Program-made: the position numbers and the translations under genes
NCBI GenBank assembly: GCA_031362725.1
Contig: JANLTC010000233.1
Coordinates: 12,308-76,307 of the forward strand
Direction: 5' to 3'
DNA: 64,000 nt
From: Deltaproteobacteria bacterium
GTDB lineage: Bacteria > Myxococcota_A > UBA9160 > PR03
The notes under the pieces: model-generated
Databases searched by the model: none
What the model was told of the DNA's origin: nothing
The model's input: the letters and a program-made list of their open reading frames with translations, nothing else
Part shown: piece after piece, positions 1 through 64,000 of the stretch
Position numbering within the stretch: the stretch's first letter is position 1
Layout of the letters: every line of letters begins with the position of its first letter

Positions 1-1
1 T

Positions 2-241
2 TCGGGCGTGGATCCCGCGCTCGCCGACGGCCTCGATCCGGGAGACGTTGCGGCGCTGCTCGCGAGCGGCACGCCACTCGCCGGCGCGCGCCTTCTGTTC
101 GTCGCTCCCGGCCGCGTCGAGTTCGTGTTGCCCTCCGATTTTCCGATCGCAGCCGCCGAAGTGCAGATCTTCCTGGTGTACCAGGGCGATCCGCTGCTCT
201 CGAATCCGGCGCCGCTCGTGGTGGAAGGAGCGACGCCGTGA
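2..241 (+). CDS. 3' end of an upstream gene (hypothetical protein, 5' partial)
   Basis: The open frame runs off the left edge. Third codon positions are G/C rich. Its TGA (239-241) overlaps the GTG of the next gene (GTGA). No domain recognised. Confidence 0.5.
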   Translation, partial: SGVDPALADGLDPGDVAALLASGTPLAGARLLFVAPGRVEFVLPSDFPIAAAEVQIFLVYQGDPLLSNPAPLVVEGATP

Positions 242-1803
242 GCTCCGCACCGCACCGACATCGGCTTCGCGTCGCCGTGCTCGCGATCGCGCTGCTCGCG
301 CTGCCCGCATCGACATGCCGGATCGTGAAGGACGACGATCCGCTGCTGAACCTCGATGCGGTCGACGCACTCACCTGGAACGCCGCCGAGATCGTGCCCA
401 ACGCACCGTGGATCCGTCCGGGGCCCGATCGCCGCTTCGGCACCGCCGACGACGTGATCGATTCGAGGCTACGCGGCGACGTCGATCTGGTGCTGCGCAG
501 CGGCGGGGCGGCGATCGGCGCGACGATTCCGGCGCCGACCGCGAGCGTCGCACCAGGCCTCTGGCCGCTCGGTGTCGCAGAGCCGTTCGCCGAGGGCACG
601 CCGATCGACTTCGTCGTGGTCCCCGTCGATGGGCACACCAGCGCGCCGTACGGAACGCCCGGCGCACCGCCGTACTGGAACGGCATGCCGGTGCTGGTGC
701 TGGCCTTCGCCGACCTCGATGGCGACGGCGTGATCGGTGTGACGAACCTCGACGGCAACTCGCTCGACCACGCGCTCGAGGAAGCGGAATGGTTGCCGGT
801 CGGCCGGCGCTTCAGCTTCGGCGCGAACGGCCAGGCGACCGGTTCGCTCCAGATCGGTGTCGGTGGGCCGTCCGCTGCACCCGCCCGCGTCGTGCTCGGC
901 GCCGCCGCGTGGGCCGGCGCGCTCGACCCGGCCTTTCTTGGTGGCAACGTCCCGCACGGTCCTGCCGTGATGACACGACTGCCGTTCTTGCCGGTCCTCG
1001 ATCCTCGGAAGGTTCTCGAAGGCGGGCCGAATGGTCCGCCGGCGCCCACGCCGACCTCGCTGGTCGGCGTCGAGATCCGCGTCGCGCACGCGCCCGACCC
1101 CAATGATCCGCGCGTGGGCGAGTCCTTCACGCTGCGACTCGACGGCAGCGACCCGACGATCGACGCCGCGCGCGTGCTGTCGGGCGCTGCGAGTCGCTTC
1201 GGTGTCGTGCAGCAGCCGGACCCCGCGACGTACCTGAACCTGCCCGCGCGGCCGCTGCGGCCCGGCCTCGCACCGAACGGAGCGCGCGTCGCGGTCGAAG
1301 TTCTGACGCGTGTGCGCGTCGCGGACGACGGAGCCACATCGCGCACCGCGCTGCGCGTCGTTCCGCTCGATCGGCTCGGCAACGTCACCGATCCGGTCGC
1401 GGCGACGCCGGTCACGCTGCGCACCAGTGGGCCCGTGCGCATCGTCTCTCCCGACACGGACGGCGATCCGCATCTCGAGATCGTCTCGGTCGTCGACGCG
1501 ATCGGCCCCGCGATCGAGCTCGACGATTCGGGCGGCGCCCTCGACGATGTCGACACGAGCGAGCTGCGGATCGAGGCGGGCGATGCACTCGCGCGCGTCC
1601 TGCTGCTGCTCCCCGATCCCGATGTGGATGATTCGGGCATCGTCACGACGGCCGACATCGACGCGATCGATGCGCACCGGGGCGACCGTCTCGGCGATGC
1701 TGGCTTCGATCCGCGCTTCGACCTCGACACCAGCGGGCGCATCGACGCGGGCGATACCGGGATCGCCGCGGCGCAACTCGGCGCGCTGGTGGCGATTCCG
1801 TAA
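238..1803 (+). CDS. Secreted or lipoprotein-like hypothetical protein with dockerin/EF-hand-like C-terminal repeats
   Basis: Signal-like N-terminus LRVAVLAIALLALPASTC. C-terminal paired D-x-D-x-(S/D)G motifs: DPDVDDSGIVTTADIDAI and DLDTSGRIDAGDTGIAAAQL. Confidence 0.7.
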   Translation: MSSAPHRHRLRVAVLAIALLALPASTCRIVKDDDPLLNLDAVDALTWNAAEIVPNAPWIRPGPDRRFGTADDVIDSRLRGDVDLVLRSGGAAIGATIPAPTASVAPGLWPLGVAEPFAEGTPIDFVVVPVDGHTSAPYGTPGAPPYWNGMPVLVLAFADLDGDGVIGVTNLDGNSLDHALEEAEWLPVGRRFSFGANGQATGSLQIGVGGPSAAPARVVLGAAAWAGALDPAFLGGNVPHGPAVMTRLPFLPVLDPRKVLEGGPNGPPAPTPTSLVGVEIRVAHAPDPNDPRVGESFTLRLDGSDPTIDAARVLSGAASRFGVVQQPDPATYLNLPARPLRPGLAPNGARVAVEVLTRVRVADDGATSRTALRVVPLDRLGNVTDPVAATPVTLRTSGPVRIVSPDTDGDPHLEIVSVVDAIGPAIELDDSGGALDDVDTSELRIEAGDALARVLLLLPDPDVDDSGIVTTADIDAIDAHRGDRLGDAGFDPRFDLDTSGRIDAGDTGIAAAQLGALVAIP

Positions 1804-1830
1804 CAGCGGCGCTCACCCGGGAACGAGAAA

Positions 1831-3123
1831 CTAGATCCCGATCAGCGGCGCGAGCAGCATCTTGGCGATCTCCTTCAGCGGGATCTGCATCGCGAAGACG
1901 GGAATCAGCGGAAGCGCCGACGCCAGCAACACCGGCACGAGACTCTGTCGCCCGACCGGTACCGTCCGCATCTTCGCGATCACTTCGTAGAGCGCGATGG
2001 TGTCGGCCACCGGCCCGATCTCGGGCGCCGAGAGCAGGCCCTGATCGTCTACGGACTCGTGACGGATCCAGCGGCGCTCGACGAGGCGCCCGTGTTCGGC
2101 GAGCAGCGCCCCGTACGCCGCGAGGCTCGCCCGCCGCGCGGCGCGGAGCCGCGGTGCGAACGCCAGCAGCGGCAAGAGCCCGATCGCGGCGAGCACCAAC
2201 ACGAGCGCTGCGGCGGGCACCTTCAGCGTCTGGACGTCGAGGCCGTGATACATCGCATCGTGTCCCCAGCGGCCCGCAACGGGAACGGCGATCGCGAAGA
2301 AGAGCGGCGCCAGTCCAACCGTCAGCTGCTCGAGAAACCCGAGCCCCGCGGTGCGGTCGGGATGCGTCGGCGCGAGCCGCAGTTCGAGCGCTGCGATGCG
2401 CGAGAACATCCACGCGAGCAATGCCAGCCGCCAGAGCCACGCGACGAGCATCAGCAAGAACAGCGGCCGCGACACGAACGAGAACCAGAGCACGCCCCAA
2501 TGGAGGCCGCCCACCGGCTCCACCTCCCAAGCGAGCTCGTGCAGATCGTAGCTACGGGTAAAGCCCGCGATCGTCGCGATCGCGACCAGCGCGACCATGA
2601 CCAGCAGCGCCGTTCGCGAAGCGCGCAGCGCGCGCGCCCGCTCGAGGATGGAACGGAACGCGGGCATCAGTGCTGCGTCGACGAGTCCGCGCGACACGAA
2701 CTGCGGCAGCACCCGACGCAGCGCCGCGTCGGTGCTGCTCTCGGCCACGAGCAGCAGCGGTAGTGCCAGCAGGAAGCGCGCGTGGATCCCGAAGTGCTGG
2801 AGCAGCGGCTCCGGCACCGTGCCCGGCAGCAGCCGCCGCTGCCACAGTGCGTAGAGCATCAGCGGCAGCCAGGTGATCCCGACCGCGATCGCGATGCGCC
2901 GGCCGAGCCCGAAGCCGCCGCGCCGCGGGATCAGCCCGATCGCCTGTTGTGCGCGAACCAGCGCGTCGTCCGCGAAGAGCGAGTAGCTCTCCGCTTCGAT
3001 GCTGGCAGCGCCCGGTCGATCGTGGTTCGCGATGGTCAAGTTCCTCAGCTTCCGCGCTTCATCCGCGCGAGTCGGCGCGCCATCGCGCGGTGGAACGGTT
3101 CGTGGCCGTGCGTGAAGACCCAT
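1831..3123 (-). CDS. Multi-pass integral membrane protein, family not recognised
   Basis: Several hydrophobic helices (IAIAVGITWLPLMLYALW, LLVMVALVAIATIAGF, FLLMLVAWLWRLALLAWMF, ALVLVLAAIGLLPLLAF). The ATG at 3123 overlaps the SDR gene by 79 nt. An alternative TTG at 3039 is preceded by GAGGAA. Confidence 0.6.
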   Translation of the reverse strand: MGLHARPRTVPPRDGAPTRADEARKLRNLTIANHDRPGAASIEAESYSLFADDALVRAQQAIGLIPRRGGFGLGRRIAIAVGITWLPLMLYALWQRRLLPGTVPEPLLQHFGIHARFLLALPLLLVAESSTDAALRRVLPQFVSRGLVDAALMPAFRSILERARALRASRTALLVMVALVAIATIAGFTRSYDLHELAWEVEPVGGLHWGVLWFSFVSRPLFLLMLVAWLWRLALLAWMFSRIAALELRLAPTHPDRTAGLGFLEQLTVGLAPLFFAIAVPVAGRWGHDAMYHGLDVQTLKVPAAALVLVLAAIGLLPLLAFAPRLRAARRASLAAYGALLAEHGRLVERRWIRHESVDDQGLLSAPEIGPVADTIALYEVIAKMRTVPVGRQSLVPVLLASALPLIPVFAMQIPLKEIAKMLLAPLIGI

Positions 3124-3908
3124 TGCAGCAGACCCGGCGCGACCGCGTGCACGACCTCGAGCAGCGTCGCCCAGCGCGGCGCGACGCGAACCGCGCGCGT
3201 GACGACGGCCCACCCGATGCGCCGCGCGGCCTGCTCGGCACCGAGCGCGGGGAATGCGTCGTAGATGCGTGTCGGCGCGAGCATCGCGGTGCGAACCAGC
3301 GGAACCTGGATCGTCGTGACGGCGATTCCGCGCCCGCCGAGTTCGAGTCGCAGCGTGCGCGCGAAGTGATCGGACGCCGCCTTGGCTGCCACGTAGGCCG
3401 CGAAGTTCGGCGCGCCCGTCTGCACGCCGATCGTCGAGATCTGCACGATGTGGCCGGCGCCGCGATCGAGCATCGACGGCAGCAGCCCGAGCGTCAGCGT
3501 CATCGGGCCGATGTAGTTGACCGCGACGAGGCGCGCGAGGTCTTCGGCCTTGTAATCGACGACGGCGCGCCGGATCGAATGCCCCGCGTTGTTCACCAGG
3601 ATGTCCACGGGGCCGTCGTCGCGCAGTACGCTCTCGGCGAGCGCCCGACACGACTCGACACTCGACAGATCGGCCGTGCGCACCTGCGCCCGCCCGCCGA
3701 GCCGTTCGCAGTCCTCGGCGACCTGCTCCAGCTCCTCGCCGCGGCGCGACACCAACACGAGCGCTGCACCCGCCCGCGCGGCTTGCAGCACGAACGCGCG
3801 GCCGATGCCGGACGACGCGCCGGTGACCAGCATGCGGCGCGCGCGCAGCGCCACGCCGAGTCGCGCGAGATAGTTCTGCTCCGCTCTCGCCCGCAAGCGC
3901 CCCAGCAC
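3045..3908 (-). CDS. Short-chain dehydrogenase/reductase (SDR) family oxidoreductase
   Basis: TGASSGIG nucleotide-binding motif, NNAG, and catalytic Y-x-x-x-K (YVAAKAA). Start set at GTG 3908 (GGGAG 7 nt upstream); ATG 3833 is also possible. Confidence 0.85.
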   Translation of the reverse strand: MLGRLRARAEQNYLARLGVALRARRMLVTGASSGIGRAFVLQAARAGAALVLVSRRGEELEQVAEDCERLGGRAQVRTADLSSVESCRALAESVLRDDGPVDILVNNAGHSIRRAVVDYKAEDLARLVAVNYIGPMTLTLGLLPSMLDRGAGHIVQISTIGVQTGAPNFAAYVAAKAASDHFARTLRLELGGRGIAVTTIQVPLVRTAMLAPTRIYDAFPALGAEQAARRIGWAVVTRAVRVAPRWATLLEVVHAVAPGLLQWVFTHGHEPFHRAMARRLARMKRGS

Positions 3909-4160
3909 CGTCACGCTCCCTCTCGAGATTCCGCCCAGCGCCACACTAGAGGGCTTGGCGACGCGCCGCCGCTGACGCGCTCGCCCATCCACGGTGCGTG
4001 AGATCCCCCGGCCCAGCGGGCGAACTCCCCCAGCCCGCCCTCTCTTCGCCCGCGGCGCGCCACCAGCGCGTCGCTCGCGGGTCGATCCGATGGCACGCGC
4101 GTTGCTCATGCAAGTACCGACCGGGGGAAGGCTCCCGCGCGAAACGGCAGGGACGAGGCG

Positions 4161-5378
4161 ATGCGCAACGGTGGAGAAGCTGAGGTCCGGGTCGCGCTCT
4201 ACTCGCACGACGCGATGGGGCTCGGCCATCTGCGGCGCAACATCGCGATCGCGCGCGCGCTGGTCGAGTCGCCGCTGCACCCCTCGGTGCTGATCCTATC
4301 CGGTGTCCGCGAGGCCGCCTCTGTCCGTCTGCCCGAACGCACCGACTGCCTCACGCTGCCCTCGCTCCACAAGCAGGACGACGGCAGCTACCGCTCCCGC
4401 TCGCTCGCGCTCGGCGTGCCGGAGCTGATCCACATGCGCTCGCTCGCGATCCGCGGCGCGCTCGAGTCGTTTGCGCCGCACGCGTTCGTGGTGGACAAGA
4501 ACCCGCTCGGCGTGTTCGGCGAACTCGAGCCCGCCCTCGGCCATCTCGCCGCCATGGGCCAGACGCGCTGCGTGCTCGGATTGCGCGACGTGCTCGACGA
4601 GCCCGCGGTCGTCGAGCGCGAGTGGGGCCAGACGCGCGGCACCGTCAGCGTGCGACGTTTCTACGACGCTGTGTGGGTCTACGGCGATCCCGCCGTCTAT
4701 GACCCGTTCCTCGATGTCCCGGGCGCCGCGTCGGTGTCGTCGCAGTTGTCGTTCACCGGCTACCTCGGACCGCGCCCGCACGCGCTCGATCCGGCCTGCG
4801 AAGCCGTGCTGCGCGCGCGCCTCGAGATTCCGACGGGCCGCATCTTTCTCTGCCTGCTCGGCGGCGGGCAGGACGGCTGGGACCTGGCGGCGCGCTTCGC
4901 GAACACCGCGCTGCCCGAGGATGCCGTCGGCGTGATCGTGACGGGGCCGTTCATGCCATCCGCCGCTCGCCGCAGGCTCGCCACCGCCGCGACTCTCAAC
5001 CCGCGGCTGCGCGTGCTCGAGTTCGTCCACGAGATCGAGAAACTGGTGGCCGCATCCGACCGCATCGTCGCGATGGGGGGGTACAACACGGTGTGTGAGG
5101 TGCTGGCGGCGCGCAAGCCGCTGCTGCTCGTGCCGCGCGTTGCACCGCGGCGGGAGCAGGCGATTCGCGCCGAGCGTCTCGAGGCGCTCGGGCTCGCGAG
5201 CGTGCTGCTGCCGGGCGAACTCGCCACCGACAAGCTCGATCGCTGGCTCGTCGCCTCGCATCCCGAGCCCGATCCGAGCGGCATCGATCTCGGCGGGCTC
5301 CTGCGCATTCCGGCGCTGCTTGCCGCGCTGCTCGCCGAAAGCTCCGAGGGCGGCAGGGTCAGCGCGGTTTCCGCATGA
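4161..5378 (+). CDS. GT28/MurG-like predicted glycosyltransferase
   Basis: N-terminal YSHDAMGLGHLRRN and C-terminal AMGGYNTVCEVL..KPLLLVPR resemble the MurG-like C-terminal domain group. It is the first gene of a tightly packed plus-strand operon. Confidence 0.75.
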   Translation: MRNGGEAEVRVALYSHDAMGLGHLRRNIAIARALVESPLHPSVLILSGVREAASVRLPERTDCLTLPSLHKQDDGSYRSRSLALGVPELIHMRSLAIRGALESFAPHAFVVDKNPLGVFGELEPALGHLAAMGQTRCVLGLRDVLDEPAVVEREWGQTRGTVSVRRFYDAVWVYGDPAVYDPFLDVPGAASVSSQLSFTGYLGPRPHALDPACEAVLRARLEIPTGRIFLCLLGGGQDGWDLAARFANTALPEDAVGVIVTGPFMPSAARRRLATAATLNPRLRVLEFVHEIEKLVAASDRIVAMGGYNTVCEVLAARKPLLLVPRVAPRREQAIRAERLEALGLASVLLPGELATDKLDRWLVASHPEPDPSGIDLGGLLRIPALLAALLAESSEGGRVSAVSA

Positions 5379-6604
5379 GCACGGCGCGCGTTGGATACGT
5401 GCTGAAGCGCTATCCGCGCTACTCGGAGACCTTCGTCGTCAACGAGATCCTCGCGCTCGAGGAGGCGGGTGTCGCGATCTCGATCTTCTCGCTGCGGCCA
5501 CCCGAAGACGGTCACTTCCAGGACGCGATCTCGCGGGTGCGCGCGCGCGTCGGCTACTACACCGCCGTGGGTCTGCGCGCCGACGACCTGTGGCGCGCGG
5601 TCGCCGACGCTGGCGTGTGCATCGACGACGTCGAGAGCCGCCTCATACAGGCGCGCGGCATGGACCACCGCCACGTCTACCAGGCGCTGCGGATTGCGCG
5701 CGACGCGCGGCAGCTCGGCGTCACGCACCTGCACGCGCACTTCGCGACCGAGGCCACCGACGTCGCGCAGCTCGCCGCGCACTTCGCGGATCTGCCCTTC
5801 TCGTTCACGGCGCACGCCAAGGACATCTTCCACGAGGACGTCCGCCCGGCAGCGCTGGTGACGAAGATGCGCGCCGCGAGCGCGGTCGTCACGGTGAGCG
5901 ACTACAACGCGCGTTTCCTGCGCGGGCTCGCCGGCGCGCCGGCCGCGCGCGTGGTGCGCGTCTACAACGGCCTTCCGCTCGAAGAGATCGCGTTCGCCGA
6001 GCCGGCGCAGCGAGCGCGCACGATCGTCGCGGTGGGGCGCCTCGTCGAGAAAAAGGGATTCGCCGTGCTGATCGAAGCGAGCGCGCTGTTGCGCCGCCGT
6101 GGCGTCGCGCATCGCTGCGAGATCATCGGCCAGGGTCCGCTCGAGGAGCCTCTGCGCGCACAGATCGACGCGCTCGGCCTCGGCGACGGCGTCGAACTCC
6201 TGGGTCCGCTCCCGCGCCGCGACGTACTTGAGCGCGTGCAGTCCGCGGCGCTCTTGGCGGCGCCGTGCGTCACCGGCGCCGACGGCAATCGCGACGGACT
6301 CCCGACCGTCGTACTCGAGGCAATGGCGGCCGGTACGCCGTGCGTCGCGACCGACGTGACGGGGCTACCCGAGATCGTGCGCGACGGCGAAACCGGGCTG
6401 CTCGTCCCCGAAGGCCAGGCGCCCGCGCTCGCCGACGCGATCGAGCGTCTCCTCGAGGACGCCGCATTGCGCGTGCGGATCGCCGCGGCGGCGCGCCGCC
6501 TCGTGGAACACAGCTTCGACTTGCAACGCAACGTCGAGACGCTGCGGCATCTGTTCGGCGCGGGAGAGCCGGCGGAACGAGCGCGGGCCGGAGCGTCGGC
6601 GTGA
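5375..6604 (+). CDS. Family 4 glycosyltransferase (WcaL-like)
   Basis: N-terminus GYVLKRYPRYSETFVVNEI. C-terminal GT4 signature LEAMAAGTPCVATDVTGLPEIVRDGETGLLVP. ATGA overlap with the upstream stop. Confidence 0.85.
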   Translation: MSTARVGYVLKRYPRYSETFVVNEILALEEAGVAISIFSLRPPEDGHFQDAISRVRARVGYYTAVGLRADDLWRAVADAGVCIDDVESRLIQARGMDHRHVYQALRIARDARQLGVTHLHAHFATEATDVAQLAAHFADLPFSFTAHAKDIFHEDVRPAALVTKMRAASAVVTVSDYNARFLRGLAGAPAARVVRVYNGLPLEEIAFAEPAQRARTIVAVGRLVEKKGFAVLIEASALLRRRGVAHRCEIIGQGPLEEPLRAQIDALGLGDGVELLGPLPRRDVLERVQSAALLAAPCVTGADGNRDGLPTVVLEAMAAGTPCVATDVTGLPEIVRDGETGLLVPEGQAPALADAIERLLEDAALRVRIAAAARRLVEHSFDLQRNVETLRHLFGAGEPAERARAGASA

Positions 6605-7794
6605 TGCGCGTGGCGAACGTCTGCGCCGATCCGGGCGTGCCGGTCTTCGGCCGCAAGGGATGCTCCGTCCACGTGCAGGAGATGCTCCGCGCGCTGCGCC
6701 GGGTGGGCGCCGACCTCGAACTCTTCGTGCTGCGCACGGGCGAACCGCCGCCGGCCGACCTCGCCGACCTGCGCGTACACCCGCTGCCCGCGCCGCGCAG
6801 CGACTCGCCGAGCGCGCGTGAGCTTGCACTGGTTGCCGGCAACGATTTGCTGCGCGCGGCGCTCGCAGCGCGCGGCCCCTTCGACTTCGTGTACGAGCGC
6901 CACGCGCTTTTCGCCACCGGCGCGATGGCGTACGCGCAGGGCGCCGGAATCCCCGGCATGCTCGAAATTAACGCGCCGCTCGTCGAAGAGCAACAGCGCC
7001 ACCGCGTGCTCACCCACGTGCAGCTCGCGCAAGCCAGCCGCGCGCAAGCGTTCGAAGCCGCAACTGTGCTGCTGCCCGTATCCGAGGAGCTGGCCGCGTG
7101 GCTGCGGCAGCACGCGCCGACGACGTCCAGGATCGACGTGACTCCGAATAGCGTCGACGCCGCACGATTCGCCGCTGCGCGGCCGGCCGCACAACGCTTC
7201 ACGCTCGGCTTCGTCGGCGGGCTTCGGCCGTGGCACGGCCTTGCGGATCTCGCAGCCATCTTCGCCTCCGTACGCGCCGAGCGGGCCGACGCCCAACTGC
7301 TCATCGTCGGCGACGGCCCGGGCCGCGCCGGCCTCGAAGCGGATCTCGCCGCGCGTGGCGTGCTGGCGGGCGTCACCTTTGCCGGCGCCGTCGCACCCGA
7401 CGCGGTGCCCGCGTGGCTCGCCGCGATCGACGTCGCTCTCGCGCCCTACCCGTCCGACGCATCGTTCTACTTCTCGCCGCTCAAGCTCTTCGAATACATG
7501 GCCGCGGGTCGCGCGATCGTCGCGAGCGCGATCGGCCAGATCGCGAGCGTCGTGCGCCATGCCGAAACGGGCTGGCTGCACGCGCCCGGCGACATCGCCG
7601 CTGCGGCGCGCGCGTCGCTTGTGCTCGCGCACGACGCAGCGCTGCGGGCGCACCTGGGCGCGGCGGCACAATCCTGGGTCGCCACGCACCGCAGCTGGGA
7701 TGCGATTGCGGCGCGCGTCGTCGCGCTGGCCGCGGCGACCCGGCCCGCCAGCCGGAGCTCTGCCACGCGCGGGCTCCGGCTGGAGCTTCGCTGA
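6604..7794 (+). CDS. Family 4 glycosyltransferase
   Basis: MRVANVCADPGVPVFGRKGCSVHVQEM N-terminus and C-terminal KLFEYMAAGRAIVASAIGQIASVVRHAETGWL. The in-frame ATG at 6604 overlaps the upstream TGA by 1 nt. The longer ORF-track start (6265) is Arg-rich and overlaps the previous gene. Confidence 0.8.
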   Translation: MRVANVCADPGVPVFGRKGCSVHVQEMLRALRRVGADLELFVLRTGEPPPADLADLRVHPLPAPRSDSPSARELALVAGNDLLRAALAARGPFDFVYERHALFATGAMAYAQGAGIPGMLEINAPLVEEQQRHRVLTHVQLAQASRAQAFEAATVLLPVSEELAAWLRQHAPTTSRIDVTPNSVDAARFAAARPAAQRFTLGFVGGLRPWHGLADLAAIFASVRAERADAQLLIVGDGPGRAGLEADLAARGVLAGVTFAGAVAPDAVPAWLAAIDVALAPYPSDASFYFSPLKLFEYMAAGRAIVASAIGQIASVVRHAETGWLHAPGDIAAAARASLVLAHDAALRAHLGAAAQSWVATHRSWDAIAARVVALAAATRPASRSSATRGLRLELR

Positions 7795-9555
7795 GTGGCC
7801 CGTCCGCTCCGCTGGCGCGCAATCGCACCGCGCTTCGCGCGCGTTGCGGCACGCTTCCGGCCCGAACTCGCGCGCGAGCGCGGGCTGCTCGCGGCCTCGT
7901 CCGCGGCGCTGCTCGCCGACATCGCGCTGAACCTGCTCGAGCCGTGGCCGATGAAGATCGTCTTCGATTCCGTACTCCGTGCAGCCGCGCCGCCGGCCTG
8001 GCTCGACGGGGTTCCGAGCACCTGGCTGATCGCGGGCTGCGCGGTCGCAACCTTCGCCGTGGTCGCCGCTGCTGCGGCCGCGAGCTACGTCAGCACGATC
8101 GGCTTCGCGCTCGCCGGCAATCGCGTGCTGACGCGCGTTCGCGAGCGACTCTTCGCGCACACCCAGCAGCTCTCGCTCACGACCGAACGCGACGCGCGTC
8201 TCGGCGACTGGCTGACGCGCATCGTCGGTGACGTCGGGATCCTGAAGGACGTCGTCGTGACGGCGCTGCTGCCGCTCGGTGCCAGCCTTCTCGTGCTCGT
8301 TGGAATGCTCGCGGTGATGCTGTGGATGGACCCGCGACTCGCCGTCGTCGCGCTCGCACCGCTGCCGGTCTTCGCACTCTTCACGGTCCGGCGTACGCGA
8401 CACATCCAGCAGGCGGGGCGCGAGCAGCGTCAGCGCGAAGGCGAACTCGCCAACGCCGCGGCGGAATCGCTCGGCGCGCTCGCGGTGGTACAGATGCTCT
8501 CGCTCGAATCGCGTTTCGCGCGGCTCTTCGGCGCCGCGAGTGCACGCGATCTCTCGCAGGGCGTGCGCGGGAAACGCCTCGCGGCCGGACTCGAGCGCGG
8601 CGTCGACCTGCTTGCCGGGCTCTCGACGGCACTGGTGCTCGGCTACGGCGCGTCGCGCGTGCAGAGCGGGCACGTGACACCCGGCGAGCTGATCGTGTTC
8701 CTCACCTATCAGCGGCGCGCCTTCAAGCCGGTGCGCGACTTCGCCAAGTACACCGCCCGCATCGCCAAGGCCACCGCGTCGGGCGAGCGCGTGCTCGAAC
8801 TCCTCGACCGCACTCCGGCCGTGCAAGAGCGCGCGAACGCGCGCGTGGCGCCGCAACTCTCGGGCGCGGTCGCGTTCCGCGGCGTGCACTTCGGCTACGG
8901 CGACGGCGCGCCCGTGCTCGACGGCTTCGATCTCGCGATCGCGCCCGGCGAGTGGGTCGCCCTGGTCGGCGCCTCGGGCGCGGGCAAGTCCACACTCGCG
9001 GCGCTGCTGCTGCGCCTCGCCGATCCGCAGCAGGGCGCCGTACTCGTGGACGGGCTCGACGTGCGCGAACTCACGCTGCATTCGCTGCGCAGCCAGATCG
9101 CCGTCGTGCCGCAGGACGACGTCCTCTTCGTCGGCACGCTGCGCGAGAACATCGCCTGCGGCAAGCCGGACGCCAGCGACGCCGAGATCGAGGCCGCGGC
9201 CCGACTGGCGCGCGTGGACGAGTTCGCCGCGCGATTGCCAGATGGACTCGACACCCTTGTCGGCGAGCGCGGCGCAACGCTCTCGCGCGGCCAGCGCCAG
9301 CGCGTCGGCATCGCGCGCGCGGCGCTGCGCGAGGCGCCGATCCTCGTGCTCGACGAGCCGATGACCGGGCTCGACGCCGAGAACGAGCGACTCGTTCGCG
9401 ACGCACTCGAGCGCGCCGCGCGCGGCCGCACCTGCCTGCTCATCACACACGATGTGGAGCATGCCGCTCGTTGCGACCGCATCGTCTCACTCGGCGTCGC
9501 CAGCGCGCCAGCGCGTGCGGAGAACGCGAGAGGTCTCCGTGTCGGCGCGAGCTGA
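7795..9555 (+). CDS. ABC exporter, fused permease/ATPase (MsbA-like)
   Basis: N-terminal transmembrane domain. Walker A GASGAGKST, ABC signature LSRGQRQRVGIARA, Walker B ILVLDEP. The GTG start directly follows the upstream TGA. Confidence 0.9.
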   Translation: MARPLRWRAIAPRFARVAARFRPELARERGLLAASSAALLADIALNLLEPWPMKIVFDSVLRAAAPPAWLDGVPSTWLIAGCAVATFAVVAAAAAASYVSTIGFALAGNRVLTRVRERLFAHTQQLSLTTERDARLGDWLTRIVGDVGILKDVVVTALLPLGASLLVLVGMLAVMLWMDPRLAVVALAPLPVFALFTVRRTRHIQQAGREQRQREGELANAAAESLGALAVVQMLSLESRFARLFGAASARDLSQGVRGKRLAAGLERGVDLLAGLSTALVLGYGASRVQSGHVTPGELIVFLTYQRRAFKPVRDFAKYTARIAKATASGERVLELLDRTPAVQERANARVAPQLSGAVAFRGVHFGYGDGAPVLDGFDLAIAPGEWVALVGASGAGKSTLAALLLRLADPQQGAVLVDGLDVRELTLHSLRSQIAVVPQDDVLFVGTLRENIACGKPDASDAEIEAAARLARVDEFAARLPDGLDTLVGERGATLSRGQRQRVGIARAALREAPILVLDEPMTGLDAENERLVRDALERAARGRTCLLITHDVEHAARCDRIVSLGVASAPARAENARGLRVGAS

Positions 9556-11827
9556 TGCCGCGCTCGCGGCGCGCGACACCGCAATCCCCGCGCTCGGCGC
9601 GCTGCTCGATCCGGGCGCGTTCGCGGAGCTGCTGCGCTCGCTCGCGCCGGAAGCACAGATCGTGGCCGTGCACGGCCGCTACGTCCGCTACAAGCCGGGT
9701 GCTCGATGCGTTGCGGCGTATCGCGTCGAACTCCCAGGCGGCGAGGTACTCGCACACGGCATCGCCCATGGCCCCGGGGCGGAGGAGAAACTCGCGAAGC
9801 TGCGGACGCGCCGCACGGCACCGAGCGCGCTCGGCGACGGCCGCTTCTTCCGCGGCGATCTCGGGCTCGCAATCGAGCCCTTCCCGAACGATGCGCGACT
9901 GCGCCCGCTCGCACGGCTCGCCAATCCGGCGTTCCGCGATCGGCTGATGGCACGGCTGCGCGTGGTCGCAAAGGGCCGTCCGCTCGCCGCGCTCGAGACG
10001 CTCGCCTACAAGCCCGAGCGTCGCTTAGTAGCGCGAGCGACGGCCGCGGACGGCGCCCGCGCGGTCGTAAAGATCCACACGCCTGCCGGTTTCCACGCGA
10101 CCGAAGCGGGACGCGGGTACCAGAGCTGCGATGCGCTCCGGCTCGCGCGCTGCTTGCGCAGCTCGCCGCGTCACGCCGCGGTGGCGTACGAGTGGATGGA
10201 GGGCGACGCGCTCGAACCACTCGCCGCCGGCGGGAGCGGAGTTCTCGAAGCCACGGGAGCCGCGCTAGCGGAGCTGCACGCCCAGACACTGCCACCGCTC
10301 GAGCGGCCGCTCACGCGCGAGGCGTTCGCGTCCGCGCGGCTCGCCACGGTGTTGGTGCCAGCGCTCGCCGCGCGTGCGCACGGTCTCGCGACCGAGATCG
10401 CCGCGCGGATCGCCGCGCGGGTCCACCTGCCACGCGCGCTCCACGGCGACTTCCACGCCGGCCAGGTGTTGATCGCGCGCGACACCACGGTGCTGCTCGA
10501 TCTCGACAGCGCCTGCGCGGGACCCGCCGCGCAGGACGTCGCCGTGTTCGCGGCGCATCTCGAGCTCGTCGCCGCGCGGAGCGGCGACGGCGCGCAGCGT
10601 GTGGCCGACGCGGTCACGCGACTGCTCGACGGCTACGCGCGCGTGGCGACGGCGCCCGGCTTCGACGACGTCGCGCTGCACACCGCAGCCGCACTCGTCT
10701 CGATCGCGCCGCAGCCTTTTCGGACGCGCGAGCCGGAGTGGCCCGCGCTACTCGAGGCGCTGCTCGATCGCGCGGCCGCTTGGCTCGCGCTTGCCGGTGG
10801 ACACAGCGCTCGAGCCGCGCGCGAGCCCGCGGCGAGCGTGCTCGACGCTGCGATGCCGTTCCTCACCGCGGCGCTCGATCCGCAGCGCGTCGGCGTGCCG
10901 CTCGTTCGCGCGCTTGGCGACGCGACGCTGCGTATCGATTCCGCGCGGCTGGTGCGCCACAAGCCGGCGCGCCGCGCGCTCGTCGAGTACGCCGTGGGGA
11001 GCGATCGCGACGCGTCGTTCGCCATTCTCGGCAAGCTGCGCGCGCGCGGCCTCGACCAGGCGGCGTTGCGCGTGCAGCAATCGCTCCACGATCGTGGCTT
11101 CGGCGCCGGTTCGCGCGACGATGTTTCGGTTCCGGAGACGCTCGGCGCGCTGCCCGAGCTCTTCCTGTGGCTACAACGCAAGGCGCCCGGCGTTCCGCTT
11201 CCCGAACTTCTCGGTCGCCCCGGAGACGCGGTCCTGTGTTCACGCGTTGGCTACGCACTCCACAAGCTGCACGCGACGCGGGTCGAGACGACGCGGCGCT
11301 TCGGCGCGGCCGACGAGGTCTCGGCGCTCACGGACCGTTTCCTCCCGCTGGTTGCACGCGCGCATCCGGCGTTTGGACCGCGCGTCGATCGACTCGCGGA
11401 AGCCTGTTGCCGGCTCGCTTCCGAGATTCCGGCCGGGCCCGTCTGCGGCATCCACCGCGACTTCCATCTCGATCAGGTGCTGGTGGACGGCGATCGCCTG
11501 TGGCTACTCGACTTCGATCTCTACTGCGAAGGACATCCTGCGCTCGACGCAGGCAACTTCGTCGCGCATCTCATCGAACTCGCGCTGCGCCGTAGCGGCG
11601 ACCCCGGCGCGCTGGCCCACTGCGAGATCGCCTTCGTGGAGCACTTCCTCGCGCTGTCGGGCGAGGCGCTACGGCCGGCGCTCGACGCCTACACGTCGCT
11701 AGCGCTGGTGCGACACATCGCGCTCTCGACACAGTATCCGGAGCGACGCGGGACGACGGGTCCGCTGCTCGCGCTCTGCGAAGAGCGGCTGGATCTCGTC
11801 GCGGCAACTCGGAGCGCGGCGCGATGA
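9539..11827 (+). CDS. Fused tandem phosphotransferase (two APH/maltokinase-like kinase modules)
   Basis: Two homologous halves, each with a catalytic-loop-like motif: LHGDFHAGQVLI...LLDLD and IHRDFHLDQVLV...LLDFD. Start set at GTG 9539 (GAGAGG 6 nt upstream), overlapping the ABC gene end by 17 nt. The ORF-track start at 9452 lies inside the ABC gene. Confidence 0.75.
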   Translation: MSARADAALAARDTAIPALGALLDPGAFAELLRSLAPEAQIVAVHGRYVRYKPGARCVAAYRVELPGGEVLAHGIAHGPGAEEKLAKLRTRRTAPSALGDGRFFRGDLGLAIEPFPNDARLRPLARLANPAFRDRLMARLRVVAKGRPLAALETLAYKPERRLVARATAADGARAVVKIHTPAGFHATEAGRGYQSCDALRLARCLRSSPRHAAVAYEWMEGDALEPLAAGGSGVLEATGAALAELHAQTLPPLERPLTREAFASARLATVLVPALAARAHGLATEIAARIAARVHLPRALHGDFHAGQVLIARDTTVLLDLDSACAGPAAQDVAVFAAHLELVAARSGDGAQRVADAVTRLLDGYARVATAPGFDDVALHTAAALVSIAPQPFRTREPEWPALLEALLDRAAAWLALAGGHSARAAREPAASVLDAAMPFLTAALDPQRVGVPLVRALGDATLRIDSARLVRHKPARRALVEYAVGSDRDASFAILGKLRARGLDQAALRVQQSLHDRGFGAGSRDDVSVPETLGALPELFLWLQRKAPGVPLPELLGRPGDAVLCSRVGYALHKLHATRVETTRRFGAADEVSALTDRFLPLVARAHPAFGPRVDRLAEACCRLASEIPAGPVCGIHRDFHLDQVLVDGDRLWLLDFDLYCEGHPALDAGNFVAHLIELALRRSGDPGALAHCEIAFVEHFLALSGEALRPALDAYTSLALVRHIALSTQYPERRGTTGPLLALCEERLDLVAATRSAAR

Positions 11828-13335
11828 CGGCGCGGTCGTCTGCTCTCGTGTTGCTCGCGCTGCTGACGCTCTCGCGCATCGGACTCGCGCAACCCGCCGC
11901 ATCGGGCGCGAAGAGCGCGCTGATGAAAGAGTGGGGCAGCACGCTCCGGCTCGGACGCGAGCTCGGCAAGGACCGCGACGACATGCGTCCCATCGATCAG
12001 TTCGTGCTCCCGCTCTTCGGCCGCCCGCTGATGATCGGCGGTGAGATCGAACTCGAGACGCTGCTGCGCACGGACTTTCGCCTCGACCCGCAGCGCGCCG
12101 ACGACAGCTTGCAAGTCGCCCCGCAGCTGAAGCTCGAGCTCTTCTACCCGCTCACCAAGTGGGCGTTCGTCCTCCTCGAAGGAAAGTTCGGTTACGACAC
12201 CGACGCGTGGACGGAGGACGGCCTCGTTCCCGACAGTGAGTGGAAGATCCAGCGCGGGCAGAGCTGGCTGTACCTCAATGATCTCTGGGAGAGCGGCTTC
12301 TCGCTGCAGGTCGGACGCCAGAACTTCCAGGACGAGCGCGAGTGGTGGTGGGATGTCGACCTCGACGCGGCGCGCGCCTACTACGAGATCGGCGACTTCG
12401 CGTTCCAGGTGGGCGTCGCGCACGAACTCGCGCCCTACCAAGCCAACGACGAGCACATCGACGACGACCTCGGCGACACCACCTTCGTGCTCGGCCAGGC
12501 GACCTGGCATTGGAACGATCGCAACCGGCTCGACCTGTTCCTCGCGCGGCGCGACGACGACTCGCGCAAGGAGAGCGTCGGCGAGCGGATCTCCTCGGAG
12601 CGCGAGGATCCCTTCGACGGCGATCTTCGCTGGGCGGGCCTGCGCGCGATCGGCCGCGTCCGGCCGAAGGCCGCAGGCCGCTCGCTCGGACGCATCGACT
12701 ATTGGCTCGACGGCGCCATCGTCGGCGGCGAGGAGACGCGCGTCCGCTACCGCAGCGTGCGCAACCGCCCCGATCTCTCGCAGGTCCGCGCCCGGACCAC
12801 GCGCGATGTGTACGGCTGGGGCATCGACGCAGGTTTCACGTATGGCCCGCGTGAGCGCTGGCCGCGCGTCACCGTCGGCTACGCGTACGGCTCGGGCGAC
12901 CGCGATCCGGCGGGCGGGACGGACAACTCCTTTCGTCAGACCGGACTCCAGAACAACAACGGCAAGTTCCAGGGTGTGGACAGCTTCAAGTACTACGGCG
13001 AACTGCTGCGGCCCGAGCTCTCGAACCTGCGGATCCTGACCATTGCGCTCGGCATGCCGATCCCGTTCCTCCACAACAGCTCGATCGAAGTGGTCTGGCA
13101 CCGCTACTGGCAGAACGAGCCTTCGACACTTCTGCGGAACACGCGACTCAAGGCGAGTCCAGCCGGCTTCGACAACGACATCGGCCAGGAAGTGGACGTC
13201 GTGGTGGGCATCGAGGAGTGGCAACACTGGGAGGTCGAGGTGATCGGCTCCTGGTTTCGCGCCGGTGATGCGTTCGGACGCCAATCGGGCCGCGACGCAA
13301 CGCAGGCGCTCATCAAGATCAACTACAACTTCTGA
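11824..13335 (+). CDS. Alginate-export (AlgE-like) family outer-membrane beta-barrel
   Basis: Signal peptide LVLLALLTLSRIGLAQP. Alternating beta-strand pattern, a Trp/Tyr-rich segment FQDEREWWWDVDLDAARAYYE, and a C-terminal aromatic end (IKINYNF). ATGA overlap with the kinase gene. Confidence 0.7.
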   Translation: MTARSSALVLLALLTLSRIGLAQPAASGAKSALMKEWGSTLRLGRELGKDRDDMRPIDQFVLPLFGRPLMIGGEIELETLLRTDFRLDPQRADDSLQVAPQLKLELFYPLTKWAFVLLEGKFGYDTDAWTEDGLVPDSEWKIQRGQSWLYLNDLWESGFSLQVGRQNFQDEREWWWDVDLDAARAYYEIGDFAFQVGVAHELAPYQANDEHIDDDLGDTTFVLGQATWHWNDRNRLDLFLARRDDDSRKESVGERISSEREDPFDGDLRWAGLRAIGRVRPKAAGRSLGRIDYWLDGAIVGGEETRVRYRSVRNRPDLSQVRARTTRDVYGWGIDAGFTYGPRERWPRVTVGYAYGSGDRDPAGGTDNSFRQTGLQNNNGKFQGVDSFKYYGELLRPELSNLRILTIALGMPIPFLHNSSIEVVWHRYWQNEPSTLLRNTRLKASPAGFDNDIGQEVDVVVGIEEWQHWEVEVIGSWFRAGDAFGRQSGRDATQALIKINYNF

Positions 13336-13344
13336 GGTAGAGGC

Positions 13345-13857
13345 ATGAAGACTGCATTGCTGCTGCTGACATTGTTCTTCGCCGCCGCACCGGCCGGCGC
13401 GGCCGAGCCGCTCGCCGTCCAACCGGGCGAGCGCATCAAGGCAAAGGGCGAATGGATCGGTGACCACGCGCTGCGCGCGACGAGCGCGCGACGCAAGGAT
13501 GCGGCCGACCACGACTTCGAGATCGCGGCCGCCGTTGAAGAGCGGAACGGCGAGAGCGGCGCATTCCGTCTGGCGGGCGTGTGGATCGACGCGGAGCAGG
13601 GCGATCTCGACCGCCGCAGCCGCCAGATCGCGCGCCGGCTCGATCCGGGCGACTGGGTAAAGGTCGAGGGGCACTTCGAGCCGGACGGGCGCCTCGCGCC
13701 GACCGCCCTCGAGCGCCTCGACGGCGAGGACGCGGTGGCGGCGGTCGAGGGCGCCGTCGAGGCGGTCGAGCCCGGCGCCGACGGCACGCGTGTCCTGAAG
13801 ATCGGACCGATTTCCGTGTCGCTCGGCGCGGGCGTGGTCGCGGAGGCGACGCGATGA
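13345..13857 (+). CDS. Small secreted protein (DUF5666-like OB-type domains)
   Basis: Signal peptide MKTALLLLTLFFAAAPAGAA. Segments such as GDWVKVEGHFEPDGRLAPTALERL are typical of small periplasmic proteins often found next to alginate-export porins (recalled, not searched). Confidence 0.6.
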   Translation: MKTALLLLTLFFAAAPAGAAEPLAVQPGERIKAKGEWIGDHALRATSARRKDAADHDFEIAAAVEERNGESGAFRLAGVWIDAEQGDLDRRSRQIARRLDPGDWVKVEGHFEPDGRLAPTALERLDGEDAVAAVEGAVEAVEPGADGTRVLKIGPISVSLGAGVVAEATR

Positions 13858-14990
13858 GCCGCGCACACGGCGCCGTCGCCGGACTCTTCTTCGCCATCGC
13901 ATGCGCGGCGCCGTGCGTCGTCGGCGCCTTCACGGTGGTCCAGGCGATGGATGCGACCGGCGACGGCGCACACCCGCTCACCAGCCCGAGTGGAGTCGCC
14001 ATCGATCGCGCTGGTATCGCGTACGTCGCGGGCCGCACCAGCAACAACGTCTTCCGCGTGACGCAGGCCGGCGTCGCAACACAGGTGCTCGACGCGAGCG
14101 GGGATGGCGTGAACGCGATGCTCGCGCCCGAAGAGCTGGCGATCGGTCCCGACGACAGCCTCTACGTCACGGCCAGCGCGTCGAACGCACTCTTCCGGCG
14201 CACCAGTGCGGGCGTGACGACGCGTCTGCTGGGCCCTACCGGTGACGGCATTCACCCGCTCACCGAGCCGCGCGGCGTCGCAGTCGCACCGGACCGCATC
14301 GTCTATGTCGGCGGCCAGCTCTCGAACAACGTCTTCGCCGTCCCGCCCGACAGCGCGCCGTTCCAGATCCTCGACGCGACCGGCGACGGTACCGCCCCCC
14401 TCGACCTCCCACGCGGCATCGCGGTCGCTACGGATCTCGACGTGTGGATCACCGGTCGCACCAGCGACAACGTGTTCAAGGTGAAACGCAACGGTGCGCG
14501 GAGCAAGGAGGTAGACAAGAACGGCGATGGCGTGCATCTGCTCAACTCACCGCGTGCGATCGTCGCGGACGGCGCGGGCGGCGTCTTCCTCGCCGGCAAC
14601 TCCTCCAACAATGTGTTTCACGTGACCGCAATCGGCGTCGTGACGCAGGTACTCGACGCGAGCGGCGACGGCGTGCATGGGCTCAGCGCGCCGAACGCAC
14701 TTGCGCTCGATGCCGGCGGCTCGCTCTACGTGACCGGCTCGCTCAGCAACAACGCGTTCCGGCGGACGCCCGAGGGCGTCGTGACGCAGATCATCGATGC
14801 CAGCGGCGACGGCGTCCATCTGCTCGCGGAGCCGAGCGGCATCGCAATCGACCGCCTCGGCAACGCGTGGGTGCTGGGCCGCGCGAGCAACAACGCGTTC
14901 AAGGTGCTCGCCGTGCCGGAGCCCAGCGCGCTCACCGCCGCCGCGGTGTCACTCGCCGCACTCGCCCGGCTCGCGCGGTGCAGGCGCTAA
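13854..14990 (+). CDS. Seven-bladed NHL/beta-propeller-like repeat protein with PEP-CTERM anchor
   Basis: Seven ~47-aa repeats of the form DA(S/T)GDGxHxLxxPxGIAxDxxGxxYVxGxxSNNVFRV. C-terminal VPEPSALTAAAVSLAALARLARCRR. The ATG at 13854 overlaps the upstream TGA. Confidence 0.8.
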   Translation: MSRAHGAVAGLFFAIACAAPCVVGAFTVVQAMDATGDGAHPLTSPSGVAIDRAGIAYVAGRTSNNVFRVTQAGVATQVLDASGDGVNAMLAPEELAIGPDDSLYVTASASNALFRRTSAGVTTRLLGPTGDGIHPLTEPRGVAVAPDRIVYVGGQLSNNVFAVPPDSAPFQILDATGDGTAPLDLPRGIAVATDLDVWITGRTSDNVFKVKRNGARSKEVDKNGDGVHLLNSPRAIVADGAGGVFLAGNSSNNVFHVTAIGVVTQVLDASGDGVHGLSAPNALALDAGGSLYVTGSLSNNAFRRTPEGVVTQIIDASGDGVHLLAEPSGIAIDRLGNAWVLGRASNNAFKVLAVPEPSALTAAAVSLAALARLARCRR

Positions 14991-14991
14991 C

Positions 14992-15065
14992 TAGCGCGCG
15001 GCCGTCCGGCCGTGGTGCGGAACAATGCGTTAGCGGCCGTCCGGCCGTGGCGCGGAACAATGCGC
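14992..15065. repeat. Tandem direct duplication (39 + 35 nt) between convergent genes
   Basis: tagcgcgcggccgtccggccgtggtgcggaacaatgcgt is followed by tagcggccgtccggccgtggcgcggaacaatgcgc. Each unit carries a GGCC-GTCC-GGCC mini-hairpin. Confidence 0.8.
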
Positions 15066-16303
15066 TAGCCCGCGATCGCCTCGGCTCTCGCCAGCGTCGC
15101 CGTGATGCCGGCGTCCCAGTCCGGCTCTCGGCTGCGGAAGTGCTGGGGCGCGAGGCGCAGGAGACCGGCGGCGGTGTAGAGCGCGAGCCGTTCCGCCGTC
15201 GGTGGCGCTGCGATCGCGGCGTAGCCGTCGAGCAGCGCAGCGAGCGCGGGTGCAGCGAGCGCCGCAGGGAGCAGACCGCGCTGCGGATCGCGCTCGAGGT
15301 GCGCCGCGAAGTAGCCGAGATCCGCTGCCGGATCTCCGCACGCGGCTTGGTCGAGATCGAGCAGCACGGCGTATTCCGCCTCGACGAGCACCTGTTTGGC
15401 GTAGAAGTCACCGTGGATCGGCCGCTCGCCGCGCGGCTCTCGGAGGAGCCGCCCACTAAGGCCTTCGGCCAGGCGCCGTGCGCGCAGGCCGATCGCGGGA
15501 ACCAGCGCCGCCACCGCATCCGCCGCGGCTTCGAGCGCCGCGCCCTCTGCTGCGCGCGAACGAAGTGGCAACGCGGCAGGATCTTGCGCATGCAGCGCTG
15601 CCAGCGCCGCGCCGGTGAGTTCCGCGTCGCGCAGCGCGCTCGAGGCATCCGCCAGCGAGTCGCGCAGCGATCGCCCCATCGCCCACGCGAACGCAAGCGC
15701 GGCATGACGCTCCGATGCGCCGATCGGCTGGGCGAGTCGCAGCGCGCCGCGCGGACGGAGCGCCGCGGCAGACGCGCCGGCGCGCGCGAAGTCGCGACCG
15801 GCATGGAGCTTGAGCGCTGCGCGTGATCCGTCGGCCCCCTCCAGCATCGCAACCCAGCGCCGTTCGGGTTTGTAGGAGAGCGTCGTGACGGTTGCCCCGT
15901 GTAGCGCGGGGAGTTGCGGAAGGAGCCGGCGAAGCAGCCGCGACTGCGCGGTGTGGCCGTCGAAGCGGGCCAACGCGGGAAGCTTGCGGTCGTGCGGGAA
16001 GAACGAGACGGCGACGGCGTGCTCCGGCAGGATCGCGCCGGCGCCGGCGAGCGCGGCGAGCCGCTCGGGACGGCAGGCAGTCGCGTGCACGTCGATGCTG
16101 CGGTCTCCGATTCGTAGGCGGTAGAGCACGAGGCAGCGCTCGCCCGACGCGAAGCGCGCAAGAACGGGGCGCGCTTCGCGCGGTTCCGCGTCTGGTACCA
16201 GCGTTCGCAGCGCAGCGACGAACGCGTCCGGGTCGAGAATCGTTGCGAGGCCCGGGAGCCATCGCTCGCGCCGAACCAACACTTCATCGGGAGGCACGAG
16301 CAA
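15065..16303 (-). CDS. APH/maltokinase-like phosphotransferase (single module, paralogue of 9539-11827)
   Basis: IHGDFYAKQVLVEAEYAVLLDLD motif. The N-terminus LPGLATILDPDAFVAALRTL parallels both modules of the fused kinase. Start set at TTG 16303 (AGGAGGA 8 nt upstream); GTG 16297 is an alternative. Confidence 0.7.
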   Translation of the reverse strand: MLVPPDEVLVRRERWLPGLATILDPDAFVAALRTLVPDAEPREARPVLARFASGERCLVLYRLRIGDRSIDVHATACRPERLAALAGAGAILPEHAVAVSFFPHDRKLPALARFDGHTAQSRLLRRLLPQLPALHGATVTTLSYKPERRWVAMLEGADGSRAALKLHAGRDFARAGASAAALRPRGALRLAQPIGASERHAALAFAWAMGRSLRDSLADASSALRDAELTGAALAALHAQDPAALPLRSRAAEGAALEAAADAVAALVPAIGLRARRLAEGLSGRLLREPRGERPIHGDFYAKQVLVEAEYAVLLDLDQAACGDPAADLGYFAAHLERDPQRGLLPAALAAPALAALLDGYAAIAAPPTAERLALYTAAGLLRLAPQHFRSREPDWDAGITATLARAEAIAG

Positions 16304-16573
16304 CGGTTCGTTCCTCCTGCACGGCCGGGTGCCGTGGGCCTTCGCAATCCGCGTTCCAGTCTGCGCGCGGCGGAGCCCACGCGAACGATCGCCGAGTGCG
16401 CGAGTTGCCCCGGTCGCGCGCCGGATGCCCCACCGGGATTGCGCGCTTTCGCGCGCGCTCCGCGCAAGCCGCGGCGTGGAGCGCGCGCAGCAAGGCACGC
16501 TTGTTGCTCAACGGGCGCACGCCAGCGCGGTCTCGCACGCGAGCGAGACGGCGCAATCGGGCAGGAGGAATCG

Positions 16574-19267
16574 ATGTCCCTCGCACGAACCGTCCGCATC
16601 CTCGGGATCGGCGCGCTTGCAGCCTTCGCTGGCGGGAATGCTGCGCTCGCGCAGGGGCCGAACCACCCGGTGCTGACCGAGGTCTACCGCGATCCGCCGG
16701 GCGTGAACGACGGCCCGGTCGGGCGCCTGCCTGGCAACGCGCACCAGGAATACATCGAGATCTACCTGCCGCCGCTCGCGGCGCTCGCCCCGACACTGAA
16801 CAAGGACGCCATCCAGCTCACCTTCTACGAGGTGGAGGGCGACTCGTCGAGCACCGGGCTCGGCCTCGTCGAGTACCGCATCGATCTTCCCAGCTTCGAT
16901 CTCGATCCGAGCAACGGGCTCACGGGCCTCCCGCGACCGGCGAGCGGCGTAGTCGTGCTCGGCTGGGTGAACTACACGGGCAGTCCGCCGACGGCGCTTG
17001 CCGGTACGCCGGCAACGCGTGTCGGCCTCGTCAACGGAGGCATCACGTCCGCCGTGGGCTTCACGTTCATCGCGGTGAACGGCGCGCAGTTCGGCGGAAC
17101 CACCAACTTCCCGGTGCCAGCGGCCGTATCGGGCATCAACCTCACGTCGCTCGATCCGACCGAAGGCTTCATGGACAACGGCTCGGCGGTGTTGCTGCTC
17201 GTGAACCGCTCCGCCGCGGGCTACGTGCAGCGCTTTGCCTTCGACGATCCCGCGCACCAGCCGCCCAATCCGAACGCGGTCGTCTCGCTTCCTAGTGGAA
17301 CCGTGCTCGGCGTCGCGAGCCTGCTCGACGGTGTGGCCGGCAACGACGACAGCAACTTCGACGTGTTGAAGCAGCCGTACCAGACGCCCACCGGCAAGAA
17401 CATCGATCTCGAGACGGTGCTGCCGAAGAACGGCGCCTTCTCGCTGCGCGCGGCGCAGGTGGATGAAGCGAACGAGAACGGCTACGCGCGCCTGCTGGTC
17501 GACATCGCCAAGACCACCGAGGACGCCAACGCGGGCAACGACGATCCAGTCGACGACGCGCTCTTCGCGTACCGCACGATCGCGAACACCGGGCCGCTGC
17601 GCGCGACGCCCGGCCGCGCGCCCTTCTCGACGAGCGCACCGGAGCTGGCGGTCGGCGACGCCAGCCTGCAGATCTTCGACGTGCTCTCCAACACGACCGG
17701 GCGTCCCGGCCTCGTTGCGGCGAATGCCGGAGGCGACTTCGCGATGCAGGCGACGGCGACGGCCGGCGCGTCGAGCGCGCCCGCGCTGATGACCTTCGGA
17801 CCCGGCGACGCGAGCATCACTTCGCTCGGTCAGAGCCCCGTGGTTCCCAGTGTCGCAGCGACCGTAGCCGCCGGTGCCGCGCCCGCGTCGCTCGTCACGG
17901 CGCCCGTCGCGTTGCATGCGGTCACGATCGGCGGTCCGCCCACCGTGAACCCGAACGCGTCGGTGACCGCGACGTTCCGCGTGCTCGATCCGACGACGGG
18001 GCTCACCAGCGGGGGCCTCCCGTTCCAGGCGACGAGTCTCGTCGCGGTGCAGGGCATCCGGCCGAGTGCCGCGGCGAACGAGTTGCTCGCGACGAGCTTC
18101 GGCGCCTTCGTGACCGCGGGTCTCGCCGGCGGCCTTGTGAAGGAGGCGCTCGGCAACGCGACCGCGCTGACGAGCCCCGCAACGAATCTCGCCAGTCCCC
18201 CCGTGGTGGACGCGCTCGACGTCGAGATGCCCGCGCTGCCCGCGCTGTTCATCCAGGTGCTCTCGCCGGCCGGTCTCGAGAGTCTGGTCACGACGGTGCT
18301 GACGTCGGCGGAGGTGGTCGCCGGGACCGGAACGTACGACGCGAGTCTGAACGCGGCGTCCACGGCAGTCGCGGCGATCGAGATCCCGATCGCGGAGACA
18401 CGCACCAGCGGCGGAATCTTCGTTCCGACAGAGCGCGTCCACTACGCGGACGCCGGAGGACTACCCGGCGCGCCGACGAGCGGCCTCACCAACACCAACA
18501 CGAATCGCGGCTTCGAACTCGCGCTCATCGACTCGCAGGTACAGTCGGCCGGTACGCTCGAGAGTGGCGCCACCGATGACTTCGGCCTGATCGTCGAGAT
18601 CGGCCAGACGGAGCCCGGTGCGACGGTCGTGCCCGGTCAGTTCGTCTTCCTCAGCATGATGGGCGGACTCGAAGGCGCAGACGTCGACAGCCTCGACGTA
18701 CCGCCGTTCGGCTCGCAGGACAACATCGTGTACGTCGATCTCGAGCCCTTCCACGCGGTGCTCGGCGCGAAGACCGTGAACCGACTCTTCGTCGTGGACG
18801 GCAGCGGCACCGGCACCGTGGACGTGATCGGCGCCTTCTCGCTCAACGCGTTGCCCTGCGCCAACGGCATCGACGACGACGGGGACGGCGCGACCGATTT
18901 TGGCTCGGACATCGGATGCGCGAGCGCAGACGATCGCAGCGAGCTGCCGGACTGCGGCGATGGTCTCGACAACGACGGCGACGGCGCCATCGACGGGGGA
19001 AGCGATGTCGCCTGCCTCGATGCGATGAAGCCGCGCGAGAATCCGCAGTGCCAGGACGGCATCGGCAACGACGCCGATGGCCTGACCGACTGGGATGGCG
19101 GCGCCTCGGCGGGCGTTCCGCTGGCGCAGCAGACCCAGCCCGATCCCGAGTGCGTCGGCCCGGCGCTGGATCGCGAGGCTCCCGCGTCGGGCTGTGGACT
19201 CGGTGCCGGGCTCGTGGCGGTGATCCCGCTGCTGTCGGCACTGCGGAGGCGCGCGTTGCGCCGGTAG
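16574..19267 (+). CDS. Large secreted protein: lamin-tail-like N-domain, Cys-rich DxDGDG repeats, MYXO-CTERM-like tail
   Basis: AGGAGGA RBS precedes ATG 16574. Signal peptide ILGIGALAAFAGGNAALAQG. PVLTEVYRDPPG...HQEYIEIYLP resembles a lamin tail domain. Three repeats of C..G(I/L)D(N/D)DGDG..D. The tail is SGCGLGAGLVAVIPLLSALRRRALRR. Confidence 0.8.
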   Translation: MSLARTVRILGIGALAAFAGGNAALAQGPNHPVLTEVYRDPPGVNDGPVGRLPGNAHQEYIEIYLPPLAALAPTLNKDAIQLTFYEVEGDSSSTGLGLVEYRIDLPSFDLDPSNGLTGLPRPASGVVVLGWVNYTGSPPTALAGTPATRVGLVNGGITSAVGFTFIAVNGAQFGGTTNFPVPAAVSGINLTSLDPTEGFMDNGSAVLLLVNRSAAGYVQRFAFDDPAHQPPNPNAVVSLPSGTVLGVASLLDGVAGNDDSNFDVLKQPYQTPTGKNIDLETVLPKNGAFSLRAAQVDEANENGYARLLVDIAKTTEDANAGNDDPVDDALFAYRTIANTGPLRATPGRAPFSTSAPELAVGDASLQIFDVLSNTTGRPGLVAANAGGDFAMQATATAGASSAPALMTFGPGDASITSLGQSPVVPSVAATVAAGAAPASLVTAPVALHAVTIGGPPTVNPNASVTATFRVLDPTTGLTSGGLPFQATSLVAVQGIRPSAAANELLATSFGAFVTAGLAGGLVKEALGNATALTSPATNLASPPVVDALDVEMPALPALFIQVLSPAGLESLVTTVLTSAEVVAGTGTYDASLNAASTAVAAIEIPIAETRTSGGIFVPTERVHYADAGGLPGAPTSGLTNTNTNRGFELALIDSQVQSAGTLESGATDDFGLIVEIGQTEPGATVVPGQFVFLSMMGGLEGADVDSLDVPPFGSQDNIVYVDLEPFHAVLGAKTVNRLFVVDGSGTGTVDVIGAFSLNALPCANGIDDDGDGATDFGSDIGCASADDRSELPDCGDGLDNDGDGAIDGGSDVACLDAMKPRENPQCQDGIGNDADGLTDWDGGASAGVPLAQQTQPDPECVGPALDREAPASGCGLGAGLVAVIPLLSALRRRALRR

Positions 19268-19289
19268 CGCGCGCCGCGCCTCGTCCCGA

Positions 19290-21587
19290 TCAGAGTCGCG
19301 CAGCCGGCAACTCGATGCGGAACGCGGTGCCGGTCGGTCCGGTGTAGGCGACCGCGACGGTACCGCCGTGCGACTCGATGATCTTCTTCACGGTGGCGAG
19401 TCCGAGGCCGGTGCCGTCCGGGCGCGTCGTGAAGAACAGATCGAAGACGCGATCCCGCACGCCGTCGGGAATCCCGGGGCCGGTGTCGGCGACTTCGAGA
19501 ATCGCGCGGCGATCTTCCCGACGCACGGCGAGGCGCAGCGTGCCGTCCGGCTTCCCGATCAGCCGCAGCGCGTTGCCGCCCAGTTCGAGGAGCACTTCTT
19601 CGAGCAGGTTCGGATCGCAGTCGGTGGCGACCTCCGCATTCGGCACTTCGACGACCACCGCGATGCCGAGATCCCGCGCATGGGGTTCGAGCGTCGCGGC
19701 GACGGCGCGCGCCAGTTCGCAGAGGTCCACGCGTTCGAGGCGCGGCACGTTCGGGCGCGAGAAGTCGAGCAGCGAGCGGATGCGTTGCTCGAGGCGGTCG
19801 GCCTCGTTGAGAACACCGAAGAGCGTCTCTGCGAGCGGGCCGGCGCCGGCCTGGCGGTGCGCGAGCTGCGCGGCGGCGCGAATGCCCGCGAGTGGATTGC
19901 GGATGCCGTGCGCGACCGATCCCGCGAACTCGCCGACTGCCGCGAGCCGCGCGCTGCGCAGCAGCGCCTCTTGCGCTTCGCGCAGATCAGAGAGCGCCCG
20001 CGCGTTCTGCAGCGCGAGGGCGGCCTGCGCGGCGAGACCACGCACCAACTCGCGCTCGGCCTCCGAGAACGGCGCACCGGAGCGCTTCGGTCCGCAGGCC
20101 AACATGCCGAGTTTCGCGCCGCGAAAGCGCACCGGTTCCGCGAGCGCGGCCGCGGCGCCGTCGCCCGCGCCGAGCCGCAACTCCGCCCAATCGAGCGCGA
20201 GCGCTTCGCGCACGCGCTCGCCGAGAAACGCGCCAATGGCAGCCGCGTCGGTGAGCGTTGCAAACTCGGTGCTGGTGTCCTCGAGCACCAGCGCGACGTC
20301 GAGATGCGAGCGAAAGAATGCCCGGTCGATGCCCACCTGGACGCGCCGCCGCAGCGGATCGAACGACACCGCGATCGCGACGAGCAACGCAAAGGTGACG
20401 CCCGGATTGCCCGCGGCCCCCGGATGGACGAGCTGCTCGAGCGCGAACGCCGACCCGGCATAAACGAGGACGACCGCCGCCGTCGCGATCGCATAGCCGA
20501 GCGTCAGGCGCACAAAGCGCTCGGCGCCGAGTAGATCGTGTCGCACGATCGCGTAGAGAACCGACGCCGGGAAGAACAAGAAGAAGACGCCGAGCCAGTT
20601 CCACGAGAACGACCAGCCGAGCAGCGAGAACGCGAAGATGCCGATCGACGGCAGCAGCACCGCGACCAGCGAGCCGGAGAACACGACGGCGGCCTGCATG
20701 CGCCGTTCGGGCTCGCGCGCGCGCACGACCGCTTGCGTGAAGCTCGCGAGCATCGCGAGCCCGATCGCCGCGAGCACCACGTAGAAGCCGAGACTGATCT
20801 CGTCGGCGGCGCGCGGTCGGGCATAGAAGACGATCGACGACACGCAGCCCGCCGCGAAGAGCGCGATCGTGAGGACGGCGATCAGCGATCTGCGCAGCCG
20901 CGGGCGCAGTCGCTCGATCGGGAACACCAGCGCGAAATACGCAAGCGCGGCCGGCGCGAGCGCCTCGACGAAGCGCGTCACCGGCACGAGGCGATACGCG
21001 GTGAGGTAGTCGACCGAGAGCGCGAGCAGCGCGCCCATCGCGGTCGTCACCAGCGCGAGCGCGCGCGCGTCGCGCGAATCGGGACGCAGCCAGAGCGCGA
21101 TCAAGCCGATCGCGAAGAACGCCGCCGCGGCCACCAGATAGTTGCCGAAGGTGAGCGCCCAGTCGCCGCGCGAGAGGCGCATCGTCGGGACGTCGTAGGA
21201 GCGCACACCATCCGTTGTCTCGACCTCGTAGCGGACGCTGGCGGGCGGCAGCCGCTCGGCCGTGTGCGCGAACAGCGCGGGGCCGCCGGCGAAGGGTTGC
21301 CCGTCGACGGCGACGACGACGCCACCGTTCAGCGGCAGCCCGGCGGCGGGGCCCGTCCAGCCGGGGGCGTTGAAGGCGACGAGGGCGCCGTTGTCCCAGA
21401 CGAGGAAACCCGGGAATGGGCGACCGACGAGCGCGAGACTTCCCGCCAGCACCAGCGCGAGTAGCCCCACCGACGCCACCGCCACCGCAACTGCCAGCCG
21501 CGAGCGCACGAAACGTCCCGGCGGCGCGACATCCGGGCGCTCGCCGCGCGACGAGACGACGGCGGGCGCGGGCGGGGATTCGGTCAC
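19290..21587 (-). CDS. Membrane sensor histidine kinase
   Basis: About 8 N-terminal transmembrane helices. H-box FAGSVAHGIRNPLAGI, N-box LELGGNALRL, G-boxes DTGPGIP and GTGLGLA. Start set at GTG 21587 to avoid overlapping lnt. The ORF-track ATG at 21746 would overlap lnt by 138 nt. Confidence 0.8.
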   Translation of the reverse strand: MTESPPAPAVVSSRGERPDVAPPGRFVRSRLAVAVAVASVGLLALVLAGSLALVGRPFPGFLVWDNGALVAFNAPGWTGPAAGLPLNGGVVVAVDGQPFAGGPALFAHTAERLPPASVRYEVETTDGVRSYDVPTMRLSRGDWALTFGNYLVAAAAFFAIGLIALWLRPDSRDARALALVTTAMGALLALSVDYLTAYRLVPVTRFVEALAPAALAYFALVFPIERLRPRLRRSLIAVLTIALFAAGCVSSIVFYARPRAADEISLGFYVVLAAIGLAMLASFTQAVVRAREPERRMQAAVVFSGSLVAVLLPSIGIFAFSLLGWSFSWNWLGVFFLFFPASVLYAIVRHDLLGAERFVRLTLGYAIATAAVVLVYAGSAFALEQLVHPGAAGNPGVTFALLVAIAVSFDPLRRRVQVGIDRAFFRSHLDVALVLEDTSTEFATLTDAAAIGAFLGERVREALALDWAELRLGAGDGAAAALAEPVRFRGAKLGMLACGPKRSGAPFSEAERELVRGLAAQAALALQNARALSDLREAQEALLRSARLAAVGEFAGSVAHGIRNPLAGIRAAAQLAHRQAGAGPLAETLFGVLNEADRLEQRIRSLLDFSRPNVPRLERVDLCELARAVAATLEPHARDLGIAVVVEVPNAEVATDCDPNLLEEVLLELGGNALRLIGKPDGTLRLAVRREDRRAILEVADTGPGIPDGVRDRVFDLFFTTRPDGTGLGLATVKKIIESHGGTVAVAYTGPTGTAFRIELPAARL

Positions 21588-21608
21588 TGGCCGTACATTG
21601 TCGCCATC

Positions 21609-23063
21609 GTGCGAACGCCGCAACTTCGCAGCCAGAATCGGCGCGCATCGCTGCTCGCCATCTCGAGTGGCGTGCTCTACGCGCTCGCGATGCCGCCGCT
21701 CGCCGCCTGGCCGCTGGCGTTCTGCTGCCTGGTGCCGTTGCTGCACGCGCTGCGCGGACGCGGCGTACGCGCGCGGATCGCCTGCGGCGCGATCGCGGGC
21801 GCCGTTGCGGGATGGGGCACCTCACTGGTGCCGACCGCCGTTGGCCTCGCGAGCTTCTTCGATCGGCCGCTCGCCTTTGGAGTCGCGGCGGCGATCGCGA
21901 TCAACGGATCGGTCGGCGGCGCGGCATTCGCGCTATTCGCCGCGCTCGCCGGCGATCCCGTGCGCGGCCGCGCGTCGCTCGCGCCCTGGCGCGTCGGTGC
22001 GGCGTTCGCGGTCTGCGAGATCGCGCGCTCGCAGCTCTTCACCGGGCTGCCGTGGTTGCTGCTCGCGCACGCACTCGCACCCGTGCCGGCGCTCGCGCAG
22101 CTCGCCGCGTGGATCGGTGTAGTCGGCGTCGGCCTCGCGCTCGCGGTGGCAAACGGTGCCGTTGCGCTGCTGGCACGGCGCGATGCACGCGGCGCAGCCG
22201 CGCTGTGTCTCGCGCCGCTCGCGCTCGCGTTCGCGAGCGCCGATCGCTTCGCACCCGCGGTCGCGATCGGCGATCCGGGATCGATCGCGCGCGCGGAGCC
22301 GGGTGCCGCTGCGCGCGCCGGCGCGATTCGTGTCGCGCTCGTCCAAGCCGGAACACGGGCCGATTCGCTGCGCGATGCCACGGGTGTCGCGGCGCGAATC
22401 GATCGACTCGTCGCGGTGACGCGCAGCGCGTTGCCAGCGGATCTGGTCGTGTGGCCGGAGAACGCGATCAGCGTTGCGCTGCCCGCCAACGAGTCGCTGG
22501 TGCGCGACGCCGTTGCGACGCTCGCGCCCCGCCCTGCACTGCTGTTCGGCGCGCCCGCCTATGACCCGGCGTCGCCGACGCGCATCTTCAACTCGGTACT
22601 GCTCTGGGACGCGAACGGCGTCGCGCTCGGTCGCAGCGACAAGACGCAGCTGTTGCCATTCACCGAGTTCGTGCCGCGCTTCTTTGCGGCGTTCGGCGTG
22701 CGCGGCGGACACACGGCAGCGGGAGCGTCGATCGCACCGCTGCCGTGGCGCGACACCAAGCTCGGGATCCTGATCTGCTACGAGCTGCTGTTCCCGGATC
22801 TTTCGCGCGCGCTGATCCGGCAAGGCGCCGACGTGCTCGTAAATCCCTCGAACGACGCGTGGTTCGAGGACAGCGCGGGCCCTGCGCAGATGGCAGCGGC
22901 GGCGGTGCTGCGCGCGATCGCGACGCGACGACCGCTGCTGCGCGCGACGCCGACCGGCATCACCGTGGCGATCGACGCGCGCGGTCGCGTGGTCGGGCAG
23001 CTGGCGCGCGGGACTTCGGGCGCGCTGGTCGTCGATGTGTGGCCTTCGAGTGGGGATCCCTGA
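21609..23063 (+). CDS. lnt: Apolipoprotein N-acyltransferase
   Basis: N-terminal multi-transmembrane region. C-terminal CN-hydrolase domain with VVWPENA and catalytic-Cys context LGILICYELLFPD. Confidence 0.85.
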   Translation: MRTPQLRSQNRRASLLAISSGVLYALAMPPLAAWPLAFCCLVPLLHALRGRGVRARIACGAIAGAVAGWGTSLVPTAVGLASFFDRPLAFGVAAAIAINGSVGGAAFALFAALAGDPVRGRASLAPWRVGAAFAVCEIARSQLFTGLPWLLLAHALAPVPALAQLAAWIGVVGVGLALAVANGAVALLARRDARGAAALCLAPLALAFASADRFAPAVAIGDPGSIARAEPGAAARAGAIRVALVQAGTRADSLRDATGVAARIDRLVAVTRSALPADLVVWPENAISVALPANESLVRDAVATLAPRPALLFGAPAYDPASPTRIFNSVLLWDANGVALGRSDKTQLLPFTEFVPRFFAAFGVRGGHTAAGASIAPLPWRDTKLGILICYELLFPDLSRALIRQGADVLVNPSNDAWFEDSAGPAQMAAAAVLRAIATRRPLLRATPTGITVAIDARGRVVGQLARGTSGALVVDVWPSSGDP

Positions 23064-23107
23064 AGCGGACGCCGAAGCGCAACCGCGTTGGCCTCGCGGA
23101 TGCCGCC

Positions 23108-23123
23108 CCCCGCAGCCGCGGGG
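23108..23123 (+). terminator. Weak terminator-like hairpin after lnt
   Basis: CCCCGC-agcc-GCGGGG stem-loop 45 nt after the lnt stop. There is no U-tract. Confidence 0.25.
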
Positions 23124-23242
23124 TCGCCTGAACGAGCGGTAGTCACCCGCCCTCGTCTCGTCTAACATCGGCCGACTCGAGCGCAGCCGTCCCGTCGTCG
23201 ATTCCGCGCGAGGGCTCCGCCGCCAGCCGCGGAGAACTGACC

Positions 23243-25948
23243 TTGCGCCCCACTTCTTGCCCCTGTCACCCCTGCCGTTCCCTTCTGGTGCTGCACGCCT
23301 CCCTCTTGGTTGGCGCGTTGGTCGCGGCCGCCTGGGCGCCGAGAGCGCTGGCGCACGACGCGACCTTTCCGCTGGCTGGCGACTCGATCCTGATCCAAAC
23401 GGACCAGGGCGACGGCACCGAGGTCTTCCAGTTCGAGGCAGCCGGCGAGGAGGTGCCGCTACTCGATCACGATCCGCGCCAGGACGGCACCTCGATTTTC
23501 GTCCGCGGACTCGGCGCCAAAGCCGGTCGCAGCGCGCTCGCGACGCTCGACCGCAACTTCTGGTCGGCCAGTAACAACGGCGGCTACGTGTACGACGATC
23601 CCAGTGGCTCGCGCGGCGGGATCACGCACGTGACGATGGAAAGGGAGCTGCTCAGCATCCAGGGCGCCGGAGCGCATTGGGGTTGGAAGCCGGACGGCTC
23701 GCAGGACGAAGTCTGGGTGCAGATGCGCATCGCCGACACCTCGTTCTGTTCGCAGTTTCCTGCCGCCACCGCGACGTCGAATGCGGCTGGACACTTCCAG
23801 GCGTCGGGCGCCGCTGCACCGGCCGGATGTCCCGAGCAGGTCTGCGGCGACGGCGTGCCGCAGATGCCCGAGACCTGCGATGACGGCAACCTCGCCACCG
23901 GCGACGGCTGCGAAATCAGCTGCGAGACCGGCCCGTGCAATGCGCAGAGCTTCACGTCCACCTTCGAGGCGATCCAGACCGTCGTGTTCGAAGGCGCCTA
24001 TGGCTGCACCGACAGCACCTGTCATGATTCCGTGTCACCGAAGAACGATCTCGAGCTGACCCACGGGGTGGCGTACGAGGAACTGCTCGGCCCGCCCCCT
24101 GGAAACGGCCATCCGTCGGACGACTACTCGTTCCTGAACTTGATCCAGCCCGGCGAGCCGGAGTTCAGCTACCTGTTCATCAAGCTCGCGGCGAAGACCT
24201 ATCCCAACTCGCAGTTCACGGTGGATCCCGGCACCGGGATGCCGAGCGGCGGCAAGGTCGCGATCTCGCAGGAGCACCTCGAAGCGGTGCGCAAGTGGAT
24301 CCGCGGCGGCGCGCCGCGCGAGGGCGTCGTCCCCGGCACCCAGGAACTGCTCGGCACCTGCCTGCCGCCGCCGACGCCGCTGAAGATCCCGGTGCCCGAT
24401 CCGCCCGGACCCAACGTCGGCGTGCAGCTCGTGCAAACGCCCTGGGAACTCCCGCCGACCACGCCGGAGGCGAGCGGCGAGGGCGAGATCTGCATGAGCA
24501 CCTACTTCGACGTCTCTGCGCTGGTGCCGGAGTGGGCGAAGGTGCCGTGCCCCGAGGAGTTTCAGGTCCGGCGTTCCTGCTCGAACGCGCCGACCACCGC
24601 GTGCAGCTCCGACACCGAATGCCCGGACGGCACCTGCACCGGCTCGCTGAAGAACTTCAACAACCCGAGCGGCGAGTGCTTCCGCTATCACAAGCAGACG
24701 CTGCTGCAGGATCCGCAGTCTCACCACAGCATCATCCACCTCTACACCGGTGGGTACGGCTTGGACGATGAGGGCTGGGGCGAGTGGACGACCAAGCTCG
24801 AGCCGACCGATCCTGGCTACGCACTCGAGAACGGCGCGGCTTGCGACCCGTCCCTGGTCGACCCGGCGCTTGGATTCAATCCCGGTTGCAGCAGCGCGGT
24901 GGTCTCCTCGGTCGCGTGCAGCGCCTACGGGCCGCCCGATGCGAGCCAGTTCTCGCTCACCGGCCAAGGCAGCAACCTGCCCACTTTCAGCGGGTCGCAG
25001 GAGCCGTACTACCAGCAGATCCTGGCCGACGGCGTCTACGCGGTCGCGCCGTTGCGCGGCGTGGTGGTCTGGAACTCGCACGCCTTCAATCTCACGCAGT
25101 CGGAAACGACGATGGCGCAGTTCCTGAATCTCGAGTTCGCCCAGCCCGCGGATCAGATCTATCCGCTCCAGGGCATCTTCGAAGCGCGCTGGATCTTCGC
25201 GCAAGATGTGCCCGCGTTCGGGACACAGGAGATCTGCGCGACGCACACCATCGAGCAGGGCGCGCGACTCTTCGAACTCTCCTCGCATACCCACCTGCGT
25301 GGGGTGCGCTGGCGCACCTGGGCACCGCCCAACACGCCGTGTCAGCCGGGCTGCCCGACGCCATACCAGGCGAACCCGATCTTCAGACTGTGTCAGCCGG
25401 ATCCGGATCTGCCGATCTGCAACGGTCCACCGCCGCCGCCGCGTGCGCCGCTCTACTTCAGCAGCGACTACTCCGATCCGCTGCAACTCGGCTTCGATCT
25501 GCCGCTCGCATACGACGACCCGGATGTCGCGAGCCGCACGTTTCTCTTCTGCTCGCGCTACGACAACGGCTCGGGTCCGGGCTCTCCGCCGGTGAAGCGG
25601 CGCTCGCAAGCTCCGCTCCCGCCCGCCACCGCGGGCTATTCGGGGGCGATCCTCAACGCGGTCGGCGTCGGCGGCCCGTGTCCGAAGAAGGTCACGAGCT
25701 GCATGGATGGGCCGAACAAGGGCCTCGTTTGCGGCACCAACACGACATTGAACCACGCCTTCTGCGGCGATCCCGCGCTCGAGCTGTGCGATGCGTGCCC
25801 GATGCGCGGCGGCGTCACGACCTCGGACGAGATGATGATCCTGCTCGGGAGCTACTTCGTCCCAGCGCCCGAGCCAGGTGCAGCGTGGCTCGGCGGTGCC
25901 GCGATCGCCGCTCTCGCGCTCCAGAGCTCGCGTCGCAGACGACCATGA
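23243..25948 (+). CDS. Large secreted Cys-rich PEP-CTERM protein with a Myxococcus-type Cys repeat and a PSCyt-like domain
   Basis: Signal LLVLHASLLVGALVAAAWAPRALA. CGDGVPQMPETCDDGNLATGDGCEISC repeat. The segment FEAIQTVVFEGAYGCTDSTCHD...LIQPGEPEFSYLFIKL...EHLEAVRKWIRGGAP resembles planctomycete-type cytochrome-c-like domains. The tail is VPAPEPGAAWLGGAAIAALALQSSRRRRP. Start is TTG 23243, or GTG 23288. Confidence 0.8.
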   Translation: MRPTSCPCHPCRSLLVLHASLLVGALVAAAWAPRALAHDATFPLAGDSILIQTDQGDGTEVFQFEAAGEEVPLLDHDPRQDGTSIFVRGLGAKAGRSALATLDRNFWSASNNGGYVYDDPSGSRGGITHVTMERELLSIQGAGAHWGWKPDGSQDEVWVQMRIADTSFCSQFPAATATSNAAGHFQASGAAAPAGCPEQVCGDGVPQMPETCDDGNLATGDGCEISCETGPCNAQSFTSTFEAIQTVVFEGAYGCTDSTCHDSVSPKNDLELTHGVAYEELLGPPPGNGHPSDDYSFLNLIQPGEPEFSYLFIKLAAKTYPNSQFTVDPGTGMPSGGKVAISQEHLEAVRKWIRGGAPREGVVPGTQELLGTCLPPPTPLKIPVPDPPGPNVGVQLVQTPWELPPTTPEASGEGEICMSTYFDVSALVPEWAKVPCPEEFQVRRSCSNAPTTACSSDTECPDGTCTGSLKNFNNPSGECFRYHKQTLLQDPQSHHSIIHLYTGGYGLDDEGWGEWTTKLEPTDPGYALENGAACDPSLVDPALGFNPGCSSAVVSSVACSAYGPPDASQFSLTGQGSNLPTFSGSQEPYYQQILADGVYAVAPLRGVVVWNSHAFNLTQSETTMAQFLNLEFAQPADQIYPLQGIFEARWIFAQDVPAFGTQEICATHTIEQGARLFELSSHTHLRGVRWRTWAPPNTPCQPGCPTPYQANPIFRLCQPDPDLPICNGPPPPPRAPLYFSSDYSDPLQLGFDLPLAYDDPDVASRTFLFCSRYDNGSGPGSPPVKRRSQAPLPPATAGYSGAILNAVGVGGPCPKKVTSCMDGPNKGLVCGTNTTLNHAFCGDPALELCDACPMRGGVTTSDEMMILLGSYFVPAPEPGAAWLGGAAIAALALQSSRRRRP

Positions 25949-25968
25949 GCGATCACGCGTGAAGTCGG

Positions 25969-26934
25969 GTGCCGCGTAGGCCGGACGGAGAGATCGTGGA
26001 ACCGCGCAAGGGTGAGGAACGCGTCGCGGTCCTGATCCCCTGTTACAACAACGCTCCGTTCTTGCGCGCGGCGATCGAGAGCGTGCTCGCCCAGACGCAC
26101 CCGGTGCACGAGATCGTCGTCGTGGACGACGGCTCCACCGACGACTCCGCGGCAATCGCGTCGTCGTACCCGCAGGTGCGCGTGATTCGGCAGGCCAATC
26201 AGGGCGTCGCCGCCGCGCGCAACCGCGCGCTGCAAGAAGCCCGTGCCGAGTTCCTGGTCTTCCACGATGCCGACGACCGGCTGCTGCCTGCCGCGATCGA
26301 GATCGGGCTGCGCGCGCTCGCGGATCGGCCGGAATGCGGCTTCGTGTACGGCTTCTCGCGCCCGATTCGCGCGGACGGCTCGCCGCTCCCGTCGCGTATG
26401 CCGGAGCCCGTCACCGGAGCATGCTACGCAACGCTGCTGGCCGGCAGCGCGCTGGTGCCGCCTTCTTCGGCGCTGTTCCGACGCTCGGCGGTGGAGTCGG
26501 CGGTCGGGTTCCGCCTGGCCACGTGCCCGACCGATGACTACGACTTCTACCTGCGGATCGCGCAGACCTTCGCCATCTACTGCCACAACGAAGTCGTCGT
26601 CGAATACCGGCGGCACACATCGAACCTATCGAACAAGAGTGCGGCGCAAATGCGATCCGTACTCGCGACACTCGAAGCGCAACGCCCGTTCGTCGCGGGC
26701 AACCGCGAACTCGAAGCGGCGCTGCGTCGCGGCCGCCACCACTGGTCGCGGATCTTCGGACCGGGCACGGCGTTCGAAGTGCTGCACTGGCTGAAGAAAG
26801 CCGATCTCCGCGAAGCCGCGCGCACACTCGCGTTGGTGCTGCGACACGACCCGCGCAGCCTCGCGGTCGTCGCGCGATTCCGGTTGGAGTTGCTGCTCGG
26901 GCGAAATCCGTCGGGGTCGGGGAGCGGCCGCTAG
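25969..26934 (+). CDS. Family 2 glycosyltransferase
   Basis: VAVLIPCYNNAPFLRAAIESVLAQT...IVVVDDGSTDDS and FHDADD (DxD). Start is uncertain (GTG 25969 or GTG 25996). Confidence 0.85.
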   Translation: MPRRPDGEIVEPRKGEERVAVLIPCYNNAPFLRAAIESVLAQTHPVHEIVVVDDGSTDDSAAIASSYPQVRVIRQANQGVAAARNRALQEARAEFLVFHDADDRLLPAAIEIGLRALADRPECGFVYGFSRPIRADGSPLPSRMPEPVTGACYATLLAGSALVPPSSALFRRSAVESAVGFRLATCPTDDYDFYLRIAQTFAIYCHNEVVVEYRRHTSNLSNKSAAQMRSVLATLEAQRPFVAGNRELEAALRRGRHHWSRIFGPGTAFEVLHWLKKADLREAARTLALVLRHDPRSLAVVARFRLELLLGRNPSGSGSGR

Positions 26935-26967
26935 ACGCCGACTCGATCCGAGCGCCGGTTCGGCGCG

Positions 26968-27759
26968 CTACCGCGGCGTGTCCGCCGTACGCCATTGCTC
27001 CCACGGCGCAGCGCCATTCTCGTAGAGACTCTCGAGTTGCTGCTTGTCCTTGAAGGTGTCCATGCACGTCCAGAAGCCGTGATGCTCGTAGGCCGCGAGC
27101 TGTTCGGCCGCGATCAACCGGTGGAACGGCTGCTCGACCAGTTCCTCACCCGGTTTGATGTAGTCGAAGATCTCGCGGCGGAACATGAAGTAGCCGCCGT
27201 TGATGCGGATCGCCGACGCGCGCAGATCTTCGATGCCCGAGACGACGGAGTCGGCTTTCATCGTTACCACATGGAATGAGCTGGTCGGCTTGACCAGCAG
27301 GAAGCTCGCCACCTTCCCGGAGCGCTCGAAGTGCTCGGCGAAATCGTCGAGCGGAAGATCGGTGAGACCGTCGCTGTAGTTGGCGAAGAAGGACTCCTCG
27401 CCCGCGAGCAGCTTCTCGACGGCTTTCAAGCGCTGACCGATGTTCGCGTGCAGTCCCGTGTCGCAGAACGTGATCCGCCAGTCGTCGATGTCGCTGTGGA
27501 GCAACGTCACGTTGCGCTTGCCGCCGCTCAACACGAAGTCGTTGGACAGGCATTCGTCGTAGTTCAGGAAGTAGTTCTTGATCGCCTCGCCCTTGTAGCC
27601 GAGGCACAGGATGAAGTCCTTGTGGCCGTAGTGGGCGTAGTACTTCATCACGTGCCACAGGATCGGGCGCGGGCCGATCGTGGCCATCGGCTTCGGAGCG
27701 CTGTCCGCCGACTCGCGCAAGCGCATGCCCAGACCGCCGCAGAACAACACGACCTTCAC
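26968..27759 (-). CDS. rfbF: Glucose-1-phosphate cytidylyltransferase
   Basis: MKVVLFCGGLGMRL...PKPMATIGPRPILWHVMKYYAHYGHKDFILCLGYKGEAIKNYFLNY matches the RfbF pattern. The GTG start overlaps the upstream stop (GTGA). Confidence 0.9.
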   Translation of the reverse strand: MKVVLFCGGLGMRLRESADSAPKPMATIGPRPILWHVMKYYAHYGHKDFILCLGYKGEAIKNYFLNYDECLSNDFVLSGGKRNVTLLHSDIDDWRITFCDTGLHANIGQRLKAVEKLLAGEESFFANYSDGLTDLPLDDFAEHFERSGKVASFLLVKPTSSFHVVTMKADSVVSGIEDLRASAIRINGGYFMFRREIFDYIKPGEELVEQPFHRLIAAEQLAAYEHHGFWTCMDTFKDKQQLESLYENGAAPWEQWRTADTPR

Positions 27760-29090
27760 GACGTCTCCCCTTCTGCCAGCAGACGAAGCAACCCGCACTC
27801 GGCCAACACCGATGCGGCTCGCTCGATCACGTCGAAGCGCATGCCGGCGCGCTCGGCGATGGCGAGCAGGCCATGCTCCCCATCGGAAAGATTCAGGACC
27901 CAGAAGAGCGCCATCTCGTGTTCCTTGCCGGCGCCGCGCTCGGCCCAGGCACGATACACGCCGTGGCGCCCGAGCTGCGGTTCGCCTTTCGGGCAGAGGT
28001 TCCGATAGCGACGATCTTTCTCCAGCACGTCGAGCACGAGCAGCAGCTTCGCGAGCGAATCGGCGAGCGCCTCCGGCTGCACGAAATCGAGGTCGTCCGC
28101 GGACGTGTGGTACTCCGGAAACTGACCGTGCGGAGTTCGCATCAGGCACCCGACGGGTAGATCGAAGCCCGGCGAACAGAACTGACGCTCGTCATACCCG
28201 TACGGGATGAAGTCGAGCAGTCGGTGTTCGCCGGCGTGCTGGAGCACATGCGCAAAGGCGCTATCGATCGGGGCATCGCCGCGCCTGCTCTTCTTGTAGG
28301 TCGTCTTGCCGCGATCGCCGACCAACGTGACGACGAGGCCGTGCCGGATGCGAGCGAGCCGGTCCTCGTTGCGCGCCAGCCAGGTGATCGCGCCGATCGT
28401 CACCGGCACGAACAGGATCCGCACCGAGTGTCGCAGCGACGCGCTTGCCAGATAGCGGCCGAGCAGCGTCAGCAGCGCGACGCCGGACAGGTTGTCGTTG
28501 CAGAGCGACGGGTGACAGACGTGACAGGAGAGCAGGATCTCGTCCTCGCTGCGGCCCGGGATGAACGCCTCGCCGTAGCTGAGGCTGCCGGCCGCGAGCG
28601 TTGCGTCGATGCAGACCTCGTAGTCGCCATCCGGTAGCGACTCGAGTTGGCGGTGCGACAGACAGAAACCCCACGCCTCGTCGTAGAACGACGTGCGAAA
28701 CGGGATCCAGTCGGGGTGCTCGCGCGACGAGTAGAGATGCGGCCTCAGCGCAGCGAGCGACATTCTCTGATGCACCGGCGTGCTGTAGCCGACCACGTGC
28801 AGGTTCGAGTTCTTGAAGTCGACCACGGTGCGGCCGCTCGCATCGCGGATCCACGCCGCGCGGACGTTCCACTCCTTCGGCACCGTCCAGTCGAGCACCT
28901 GCGTTCCCGACGGGACTTCGTGTACCGCGAGCGGGAGATCGCGCCCGATGATCTTCAAAGTCTCGCGAACTCCATTCCCGGTGATGCTGCGACAGATCGG
29001 ATGGAGTTCACGGATCAGATCGTGCATCGCACGGCCGGGATCAGACACGCCCGTGCGATCCTTCAGATCCCCGATGGACAGCGAAGTCAC
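27756..29090 (-). CDS. DUF4910/aminopeptidase-like domain protein of polysaccharide loci
   Basis: The full-length pattern (ICRSITGNGVRETL, VLDWTVPKEWN, ...CHPSLCNDNLSG, C-terminal winged-helix-like end) matches the conserved aminopeptidase-like family found in sugar clusters (recalled). GTGA overlaps at both ends. Confidence 0.75.
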   Translation of the reverse strand: MTSLSIGDLKDRTGVSDPGRAMHDLIRELHPICRSITGNGVRETLKIIGRDLPLAVHEVPSGTQVLDWTVPKEWNVRAAWIRDASGRTVVDFKNSNLHVVGYSTPVHQRMSLAALRPHLYSSREHPDWIPFRTSFYDEAWGFCLSHRQLESLPDGDYEVCIDATLAAGSLSYGEAFIPGRSEDEILLSCHVCHPSLCNDNLSGVALLTLLGRYLASASLRHSVRILFVPVTIGAITWLARNEDRLARIRHGLVVTLVGDRGKTTYKKSRRGDAPIDSAFAHVLQHAGEHRLLDFIPYGYDERQFCSPGFDLPVGCLMRTPHGQFPEYHTSADDLDFVQPEALADSLAKLLLVLDVLEKDRRYRNLCPKGEPQLGRHGVYRAWAERGAGKEHEMALFWVLNLSDGEHGLLAIAERAGMRFDVIERAASVLAECGLLRLLAEGETS

Positions 29091-30421
29091 AGGCCGATCC
29101 CGTCGTAGCGGGCGATCGTCGCCTTATCGAGCATCCGTCGGCCATCGATGATCAGCGGCGGCACGGCGATTTCCGCGAGCAGCGCCGGGATCGCCTCGAA
29201 GTGTTTCCAGCGCGTCACCAGCACTGCGGCGTCGCAGCTCGCGAGCGCCTCTTCGAGGTTCGCGCAAAGCGGCAGCCGCTCGCCAAAGACACGGCGGGCC
29301 GAATCGCTGGCGACCGGGTCGTAGCCGCGCACGCTGGCGCCGCGCGCCCACAGCGACTCGATGATCGGGATCGCCGGCGATTCGCGCATGTCGTCGGTAT
29401 CCGGCCGGAAGGAGAGGCCCAGCACCGAGATCCGCTTGCCGTGCAGCGCGTGCAGGTGCTTCTCGAGCAGCTGGATCACCTGCGCGGGCTGCGCTCGATT
29501 GACCCGCAATACGGTGTCGAGCAGAGCCATCTCGAGGCCGTGCTGCCGTCCATGCGCGACCAGTGCGGCGACATCCTTCGGCAGGCAACTGCCACCGAAC
29601 CCGCAGCCCGCCAGCAGGAACGAAGTGATCGGGGCAACGGCGCGCTCGCCACCCCGCTCCTTCGTCGAGAGATAGCGACTCATCGCGAGCCCGCGGCTGA
29701 CGTCGACGGTATCGATCCCACCGATCGCCGCGCCCAGGTTGGCGAGTTCGTTCGAAAACGAGATCAGCGTCGCGAGCAGCGCATTCGACGCGTACTTGAT
29801 CATCTCCGCGGTGGCGTTGTTCGTGGCCAGATGCGGGACGCCGGGGAACTCCGCATAGAGTCGCGCCTCGGCTTCCAGCGTACGAGCGTCGATGCCGCCC
29901 AGCACGATCCGATCGGGCGTCATGAAGTCGCCGACGGCTTCGCCCTCGGTCAGGAACTCGGGATTCATGCCGAGTCCGAATCCGAGACCCGCCTGCATTC
30001 CGGACGCCTGTTCGAGCGCCGACCGAACGGCGCCATCGGTGGTGCCCGGCACGACGGTGCTCTTCACGACCACGACGTGATACGCGGACTTCTCGCGCAG
30101 CGCCGCGCCGATCTGCCGCGAGGCCTCGAGCAGGAAGCGCAAGTCGATCGCTTCGCCGTCGCCCGGCGTCCCCACGGCGATCAGCGTCAGTTCGGAATCA
30201 CGAACCGCTGCGGCGAGATCGGTCGTGGCGCGCAGCCGCGTACCGATGTGTCGGGCGAGCAGCGCGCCCAACCCCGGCTCGAAGAACGGCGCCTCGCCGC
30301 GTTCGATGCGTTCGACCTTCGCGCGATCCAGATCGACGCAGGTGACTGCGTGGCCCTTTTCCGCCAGGCAAGCGCCCGTGACGAGGCCGACGTAGCCCGT
30401 GCCGACGATCGAGACGCGCAT
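29087..30421 (-). CDS. UDP-glucose/GDP-mannose dehydrogenase family nucleotide-sugar dehydrogenase
   Basis: MRVSIVGTGYVGLVTGACLA Rossmann start and catalytic GFGGSCLPKD. The ATG at 30421 shares 1 nt with the upstream TGA. Confidence 0.9.
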   Translation of the reverse strand: MRVSIVGTGYVGLVTGACLAEKGHAVTCVDLDRAKVERIERGEAPFFEPGLGALLARHIGTRLRATTDLAAAVRDSELTLIAVGTPGDGEAIDLRFLLEASRQIGAALREKSAYHVVVVKSTVVPGTTDGAVRSALEQASGMQAGLGFGLGMNPEFLTEGEAVGDFMTPDRIVLGGIDARTLEAEARLYAEFPGVPHLATNNATAEMIKYASNALLATLISFSNELANLGAAIGGIDTVDVSRGLAMSRYLSTKERGGERAVAPITSFLLAGCGFGGSCLPKDVAALVAHGRQHGLEMALLDTVLRVNRAQPAQVIQLLEKHLHALHGKRISVLGLSFRPDTDDMRESPAIPIIESLWARGASVRGYDPVASDSARRVFGERLPLCANLEEALASCDAAVLVTRWKHFEAIPALLAEIAVPPLIIDGRRMLDKATIARYDGIGL

Positions 30422-31530
30422 CAGCCATCCTCCGCCTGCCGGTTGCCGCCATACCAGAGCAGCGAGCGCCGGAGCGCGTCGTCGAGCGCAATGGTCGGGT
30501 CGTAGCCGAGTTGCTGGCGCGCCTTGGTGATCACCGGACAGCGTCGCGCCGGGTTGTCGACCAGATAGTCCGGTTCCGCCGACGCGCGGTGCACTACGCG
30601 GCCCTGATACGCGAAGAGTTCGCGGCCGAGCGTTGCGACCCGCTCGGCCAGTTCTGCGACGGAAATCTCCGGCGACTCGACGCCGATGTTGTACGGCTCG
30701 CCGTCGCCGCCGCGGATCAGCACCTTGTAGTAACCGACTACAGCGTCGGCCACATAGCAGAACGTGCGCCGCGGCCCGCCGTCGGAGAACATCACGAGGT
30801 CGCGTCCTTCGAGGACGTCGCGCGCGAAGTCGGGCAGAACGCGCCGATCGGTGATCTTCAGGCCCGGCCCGATGTTGTTGAAGGGTCGCGCCATGCGCGT
30901 CGGCACGCCGTGTTGCTGGGCAAAGTTCACACACAGCGTCTCGCCGTATCGCTTCGACTCGTCGTAGCAGGCGCGCGGCCCCGTGCACGACACGTTGCCG
31001 GGGTAGGTCTCGGGCGTCGGAATGTTCTGCGGCGTCGGGTCGCCGTAGATCTCGCTCGACGAGAAGAACAGGAAACCGGCAAGCGGACGACCGCGGCCGC
31101 CCTGCCGGCGCGCGTACTCGAGCAGATGACGCAGGCCGCCCACGTTGGCGTCCATCGTCTCGATCGGATGCTGGCGATAAAAACTGGGCGATGCGATCGA
31201 ACCGGCGTGCACGACGAAGTCGAAGTCGGGCACGCCCGTCGGCAGCGGATTCGTGATGTCGTGCCGAACCAGGGCCAGATTGGGATCGCCCGCCAGCTCC
31301 GTCAGCCAGCGCGGGACTCCGCGCGCATAGTTGTCGTAGACGGTGATCCGGATCGGCGGACCCGCGCTGCTGCGGTTTCGGTGCAACACCGACTGCACCA
31401 GGTAGTAGCCGAGGAACCCTGCGCCGCCGACGACCAGCAGCTGCGTGCCGGCGAGTCGCGCGAACTCATCACGCAGATTCGTGCAGATGTGATCGAGGTC
31501 GGCGTTGACGACGTCGCTTGCGCTGTTCAT
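30421..31530 (-). CDS. NAD-dependent nucleotide-sugar epimerase/dehydratase
   Basis: VVGGAGFLGYY Rossmann motif and YDESKR (Y-x-x-x-K). Start at ATG 31530. Confidence 0.85.
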   Translation of the reverse strand: MNSASDVVNADLDHICTNLRDEFARLAGTQLLVVGGAGFLGYYLVQSVLHRNRSSAGPPIRITVYDNYARGVPRWLTELAGDPNLALVRHDITNPLPTGVPDFDFVVHAGSIASPSFYRQHPIETMDANVGGLRHLLEYARRQGGRGRPLAGFLFFSSSEIYGDPTPQNIPTPETYPGNVSCTGPRACYDESKRYGETLCVNFAQQHGVPTRMARPFNNIGPGLKITDRRVLPDFARDVLEGRDLVMFSDGGPRRTFCYVADAVVGYYKVLIRGGDGEPYNIGVESPEISVAELAERVATLGRELFAYQGRVVHRASAEPDYLVDNPARRCPVITKARQQLGYDPTIALDDALRRSLLWYGGNRQAEDG

Positions 31531-31538
31531 GGGCCGAC

Positions 31539-32792
31539 CTAGGCAATCACCTGGACTCGCGGAATCGGCACGATCCACTGACCGCCCCATTCGCGAATGT
31601 AGCGGGTGTGTTCGATCACCTCATCGGTGAGGTTCCACGGCAGCACGAGCAGGTAGTCGGGCTGCGTCTCGCGGATCCGATCCGGTGCATGGATCGGGAT
31701 GCGCACGCCCGCGAGATGATTGCCCTGCTTGTACGGGTTCCGGTCGACACAATAGTCGATGAAATCGCTGCGAATCCCGCAGTAGTTGAGCAGCGTGACG
31801 CTCTTGCCGGGCGCGCCGTAGCCGACGATCGTCTTGCCGTGTCGCTTCGCGTCGATGAGGAACGCGAGCAACTGGCGCTTGGTCTCCGCGACCTGCTCGG
31901 CAAACGCGAAGTAGTAGTCGAGCGTGCCGAGGCCGGCGCGCGCCTCGCGATCGCGGAGTGCGGCGACCGCCGCGCTCACCGCGCGGGTGGCGTCGCTCGC
32001 GTGGCGGGCGAAGATGCGCAGCGAACCGCCGTGGATCGCGATCTCCTCGACGTCGAAGAGTACGAGGCCGTGGGCCGCGAACACCTTCTCCACCGTCGTG
32101 AACGACAGATAGGAGAAGTGCTCGTGGTAGATCGTGTCGAATTGGTTGCCCTCGACGAGACGCGCGAGATGCGGAAACTCCATCGTGAGGGTGCCCGTGT
32201 CGGCGAGCAGGATCGCGAGCCCCCGAACGAAGTCGTTGAGATCGGGGACGTGCGCGAGCACGTTGTTGCCGATCAGTAGATCGGCACGCCCGGGATCGGT
32301 GGCGAGCGCGCGCGCGGTCTTCGCGCTGAAGAACGCAACGCGCGTCGGGATTCCGTTGCGCTCCGCTACCGCGGCGACGTTCGCGGCCGGCTCGATGCCG
32401 AGCGACGGAATCTTCCGCGCGACGAAGTGCTGCAGCAGGTAGCCGTCGTTGCTGGCGATCTCGATCACGCGACTGTGCGCGCCGAGACCGAGGCGCGCGA
32501 TCATCGCCTCGCAATGGTCGCGCGCCGAGCGAACCAGCGTGTCGACGTAGGATGAGAAATAGGCGTACTCGGTGAAGAGTCGCGCCGGACTCACGAACTC
32601 CCGCATCTGCACGAGAAAGCACTGGTCACAGACGAAGACGTGGAGCGGGAAGAACTCCTCCATCTGGTCGAGCTGTTCGGTCGTCACGATCGTCTGACAC
32701 GGCGGCGACATGCCGAGGTCGACGAAACTGTGCACGAGCGGCGCGGCGCAGAACCGGCAGGGCCGCGCCGGCGCCGTCATCCGGGCCGTCAT
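31539..32792 (-). CDS. NDP-hexose C-methyltransferase-like SAM methyltransferase (TylCIII-type architecture)
   Basis: N-terminal Zn-ribbon-like CRFC...CDQC, a SAM-MTase core (VIEIASNDGYLL), and a C-terminal domain. ATGA overlap with the PIG-L gene stop. Confidence 0.8.
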   Translation of the reverse strand: MTARMTAPARPCRFCAAPLVHSFVDLGMSPPCQTIVTTEQLDQMEEFFPLHVFVCDQCFLVQMREFVSPARLFTEYAYFSSYVDTLVRSARDHCEAMIARLGLGAHSRVIEIASNDGYLLQHFVARKIPSLGIEPAANVAAVAERNGIPTRVAFFSAKTARALATDPGRADLLIGNNVLAHVPDLNDFVRGLAILLADTGTLTMEFPHLARLVEGNQFDTIYHEHFSYLSFTTVEKVFAAHGLVLFDVEEIAIHGGSLRIFARHASDATRAVSAAVAALRDREARAGLGTLDYYFAFAEQVAETKRQLLAFLIDAKRHGKTIVGYGAPGKSVTLLNYCGIRSDFIDYCVDRNPYKQGNHLAGVRIPIHAPDRIRETQPDYLLVLPWNLTDEVIEHTRYIREWGGQWIVPIPRVQVIA

Positions 32793-33448
32793 CCGATCAC
32801 GAGCTTCCGCGCATGGAACGCTTCCGCATAGCCGGTCGCAGAGCGGCACTCCATGCCGCGGATCCGCATCAGCCCCATGAACACGGCGGGGTCGAACCAG
32901 TGGCGGGCTCGTTGGCTGACGAAGTGTTCGCTCACCAACCGGCACTTCGCTTCACAGTTCGCCGGATCGATCGGGACGAACACGTTCGGATGACCGAGAT
33001 CCCCTTCGTACTTCGGAATCTCGTACTCGAGGATCGTGTGGTCGCGGAACGTGTTCCAGGTCAATTCGGCGAGCAGGCGGTGGTCCTGATGGAGATCGTC
33101 CCGATGGTGGGTGAAGATCAGATCGGGCTCGACGGATTTCAGCGCTTCGAACTCGCGCTTGATCGCGCCGCTCTGCTGCGGAAAAAACGAATCCGGAAAC
33201 TCGAAGGTTCGCACGTCCCGCGTGCCGGCGCGGGCGAGGAATGCATCGACGCTCGCGAGCGCCTCGCTGCGACGTTCGCCGCGCGCGCTGAACACCACCC
33301 AGGTCACGTGTGTGCCGGGATGCGCCGCAAGCAGCTCGAGAATCGATCCGCCGCAACCGAGTTCGATGTCGTCGCTGTGCGCGCCGAGGAAGAGCAGCTT
33401 CCGCGCACCGGACTCGGCGGACTCGATCTTCAGCCGGAGCACGATCAA
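32789..33448 (-). CDS. PIG-L/LmbE family deacetylase
   Basis: LLFLGAHSDDIELGCGG motif, with HHRDDLHQDH further on. TTG start in a TTGA overlap (GTG 33442 is an alternative). Confidence 0.85.
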   Translation of the reverse strand: MIVLRLKIESAESGARKLLFLGAHSDDIELGCGGSILELLAAHPGTHVTWVVFSARGERRSEALASVDAFLARAGTRDVRTFEFPDSFFPQQSGAIKREFEALKSVEPDLIFTHHRDDLHQDHRLLAELTWNTFRDHTILEYEIPKYEGDLGHPNVFVPIDPANCEAKCRLVSEHFVSQRARHWFDPAVFMGLMRIRGMECRSATGYAEAFHARKLVIG

Positions 33449-34617
33449 CGCCCGTCGCTGAGGTTCGCTTCAGCGCGAGCGGCGCGTGCAGCATCCTCGA
33501 TGCTCTGTGCGCGCCCGGCGAGTCGCTGCTTGCGAGCCTGGAGCGCCGGCAACGGCTCGAGGCCTGCCGCGCGCAGAACCTGTTCCCAGCGGTACACGCC
33601 ATCGTGGAGCCGCAGCGACTGCGCCGCGTTCTCGCGGCGAATCCGCTCGACGCGCGTGGGGTCGCCGTCGAGTTCCGCGAGCAGCGCCGCGACGCCGGCA
33701 CTACTCGCCTCCATCGGAATCACGGAGTCCTGCCAGCCGAAGAGTTTCCCGAACGCCGCGCTGCGCGGCACCACGCCGACCAGAACCGAACCGGCGGCGG
33801 CGCCCTCGAAGTAGCGGGTGCCGATCTCCTGCTGCTGTCCGGTGTCCCCCGGGCGATCCGCCTTGGCGATATCGACGACGAAGTACTTCGACCGCTTCGC
33901 GATCTCCGCCAACTGCAGCCGGTGCTCCGTCGCGTCATAGACCGTCGTCCACAGAGCGGTGTCGAAGAGGTAGATCCGCCCGCTCGAGCGGGTCGCTTCG
34001 CGGAGCGCCTGATGCAGCTCGCGGCGGCGGCGCCCCATCAGGTAGACATCGACGACGCGGGGATCGTTCGCCGGATAGGGGCAGAAGCGCAGCGCGTCGA
34101 CGGAAGGCGGGAGGTACTGGCAGGGACGCCCGGTGGCCTCCTGCAGTGCCTCGACACCGCCCAGGCACGCCGTGAAGAGCAGGTCGAAGCGCCGGAGCAG
34201 CGCGAGCTCGCCGGTCCGGCGCAAGATGTCGTGCGCCCAGATCTCGTCGATGTGGCAGGCAGTCATCCGGGCGCTGGCGAGAAAGCGGCCCAGCGGCTGC
34301 ATCTGGCGCAGGTCGGCGGCGGAATGCACCGCCACGAAGAGCAGCTCGTAGCGCCGGTCGTTCGGAAGCCGCGATCGCGAGAACGGTGCGAACAACGGCG
34401 GCGCCATCGTCTCGAGTCGCGTCATCCGGCGCGACCACGGCCTCGGGTTCACGTCGACCGCCTCGACGGCATCCACCTCGGCGATCACGTCCTCGAACTC
34501 GTAGGTCGCGCAGCGCGAGACCACCGGCAGGGCGTGCCGAAACGTAGCCACGAGCGTGCGCGCGGAGGGCGAGTCCTGGCTGGCAGCTAGCGACACGTAC
34601 GTGGACCCCTGTTCCAT
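33445..34617 (-). CDS. Glycosyltransferase-like protein (CgeB/Glyco_trans_1_2-like C-terminal domain)
   Basis: The C-terminal part, TRYFEGAAAGSVLVG...IRRENAAQSLRLHDGVYRWEQVL, resembles the CgeB-type GT1-like domain. Start at ATG 34617 (GAGGA 10 nt upstream). It is the first gene of the minus-strand sugar operon. Confidence 0.65.
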   Translation of the reverse strand: MEQGSTYVSLAASQDSPSARTLVATFRHALPVVSRCATYEFEDVIAEVDAVEAVDVNPRPWSRRMTRLETMAPPLFAPFSRSRLPNDRRYELLFVAVHSAADLRQMQPLGRFLASARMTACHIDEIWAHDILRRTGELALLRRFDLLFTACLGGVEALQEATGRPCQYLPPSVDALRFCPYPANDPRVVDVYLMGRRRRELHQALREATRSSGRIYLFDTALWTTVYDATEHRLQLAEIAKRSKYFVVDIAKADRPGDTGQQQEIGTRYFEGAAAGSVLVGVVPRSAAFGKLFGWQDSVIPMEASSAGVAALLAELDGDPTRVERIRRENAAQSLRLHDGVYRWEQVLRAAGLEPLPALQARKQRLAGRAQSIEDAARAARAEANLSDGR

Positions 34618-34938
34618 CGATGAGCCGTCCTCAGTGCGACGATCTCGCGATCCCGCGGAACGGCTAGCGGAAACGACCTCGAATGACCACCAGTGTCCGG
34701 GCCGAAAAGCCGCTCCCTGGCTGGTGTTGTGCTGGCTTGCGCGTACGCGTGATTCGGTCACGTCGGCGCCCCACTGAAGATCTCCCGCCGCTTCCTGTTG
34801 GGGCGTCAACGACAGGGGGAGATCCTTCATAGCGCGACAGATCTGATTGTGAAACGCAGGCCGGCGTCGACGCTGCTCGGTCCCGGGCGCTCGATCTGGC
34901 GACGGGTTGGCGAGATGCGGCCGCGGCGCGCAGTGTCG

Positions 34939-35877
34939 CTAGGACAGCCCGCCGCGGATCGCCGGCGCAGCGGGAGCGCCGGTCTCTGCGCGCTGGCGGC
35001 GATTCACGAACCAGTAGATCAGCGCGAAGCTCACCAGCAGCGTCGTTCCGAGCGCGGCACCGAACGGCCAGTTGCGGGCATTCCCCTTGAACTGGTTCTC
35101 GATGATGTTGCCGATCATGTCGACGTGGCCGCCGCCGAGGATGTCGTTCACCGCGTAGATGCCGAGCGACGGCACGAAGACCAGCAGCACGCCCGCCGCG
35201 ATGCCCGGCGCGGTGAGCGGCACGCTCACCCGGGAGAACGCGCGCAGCGGACCGGCGCCGAGGTCGAGCGCCGCCTCGACGAGCGCGCCGTCGAGTTTTT
35301 CGACGCTCGAATAGATCGGCAGGATCATGAACGGCAGGAACGTGTAGACGAGGCCGAGGACCACCGCGCCCGGCGTATAGAGCATCTCGAGCGGCTCGCT
35401 GATCAGCTGCATCTGGAGCGCCAGTGAGTTCAAGAGGCCCTGGCTCTTCAGGATCGTCACCCAGGCGTAGGTGCGGATCAGGAAGCTGGTCCAGAACGGG
35501 ATCATCACGGTCATCAGCAATGCATTGCGGAGCTTCTCGTCGGAGCGCCCGATCAGATACGCGACCGGGTATCCCATCGCGAGACAGAGCGCCGTGGTGA
35601 TCGTCGCATAGCCGATCGAGCGGACCACGATCTGCATGTACACGGGGTCGAGTACGCCCGCGTAGTTCTCGAGCGTGAAGCCGAGGATCACACCGCCGAG
35701 CGTCCCGCGGTGCGCGAAGCTGTACACCAGCATGATCACCGCGGGCGCCACCACGAAGGCGACGGCCCAGGCGATCAGCGGCGACAGCAGCAGCCAGCCG
35801 ATCCGGCCTGGCTGCCGCTGCGAGCCGCCGATCGCCGACGCCGGCGTCACTTCCTGTCGCACCGCTGCTCCGCTCAT
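34939..35877 (-). CDS. Polyamine-type ABC transporter permease (PotB/PotC family)
   Basis: Six-transmembrane permease with the EAA-like loop VEAALDLGAGPLRAFSRVSVPL. Confidence 0.85.
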   Translation of the reverse strand: MSGAAVRQEVTPASAIGGSQRQPGRIGWLLLSPLIAWAVAFVVAPAVIMLVYSFAHRGTLGGVILGFTLENYAGVLDPVYMQIVVRSIGYATITTALCLAMGYPVAYLIGRSDEKLRNALLMTVMIPFWTSFLIRTYAWVTILKSQGLLNSLALQMQLISEPLEMLYTPGAVVLGLVYTFLPFMILPIYSSVEKLDGALVEAALDLGAGPLRAFSRVSVPLTAPGIAAGVLLVFVPSLGIYAVNDILGGGHVDMIGNIIENQFKGNARNWPFGAALGTTLLVSFALIYWFVNRRQRAETGAPAAPAIRGGLS

Positions 35878-35880
35878 CGA

Positions 35881-36927
35881 TTACGGCCCGCTCTTCGCCT
35901 TCATGTCGGTAACGAGTTTGTCGACGTCGGCCGCCAGCGGACCGATGTCGCGGAACGTCGAGAGCTTCGGATTCCCGGGCGGGTAGCTCGCGGCGTTGGC
36001 GCGCTGCTCGGCGGAGAGCAGCTTGCGCGCCTCGACGTTGGGATTCGTATACGGGAACTCATCCGAGATCTTGCGGCTGACCTCCGGCCGCAGGATGTAG
36101 TCGATGAACTTGTGCGCGGCCTCGACGTGCTTCGCGCCCTTCGGAATGGCGAGGTTGTCGATGAACATGTGGGCGCCTTCCTTCGGCAGCACGTACGCGA
36201 AGTTCCCGGGCTGCTCCTTGATCAGGATCGCAGCCTCGCCCGACCACACCAGGCCGAGATCGACGTCGCCGTTCAGCAGCGGCGTCTTCGGGCTGTCCGA
36301 GTCGTAGACCTTCACGAGCGGAAGCCACCTGGCGAGGATCGGCCGCGTCTTCTCGATGCTCTCCTTCGTGACACCGTCCGGCCCGATCCCCTGCGTCGCG
36401 AGCGCCCACGTCACGACTTCGAGCGAGTCGTCGAGGATCACGATGCGGCCCTTGTACTTGTCCTGGAACACGTCGCCGTAGCCGGTCACGGGGTCTTTCA
36501 CCTTCTTGGTGTTCAACACGATGCCGACCGTTCCCTGCATGTAGGGCACGCTGTACTTGAGTTCCGGATCGTGCGGCTGGTCCCAGTACTCCTTCCCGAT
36601 GTTCTTCAGGTTCGGGAGCTTGGCGTGGTCGATCGGGAGCAGCTCTTTCTCCTTCACGAGCGCCTCGATCACGTATTCGGAGGGCTGGATCAGGTCGTAG
36701 CTCGCGGCGCCCGACATCAGCTTCGCGAGCATCTCTTCGTTGGACGCGTAGCTCTCGTAGTTGACCTGGATGCCGGTCTCCTTGGTGAAGCCGTCGAGCA
36801 CCGCCTGGGGCACGTACTCCGACCAGGCAAAGAGATTCAGCTCCTCCGCTGCGACCGCGACGAGCGGCGCCGCGAGACCCAACGCCAACGCGAAACCGAC
36901 GAGCATCCGAGTTGCCAAGCGAATCAT
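35881..36927 (-). CDS. potD: Spermidine/putrescine-type periplasmic substrate-binding protein
   Basis: GGGAGGAAG RBS. Signal MIRLATRMLVGFALALGLAAPLVAVA. LNLFAWSEYVP...YDLIQPSEY...VPYMQGTVGI is typical of PotD/PotF. Confidence 0.85.
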   Translation of the reverse strand: MIRLATRMLVGFALALGLAAPLVAVAAEELNLFAWSEYVPQAVLDGFTKETGIQVNYESYASNEEMLAKLMSGAASYDLIQPSEYVIEALVKEKELLPIDHAKLPNLKNIGKEYWDQPHDPELKYSVPYMQGTVGIVLNTKKVKDPVTGYGDVFQDKYKGRIVILDDSLEVVTWALATQGIGPDGVTKESIEKTRPILARWLPLVKVYDSDSPKTPLLNGDVDLGLVWSGEAAILIKEQPGNFAYVLPKEGAHMFIDNLAIPKGAKHVEAAHKFIDYILRPEVSRKISDEFPYTNPNVEARKLLSAEQRANAASYPPGNPKLSTFRDIGPLAADVDKLVTDMKAKSGP

Positions 36928-36944
36928 CGTTCTTCCTCCCGATT

Positions 36945-37718
36945 TCATGGATTGCGACGCCGCACCACTTCGGTGATCACCAACGCGAGCACGGTCACGA
37001 CGATGAACACCGTCGAGATCGCATTGAGCGACGGGTCGAGTCCCTTCTTCACGCGCCCGAAGATCTCGAGCGGCAGCGTCCGCGTGCCGGCGCTGGCGGT
37101 GAAGTAGGTGACGATCAACTCGTCGAGCGAAAGCGTGAACGACATCAGCCCGCCCGAAACGATCGCCGGCATCAGGTACGGCACCAGCACCTTGGTGAAG
37201 GCCTGCAGCGGCGTCGCGCCGAGATCGAGCGCCGCCTCCTCGAGGGCAGGGTCGAGACCCGCGAGGCGCGCCTGCACCGATGCCATCACGAACGGGAAGC
37301 AGAAGGTCACGTGCGAGATGACGATCGTGGTGTAGCCGAGCTGGACGCCGATCGTGACGAAGAGAATCAGCAGGCTCACGCCGAGGATCACCTCGGGGAC
37401 GATCATCGGCAGGAACGAGAGCGTCTCGAGCAGCGACGCGGCGCGGTAGCGGTAGCGATGCAGCAGCCATGCGCCCGCGGTGCCGAGCACCAGCGAGATC
37501 GCGGTCGTGAACACCGCGACGACCAGGCTGTTCTGGAGTGCTCGCACCAACACCGTGTCGTGCCAGAGCGAGCTGTACCACTCGAGCGTGAACCCGGTCC
37601 ACACGATGTTGAGCTTCGACTGGTTGAACGAGAACAGCACGAGCACGGCGATCGGCAGATAGAAGAAGAGCAGGATGAAGCCCATCCAAACGCCGAGCAG
37701 GCGCGTGACGAGTTTCAT
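36945..37718 (-). CDS. Polyamine-type ABC transporter permease (PotC/PotB family)
   Basis: LLFFYLPIAVLVLFSFN start and EAA loop LEEAALDLGATPLQAFTKVLVPYL. Confidence 0.85.
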   Translation of the reverse strand: MKLVTRLLGVWMGFILLFFYLPIAVLVLFSFNQSKLNIVWTGFTLEWYSSLWHDTVLVRALQNSLVVAVFTTAISLVLGTAGAWLLHRYRYRAASLLETLSFLPMIVPEVILGVSLLILFVTIGVQLGYTTIVISHVTFCFPFVMASVQARLAGLDPALEEAALDLGATPLQAFTKVLVPYLMPAIVSGGLMSFTLSLDELIVTYFTASAGTRTLPLEIFGRVKKGLDPSLNAISTVFIVVTVLALVITEVVRRRNP

Positions 37719-37745
37719 CGCCGCCGCTCCGCGCCGTCGCAGCGA

Positions 37746-38666
37746 CTAGCCGTATACGCTCTGTGCCGCATCGAATGTCCCCACGTGCACGGCGACCACC
37801 TTCGAGACGTCGGGCGTGTAGCCACCCGCGAGCACCCACGCGATCGGCAGCCCCTGCTTGCGCGCCCAGGCGAAGACGAAGCGATCGCGCTCGCGCAGAT
37901 CGTCGTGATCGAGGTCGAGCGGCGAGTACGGATCCTCGCGATACGGGTCGGCGCCGGCCTGATAGAGCACGAGATCCGGCCGGCCGGCGGCGAGCAGTGC
38001 CGCGGTGCCGCGCTCGAGCGCGTCGAGCAGCACCGCAGCGCCGCTGCCGTTCGGCAGCGCGAACGACAAGTGATTCGCCGCGTCCGTGTGTCGCAGCGTC
38101 TCGACGTCGCGGTACGTCTTGTTCTCGCAGTAGTCGTTGCCGTAGATCGAGCAGTTGGTGAACCACGGCCGGCTCGCGCACAAGGACGCCGTGCCGTTGC
38201 CGTAGTGCAGGTCGAGGTCGAGAACCGCGACGCGCGCGATGCGGCCCGCCGCGCGCAGCGCTTCGGCGGCGACGACGAGCCCGTTGAAGGTGCAGAAGCC
38301 TTCGCCGTGATCGGCGTGTGCGTGGTGGAAGCCGCTCGCGAGCGCGGCGGCGATGCCGTCGTCGAGCGCGCGCGTCGCCGCGGCGAGCGCGCCGCCATTG
38401 GTCAGCAGCACCGACGGCCACAGCGCCGGCGACCACGGGAACTTCTGCGATTCGGCGAGCGCGCGCGGCTCACCGCTGCGCACCGCGTCGACGTACGCGG
38501 CGGTGTGGACGCGCAGCAGGTCGGCCGGCGCGATCGGCGGCGGCGCCTCGACCGCGACGCCAGCGCGGCCCGCGAGCGCGTCGGCCACCAGCTGGAACTT
38601 TCGCATCGGCATCACGTGATCGCCGAGCGGCGCGGCGAAGCCTGGGTGGTGAAAGGCCGTGATCAC
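37746..38666 (-). CDS. Histone deacetylase-family (acetylpolyamine amidohydrolase-like) deacetylase
   Basis: GFHHAHADHGEGFCTFNG and VLDLDLHYGNGT metal/catalytic motifs. The GTG start overlaps the upstream stop (GTGA). Confidence 0.85.
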   Translation of the reverse strand: MITAFHHPGFAAPLGDHVMPMRKFQLVADALAGRAGVAVEAPPPIAPADLLRVHTAAYVDAVRSGEPRALAESQKFPWSPALWPSVLLTNGGALAAATRALDDGIAAALASGFHHAHADHGEGFCTFNGLVVAAEALRAAGRIARVAVLDLDLHYGNGTASLCASRPWFTNCSIYGNDYCENKTYRDVETLRHTDAANHLSFALPNGSGAAVLLDALERGTAALLAAGRPDLVLYQAGADPYREDPYSPLDLDHDDLRERDRFVFAWARKQGLPIAWVLAGGYTPDVSKVVAVHVGTFDAAQSVYG

Positions 38667-39592
38667 GCCGTGGGAGGTAGCAGCCCGAAGGGTGCCGGGC
38701 GACCCGTCCACTCCGCCGCCGCCGCCCGCAACGGCAGCAGCGCTGCGGCCGGAACGTGCACCCCGTACACCGCGTAGATCGAATCGATCACCGCGCGGAG
38801 TTCCGCAGCTGGCATCGTGGCCTCCGACTCGCGACCGACCCGCCGCACGACGAGCCCCAATGGGACCGGCCGCGGCGCATCCCCTGCGAGCAGCTCGGGC
38901 GGCCGAAAGTCCGGCTGTGCGTAGGGCGCCGCCGCGGGATCGACCAGAAGGAAGCCGGCGCGCTCGTACGAGCGCAGCCGCGCCATCCGAGCCTCGTGGC
39001 CGGCTGGCCCGGGCGCCTCGGGCTGCCCCGGCACAGCGACGTCACGCATTTCCATCTCCGCGACCAGCACGATGGACTCGTCCGGCGCGCAGCCGGCCGC
39101 GCGTGCGCAGCGTCGCGCCGTCTGCAGCGGCAACGCGCGCAGCCACGCGACGAGGCCGGTGCCGCGGTGCGCCGGCTCGACGAGCGCGTGCGAGAGGTGT
39201 ACGACGATCGGACCCGCCAGCGGCTTGCCGTCCGCAGCGACGCGCACGACCGCCGTGTGGTCGCGCAGCGCCGCGATGGCGCCGCCACGTCGCAGCACCA
39301 ACAACTCGTAGGCGAGCGCCGCGCCGCCGACGGGCTGCGCGGGATCCCACGTGAGCCGGTCGCGGATCACGGCGCTGCGCTCCATCTCTCCGAGCGCGCC
39401 GAACTCCGACCACAGCCGTTGGTAGGCCGCGTCGAAGTCGACGTCCGCCGGATCGCGCACGCGACGCACCTGCAAGTCGCTCCAATCGAGCGCCCCCGCG
39501 TTCCGGTCGCCCGGCGCGAGATCCTCGGTGAGCAGTGCGGCATCCACGGCCTGCGTTCCTAGCAATCCGCGGCGAGGGGTGCCCGCTGGCAT
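38663..39592 (-). CDS. GNAT-fold acetyltransferase-like protein
   Basis: Acetyl-CoA-loop-like VEPAHRGTGLVAWLRAL. Start set at ATG 39592 so that it does not overlap the divergent aminotransferase. The ORF-track start is 39673. Confidence 0.55.
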   Translation of the reverse strand: MPAGTPRRGLLGTQAVDAALLTEDLAPGDRNAGALDWSDLQVRRVRDPADVDFDAAYQRLWSEFGALGEMERSAVIRDRLTWDPAQPVGGAALAYELLVLRRGGAIAALRDHTAVVRVAADGKPLAGPIVVHLSHALVEPAHRGTGLVAWLRALPLQTARRCARAAGCAPDESIVLVAEMEMRDVAVPGQPEAPGPAGHEARMARLRSYERAGFLLVDPAAAPYAQPDFRPPELLAGDAPRPVPLGLVVRRVGRESEATMPAAELRAVIDSIYAVYGVHVPAAALLPLRAAAAEWTGRPAPFGLLPPTA

Positions 39593-39622
39593 CTCGCCGA
39601 GGGCCGTGCTGTAGTCGCGTCC

Positions 39623-40960
39623 ATGGGCCAATTCGATCTCAGCACGCTGCGCCGCCTCGACACGGCGCACCACCTACACCCGTTCACCGACCACCGCGCG
39701 ATGCACCAGGGCGGCACCCACGTGATCCGCTCGGCGAAGGGCTCGACGATCGTCGACGAGGACGGCCGCGAACTGCTCGACGGACTCGCCGGTCTCTGGT
39801 GCGTCAACGTCGGCTACGGGCGCGAGGAGATTGCAAGCGCGGTGGCCGAGCAGATGCGCGCGGTCGCGTTCTATCCGTCGTTCTTCAATACCACCACCGA
39901 GCCGGCGATCCGGCTCGCGGCGAAGCTCGCCGAGCACGCGCCGCCCAGTATTGAGCACACGATCTTCTCCAACTCGGGCTCGGAGGCGAACGAGACGGCG
40001 CTGAAGTTGATCCGCGCGTACTGGAAACTGCGCGGCAAGCGCGAGAAGACGAAGGTGCTGTCACGCACCTTCGCGTATCACGGCGTGACGCTCGCGACGA
40101 CGAGCCTCACGGGCCTGCCGTCCTGCACCGATCCCTTCGACCTGCCGCTTCCCGGTTTCGTGTACGTGCCGGGTCCCTACTCGTACGGCAGTGGCAAGAG
40201 TCCCGAGGAATACGGCGCGTGGTGTATCGCCGAGACCGAGAAGACGATCGAGCGCGAGGGCGCGCACACGATCGGCGCGATCTTCGTCGAACCGGTGCAA
40301 GGCGCCGGCGGCGTCGTCGTGCCGCCGCCCGGCTACCTGAGCGCGCTGCGCGAGCTGTGTCGCCAGAACGAGATCCTCTTCGTCGCCGACGAGGTGATCA
40401 CCGGCTTCGGGCGGCTCGGCGCGTGGTTCGCGTCCGTCCTTTGGGATCTCGAACCCGATCTGCTGACCACCGCGAAGGGCATCACCAGCGGCTACCTGCC
40501 ACTCGGCGCCACCATGGTGAGTCGGGAGATCGCCGCGACCTTCGAGTCGAGCGGCTATCTCGCGCACGGCTTCACCTACACGGGCCACCCGACCACGTGC
40601 GCCGCGGCGCTCGCGAACCTCGCCATCATCGAGCGCGAGAAACTGGTCGAGCGCGTGCGCGACGACATCGGCCCGCGCTTCCAGGCGGCGCTCGGCAAGC
40701 TCGCGGGTCACCCGCTCGTCGCCGAAGTGCGCGGCTTCGGGATGATCGGAGCGCTCGAAGTGCGCGCACCGAAGAGCGGTCCCAACGCGAACGCCGCCCC
40801 GAACACGCTCGGCGTCGCCGTGCACGGGCTCGCGCGCGAGGAGGGCGTGATCGTGCGCGGCATCCGCGATCTGGTGGCGATGTCGCCGCCGCTCGTCGTG
40901 ACGCACGACGAACTCGACCGGATGTTCGCGGGGCTCACGCGCGCGCTCGACCGGCTGTAG
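39623..40960 (+). CDS. Class-III (omega) aminotransferase, putrescine/beta-alanine-pyruvate type
   Basis: LWCVNVGYGR, SNSGSEANE, DEVITGFGRLG, and the PLP-Lys context LTTAKGITSGYLPLG. Confidence 0.9.
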   Translation: MGQFDLSTLRRLDTAHHLHPFTDHRAMHQGGTHVIRSAKGSTIVDEDGRELLDGLAGLWCVNVGYGREEIASAVAEQMRAVAFYPSFFNTTTEPAIRLAAKLAEHAPPSIEHTIFSNSGSEANETALKLIRAYWKLRGKREKTKVLSRTFAYHGVTLATTSLTGLPSCTDPFDLPLPGFVYVPGPYSYGSGKSPEEYGAWCIAETEKTIEREGAHTIGAIFVEPVQGAGGVVVPPPGYLSALRELCRQNEILFVADEVITGFGRLGAWFASVLWDLEPDLLTTAKGITSGYLPLGATMVSREIAATFESSGYLAHGFTYTGHPTTCAAALANLAIIEREKLVERVRDDIGPRFQAALGKLAGHPLVAEVRGFGMIGALEVRAPKSGPNANAAPNTLGVAVHGLAREEGVIVRGIRDLVAMSPPLVVTHDELDRMFAGLTRALDRL

Positions 40961-40970
40961 CGCGGGGTTC

Positions 40971-40998
40971 GTGCCGGGTTTTCCGGAAACTCCGGCAC
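40971..40998 (+). terminator. Strong hairpin 11 nt after the aminotransferase stop
   Basis: GTGCCGG GTTT tccgg AAAC(t) CCGGCAC gives 7+4 bp with a one-nucleotide bulge. No U-tract follows. Confidence 0.4.
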
Positions 40999-41140
40999 GT
41001 GAGTCCGACCCCCGGTGGCGGCACCGCCATGCTTTCGTCGTAGCTGTACTCGGCTGTCCGCTGCGCTGGAAGGGCATCGAACGGCGCGCGCCGAGCAGAA
41101 GCAGTTCAGGCGGACTTGGTCGGAGAATGAGACTTGTGAC

Positions 41141-41169
41141 GACTCCCGGCTGAGCCGGAGAGCCAACGG
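41141..41169 (+). repeat. Half copy (3' part) of the ~85-nt element
   Basis: GACTCCCGGCTGAGCCGGAGAGCCAACGG matches the 3' third of the full copies. Confidence 0.7.
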
Positions 41170-41172
41170 GGT

Positions 41173-41480
41173 TCAGAGGCTGGAGCCGGCGTCCAAGATC
41201 ATCGCCTGAAGGGACTCGAAGTATCTGCTGTGAGTCTTCTCGAGGTCGTCGAGCGAGGCTGCGGAAGGCAATACGACCTCGGCTTCAGACCGATCTGTGT
41301 ACTCGATCTCCAGTCGAGATCGACGTCGAAGGGCGTCGGGTCGTAGTCGAGTCGGAGCTTCTCGAGAGCCTCCAAGTCTTCGACTGACGGCTGCGTCGAC
41401 TTGCGAAGTCGCTCGCCGGGGCGATCGATCTGGCTCCTGGTGAAGGACCGCGGCACGGTCGCAAGGTAACGGCGAAGCGC
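41173..41480 (-). pseudogene. Frameshifted remnant of an unidentified small gene
   Basis: Two adjacent frames both show a coding-like G/C third-position bias: ...SVEDLEALEKLRLDYDPTPFDVDLDW, then EIEYTDRSEAEVVLPSAASLDDLEKTHSRYFESLQAMILDAGSSL*. There is no start codon. The stretch is visibly more AT-rich than its surroundings. Confidence 0.35.
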
Positions 41481-41606
41481 CGATGGAGTCAGGCGAGACC
41501 GCGCGCCGCGTTCGCCGTCGCCGAGCAGTGCAGGCGAGCAAGGCGCCGGCCAGAGAATCCACGGCAGCAAGAGCGTCACGGCGCTGTGGAGGTACCCTGC
41601 GCGTCG

Positions 41607-42854
41607 ATGCCGATCGCCAAATCCTCGACGAATCCGTACGAGAACCCGGCGCTGATGCGCTGGCTCGATTCCTACGAAGGCGTGCCGGAGTGGACCGATC
41701 CCGCGGAGACGCCCGCCGAGCGCGCCGCGCGATCGCCGTTCGGCGAACGCGTCTACGAGCTCTTCACGCTCGCCGGCGTGACACTGCCCGGGCTCGCGCT
41801 GCTGGCCGCGCTGGCGGCCGTCGCAACGAGCGGCGCACGCGTGCTCGGCGTGTCGCTGCTCGGTTTCGAGCGCTCGCCGGTGAGCCCGATCCTGGTCGCG
41901 ATCCTGCTCGGGCTCGCGATCCGCAACACGATCGGGATGCCGGCCGTCTACGAAGCCGGCGTGCGACTCGGCTTGAAGCGCATCTTGCGCGCGGGCGTCG
42001 CGCTGCTCGGGCTGCAACTGAGTCTCTCGGCGGCAGGCGCGATCGGGCTCATCGCGCTGCCGATCGTCGCGGGCTGCATCGTCTCGGCACTCGCGCTGGC
42101 CGGGTTCGTCGGCCGCCGCTTCGGATTGCCGCCGCGTCTCGCGACGCTGATCGCCGTCGGCACCGCGATCTGCGGCAACACGGCAATCGTCGCAACCGCG
42201 CCCGTGATCGGAGCCGACGACGACGAGACCAGTTACGCAGTCGGCTGCATCACCGTCTTCGGATTGCTCGCGCTGCTCGGCTACCCGTTCCTGTCGCACG
42301 CGCTGTTTGCAGGCGACGCGACGAAGGCGGGCCTCTTCCTCGGCACCGCGATCCACGACACGGCGCAGGTCGCCGGCGCCGGCCTGCTCTATCTCCAGCA
42401 ATACGGCGACGCGACGGCGCTCGAGACGGCGACCGTCACCAAGCTGGTGCGCAATCTGTGCATGCTCGTCGTGATTCCCGGCATCGCGCTGCAGCACCGG
42501 CGCCGGCACGGCGCTGCGAACCGCACGCGCGCCGACTGGCGTCAGGCCGTGCCCGGCTTCGTGTTCGCGTTCGTCGCGCTGACGGCGCTACGCACGGTAG
42601 GCGATCTCGGCGATCGCCCGTTCGGCCTGCTCGCGCCGGAGACCTGGCGCGCCTGTCTCGACTGGGCGAGCTGGCTCTCCGCCGCTTGCCTCACGGTCGC
42701 GATGGCGTCGGTGGGACTCGGCACCAGCCTCGCGCGACTGCGCAGTCTCGGGTTGCGCCCGCTCGCAGCGGGACTCGCGATCGCGCTGCTGGTCGGTGCG
42801 GTCAGCTACGCGCTGATCCGCGTGATCGCGCCGGCCGCGCAGCATCTGCTGTAG
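41607..42854 (+). CDS. YeiH/UPF0324 family putative sulfate-exporter-type membrane protein
   Basis: About 10 transmembrane helices with SPILVAILLGLAIRNT and GTAICGNTAIVATAPVIGA motifs. Start at ATG 41607, or GTG 41586. Confidence 0.8.
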   Translation: MPIAKSSTNPYENPALMRWLDSYEGVPEWTDPAETPAERAARSPFGERVYELFTLAGVTLPGLALLAALAAVATSGARVLGVSLLGFERSPVSPILVAILLGLAIRNTIGMPAVYEAGVRLGLKRILRAGVALLGLQLSLSAAGAIGLIALPIVAGCIVSALALAGFVGRRFGLPPRLATLIAVGTAICGNTAIVATAPVIGADDDETSYAVGCITVFGLLALLGYPFLSHALFAGDATKAGLFLGTAIHDTAQVAGAGLLYLQQYGDATALETATVTKLVRNLCMLVVIPGIALQHRRRHGAANRTRADWRQAVPGFVFAFVALTALRTVGDLGDRPFGLLAPETWRACLDWASWLSAACLTVAMASVGLGTSLARLRSLGLRPLAAGLAIALLVGAVSYALIRVIAPAAQHLL

Positions 42855-42859
42855 CGAAC

Positions 42860-42940
42860 GCGGCGCCGGCGTCGGAGCAGGCAGATGGTGCCGGCCGCAA
42901 TCGATAGGCAGAGGCCCGTCGTCGGCTCGGGCACGACGGC
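42860..42940 (-). pseudogene. Orphan PEP-CTERM sorting-signal remnant
   Basis: VVPEPTTGLCLSIAAGTICLLRRRRR on the minus strand. The body of the gene would lie where the IS256 remnant now sits. Confidence 0.4.
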
Positions 42941-43017
42941 CGGTAGTGCAACGTCCTTTCTGCAAAAGGCGCCGGATCGCGGCGTAGAGTTGAGATGGCG
43001 GGCCAAGCCCGCTCTCC

Positions 43018-43790
43018 TTGTGGGTGACGAGCATGGACGTGTCGCGCGCCGCGGCGGAGCTCGACGCGCGCTACGAGAAGGTCCGCCATGCCGGCTCGGT
43101 GATCAGCTGCGCCGTGCTCGTGGCGATGGGCGTACGCGAAGAGGACGGCAAGCGCATGCTGCTCGGCGTCTCGGTGTCGCTCTCCGAGGCCGAAGTACAC
43201 TGGCGCGCGTTCCTCGAAGGGCTTGGCAAGCGCGGGCTCGAAGTGACGAAGCCCGTCACGAGCGACGATCACGCGGGGCTACGCGCTGCGCGACGCGCCG
43301 TCTTCCCGAACCTGCCTTGGCAGCGCTGCCAGTTCCATCTGCAGCAGAACGCACAGCACTACGTTCCAAACATCGCGCTGCGCCCGCAGGTCGCACGAGA
43401 TCTGCGCTCCGTGTCCAACACAACCGAGCGCGGCGAAGCGGACGAGCGACTCGCCAAGTTCATCAAGAAGTACGGCGCTCCGCACCGAAGCTCGCGGAGT
43501 GGATGGAGACGAACGTGCCCGACGGCTTCGCCGTCTTCGCGTTGCCCGAGCCGCATCGCCGACGCCTACGCACGACCAACGCAATCGAACGGCTCAACCG
43601 CGAACTGCATCGACGTACACGCGTTGCGACGCTGTTCCCGAACGAGGCCTCGCTCCTCGGCCTGGTCTCGGCGATCGCCGCCGAGATCAGCGAGGACTTG
43701 GAAACGGGACGCATCTACTGGAACCCGGAGAGCGAGTGAGGACGCCAGCTCAACCGCTCTTACAAAAGTAGAGTTGCTTAGTCGTCAGCG
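43018..43790 (+). mobile_element. IS256-family transposase remnant (5' truncated, frameshifted)
   Basis: LDARYEKVRHAGSVISCAVLVAMGVREEDGKRMLLGVSVSLSEAEVHWRAFLEGL...WQRCQFHLQQN. After a frameshift near 43478-43485 it continues APKLAEWMETNVPDGF...LRTTNAIERLNRELHRRTRVATLFPNE. The first ~130 aa are missing. The ~50 nt after the stop may include the IS end. Confidence 0.85.
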
Positions 43791-44052
43791 CGCCCTCTAC
43801 CATTGTCATAGATATCTTGTTTGACAACACTAGCCGCGCCCTGGGCCAGCCGTAAATTGAGGACAGGGAGCTTAGTTCACGGAGGAGCCAAGTGGATTCA
43901 TCAAAGCCGGCCCAGCCGACGGGCGCACCCGAAGCAAGCGCCGCGGAAGCCAAACTTCGGACCGAGGAACGCCTCGTTCAAAGCACACCAAAGGGTTACA
44001 TCCGGGTGGTGAAACCGCCGGATGGTAAGACGGACTAGGACGGGAGGAGAAA

Positions 44053-44547
44053 ATGGCGCTTTTTTTCCAAAACGCGATGGGTACACCGGTATGGGTCGCC
44101 TTTGCCTATTACGACCCGCTTTGTGGGCCTGCGAATCAGAACTTCCGCAAGCAGGGGTGGTGGCGACTTGAGCCCTACCACACGTTTACGGGCTCGCCAT
44201 TGTTTAACGCCTGGGATGTCGATCTCCGGACGATCAACAGATTTGCCTATTTTTACGCAGAGACCGACGGCAATCGCTCCAATTGGAGCGGCAGTGGCAA
44301 CGGTTGGCTCAGTGTGAATCCAGCGGCGACATTCGACCAATGCGCGTTTGAGGACACAGGCAATAGTCAGTGGGTGAATTTCAATGAGATAGACTTTACG
44401 TGGATCAAGGACTTCACGCGGGCTGACCCATTCTGGGATATGGTGGTGTTACTATGGCACTGGGAAGGAAGAAACAGGATCGGGTATACACAGCAGATGA
44501 GAAAGCCTAATGGTGAGATCGTGCAATCCGGCATAGGACCAGGATGA
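44053..44547 (+). CDS. DUF1036-like protein in an AT-rich islet
   Basis: GGGAGGAG RBS. VWVAFAYYD...QGWWRLEPYH...FAYFYAE...W.G resembles the DUF1036 pattern (recalled). The local composition is clearly more AT-rich than the flanks. Confidence 0.6.
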   Translation: MALFFQNAMGTPVWVAFAYYDPLCGPANQNFRKQGWWRLEPYHTFTGSPLFNAWDVDLRTINRFAYFYAETDGNRSNWSGSGNGWLSVNPAATFDQCAFEDTGNSQWVNFNEIDFTWIKDFTRADPFWDMVVLLWHWEGRNRIGYTQQMRKPNGEIVQSGIGPG

Positions 44548-44731
44548 GCGATGGTCTCGATAGAGCCCTCCCCGAATCCGATACGACACCGGCTCGTGTG
44601 GAGGACGATCCCACCTGTGCAGCGATCTCGGAGAAACCGGACTGCGCCTCGATCGAGATCCTCGGTTCACTGCGCGAGCTGCTCGCGACTCCGCCGGCAA
44701 TCCCGCTCACGCACACGCCAACACACCGCCC

Positions 44732-44988
44732 AAGCCTGACGCCGCCAGGGCGAGGCGGCTCGCGTTGGCAGAGCTGATGAAGCGCGTCTCGCCATCGACG
44801 TACTCGAGTGTCCGCGCTGCCGCGGACGGATGCGCATCCTCGCGGCGGTCCACCCGCCCGACACCACGTCGGCCATCCTCGCCTGCATGGTCCTCGCGGT
44901 GCGCGCCCCACCGCTTGCACCGGCGCGCCGTGACGACGGCTTCGACGACGAAGCGGCCGACCAATCTCCCGCCGACCTCGAAGCATAG
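44732..44988 (+). mobile_element. IS91-family (Y2/HUH rolling-circle) transposase C-terminal remnant
   Basis: ...RRLALAELMKRV, a frameshift near 44785, then LAIDVLECPRCRGRMRILAAVHPPDTTSAILA...PPLAPARRDD...*. This matches the WAELLxRVFxIDVLxCPxCGGxMR tail of IS91-type transposases. The stop TAG lies inside the ~85-nt element. Confidence 0.65.
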
Positions 44989-45061
44989 TAAGTACAAGCG
45001 GGACTTTGTTGTCCGATAAAGAGATCTATGGCAATTGCTGGCTGAGCGCGAGAGCCAACGG
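44977..45061 (+). repeat. Full copy of the ~85-nt element (subtype 1)
   Basis: CTCGAAGCATAGTAAGTACAAGCGGGACTTTGTTGTCCGATAAAGAGATCTATGGCAATTGCTGGCTGAGCGCGAGAGCCAACGG. Confidence 0.9.
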
Positions 45062-45385
45062 GCGCGCGAGTTCGCGGAGCGCGCGCTGCATGCCAACGGC
45101 GGCGCGAACCGCGCGGATCGCGTCGTCCTCGGCGACGCGCGGCACACCGAACGCAGCGAGCACGCCGTCGCCGGGCGGCTGCACGACGCGGCCGCCGTGC
45201 ACCTCCACCGCAGCCGACATCGCGCGGTGATGGCGGTCCATCAGCCGGCGCGCGGACTCGGCGTCGAGGCGCTCGTGCACTGAGACCGAGCCGATCAGAT
45301 CGGCGAAGACGATCGTGACGATCTTGCGCGAGACGGCGTCGGCGGCCGGACGCGCCCGATGAACTTCGCTCGCCTTCGGCTCGCT
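45062..45385 (-). pseudogene. Class III adenylate/guanylate cyclase catalytic-domain fragment
   Basis: RKIVTIVFADLIGSVSVHERLDAESARRLMDRHHRAMSAAVEVHGGRVVQPPGDGVLAAFGVPRVAEDDAIRAVRAAVGMQRALREL. The frame then reads into the repeat (ARPLALALSQ). The C-terminal half of the domain is absent. Confidence 0.8.
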
Positions 45386-45715
45386 GTGTCTTCGTAGAGA
45401 TGCAGCACGATCTCGGAGTCGGAGCGCGTGCGCAGTCGGTGGCCGCGCCCTTCGAGCTCGCGCTGGATGCGTTCGTAGTCGTAGAACTCGCCGTTCACGA
45501 CCGCGTGGATCTGCTCATCCTCGTTGGTGATCGGCTGGTCGCCGGTCGCAAGGTCGATGATCGAGAGCCGCGCGTGGCCGATGCCCACGCGCGCGAGTGG
45601 CGCCACCCAGACGCGCTGGCCATCCGAACCGCGGTGGTGGAGCTCGCGTGGCGCGCCAGAGTGTCTCCTCCGGGACCGGGCCATTCGTCGAGAACACCGT
45701 CACGATTCCACACAT
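45386..45715 (-). pseudogene. asnB: Asparagine synthetase (glutamine-hydrolysing) N-terminal fragment, frameshifted
   Basis: MCGIVTVFSTNG... (Ntn Cys2), a frameshift, then LHHRGSDGQRVWV...HARLSIIDLATGDQPITNEDEQIHAVVNGEFYDYERIQRELEGRGHRLRTRSDSEIVLHLYED. It is fused directly to the cyclase fragment. Confidence 0.8.
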
Positions 45716-46950
45716 GCTGCTTCTCCTGTGATCATCCGGCGGACCTCCGCCGATGCGAGCCATGAGGCAGCGACGACCGCGAGCATCGCGGCGCCCGCGA
45801 TTGCGCAGCCCGCCGCCGGACCGAACGCACGCGCCAGCAAGCCGCAACCGAGATTGCTGAGCGGTGTCATTCCGAGGAAGCCGAGCGAGTGGACCGAGAG
45901 CACGCGCGCGCGGTTGGCGCTGCTCGCGTTCTCTTGGAACAACGCTCGGCTGGTGTTGAAGAAGAGCGAGTGCAGCATGCCCCACGCGAACACGATCGCC
46001 ACGAACGCCCAGAACGGGGGACTCGCCGCGATCGCGAAGAGGCACGCGCAGACACCCACGAGCGCCACCAGGAAGGCCCGGCCCTGGCGCCGCAGCCCGC
46101 CGCGCAGCAACACCGCGAGCGACCCGGCCATTGCCCCGAGCGAGAGCACCATCCACTGCAGCGCGAGCTCGCGGGCGCCACCTTTGTAGAAGTCGCGGAT
46201 CAGCAGCGGGCCGAGCACCTGGAACGGGCCCATGAAGAACAACCCATTGGCCGCGACGAGCAGCGCCACCGGAAGCAGGCGCGGCGAGTGCGCAACCTCG
46301 ACGAGCCCGCTCTTCAGCGCGGCGAGTGTGCCAGAGCCGTCACCGATCGCTGTCGGGCGGACATGCGCCGGCAACTGGCGCACCGCGAGCAGACCCGCCA
46401 GTAGGATGCCCGCCTGGAGCGTCAGCGCAACGGCGCTTCCGAGCGGCTCCGCGATGCCGCCGAGCCGCGAGCCAGCGGCCGACGCCGTGAACTGCACGAA
46501 CGTCGCGCCGGTGATCGCCCGCAACAGGTTGCCCCGTGCGACGTGCGACACCTGGGCGTCGCGCGCCGGCGCAGCGAATGCCTGGATCGTTCCCCACGCG
46601 AGCGCGAAGACGAGCAGCAACGAGAGCGCGAGATGATCGGAGCCGATCGCGGCGGCGAGCGCCGCGGTGATCGCCGCCGCCCCGACGTGGAGCCAGGCCA
46701 GAAGCCGTCGCAGTTCGACGCGATCTGCGAGCAAGCCCCCAAAGAGCACCAACCCGAGCGTCGGTAGCGCCAGACACATCTGCGCGACGCCCACCCACGA
46801 CGCGGACGCGCGTAGCTCCCCGACGACGAGCCACGAGAAGACCACCTGGTTCATCGAAGAGGCGAGCGCCCAACTCCCGACCGAACCCAGGAACCACGCG
46901 TACGGCGAAGGCATCGCGCGGACCGGGGCGACGATCGGGGCATCGAGCAT
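45700..46950 (-). CDS. MFS transporter (EntS/MFS_3-like)
   Basis: Twelve predicted transmembrane helices and N-terminus FLGSVGSWALASSMNQVVFSWLVV. The stop overlaps the asnB remnant start by 16 nt. Confidence 0.8.
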   Translation of the reverse strand: MLDAPIVAPVRAMPSPYAWFLGSVGSWALASSMNQVVFSWLVVGELRASASWVGVAQMCLALPTLGLVLFGGLLADRVELRRLLAWLHVGAAAITAALAAAIGSDHLALSLLLVFALAWGTIQAFAAPARDAQVSHVARGNLLRAITGATFVQFTASAAGSRLGGIAEPLGSAVALTLQAGILLAGLLAVRQLPAHVRPTAIGDGSGTLAALKSGLVEVAHSPRLLPVALLVAANGLFFMGPFQVLGPLLIRDFYKGGARELALQWMVLSLGAMAGSLAVLLRGGLRRQGRAFLVALVGVCACLFAIAASPPFWAFVAIVFAWGMLHSLFFNTSRALFQENASSANRARVLSVHSLGFLGMTPLSNLGCGLLARAFGPAAGCAIAGAAMLAVVAASWLASAEVRRMITGEAACVES

Positions 46951-47126
46951 CGACGCACGCTATCGCAGCGCGCGGCTTCGGAGCTGTGAACTGGGGCACA
47001 ACGGGGCGGCTTGGCCGCGCGAGCCCGCTCATCGCATGGCGCAGCAAGCGCCGCCCGGTCGAGATCCAGCGTGTACGGATGATGCTCGCTCTGCCCTTCG
47101 CCATGGGCTCTTCCTCCTTCCCCACG

Positions 47127-47470
47127 CTAGCGGGTGAGCAGTCCCGACTCCGAGAGCGCGCGCTCGAGCAGATCGGCGACCTCGAGGACCGACGCCCAAT
47201 GGCGCCGGTGCGCGAGATCGAGTCGCTCCCGCTGGACCTTGAGCACGCCGAGGACATCGCGCCACTTCCGATCCGAGGCGCCGCCTCCCTGCCGGTACCA
47301 GTCGCGCTTGCGAAGGATCAGGTCGAGCGCGGCTCGCCGAGAATCGAACTCGACAGCGAGCCGCCGAGGACGATCGCCAGCTTCTGCGCGGCGTTCATCG
47401 CGCGCCACGCTTCGATCTGGCGCCGCTCGATCTCGATCGAGGTGTCTCGCGATTGGGTCCGAGCCGGCAT
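47127..47470 (-). pseudogene. Chimeric remnant: small helical protein N-terminus fused to the C-terminal part of a nucleotidyltransferase-family protein
   Basis: MPARTQSRDTSIEIERRQIEAWRAMNAAQKLA in one frame, then ...LDLILRKRDWYRQGGGASDRKWRDVLGVLKVQRERLDLAHRRHWASVLEVADLLERAL* in another. Confidence 0.45.
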
Positions 47471-48132
47471 TTCGAGCAGCATACCTGCCGCCCTGGAGTG
47501 CACTCAGGAGGCAACGATCGCCCGATTCCGATCTCCCGGAGCCGGGGGGGCGGAGCACTCGCGATCGCCGCGGTGGCTGGAATCGCGTGGTGTCGGCGGA
47601 CGTCGTCGCGAGTCGCCTCAGACCCTGAGCGGGACCATGAACGGTCAAATCGTGCTCTTGACCGAGAATGAGTCTCCTGACGACTCCCGACGCAACGGGA
47701 GTGACGCGCTCTTGCTTCTTCGGACCTTGGATCGTGAGAGGATCTCGAAACCGTCGTAGCGCCAGGCCGGTATACACCAGGATCGGAGCGCTGCTGCAGT
47801 CTCCAAGACACCCGAAGAGCCCTGCGAAATGGAGCACCACGCCCGGCTTCGCTTCCCGGCGCCTCCACCATTCACGCCCTGGTCCACGACCTGCGAAACG
47901 CGCAGGCGTTCTTCTGAGTACCGAGATCGCTTCGCCGGAGCTTGTCGATCTGGACACATCAGGGCGTAGTCCGCGCGATGCAGATCGTGCGTCCACGACA
48001 ACCGATGCACGAACCGACTCCGGTCATTCCCCTGCGGCGGCCATGACAAGCCCCGAGAGGACGCAGCGCCGAGAACCAGACGCAACGCATCGCGGTTCCA
48101 ATCGGGGATTCACGATCGATCGTGAGCGTCCT

Positions 48133-48164
48133 GGCAAGTACCGGCTGAGCGCGAGAGCCGGCGG
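48133..48164 (+). repeat. Half copy (3' part) of the ~85-nt element
   Basis: GGCAAGTACCGGCTGAGCGCGAGAGCCGGCGG matches CAGTACCGGACTGAGCGGGAGAGCCAACGG of copy 54962-55047. Confidence 0.65.
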
Positions 48165-48251
48165 CTGGCCGGGCGCATGACGCTGAACCCGACCTGATCG
48201 GGTTGTCAGCTTTTGAAGCAAGAGTGTTGCGCTAGCCCGTACAGCGTTTAG

Positions 48252-50531
<2,280 letters not shown>

Positions 50532-50545
50532 TCCCGGAGCAGGAC

Positions 50546-50755
50546 TCACTCGCAAGTGTGAACGGAAGCGCGTTCTGACTCGAGAATGAATGAACGGCGG
50601 CGTTCGATGCGCAGCGCAGCCTCGAGCGGGAGGTGCTCCGCACCGATCACCGCACGCAGGACTCCTGCCACGGCGATCGGCGGCTGCGCGGGCAGCGGGG
50701 CCAACGGCGGGCGAGCAGACGCAGATCCCGTACAGATCGCGATCAGCGTGATCAT
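50546..50755 (-). CDS. Possible small hypothetical protein
   Basis: A 69-aa ORF with G/C-rich third positions, convergent with katG. No clear RBS and no homology recognised. Confidence 0.25.
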   Translation of the reverse strand: MITLIAICTGSASARPPLAPLPAQPPIAVAGVLRAVIGAEHLPLEAALRIERRRSFILESERASVHTCE

Positions 50756-50788
50756 GTTGAGAGCGCGCGTGCGATGGGGAACGCACGA

Positions 50789-50911
50789 CTATTTCTTGGA
50801 CACGTTGTTGATCACGACGACCAGCAGGACCACCACCAGTACGCCGATCAGCGTCCAGATCCACATCCCTCCGCCCATGGACCCACTCATCCATCCGTCT
50901 GCATGATTCAT
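50789..50911 (-). CDS. Small Gly/Met-rich single-pass membrane protein (40 aa)
   Basis: MNHADGWMSGSMGGGMWIWTLIGVLVVVLLVVVINNVSKK. The ATG shares 1 nt with the upstream TGA. Confidence 0.55.
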   Translation of the reverse strand: MNHADGWMSGSMGGGMWIWTLIGVLVVVLLVVVINNVSKK

Positions 50912-51357
50912 CACGAAGCTCCTTTCGTTGCGCTGCGGCCCGCCCACCACCGGGCGAACAGGAACGTGAGCGGCGGCAGCAGCGTCAATTGGAGCAGCGG
51001 CCACAAGCCCGCGCCGAGCACGGGCACCACGGGCATGCGCTCGGTGTACGACCAGCGCCCGGCGGCCAGCGCCGCATGTTCCACCAGCGCCCCAGCTGCG
51101 AGCCCCAGAACAGCGGCCGTGGCGTAGTGGTTCCAGCGTCCGCGCAAGCCCCAGCCGAGATCAGCGGCGATCAGCGCGCTCGCCGCGTAGAGCATCAAGA
51201 TGATTCCCACATCACCCGCCGCCGCCCGCGTACAAGTACCGAGCGTGCTCGTCCAGGATCGCCCCACCATTTCGACATATGCGGACATCTGCGCCATTTC
51301 CCAGATTTCGTTCACGACGAAGCCCGCCAACACCGTCGTCGTGAAGAACCGCATCAA
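50911..51357 (-). CDS. Hypothetical four-helix membrane protein
   Basis: Hydrophobic segments (FFTTTVLAGFVV, VGIILMLYAASALIAA, YATAAVLGLAAGALV, LWPLLQLTLLPPLTFLF). Translationally coupled to the small protein downstream. Confidence 0.6.
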   Translation of the reverse strand: MMRFFTTTVLAGFVVNEIWEMAQMSAYVEMVGRSWTSTLGTCTRAAAGDVGIILMLYAASALIAADLGWGLRGRWNHYATAAVLGLAAGALVEHAALAAGRWSYTERMPVVPVLGAGLWPLLQLTLLPPLTFLFARWWAGRSATKGAS

Positions 51358-51569
51358 CCGCCACCAAGGCAGGCCGCTCGAAGCGACTCTACTTCTGCTG
51401 TGCCTCAGAACGTCTCACTAACCGTCGGTTCGATACGTTGCTCGCCGTTGTGTTCGTGTCGTACGCCGCTGATCGTGTCGTAGACCACCTTCCGCACGCG
51501 GTTGACGACTCCGAGCGGGCGGTGTCCTACACGCGCGTGGCACGGCGAGTAGGAAAGATTCTCGCAGAA

Positions 51570-51652
51570 CTCGGAGCATAGTAAGTACAAGCAGGCTTTT
51601 TGTCCGACTACGAGTTCCATGCCGATTCCTGGCTGAGCGCGAGAGCCAACGG
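51570..51652 (+). repeat. Full copy of the ~85-nt element (subtype 1)
   Basis: CTCGGAGCATAGTAAGTACAAGCAGGCTTTTTGTCCGACTACGAGTTCCATGCCGATTCCTGGCTGAGCGCGAGAGCCAACGG. Confidence 0.9.
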
Positions 51653-51838
51653 CTTCCGACAGCTCGATCGTGTCGGACCCGTCAACGCGTTGGCCTCCTG
51701 GATCGCAGCGCGCAGCGTACAGATGTCCGTCGTCACCGAGCAGAAGCCGTTACCCGGTACCGCGTCGGACAGATCCGCCGTCGAGTCGACGACGACGGTC
51801 GTGGCGCCGGCATCGAGCGCGAGCAACGAAGAATTCAT
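51653..51838 (-). pseudogene. CSLREA-domain protein N-terminal fragment
   Basis: VVVDSTADLSDAVPGNGFCSVTTDICTLRAAIQEANALTGP, then a 1-nt frameshift (restoring it gives DTIELSEA), and the frame reads into the repeat (PLALALSQ). Confidence 0.7.
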
Positions 51839-51913
51839 CGGCACGACGTGACGCAAAGGATCCCCCTCACCAACCCTCCGCGCAGCCAACCGATGCGAAT
51901 CTCGAACGCGGCC

Positions 51914-53032
51914 CTACGATGGCCTGCGAGACGATCCGCCCCGTCGAGCCGAGGCCAGCGCAAACAGCGCACTCGCGGCGAACCAACCGAGCGCCGCAGC
52001 GTCTGGTTCTGGCATGAAGACTGCGATGCCATCCGCCGTCGTCGCAACCGGCAGGTCCGGCGTGAGGATCGACTGCGTCCAGGCCGCGGCCGGGTGCGAA
52101 CGCTCGATGCGCACGATGCGCGCCGAGATGCCGCCTGTGTAGTCGTAGTCGACGACATAGAAGCGGTCGGCGCCTGGTTCGTTAGCGAGGAGCGTAGGGC
52201 AGCGCAGCAAGCCGCCTTCGGACTCGATCTCGATTCCGGAGGGCGGTGTAATCAAGATGAGGCCGGGGCCGCCGCTCGGCAGACAGACCAGGTCCGATTC
52301 CCGAAGGAACGTCCGAATGGCATACAAGCGCGGCCCGGCGGGATCGGCGCCGCCGATCGCGACGCCCGTGATGAGCCGGAGCGCCAGGTCTGTGCCGACG
52401 AGTTGCAGGTTCGTCGCGTAGGAATCGCAGCAGGATCCGTTCTCTCGGAGGTAGAACAGGCCCGCAAGCGTGGCCATGTAGATATTCGGATTGGTGAGGT
52501 CGCTCTCGACGGCGAGCGTGGTCACGTTCGCGAGACTGGCTTCTGAGAGGTACACCGAGGTGCTCCAGCCGCTCGAGAAGCTCTCACTTGCGTACGAAAC
52601 GCCGGCGCTGCCCGCCACGTAGAGCTGATCGCCGGACAGGAATCCGGGCCGGGTCGCGAGCGCACGCGGGGTGTCGATCGTGATCGCGTAGGTGCTGCCG
52701 CCAAAGGGATCGAAGTCTCGATGGTAGAGGTAGCTCTGCTCGCCCGTCGCCGGATCGATCCGCACGATGTGATCGCTCACGGTGTCGCCGACATAGATCG
52801 TTCCGTCCGATCCGACCGTGATGCCGCCCGGCTGGGCCAGCAGGATCGGCGATCCCTCGGGCGGCAGCAGCGGCTCGACCTCGCCCGTTTGCTTGCGAAC
52901 GATCAGCACCCGCGAGCCATCGAAGTCGGTGACCAGCAGATCCCCGCGGCCCGGCGGCGTGGCGACCGCCATCCGCGGGACGAAGAGCGCGGCGATCAGC
53001 ACGGCACAGGAGATCCGGCGGAACAGGAGCAT
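51914..53032 (-). CDS. Beta-propeller-like PEP-CTERM protein
   Basis: Signal MLLFRRISCAVLIAALFVPRMAVA. NHL-like strands (DGTIYVGDTVSDHIVRIDPATG, DQLYVAG). The tail is VFMPEPDAAALGWFAASALFALASARRGG. Confidence 0.8.
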   Translation of the reverse strand: MLLFRRISCAVLIAALFVPRMAVATPPGRGDLLVTDFDGSRVLIVRKQTGEVEPLLPPEGSPILLAQPGGITVGSDGTIYVGDTVSDHIVRIDPATGEQSYLYHRDFDPFGGSTYAITIDTPRALATRPGFLSGDQLYVAGSAGVSYASESFSSGWSTSVYLSEASLANVTTLAVESDLTNPNIYMATLAGLFYLRENGSCCDSYATNLQLVGTDLALRLITGVAIGGADPAGPRLYAIRTFLRESDLVCLPSGGPGLILITPPSGIEIESEGGLLRCPTLLANEPGADRFYVVDYDYTGGISARIVRIERSHPAAAWTQSILTPDLPVATTADGIAVFMPEPDAAALGWFAASALFALASARRGGSSRRPS

Positions 53033-53320
53033 CGCGCCCTCCAACGTCCACCACGCTACCGCCGTAGGTTCGGCAGCGCTCGGCTCCGGTAGCCGCTGCG
53101 GGTCGCTTTCCGAACCACTGCAGTCATTCGGCGACGCAAGCAGGTCCGTCAAAAAAACCCTCCAGAGCGGGTGGCGATTTGTCTCGTAGCGGATACCCGT
53201 CAAACGACGACGCGAAGCATGAGCATCATAGGGATATGGCGTCTCCGAGCAGGTGCCTCCCGAACCCGCCGGGGATCCTCGAGTTGGTGATGCAACGATC
53301 CCAAACGAGATTACACACCG

Positions 53321-53562
53321 ATGGAACGCGTTCTGGGAAACGACGTCCATGCTGCGAACTGCACGCTCGCGGTGATCTCGCAGGCGGGCAAGCGCCTCAC
53401 GGACTTCCCGATCGAGACCAACGGCCACGCGCTGGTCGAGGTGATCCGGAGGATTCCGGGTCGCAAGCATTTGGTCTTCGAGGAAGGCATAGAGAGTACT
53501 TGGCTCTACGAAACGCTGAGTCCCTGACGTGCAGGCCGTCGACTTGCGTGCCAAGGTCTAGT
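53321..53562 (+). mobile_element. IS110-family transposase N-terminal remnant
   Basis: MERVLGNDVHAANCTLAVISQAGKRLTDFPIETNGHALVEVIRRIPGRKHLVFEEG matches the DEDD N-terminal pattern (GxDVH...avvd..G...n...G...l). It is truncated after ~70 aa. Confidence 0.6.
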
Positions 53563-53694
53563 CATGGCGAGACCCGCTTCTGTCGCCGATCACTTGGTTG
53601 CTCGTGAACGCGAGCGAGCCGGGCGCCTCGGGTTCGGGGAGCGCGCGCGCGAACGGCACGCTGGACGACGCCACTCGGTCGCAATGGGGTTCGA

Positions 53695-53943
53695 TTGAGT
53701 CTGCTCGCAGCAGTGGCTTCGAGGCTCGAAGAGGCCGGAATTTCCTTCGCGTTGCTACGAGCGGGCGCGGTCGCAGTCCACGGCGTGGCACGCGCCACGG
53801 GTGATGTCGACTTGCCGACCGTCGCCTCCGATGCACTTCGGCCATCGACCTGGCGTGCTCGGAGAATCAGCGATCGCTGCCTGGCTTCGCGTACTCGGGT
53901 GAAGTGGCTGGGTGACACCAAAGAGTTCGAGACGAATCCGTGA
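53695..53943 (+). pseudogene. Nucleotidyltransferase-family N-terminal fragment (possibly a short intact ORF)
   Basis: LEEAGISFALLRAGAVAVHGVARATGDVDL matches the hG..R.T.DiDl NTase motif, but the rest is Arg-rich and unlike the family. The stop overlaps the thioesterase GTG (GTGA). Confidence 0.35.
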
Positions 53944-54380
53944 CCGAGTCGGGCCAATCCGACGACCCCGTCGACCGCGCGCGACGCATGAACGAGTTCT
54001 TCGGCCCGCTCGTGCCCGGCCAGCTCGGCTGCGTCTTCGATCACGCGGGGACCGACCTGGTGCTCGGACACATCGATGTGACCGAGAACCTGATCGCCGG
54101 CACCGGCTTCCTGTTCGCGCCGGCGGTCGTCGCGCTCGCGGACACCTGCGCGGCGATCGGCTGCGGCGCGAACATTCCAGCCGGCGCGTCGTTCACGACG
54201 ATCGAACTGAAGTCGAACTTCCTGGCATCGGCGCGCGTCGGCGAGCGCGTGACGTGTCGCTGCACACCGGCGCATCTCGGCCGCCAGACCCACGTCTGGG
54301 ACGCGGTCGTCGCCAACGAGACGACGGGCCGCACGATCGCGCTCTTCCGCTGCACGCAGATGGTGCTGCTGCGTCGTTGA
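53940..54380 (+). CDS. PaaI/hotdog-fold thioesterase
   Basis: 146 aa. GHIDVTENLIAGTGFLFAPAVVALADTCAA...TIELKSNFLASARVGERV...GRQTHVWDAVV is typical of the PaaI family. Confidence 0.8.
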   Translation: MTESGQSDDPVDRARRMNEFFGPLVPGQLGCVFDHAGTDLVLGHIDVTENLIAGTGFLFAPAVVALADTCAAIGCGANIPAGASFTTIELKSNFLASARVGERVTCRCTPAHLGRQTHVWDAVVANETTGRTIALFRCTQMVLLRR

Positions 54381-54517
54381 TTCGCGCGACACTGGATCAC
54401 GATGTCGTTCCAGGCGCCTGCGCCGAGCGCGTCGAAGCTCGCTCCTGCAGCAGCCAGCATCTCCTCTCCGTGTGTCACCCAAGGTCGCGAGCTGAGGCTG
54501 TCGGATGGGCAAGAGAT

Positions 54518-54961
54518 TCATTCTCGGATGCGAATCCCGCTTGGACTCGTCGTGCCCTTTGCGCGACGAGTCGCAGAAGCGCGGACCCGGAAGCCCGTGA
54601 GCAGGCCGAGCGCCGCCCAAGCCATCCCTTGGGCAAGCCCACGCGGTGGGGCCGGGACTACCGCGAGCGCGCCCAGCGGGTTGATCGACAGCTCGAGACC
54701 GCTGTTCGATCCGGCCCCGCCGAGGTCCCCCACGGTGAAGGACTCGCCGCTGTCGAGGCTTAACCCGAATGTGTAGGACCAGCTGCCAGGCGCGTTGACG
54801 ACGAGCGACGCCGAGTACTCATCGTTGTTGGCGATGTCCAGCTCGAACGCAGCAGGCGCCCAGGTCCACGCGGCATCCGCGCGCGGATCCGTTCCCGGCG
54901 CGCGACAGCCGGCGTCCGCACGGATCGAAGCGTTGGAACCGAATGACTCCGTCGCGCCAGC
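54518..54961 (-). pseudogene. 5'-truncated gene ending in a PEP-CTERM-like tail
   Basis: ...SWSYTFGLSLDSGESFTVGDLGGAGSNSGLELSINPLGALAVVPAPPRGLAQGMAWAALGLLTGFRVRASATRR. The upstream part of the frame is the reverse complement of the repeat, so the N-terminus is missing. Confidence 0.6.
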
Positions 54962-55047
54962 CTCGAGGAGCATAGGAAGAACAAGCGGGGTTTTGGGTCC
55001 GATAACGGGATCTATGTCAGTACCGGACTGAGCGGGAGAGCCAACGG
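54962..55047 (+). repeat. Full copy of the ~85-nt element (subtype 2)
   Basis: CTCGAGGAGCATAGGAAGAACAAGCGGGGTTTTGGGTCCGATAACGGGATCTATGTCAGTACCGGACTGAGCGGGAGAGCCAACGG. Confidence 0.9.
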
Positions 55048-55175
55048 GCGCCGATCGCGTCGACTCGATCTGAGAAGCCACCGCGGAGAGCGGTGCGGCG
55101 TCAGACTCGTTGCTCGTCGAGTCGATTGCGCTTAGCGCGCGTGGGGTCCGAGGCGACGCGCAACCACCAGGACGC

Positions 55176-56471
55176 TCACGAGGCCTGCTCGACGTCGAGG
55201 CGGGTGAGTCCCCGCAACACCGGGTTGGGCCGGTACTCGGGGCGGTCGTCGACGAGTTCGAGCTTCGGGAAGCGCCGCGTGAGCGCCTCGAAGGTGAGCT
55301 GCGCTTCGAGGCGGGCGAGCGGCGCGCCGAGACAGAAATGTGTTCCGAAGCCGAATGCGAGGTGCGGGTTCGGGTCGCGGGCGAGGTCGAGTTCGTCGGG
55401 GTTCGCGAAGACCGCGGGCTCGTGGTTGGCGGCGCCGATCGAGATGAGTACGAGCGCGCCCGCAGGGATCGCGTGTCCGTCGATCGTCACGTCCTCGAGC
55501 GCCACGCGCAGCGTCGCCTGCACGGGTCCGTCGAAGCGCAGCAGCTCCTCGATCGCGGTCGGAAGCAGCGCGGGCTCGGTGCACAGCCGGCGCCACGCGT
55601 CGGGCTCGCGGAGCAGCGCGAGGACGCCGTTGCCGACGAGGTTCGTCGTGGTCTCGTGCCCGGCGAGCAGCAACAGGTTACTCGTCGCGAGGAGCTCGGC
55701 ATCGCTCAGGGCGTCGCGTTCCTCCTGGGCCTGGATCATCGCGCTGATCAGGTCCTCGCGCGGCGCGCGGCGGCGATCCGCGATGGTGTCGGCGAGGTAG
55801 CCGAAGAGGTGCCGCCCGGCCTCGGTGGCGACGGCGCGCGCGTCGGCGCTGGTCGACGCGATGCCCGAGATCAATGCGCTCGACCACTCACGGAATTGGC
55901 GATGGTCGCTGGCCGGGACGCCGAGCAGCTCGGCGATCACGATCGCCGGCAGCGGCTCGGCGAGATCGCGGATCACGTCGAAACGGCCGCGCTCGGCGGC
56001 CTCGTCGAGCAGCGTGCGTACGAGCGACTCGATGTGATCGCGCAGCGCCGCGATGCGCTTCGGCGTGAAGGCCTTGTTCACGAGCTTGCGCACGCGGGTG
56101 TGGTCGGGCGGGTCCATGATCAACATCGAACGCAGGCCCTGTGAGCTCTGGCGCAGGAATTCGGGCATGCGATCGAGGTTGTCGCGCACGAGCGGGGCGC
56201 GGATGCGCTCGACCGAGAAGCGCGCGTCGCGCAGCACGTCATGCACGTCGCGATAGCGCGTCAGCATCCACATGCCGGGGCCGTCCCAGCCGGGGACCGG
56301 CACCTCGAGCACGGGGCGCACGGTCCGGATCAGGGAGTAGATCGGGTAGGGGTTCTCGAGTGAGCCGGCGCTGCGGAGCGGGAGCAGCAGGTCGAACTCG
56401 CCCGCGCCTCCGCTTCGAGCGCCGGCGCGCACCGGGGACTGGACGGGGGAGGTCGGGGTTGCGGAGGCCAT
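55176..56471 (-). CDS. Cytochrome P450
   Basis: Heme-thiolate loop FGFGTHFCLGAPLAR, ExxR (EELLRF), and I-helix LLLAGHETT. Confidence 0.95.
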   Translation of the reverse strand: MASATPTSPVQSPVRAGARSGGAGEFDLLLPLRSAGSLENPYPIYSLIRTVRPVLEVPVPGWDGPGMWMLTRYRDVHDVLRDARFSVERIRAPLVRDNLDRMPEFLRQSSQGLRSMLIMDPPDHTRVRKLVNKAFTPKRIAALRDHIESLVRTLLDEAAERGRFDVIRDLAEPLPAIVIAELLGVPASDHRQFREWSSALISGIASTSADARAVATEAGRHLFGYLADTIADRRRAPREDLISAMIQAQEERDALSDAELLATSNLLLLAGHETTTNLVGNGVLALLREPDAWRRLCTEPALLPTAIEELLRFDGPVQATLRVALEDVTIDGHAIPAGALVLISIGAANHEPAVFANPDELDLARDPNPHLAFGFGTHFCLGAPLARLEAQLTFEALTRRFPKLELVDDRPEYRPNPVLRGLTRLDVEQAS

Positions 56472-56500
56472 CCTATTACTCCTCGGGCGCGCGATTGAAA

Positions 56501-56520
56501 ATGACCGACTAACCGGTCAT
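56501..56520. promoter_or_regulatory. Candidate TetR operator palindrome in the P450/TetR divergent intergenic region
   Basis: ATGACCG-ACTAAC-CGGTCAT has perfect 7-bp inverted arms. It lies 10 nt upstream of the TetR start. Confidence 0.5.
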
Positions 56521-56529
56521 GATAAGCCC

Positions 56530-57165
56530 ATGCCTCGCATCGCCGCAAGCGCTCGCGACGCCTTCTACGAGACCCGGCGCCAGGCTTTGGCCGATGTCGC
56601 GCTGAAGCTCTGGGGCGAGCGCGGCTACGACGGCACGTCGGTCGCGACGATCGCCGGCGAGGCCGGGATCGCGAAGGGCACCTTCTACCTCTACTTCGAG
56701 ACCAAGGGCGCGCTGCTGCTCGAGGTGCTGCGGCGCAACTCGCTGGTGCCGAACGTCCTCGCCCTCATCGACGACTTGAAGACGCGCAGCCTCGAAGAAG
56801 CGGTGCACGGCTTCGTGCGCGGCGCCTGGCGGCATCTCGACTCGCAGCGGAATCTGCTGCTCGTCGCGCTGCGCGAGATGCCGACACACCTGGCCGAGGC
56901 CCGCGACGCCGTCGCGCGCGTACTGGTGCCCGCAAACGCGGCCCTCGCTCGCGATCTCGACGCGCGCATTGGTCCGGCGCGTGCGGGGGAGATCTCGACG
57001 GTGATCGCCGTGCGCGCGCTCATCGGGATGATCGTCGTCACGTTCGTGACCCAGGAGATTCTCGGCGCCGGGCTGCTGCTCCCGGTGCCGGAGGCCGAGA
57101 TCACGAAGACGATCGCCGAGATGTTCCTCCGCGGTGTCGCGCCCCAGAAAGAGAGTGCCTCGTGA
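56530..57165 (+). CDS. TetR family transcriptional regulator
   Basis: HTH region GYDGTSVATIAGEAGIAKGTFYLYFETK. Confidence 0.9.
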   Translation: MPRIAASARDAFYETRRQALADVALKLWGERGYDGTSVATIAGEAGIAKGTFYLYFETKGALLLEVLRRNSLVPNVLALIDDLKTRSLEEAVHGFVRGAWRHLDSQRNLLLVALREMPTHLAEARDAVARVLVPANAALARDLDARIGPARAGEISTVIAVRALIGMIVVTFVTQEILGAGLLLPVPEAEITKTIAEMFLRGVAPQKESAS

Positions 57166-58463
57166 AGATCCGCCACTTCCGCCTGTTCCGCGTGCTGCGC
57201 GTCCAGCTCGCCGTCGCGCGCGTGCTGCCGCGCTATCTGCTGCTGCTCGCGCGCGAGCGCAGCGACCGCTTCCGGCCCGACGCCGCCGCCTGGACGCGGG
57301 TGCACACGACCGCCGCGCGCGAGGTAAAGGCCGTCGCGCTCTCGCTGGCGGGCGCGTTCACGAAGGCCGCCCAGATCCTCGGCGCGCGGGCCGACTTCGT
57401 TCCCGCGCCCTTCATCGAGGAGCTCTCCCAGTTCCACGACGCGGTGCCGCCGCGCCCCTTCGAGACGCTCGCCCCGCTCGTAGCGCGCGACCTCGGCAGG
57501 CCGCTCGACGAAGTCTTCGCGCGCATCGATCCGCAAGCGCTCGCCGCCGCTTCGCTCGCCCAGGTGCACCGCGCAACACTTCGAGATGGTCACGAGGTGG
57601 TGGTGAAGATCCGCTACCCCGAGGTCCCGCGCATCATCCCGCTCGACCTCGGCATGCTGCTGCGGGTCGTCACGCTGATCCAGCGCATCCAGCGCCGCAT
57701 CGACATGCGCGCGATGGTGACCGAGGTGACGCGCTTCATCGCGCTCGAACTCGACTTCCCGCGCGAGGTGCGCGCAACCGAGCGGCTCGCGAAGACGCTG
57801 GCCGACTGCCCCGACGTCGTCGTGCCGCGCGTCTACACCGCCCTGTGCGGATCGAGCACGATCGTGCTCGATTACGTGGAGGGCATCCAGGTGGGGCGCA
57901 CGGCGGCGCTCGTCGCGTCGGGCCACAAGCTCCCGCTGGTGGCGCGCAAGATCGGCGCCCTCTACGGCGCGATGATCTTCGAGCACGACTTCTTCCACGG
58001 CGACCCGCACCCGGGCAACCTGCTCGTGCTGCCGGACGGCCGAATCGGCCTGCTCGACTTCGGCCTGTGCAAGGAGCTGCCGGCGGGCTTCGCGCGTCTC
58101 GTCGCGCAGATGATGGTTTCGGCGATGATCGGCGACTCGCCCGCGGCGCTCGCGGCGGCCGCGCAGCTCGGCTTCGACACGAGCACGCTGCGCCCCGAGC
58201 ACATCCGCCCGATGATGCTGATGATGCTCGGCGACTCCGATGGCGAGACGGGCCTCTTCGACATCCTCGGCGAGAGCGCCGTGCGCCAGATCCCCGAAGA
58301 CTTCGCGCTCGTCGCCCGCACGCTCGTGCTGCTGAACGGCCTCTCCCACCGCCTCGCGCCCGGCCGCCGGCTGATCCAGGCGGAGCTGCTCCAACATCTC
58401 GCGGCGGGCGCGGCGCGGCGCGGGGCGGCGTACCGGCATGACGGGACCGGCGCTCGCCGGTGA
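57162..58463 (+). CDS. ABC1/UbiB-family atypical kinase
   Basis: AAASLAQVHRATLRDGHEVVVKIRYPEV and FFHGDPHPGNLLVLPDGRIGLLDFGL. The GTG start overlaps the TetR stop (GTGA). Confidence 0.9.
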   Translation: MKIRHFRLFRVLRVQLAVARVLPRYLLLLARERSDRFRPDAAAWTRVHTTAAREVKAVALSLAGAFTKAAQILGARADFVPAPFIEELSQFHDAVPPRPFETLAPLVARDLGRPLDEVFARIDPQALAAASLAQVHRATLRDGHEVVVKIRYPEVPRIIPLDLGMLLRVVTLIQRIQRRIDMRAMVTEVTRFIALELDFPREVRATERLAKTLADCPDVVVPRVYTALCGSSTIVLDYVEGIQVGRTAALVASGHKLPLVARKIGALYGAMIFEHDFFHGDPHPGNLLVLPDGRIGLLDFGLCKELPAGFARLVAQMMVSAMIGDSPAALAAAAQLGFDTSTLRPEHIRPMMLMMLGDSDGETGLFDILGESAVRQIPEDFALVARTLVLLNGLSHRLAPGRRLIQAELLQHLAAGAARRGAAYRHDGTGARR

Positions 58464-58523
58464 ACCTGCGTGCCCGTTGCCGTGCGGCAAAATCTCCGCG
58501 TGAAGAAGCCCGGCTGGCCGCTG

Positions 58524-58613
58524 CTCGCGAGCATAGGAAGAACAAGCGGGGGTTTTGGTCCGATAACAGGGCAAGCCTCAGCGACACCCGGGCTGAGCGG
58601 GAGAGCCCAACGG
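58524..58613 (+). repeat. Full copy of the ~85-nt element (subtype 2, divergent middle)
   Basis: CTCGCGAGCATAGGAAGAACAAGCGGGGGTTTTGGTCCGATAACAGGGCAAGCCTCAGCGACACCCGGGCTGAGCGGGAGAGCCCAACGG. Confidence 0.9.
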
Positions 58614-59113
58614 ATCGCGTAGGCCTTGCCGCGCATCACGAAGTTCGCGAGTCCCGCGCGTCCGCTCGCTTCCATGGTCTCGGCCAGCAGGTGATACGCC
58701 CGGGTCTGATCGCTGTCGGGAAGCACCAGATAGGGCCGGTCGAAGTAGACGGGGTCGATCGCGGCGCGGTCGACGAAACGCACGAGTTCGATGTCGCGCG
58801 AGCGGCGCGGCGCGAGCTTCTCGAGTTCTTCGTCGGTGACGACGACGAAGGTTCCGTCGTCGATCTCGTAGCCGCGCGCGATCTCATCGGTGGAGAGCAA
58901 TCGTTCGTCCACCGAGCTGACGTAGCGGCGCCCGAGCGGGGTGCCGTCTGCCGCCAGCAGGCGCATCGCGACGTCGCTCTTTCGCGTCGCGGTGAACAAC
59001 TCGACGGGAATCGTCACGAGCCCGAACGTGATGCTGCCCGACCAGACGCCGTGCGCGACCGGTCGATCGACGCCGGGGTTCTCGGTTTTCGCGACGAGCT
59101 TCTTATGCGGCAC
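58614..59113 (-). pseudogene. ku: Ku (NHEJ) paralogue, 3' truncated at the repeat
   Basis: VWSGSITFGLVTIPVELFTAT...VYFDRPYLVLPD...ANFVMRGKAYAIR. The frame then continues into the reverse complement of the repeat (WALPLSPGV). The C-terminal third is missing. Confidence 0.8.
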
Positions 59114-59891
59114 GGCGTTTCTTCACCGATTGGAGGCTTCCCTTCAGCGCACGCGCCAGATCGAGCGACGCGCCGGGTGGCGCTTCGCCCGTCGCCTTGA
59201 CCCGTCGACCCTTCGACTTTGCGGCGAGGTGCGCGACGAGGCTCTCGCGATACTCGTCGCGCAGCAGCGCCGGGTCGAAGGGTCCATCGAGCGCCGTGAG
59301 CAACTGATTTGCGAGCGTGCGTTCGGCGGCGCTCACCGCCTTGCCGCTCGCGGCGGGGAGTTGGCTCGCCGCGACGACCTCGTCTGCGGAGCGAAGCGTG
59401 AGCAGCGCGAGGTGGCGATCGCGCGCGGCAAGCGCGCCGGCTTAGCGCTTGCCGCGCATCGTCCAGTGCGCGATGCCGAAGGCGCCGCTCTCGCGCAGCG
59501 CTTCGACGAGCGCCGCATAGTCGGCCGGCGAGCCGTCGGGACCGAGAAAGTAGGGCCGGCTGTACCAGGCGAAGTCGATCGCGGACGGCGGCACGAAGCG
59601 CGTCACCTCGATCGCGCGCGACGCTTCCGGGGCGCCGCGCTCGAGTTCGTCGGGCGTCATCACGACGAATACGCCGGGCTCCACTTCGACGCCACGCCGA
59701 ATCGCGTCGGGCACGACCTCCCCATCCGTCCGCGGGTCGACGACGCGCTGCTTGACCGGCGAGCGATCGGCGGCGTGCAGCAATCGAAACCGCACGTCGC
59801 GTTCCTCGACCGCCGCATACAGCTTCACCGCGACGTGGACGTCGCCCACCTCGAGCGAGGCCTTCCACATCGCGAGGCTCGTCGCAGCCAT
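59103..59891 (-). pseudogene. ku: Ku (NHEJ) paralogue with an in-frame TAA
   Basis: AMWKASLEVGDVHVAVKLYAAV...WYSRPYFLGPD...AHWTMRGKR, TAA at 59444-59442, then the same frame continues AGALAARDRHLALLTLRSADEV...LLRDEYRESLVAHLAAKSKG. The stop aligns with the Tyr of RGKAY in the neighbouring paralogue. Confidence 0.8.
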
Positions 59892-60158
59892 CTACGCGGC
59901 GCGATCGCTGGTCGCATCGACGCTCGCGTCGGCGGTCGTCTCGACGTGCCGACCGAGCTCGAGCAGATCGCGGATGAGAGCGTGATTCGGACCGAGTTCG
60001 CCAACGATCGGATCGAACCGCTCGGGATCGTCGATGATGCGCTTCAGCGATTCACGAATCCGCATGTTGGCGCGCGCGGCGAACAGCGCGGTGCGGAGCC
60101 GGTCTGCGAGCGGGCGTTCAATCGTGTCGTCGGAGGAGCGGGAATTGCTGGGGTGCAT
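59892..60158 (-). CDS. Small hypothetical protein upstream of ku
   Basis: 88 aa with a GAAGGAA RBS. Its TAG directly abuts the ku ATG. No family recognised. Confidence 0.5.
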   Translation of the reverse strand: MHPSNSRSSDDTIERPLADRLRTALFAARANMRIRESLKRIIDDPERFDPIVGELGPNHALIRDLLELGRHVETTADASVDATSDRAA

Positions 60159-60406
60159 CTCTGGTTCCTTCTGGGTTTGGTCGTGCGCAGCGTTCGATGG
60201 CGCGAAACAAAGCAAGGTGCATGCCGCCCTCCCGCATGCTCACTCGCCGTCGCACTCCGCAGCGTCCGTCGCGCGGCTGCGCATTTGTAGAACCGCGCAG
60301 ACTCGCTTGCAGTCAAACCACGCGCGACGTGGGGACGGTGCGTGCGGCAGCGGCACGAAACCTGCTCTCCAGTGGTGACCGGCCGCGACAACCAGGGAGA
60401 GTCGAG

Positions 60407-60880
60407 ATGAAGCAGGTGACCGCATTGTTCCGGCACGGCGAGACGGCGCGCAAAGGAGTGGATGCGCTCGTCGAATCGAGCTTCCCCGCCGATGCGATCA
60501 GCGTGCTGATGAAGGAGCGCGGCGAGGTGACACCCATCGAGGTCGAGCAGAGGACTGGCCTGCCGATGGGCGCGACGGCCGGCGGCGCGATCGGCGCCGT
60601 GTTGGGCTTGAGCGCGGTGGTCGCGTTCCCAGGCCTGCTGGCCGCGGGACCCGCGCTCTTCGCGCTGCAGGGATTGACGGCGGTGGCGACCGGAGCCGGC
60701 GGCGGCGCCTTCGCCGGCGCATTCCAGGGACTCGGCTGGTGGACCATCGAAGCCGACATCCACGAGCGCGCGATCGAAGAAGGCGCGGTGCTGGTTGGCG
60801 TGCAGGTGCCGGATGGGCGCAGCGAGGAAGCGATGCTCGCGTTGAAGCAAGCGGGCGCGGATCTCGTGGACAGCGTGTGA
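60407..60880 (+). CDS. General-stress (YflT-like) domain membrane protein
   Basis: N-terminal MKQVTALFRHGETARKGVDALVESSFPADAISVL, a central Gly/Ala-rich hydrophobic region, and a C-terminal EEGAVLVGVQVP. GGGAGAG RBS. Confidence 0.6.
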   Translation: MKQVTALFRHGETARKGVDALVESSFPADAISVLMKERGEVTPIEVEQRTGLPMGATAGGAIGAVLGLSAVVAFPGLLAAGPALFALQGLTAVATGAGGGAFAGAFQGLGWWTIEADIHERAIEEGAVLVGVQVPDGRSEEAMLALKQAGADLVDSV

Positions 60881-60969
60881 GCGCGCTCGGCACGAATTTC
60901 GCAAATGCAAGGCGGCAGCGCCGAACAGCGCTGCGTAGAACGCATCATTCATCCACAACGGAGGCGAAG

Positions 60970-61527
60970 ATGAAGGCCAAGACCCGTACGAGTACCAGCA
61001 AGAAGCGCGCGACCACTGGACGGACGCCGCAGCGCGCCGCGAGCCGCTCGACCGCACCGCGCGCGCCCGATGCGATCGCGATGCTGAAGGCGGATCACGC
61101 CAAGGTGGACGAAATGTTCACGCGCTACGGCAACCTGCGCGGCGCGGAACGCAAGAAGAAGCTCGTCGCGCAGATCTGCGACGAGTTGAAGATCCACATG
61201 CGCCTCGAGGAAGAGATCTTCTACCCGACCGTCCGCGCGGCGATCGGCGACGAAGCTCTGATGGACGAGGCGACCGTCGAGCACCAGTCCGCGAAGGAAC
61301 TGATCCGGCAGCTCGAAGGCATGTCGGCCGAGGACGATCTCTACGACGCGAAGGTGAAGGTGCTCGGCGAGTACATCCAGCACCACGTGAAGGAAGAGCA
61401 CGAAGAGATGTTCCCGAAGGCGCGTCGATCGGACGTCGATCTCGCGGAGCTCGGCGCTCGGATGCGCGAGCGCAAGGCCAGCCTCGGCGGCGGCATCGTC
61501 TCGAAACTGCGACGAGCGCTCGGATAG
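60970..61527 (+). CDS. Hemerythrin-like (HHE cation-binding) domain protein
   Basis: [17 protein letters not shown]...[11 protein letters not shown]...[12 protein letters not shown]. Confidence 0.8.
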
Positions 61528-61543
61528 ATCGGAGAACCAGGCG

Positions 61544-63679
61544 ATGGCGAAAGCCAGCAGCGCGCGTCCGAAGCGAACCGAGCGGTCGGCGGTCAAGGCG
61601 AAGCGCCGACGCGAGAGCCGCGAGCGGATCGGATCGGGCGGTGAGACGCATCAAGAGGCGGACGACGTCATCGCAACGCTGACGACGCAGCAGGGCGTTC
61701 CCGTCGGCGACGACCAAAACTCGCTGAAGGTGGGGCCTCGCGGGCCCCACCTTCTCGAGGACCAACACTTTCGCGAGAAGATCTTCCATTTCGATCACGA
61801 GCGGATTCCCGAACGCGTCGTTCATGCGCGCGGCTATGGCGCGCACGGCTTCTTCGAGAACTATGGGTCGCTCGAGGACGTCACCGACGCCGATCTCTTC
61901 CAGCGCGCCGGCGAGAGGACTCCCGCGTTCGTACGCTTCTCGACCGTCGCGGGCAGCAAGGGCTCGGCCGACATGGCTCGCGACGTGCGCGGTTTCGCCG
62001 TGAAGCTCTACACGCGAGAGGGGAATTGGGACCTCGTCGGCAACAACCTGCCGGTGTTCTTCATCCAGGATCCGATCAAGTTCCCCGATTTCGTACACGC
62101 GGTGAAGGCGGCGCCCGATCGCGACTTTCCGCAGGCGGCGAGCGCCCACGACAACTTCTGGGATTTCGTATCGCTGTCGCCCGAAACGATGCACATGATC
62201 ATGTGGGTGATGTCGGATCGCGCGATTCCGCGTTCGTTCCGATTCATGGAAGGGTTCGGCGTCCACACCTTCAGGCTGCTGAACGCCGCCGGCGACTCGA
62301 CTTTCGTGAAGTTCCACTGGAAGCCGAAGCTCGGACTCCAGTCGGTCGTGTGGAACGAGGCCGTGAAGATCAACGGTGCAGATCCCGACTTCCATCGGCG
62401 CGACCTGTGGAACGCGATCACGACTGGTTCGTTCCCGGAATGGGAACTCGGGCTTCAACTCTTCGACGAGGCGTTCGCGCAAGAGTTCGGCTTCGACGTG
62501 CTCGACGCAACAAAGCTGATTCCCGAGGAAGACATCCCGGTGCGCCGTGTCGGAAGGCTCGTGCTCGATCGCGTCGTCGACAACTTCTTTGCCGAGACCG
62601 AGCAGGTCGCGTTCTGCACGCAGAACATCGTGCGCGGCATCGACTTCTCGAATGACCCACTGCTCCAGGGTCGGAACTTCTCGTACCTCGATACGCAGGT
62701 GAAGCGGCTCGGCGGTCCGAACTTCACGCACATCCCGATCAACGCGCCGAAGTGTCCCGTCGCGCACTTTCAACAGGACGGGCACATGGCGATGTCGAAC
62801 CCGAAGGGCCGCGCGAACTACGAGCCGAATAGCTGGGGCGAAGAAGGCGGACCACGCGAGTCGCCAGAGCGCGGCTTCCGATCCTTTGCGGATTCCGTCG
62901 GAGGCGACAAGCTCCGCATTCGATCCGACAGCTTCGCCGACCACTTCAGCCAGGCGCGTCAGTTCTTGATCAGCCAGACGCTGGTCGAGCAGAAGCACAT
63001 CCGTGATGCGCTCGTCTTCGAACTGTCGAAGGTCGAGACGCCGCGAATCCGCGCGCGCGTCGTGTCGCAGCTGTTGAATGTCGACGACGACCTCGGTCGC
63101 GCCGTCGCAATCGGGCTCGGGCTCGTCGACGTCCCGGAGCCGGCCGAAGCCGCGCGCCCGACGCGCCATGATCTGCGGCAATCGGAATCACTCAGCATCG
63201 TGCGCAACGGGCCGGAGAGTCTTGCCGGCCGCAAGCTCGGCATCCTGATGACGGACGGCGCCGACGCCGCACTCTTCGATGCGATCACCGGCGCGGTCGC
63301 GTCCGAGGGCGCGACCTACGAAGTGATTGCCCCGACGATCGCCGGTGTGCACGACAGCGATGGAACGCTCGTTCCCGCGCATCACGCACTCGGTGGCGCG
63401 CCGTCGGTGCTGTTCGACGCCGTCGCAATACTGGTGTCGGAGCAAGGCGGTGAGACGCTGGCGAAGGATGCCGCGGCGCGCGAGTTCGTAACGGACGCAT
63501 TCGCCCACGCGAAGTTCATCGCCTATGTGACGGAGGCCATGCCGGTGTTGACTGGAGCGGGAATCGCAGAGGCGCTGGACGATGGCTGCGTGCTCCTCGA
63601 AAAGCCGGGCGATGGGCGGCGCTACCTTGAACTCTGCGGCGATCTGCGCTTCTGGGAGCGCGAACTCGCGATCGCCTGA
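61544..63679 (+). CDS. katE: Large-subunit monofunctional catalase (HPII type)
   Basis: [35 protein letters not shown], and a C-terminal flavodoxin/DJ-1-like extension (711 aa). Confidence 0.95.
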
Positions 63680-63833
63680 CCGCGACGACATTGCCGCCCT
63701 TCGGTTCGATCCACTACGAGGTGCCGATTCGCGCGACGCATTCGGCGCGCGAATCGGATCTCCAGGAGCTTCTCAGCGACCGGATGCAATACTACTCTGC
63801 CGGCGCCATCTGGTTGCCCGAAGGAGGCTGCGG

Positions 63834-64000
63834 TTGCCCGGCGCACGTGACGCTTCCCCCGAGACCGAGCAGCTTTCCGCGCTGGCGACTCACCTGGGAG
63901 AGCGCCGCGAAGCCTTGCTGCGGACGTGGCGTCAAGCGGCCGAGAACGACCCGGAGTTGACGACCGCGTCGACGCTGTCGCGCAGCCAGTTCCGCGACCA
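63834..64000 (+). CDS. Start of a sensor/regulatory protein (RsbRD-N-like N-terminus), 3' partial
   Basis: AAGGAGG lies 6 nt before TTG 63834. LSALATHLGERREALLRTWRQAAENDPELTTASTLSRSQFRD resembles the N-terminal domain of stressosome-type and other sensor kinases. Confidence 0.5.
   Translation, partial: MPGARDASPETEQLSALATHLGERREALLRTWRQAAENDPELTTASTLSRSQFRD

Follow-up and report, generated by a model that had tools for sequence, protein, structure and literature searches.

At 41.1–58.6 kb, the 64,000-nt stretch of DNA analyzed here (the window) carries at least six plus-strand copies of a repeat of about 85 nt, which were located with an nhmmer profile and pattern searches of the window (Table 1). 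The first copy of the array lies 128 nt past the stop codon of an aminotransferase gene. Matches to the 3′ motif of the repeat numbered six in the window against 0.02 expected from shuffles, and matches to the 5′ motif four against 0.00, while nhmmer and the pattern searches found no copy on the minus strand or outside the array in the window. The copies are mutually 62–85% identical over 85 nt and represent at least three subtypes.

Table 1. Repeat copies (modules), truncated genes and the traced cargo block in the window
Feature	Position	Strand	Evidence
M1, diverged full-length oriIS module copy	41088..41170	+	nhmmer E=1e-15
IS91-family (Y2 HUH) transposase gene, 3′ remnant	44571..44981	+	nucleotide and tblastn matches
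M2, solo oriIS module, TAAGTAC subtype	44973..45062	+	nhmmer E=1e-22
Adenylate/guanylate cyclase fragment, 3′-truncated at M2 CCAACGG end	45026..45514	-	Pfam Guanylate_cyc, profile 7-92/183
Mx, seventh, degenerate copy, M1-like subtype	~47620..47705	+	nhmmer 47653-47701 E=0.009; alignment
M3, degenerate full-length copy	48088..48160 (weak)	+	nhmmer E=9e-5; alignment
M4, solo oriIS module, TAAGTAC subtype	51567..51652	+	nhmmer E=1e-22
CSLREA-domain protein fragment, 3′-truncated at M4 CCAACGG end	51608..51913	-	TIGR04214 CSLREA_Nterm, E=3e-8
PEP-CTERM-like C-terminal fragment, 5′-truncated at M5 GAGCATAG end	54518..54961	-	translation ends ...VVPAPP...AWAALGLLTGFRVRASATRR
M5, solo oriIS module, GGAAGAAC subtype	54962..55048	+	nhmmer E=1e-24
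P450(-)/TetR(+)/UbiB(+) cargo block between M5 and M6	55175..58430		nucleotide identity to relatives
M6, solo oriIS module, GGAAGAAC subtype	58522..58610	+	nhmmer E=5e-17
Ku fragment, 3′-truncated at M6 CCAACGG end	58578..59122	-	Pfam Ku, profile 2-145/190

Repeat copies and genes cut at their ends

The six same-strand copies described in an earlier note on this DNA are real, but a seventh, degenerate one without the AGCCAACGG end (Mx) had been missed, and the two supposed half copies at 41141 and 48133 proved on nhmmer and alignment to be diverged full-length copies, the 3′ motif of M3 being present with two mismatches. M6 differs in its central part and carries GCCCAACGG at the inner end. 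The regular spacing of 3.1–3.9 kb holds for the six copies, which are placed more evenly than expected by chance (CV 0.071; 13 of 200,000 random placements were as even). However, counting Mx introduces gaps of ~2650 and ~470 nt and weakens the case for regularity. No terminal inverted repeats appeared in any repeat comparison made, in agreement with the earlier note.

Three minus-strand genes, encoding a cyclase, a CSLREA-domain protein of which only the N-terminal domain is left, and Ku, are cut exactly at the CCAACGG motif at the right end of a copy, as judged from coverage of the Pfam and TIGR profiles. At the left end of the copy at 54962, the adjoining gene is the C-terminal fragment of a 5′-truncated PEP-CTERM-like gene. 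Both types of truncation had been recognized before; the shared read-through frame then pointed out (PLALALSQ or WALPLSPG) is not meaningful, because the reading-frame phases at the three junctions are 0, 0 and 2.

Linkage to an IS91-family transposase and match to ISCR ends

The earlier note proposed a search for a copy attached to an intact transposase, and such copies were found. At L024, L004, L013 and L017, an IS91-type gene with Pfam Zn_Tnp_IS91 and Y2_Tnp domains is followed by a conserved spacer of ~180–190 nt and then by the reverse complement of the repeat; the same order recurs in L030, L031, L032, L035, L041, L042, L054, L055 and L056. The right flank of the repeat is common to the IS-linked copies at 86–94% identity and no left flank is common to them, indicating at least 10 independent IS91-family insertions. 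Loci sampled by transposase protein extend the linkage, with the module present in L057 (86% amino acid identity to the transposase) and a diverged homologous module in L059/L061 (70%) and L062/L063 (68%), the last two sequences parting directly after ...GCTTTTTTGTCCTACCCAT. Among protein-sampled loci with the 3′ end on the contig, no IS copy lacked the module.

The orientation of the IS relative to the repeat was left unresolved in the earlier note. The intact IS reads, in order, terIS side, tnpA (~560 aa), a spacer ending in CCGCTTCTTTCCCCAG (End A) and the module, which here runs CCGTTGG-hairpin...GCTTGTTCTTCCTATGCTCC to the IS terminus (End B). The body of the IS lies on the CCAACGG side of the repeat, so that the GAGCATAG side is the IS tip and CCAACGG the inner end, and the plus strand of the window is the transferred (bottom) strand. 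No intact transposase occurs in the window, where the only transposase sequence is a 3′ remnant that the left end of M2 cuts off at the stop codon. This remnant shares 78–85% nucleotide identity with the 3′ ends of the transposase genes of L024, L030, L031, L041, L042, L056 and L057 and weakly matches NCBIfam ISCR_clade_Ia (profile 454-487/509). The IS comparisons did not locate a precise terIS, and the flank comparisons found no fixed target tetranucleotide adjoining the IS tip.

The ends of ISCR1 and ISCR2, as read from annotated plasmids, lie 233–240 nt past the stop codon. Their oriIS termini (...TTTATACTTCCTATACCC and ...TTTATTCTTCCTATAC) are identical at 15 of 22 positions to the module tip ...GCTTGTTCTTCCTATGCTCC, taken as the reverse complement of the M5 5′ end, with TCTTCCTAT common. 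By this match, the repeat represents an oriIS module of ~85 nt from an ISCR-like element; there is strong support for assigning it to the terminus of an ISCR-like member of the IS91 family. Further likenesses to the ISCR subgroup of that family (ISCR1 and ISCR2/ISVsa3) are a transposase with Zn_Tnp_IS91 and Y2_Tnp domains (38–40% identical to those of ISCR1 and ISCR2), an oriIS that follows the transposase stop by a few hundred nucleotides, a shared terminal motif (TTTAT(A/T)CTTCCTATAC vs CTTGTTCTTCCTATGC), the lack of terminal inverted repeats and conserved ends joined to variable, unrelated DNA. The elements differ in host, environmental Myxococcota-like bacteria here and clinical Gammaproteobacteria for ISCR, and in cargo, which consists of ordinary metabolic and stress genes rather than resistance genes. 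Additionally, a second terminus-like motif, End A, lies within the right end here, ~85 nt inward of the tip, and the 85-nt segment from End A to the tip occurs on its own, as a discrete element repeated in arrays. The earlier note had also offered an undescribed cassette-shuffling system, to be abandoned if a known IS family matched the repeat, as one does.

A REP- or attC-like repeat favored as a target for adjacent IS91-like insertion, with End A as the true IS end, is a very unlikely identity for the module. End A does resemble an IS91-type terminus (12/24 to ISCR2) and adjoins CCGTTGG, whose GTTG tetranucleotide is similar to GTTC and CTTG, targets of the IS91 family (PMC13181058), and flank comparisons alone cannot tell an IS part from an obligate target. 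However, the conserved ISCR terminus TCTTCCTAT is not at End A: it sits at the opposite end of the module, spaced from the transposase stop as expected. Moreover, module and transposase diverge together in the relatives of 68–70% identity, and the module accompanies every protein-sampled copy with its 3′ end on the contig. A small structured RNA, cis-regulatory RNA or terminator, which the earlier note had listed for this conserved ~85-nt unit with its small local hairpins, is extremely improbable. Physically, the unit belongs to an IS end, no Rfam family matched at gathering score (at E<=1, only two chance miRNA matches elsewhere), RNAalifold gave no consensus structure on either strand for 53 distinct copies, and single-sequence folding z-scores ranged from -1.3 to +0.7.

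Behavior of the module ends and origin of the blocks

The module ends are sharp, and both are polymorphic within populations. L033 and L046 are 100% identical over 861 nt and part exactly after CCAACGG, as do L048 and L049 (98.4% identical), while the window is homologous to L069/L070 through M1 and parts from them exactly at 41170. In these three informative pairs, the module was kept with its left flank and the DNA beyond the inner end had changed, unlike the prediction of a simple one-ended-transposition unit. At the outer end, a duplication of 20 nt sets L045 apart from L038. Both module ends thus behave like active sites. The CCAACGG motif, directly 5′ of which lies a hairpin, is tandemly duplicated in 8 of 56 distinct copies, and together the hairpin and motif appear to behave as a second cleavage or termination site.

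The locus itself is hypervariable. Up to the aminotransferase gene the backbone is syntenic in L065–L070, and the DNA beyond differs in every relative. The blocks are foreign and mosaic: G+C ranges from 0.60 to 0.71 across the array, and several blocks are assemblies of gene fragments with internal breakpoints that carry no module, such as the AsnB/cyclase junction at 45.3–45.5 kb. The P450/TetR/UbiB block shares 88.9% nucleotide identity with L073 (3393–6635) and ~91% with L074–L076, homology of the window to these relatives stopping at 58417, inside the UbiB 3′ end. The trio has different neighbors in the relatives, none of the four with readable DNA (L073–L076) has a module near it, and in the window it is cut out of its native setting near the ends of the genes. 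Chimeric joins at repeats are conceivable in metagenome contigs, yet typical final k-mers are longer than the module.

These features invite comparison with integrons and CALINs, which likewise have same-orientation repeats of 60–140 nt between unrelated cargo, an array at a hypervariable locus and repeat hairpins usable as single-stranded DNA. The array differs in its units, which measure 3–4 kb and combine several genes, on both strands, with many gene fragments, and in a repeat that belongs to an IS91-family end; neither IntI nor another tyrosine recombinase was found in 35–64 kb, and folding analyses revealed no R″/L″-L′/R′ palindrome pairing two repeat ends. An integron analogue driven by the HUH transposase is nevertheless conceivable, although we consider it unlikely. 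The module would be a recombination site, with the transposase nicking successive CCAACGG sites and releasing single-stranded circles of a block plus the next module, which would insert at a resident CCAACGG so that arrays grow beside a fixed first module. The retention of the left flank in the polymorphic pairs, the stutter duplications of CCAACGG, the hairpin beside it, the regular spacing in the window, the first module at the edge of a hypervariable locus and the recurrence of same-orientation runs with 2.6–3.9 kb units in L004, L009, L023, L024, L043 and L044 all suit such a platform. However, no cassette was found in two arrays, module orientation is mixed in L003 and L004, and the module-free breakpoints within blocks do not fit. 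Whole-island replacement occurs too, since L011 and L069 are 99.5% identical in the aminotransferase gene and differ in the first module and intergenic region, and adjacent deletion or homologous recombination would yield the same polymorphisms.

Recombination may also be taken as the sole cause, with 85-nt miniatures transposed singly, and with homologous recombination or deletions between scattered copies in the same orientation producing the mosaic and the lost gene halves, without transposase capture. Most IS801 fragments in Pseudomonas syringae genomes were explained in this way (PMC3189936), inter-copy recombination would set apparent breakpoints at module edges, and the L033 and L046 modules are identical. 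We nonetheless find this account doubtful. At 62–85% identity over 85 nt, the window copies are a poor substrate for RecA-dependent exchange, and none of seven solo copies with coding flanks resembles a simple insertion. In addition, breakpoints would be expected at both edges equally, whereas the solo copies, a small sample, gave three same-left/different-right pairs and no same-right/different-left pair.

Probable transposase-less miniatures in a mosaic island

Most probably, the repeat represents the origin terminus of a rolling-circle IS of the ISCR/IS91 type that persists as transposase-less mini-copies at the junctions of a mosaic island of foreign blocks. The rolling-circle end proposed in the earlier note is borne out for oriIS identity by the transposase linkage and the ISCR tip match; the idea that one-ended transposition captured the flanking DNA is plausible, with experimental precedent in IS801 and IS91. 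Among ~39 non-redundant solo copies, no unit of module plus right flank occurred in two genomic contexts, which leaves transposition of module and cargo together without direct evidence.

Precedents exist within the family. In IS91, the last 82 bp with the flanking tetranucleotide suffice for oriIS, compared with ~85 nt for the module, and one-ended transposition is frequent (PMC13181058). In IS801, premature termination yields right-end miniatures of 229, 360 and 679 nt, which arise in 26% of events, and 290–1431 nt of adjacent DNA can be recruited (PMC3189936). Like the window copies, IS801 miniatures have no transposase and retain the right (ori) end, terminating at an internal site similar to the left end; IS801 and IS91 fragments are mobilized in trans, and neighboring DNA of varying length can travel with these same elements. 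However, the IS801 miniatures (229–679 nt) arose de novo in an entrapment assay, whereas the modules, known from sequence alone, are dominated by one discrete 85-nt product that is widely dispersed, old enough for subtypes and found in arrays with kilobase-scale spacing.

Non-autonomous Helitrons and Helentrons of eukaryotes use HUH rolling-circle chemistry, have only their termini in common with the autonomous element, rely on a subterminal hairpin as termination signal, capture gene fragments through end bypass and occur in head-to-tail arrangements. Their likeness to the window array is an analogy with no sequence relationship. Their transposase has a Rep-helicase architecture, and the bypassed end is the 3′ terminator, whereas the corresponding end of IS91-type elements is ter, opposite ori.

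Under the oriIS-miniature reading, the window copies would combine the oriIS end with an internal termination-like site (a short hairpin, then CCAACGG), would be the same type of product as the IS801 premature-termination miniatures and would be mobilized solely in trans. Transposase acting on orphan ends may have joined unrelated DNA at the inner end, either by read-through (one-ended transposition) that takes DNA adjacent to CCAACGG, by integration of circles at a module already in place or by adjacent rearrangement or recombination. Repeated events at one hypervariable locus downstream of the conserved aminotransferase gene would then give a mosaic island with blocks unlike in G+C and module subtypes of different origins, and the same-strand orientation may reflect a tendency of strand-specific, single-strand HUH transposition. 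We infer the assembly of the 3.1–3.9 kb blocks, the enzymology and the order of events; the regularity of 3.1–3.9 kb has no mechanistic explanation under random termination.

Taken jointly with the origin of the copies as oriIS miniatures, it is likely that the island is strain-variable and that module copies mark the junctions of foreign gene blocks. ISCR-like IS of this clade are common in Myxococcota-like environmental bacteria.

Copies of the module in the window and other candidate identities

Repeat finding, multiple alignment and two degenerate-pattern searches placed six same-orientation copies of the ~85-nt module on the plus strand (M1 to M6), as the earlier note had reported from reading the sequence. 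No further copies were found by these searches elsewhere in the 64 kb or on the minus strand, and in dinucleotide shuffles the chance expectation was 0.02 for matches to the 3′ motif and 0.00 for those to the 5′ motif. Two of the six had been taken for half copies; both can be aligned from end to end and are full-length but diverged. The six copies are more evenly spaced than chance (CV 0.071; 13 of 200,000 simulated placements were as even), and to this extent the regular spacing proposed earlier stands, but a degenerate seventh copy (Mx) weakens the evenness. The pair formed by Mx and the 48088 copy resembles tight module doublets of two comparison loci (L030 and L044; L-numbers denote contigs fetched for comparison). 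The preferred unit length is 3.1-3.9 kb in the window and 2.6-3.6 kb in several other arrays, a regularity that random termination would not account for. At least three module subtypes are represented in the window, all of which were also met in other genomes, and the copies therefore arrived independently.

Features of the window discussed in the text
Feature	Position	Strand	Remarks
Second strain-variable segment	26030-34920		Glycosyltransferases, C-methyltransferase, DUF4910/M28-like proteins; no module copies
Aminotransferase	39623-40960		Last gene of the syntenic region
M1	41088-41170	+	Module copy
IS256-type transposase remnant	42994-43824	+	Transposase_mut, profile 164-314/379; inside first block
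IS91-type transposase 3′ remnant	44571-44981		Sole transposase sequence of this family in the window
M2	44973-45062	+	Module copy
Glutamine-amidotransferase (asparagine synthase-like) N-terminal fragment	45295-45699	-	Directly downstream of MFS gene; abuts cyclase fragment
Cyclase ORF			3′-truncated at CCAACGG end; Pfam profile stops at 92/183
Mx	~47620-47705	+	Degenerate seventh copy; M1-like subtype without AGCCAACGG; ~470 nt upstream of weak 48088 copy
M3	48088-48160	+	Module copy
KatG catalase-peroxidase	48291-50531	+	Hydrophobic N-terminal extension, signal-peptide-like
M4	51567-51652	+	Module copy
CSLREA protein			Only N-terminal domain kept; ends exactly at CCAACGG end
M5	54962-55048	+	Module copy
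PEP-CTERM-like C-terminal fragment			Begins at left end of 54962 copy
M6	58522-58610	+	Module copy
Ku	58578-59122	-	Cut by module at CCAACGG end; Pfam profile stops at 145/190
Upstream Ku	59103-59891	-	In-frame stop 59442-59444; Pfam Ku profile ends 143/190; Ku-like sequence continues in frame
Large-subunit catalase	61544-63679

Several other identities were considered and rejected. Integron attC sites fold into a bulged hairpin when their two ends pair through imperfect inverted core sites (RYYYAAC ... GTTRRRY), and IntI is optional for CALINs. For the module, neither the DNA folds of the two strands nor the fold of the alignment showed the ends pairing with each other, the nearest core-site matches (GTTGGCT and AGCCAAC) each contain a mismatch and are wrongly placed relative to one another, and inspection of the ends by eye (GAGCATAG... 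and ...GCCAACGG) gave no core-site pair, which agrees with the earlier statement that no integron core sites were seen. The plausible ORFs between 35 and 64 kb gave no Phage_integrase match, and window-wide no integrase was found among the best 25 of 55 families. CRISPR arrays have 23-50-nt repeats and similarly short spacers; the present unit of ~85 nt recurs at 0.5-3.9 kb, Mx included, with genes between, and the earlier judgment that this spacing is far too large for CRISPR is confirmed. A classical MITE has terminal inverted repeats and a target-site duplication and simply interrupts its target. No inverted-repeat relation between the module's own two ends was seen in the alignment, again as first reported, and none of the seven solo copies (modules without an adjoining transposase gene) with coding signal on both flanks keeps frame and strand across the module, as a simple insertion would.

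The structured-RNA option raised earlier failed in the Rfam scan, which gave no match at gathering thresholds, in RNAalifold, which gave no consensus fold, and in folding energies, which resembled those of shuffles. At E<=1, Rfam returned only two chance miRNA matches, one outside any copy (45880-45952) and one overlapping the 5′ part of M1 (41050-41123; 23.8 bits against a threshold of 95). ARAGORN and Rfam were likewise negative for tRNA, tmRNA or att-site accretion, and inspection of the minus strand by eye showed no hexamer pair at usable spacing for a sigma-54, sigma-70 or ECF promoter. A group II intron or TnpB omega-RNA remnant was without support once the IS91 link appeared.

The repeat is the oriIS module of an ISCR-like IS

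Members of the IS91/ISCR family are recognized by a Y2 HUH transposase with an N-terminal zinc-binding domain, distinct ori and ter ends (oriIS and terIS) that lack terminal inverted repeats, an oriIS with a conserved terminal motif downstream of the transposase gene and a specific tetranucleotide target beside it, the lack of a target-site duplication and subterminal palindromes. In the window, the 82-codon stretch preceding the 44973 copy resembles the C-terminal end of ISCR transposases. A search with the 3′ motif in one genome per species identified true module copies in several MAGs, most of them labelled 'Deltaproteobacteria'/Myxococcota, and an 8-kb stretch often contained two or three. 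Four of these loci have an IS91-type transposase gene (Pfam Zn_Tnp_IS91 + Y2_Tnp) beside a copy, in the fixed order of stop codon, ~190 conserved nt ending CCGCTTCTTTCCCCAG, and the repeat in reverse complement. Nine further cases of this arrangement came from a scan of metagenomes.

An all-against-all comparison of flanks showed that IS-linked copies share the DNA on their CCAACGG side, which is the IS body, at 86-94% identity, and never the DNA on their GAGCATAG side. This places the end of the IS at GAGCATAG, in at least ten independent insertions. Because the first loci had been collected using the repeat itself, the IS was also sampled by protein. The locus L057 obtained in this way, with an 86% identical transposase, contains the module, and transposase copies at 70% and 68% identity are accompanied by a homologous, co-diverged module that is still recognizable; in the two loci with the 68% copy (L062 and L063), the sequences part directly past the module tip. 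The DNA abutting the tip is CG-rich, often with CG directly before GAGCATAG, and no single tetranucleotide is fixed. In these more distant 68-70% relatives, a Phage_integrase-family gene lies divergently upstream of the IS91-type transposase gene (L059/L060 3377-4270, L064 2160-2993, all on the minus strand); this neighbor is absent from the IS clade linked to the window repeat.

The transposases of the related loci, ~560 aa long, are 38-40% identical to the ISCR1 and ISCR2/ISVsa3 enzymes, and the ends of ISCR1 and ISCR2 were taken from annotated plasmids for comparison. The ISCR1 end (...GGTGGTTTATACTTCCTATACCC) lies 233 nt past the stop codon, the ISCR2 end (...GGGCGTTTATTCTTCCTATACG) ~240 nt past it, and the module tip (...CCCCGCTTGTTCTTCCTATGCTCC) 265-275 nt past it in intact copies. 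The last 22 nt of the module are identical at 15 positions to either ISCR end, with TCTTCCTAT common. The possibility that the repeat serves as this element's terIS was also considered and rejected: the region upstream of tnpA in L024, L056 and L058 is without similarity to the module, and the CGTTGG of L024 falls outside the conserved IS. For the left (ter) end there were only about three independent full copies, which differ there.

Precedents come from IS91 and IS801. In IS91, the last 82 bp and the flanking tetranucleotide suffice for oriIS function, the bottom strand is transferred, and termination at terIS often fails (PMC13181058). When IS801 transposes in its natural host, 26% of the events yield "miniatures", right-end pieces 229-679 nt long whose inner limit is an internal site like the left end; the element can also carry 290-1431 nt of neighboring DNA (PMC3189936). 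On the basis of the fixed IS linkage, the shared terminus, the likeness to ISCR1 and ISCR2, and these precedents, the 85-nt repeat is the oriIS module of an ISCR-like IS, in identity, polarity and physical continuity with the IS, as one suggestion of the earlier note, the end of a rolling-circle IS91/ISCR-like element, had proposed. The window copies are orphan miniatures of this module, and the IS itself is a new member of the IS91/ISCR family. A discrete two-ended ori module of 85 nt with arrays at a hypervariable locus is new behavior for the family, of an underlying kind that is already known.

Module ends, truncated genes and the mosaic island

The motif that closes the spacer between tnpA and the module (End A, CCGCTTCTTTCCCCAG abutting CCGTTGG) lies just inside the module, resembles the true terminus (CCGCTTGTTCTTCCTATGCTC) and is kept as CCGCTTGAATCCCCCGCC even in relatives of 68-70% identity. 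A junction resembling a terminus therefore lies on either side of the module. At the inner end, a hairpin (C/T)TCCCG-N6-CGGGAG stands immediately 5′ of AGCCAACGG, and a second short hairpin, CCCG-AGAA-CGGG, is also present. Hairpin variants keep their pairing in three subtypes. The overall folding energy of the module is no better than that of shuffles, and RNAalifold gave no consensus.

Both ends are sharp and polymorphic. Barring assembly chimeras, the loci L033 and L046 are 100% identical over 861 nt and then part exactly past CCAACGG, L048 and L049 (98.4% identical) part at the same place, and so do the window and its relatives L069/70. In 8 of 56 distinct copies, IS-linked ones among them, the CCAACGG motif is duplicated in tandem over 8-10 nt, for instance at inner ends in L003, L009, L030, L042, L053 and L057. 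At the other end, 20 nt of the GAGCATAG tip are tandemly duplicated in L045 (855-915) relative to the otherwise identical L038, from the same locus in another sample. This suggests that both module ends are sites of enzymatic activity and not random breakpoints. In L004 (286-901) and L048 (616-864), the CCAACGG end of a module abuts the 3′ portion of an oppositely oriented IS copy, in the order module, transposase 3′ fragment, spacer; an inverted module follows in L004, L048 shows the transposase fragment only, and the two junctions lie at differing internal positions of the transposase gene.

In the window, the gene truncations first noticed at the repeat ends are real: the cyclase, Ku and CSLREA genes all stop exactly at CCAACGG, and the PEP-CTERM-like fragment lies at a left end. 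Their apparent common reading frame is a coincidence, since the junction phases differ. The two adjoining Ku paralogues are both disrupted just past the same MRGK motif.

Synteny of the genes with five related contigs extends as far as the aminotransferase; beyond it the DNA differs in each of them, which places the array in a hypervariable island. The downstream genes of L067 and L068, examined under an in-situ deletion model with DAO as the ancestral neighbor, were absent at the DNA and protein level from the window, L065, L069 and L011. The aminotransferase of L011 (CAYGWM010000127.1, a 'Spirochaetales' MAG) is 99.5% identical to that of L069 and 92% to window 39588-40977, which makes the apparent cross-phylum spread of the module unreliable; the phylum labels of some MAG matches (Spirochaetales, Planctomycetota, Thermoanaerobaculaceae) are probably binning errors. 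No copy of the module was found in viral contigs.

The blocks, the unrelated cargo DNA between successive modules, are foreign and mosaic. Their G+C ranges from 0.60 to 0.71, and they contain the IS256-type and IS91 remnants and the N-terminal piece of an asparagine synthase, whose junction with the cyclase fragment is an internal breakpoint without a module. The P450-TetR-UbiB trio was found in three other neighborhoods in related organisms, where homology to the window stops at the P450 stop codon and ~45 nt before the UbiB stop, and no module stands beside it in the four relatives' contigs with readable DNA (L073-L076). Apart from the IS remnant, the aminotransferase and this trio, the window blocks gave no nucleotide match to the fetched loci. 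Also in the window are two catalase genes, KatG and a large-subunit catalase, and a second strain-variable segment in which ~8.9 kb of lower-G+C DNA takes the place of ~850 nt of contig L065.

Possible routes to the array and their meaning

Rolling-circle synthesis begun at the tip could terminate at the hairpin-CCAACGG site and release the 85-nt unit, and a trans-acting transposase probably made the miniatures through such premature termination. The same transposase probably joined unrelated DNA at the CCAACGG site. By the classical route of one-ended transposition, the inner site would be read through and adjacent DNA carried along, which would account for truncated genes without their other half. 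The sharp inner boundary, the cut genes, the boundary polymorphisms and the stutter duplications are compatible with rolling-circle one-ended transposition. However, in the three informative polymorphisms the module stays with its outer flank and the inner flank varies, which fits insertion at a resident module or an adjacent deletion at least as well, and no "module + cargo" unit turned up at a second place in the flank comparison. Homologous recombination between module copies is an unlikely source of the arrangement, and so, to the same degree, is a true cassette mechanism; neither is mutually exclusive with the main, transposase-based account. A still slightly less probable proposal is that the orphan oriIS modules are recombination sites of an HUH-transposase cassette system, in which an ISCR-like Y2 enzyme would act in trans to nick successive hairpin-CCAACGG sites, single-stranded circles of ~3-3.5 kb (block + module) would insert at a hot-spot resident module, and unit length would reflect the limit of the single-stranded intermediate. 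Among the 400-nt flanks compared, no block occurred in two contexts.

ISCR and IS91 elements are believed to assemble resistance regions through one-ended rolling-circle transposition, mostly on the basis of clinical-plasmid anatomy, and we know of no ISCR that has been shown to move. In this locus and its relatives, an ISCR-like family of environmental bacteria leaves a simple, recognizable signature, consisting of a discrete ori module of 85 nt whose two ends look active, polymorphism within populations that falls exactly on these ends and kilobase-scale arrays of foreign blocks. If true, the cassette reading would be a second route to integron-like gene arrays, mechanistically unrelated and without a tyrosine recombinase. 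The importance of the finding as a whole would be high only should the modules turn out to be insertion sites for circular cassettes. The signature also helps to annotate mosaic islands, which gene callers at present render as strings of pseudogenes. Because the module is short, its junctions are defined and natural variants are numerous, the family offers a tractable system for measuring gene capture and stacking by rolling-circle ISs, and the locus is useful for asking whether orphan ori ends are landing pads.
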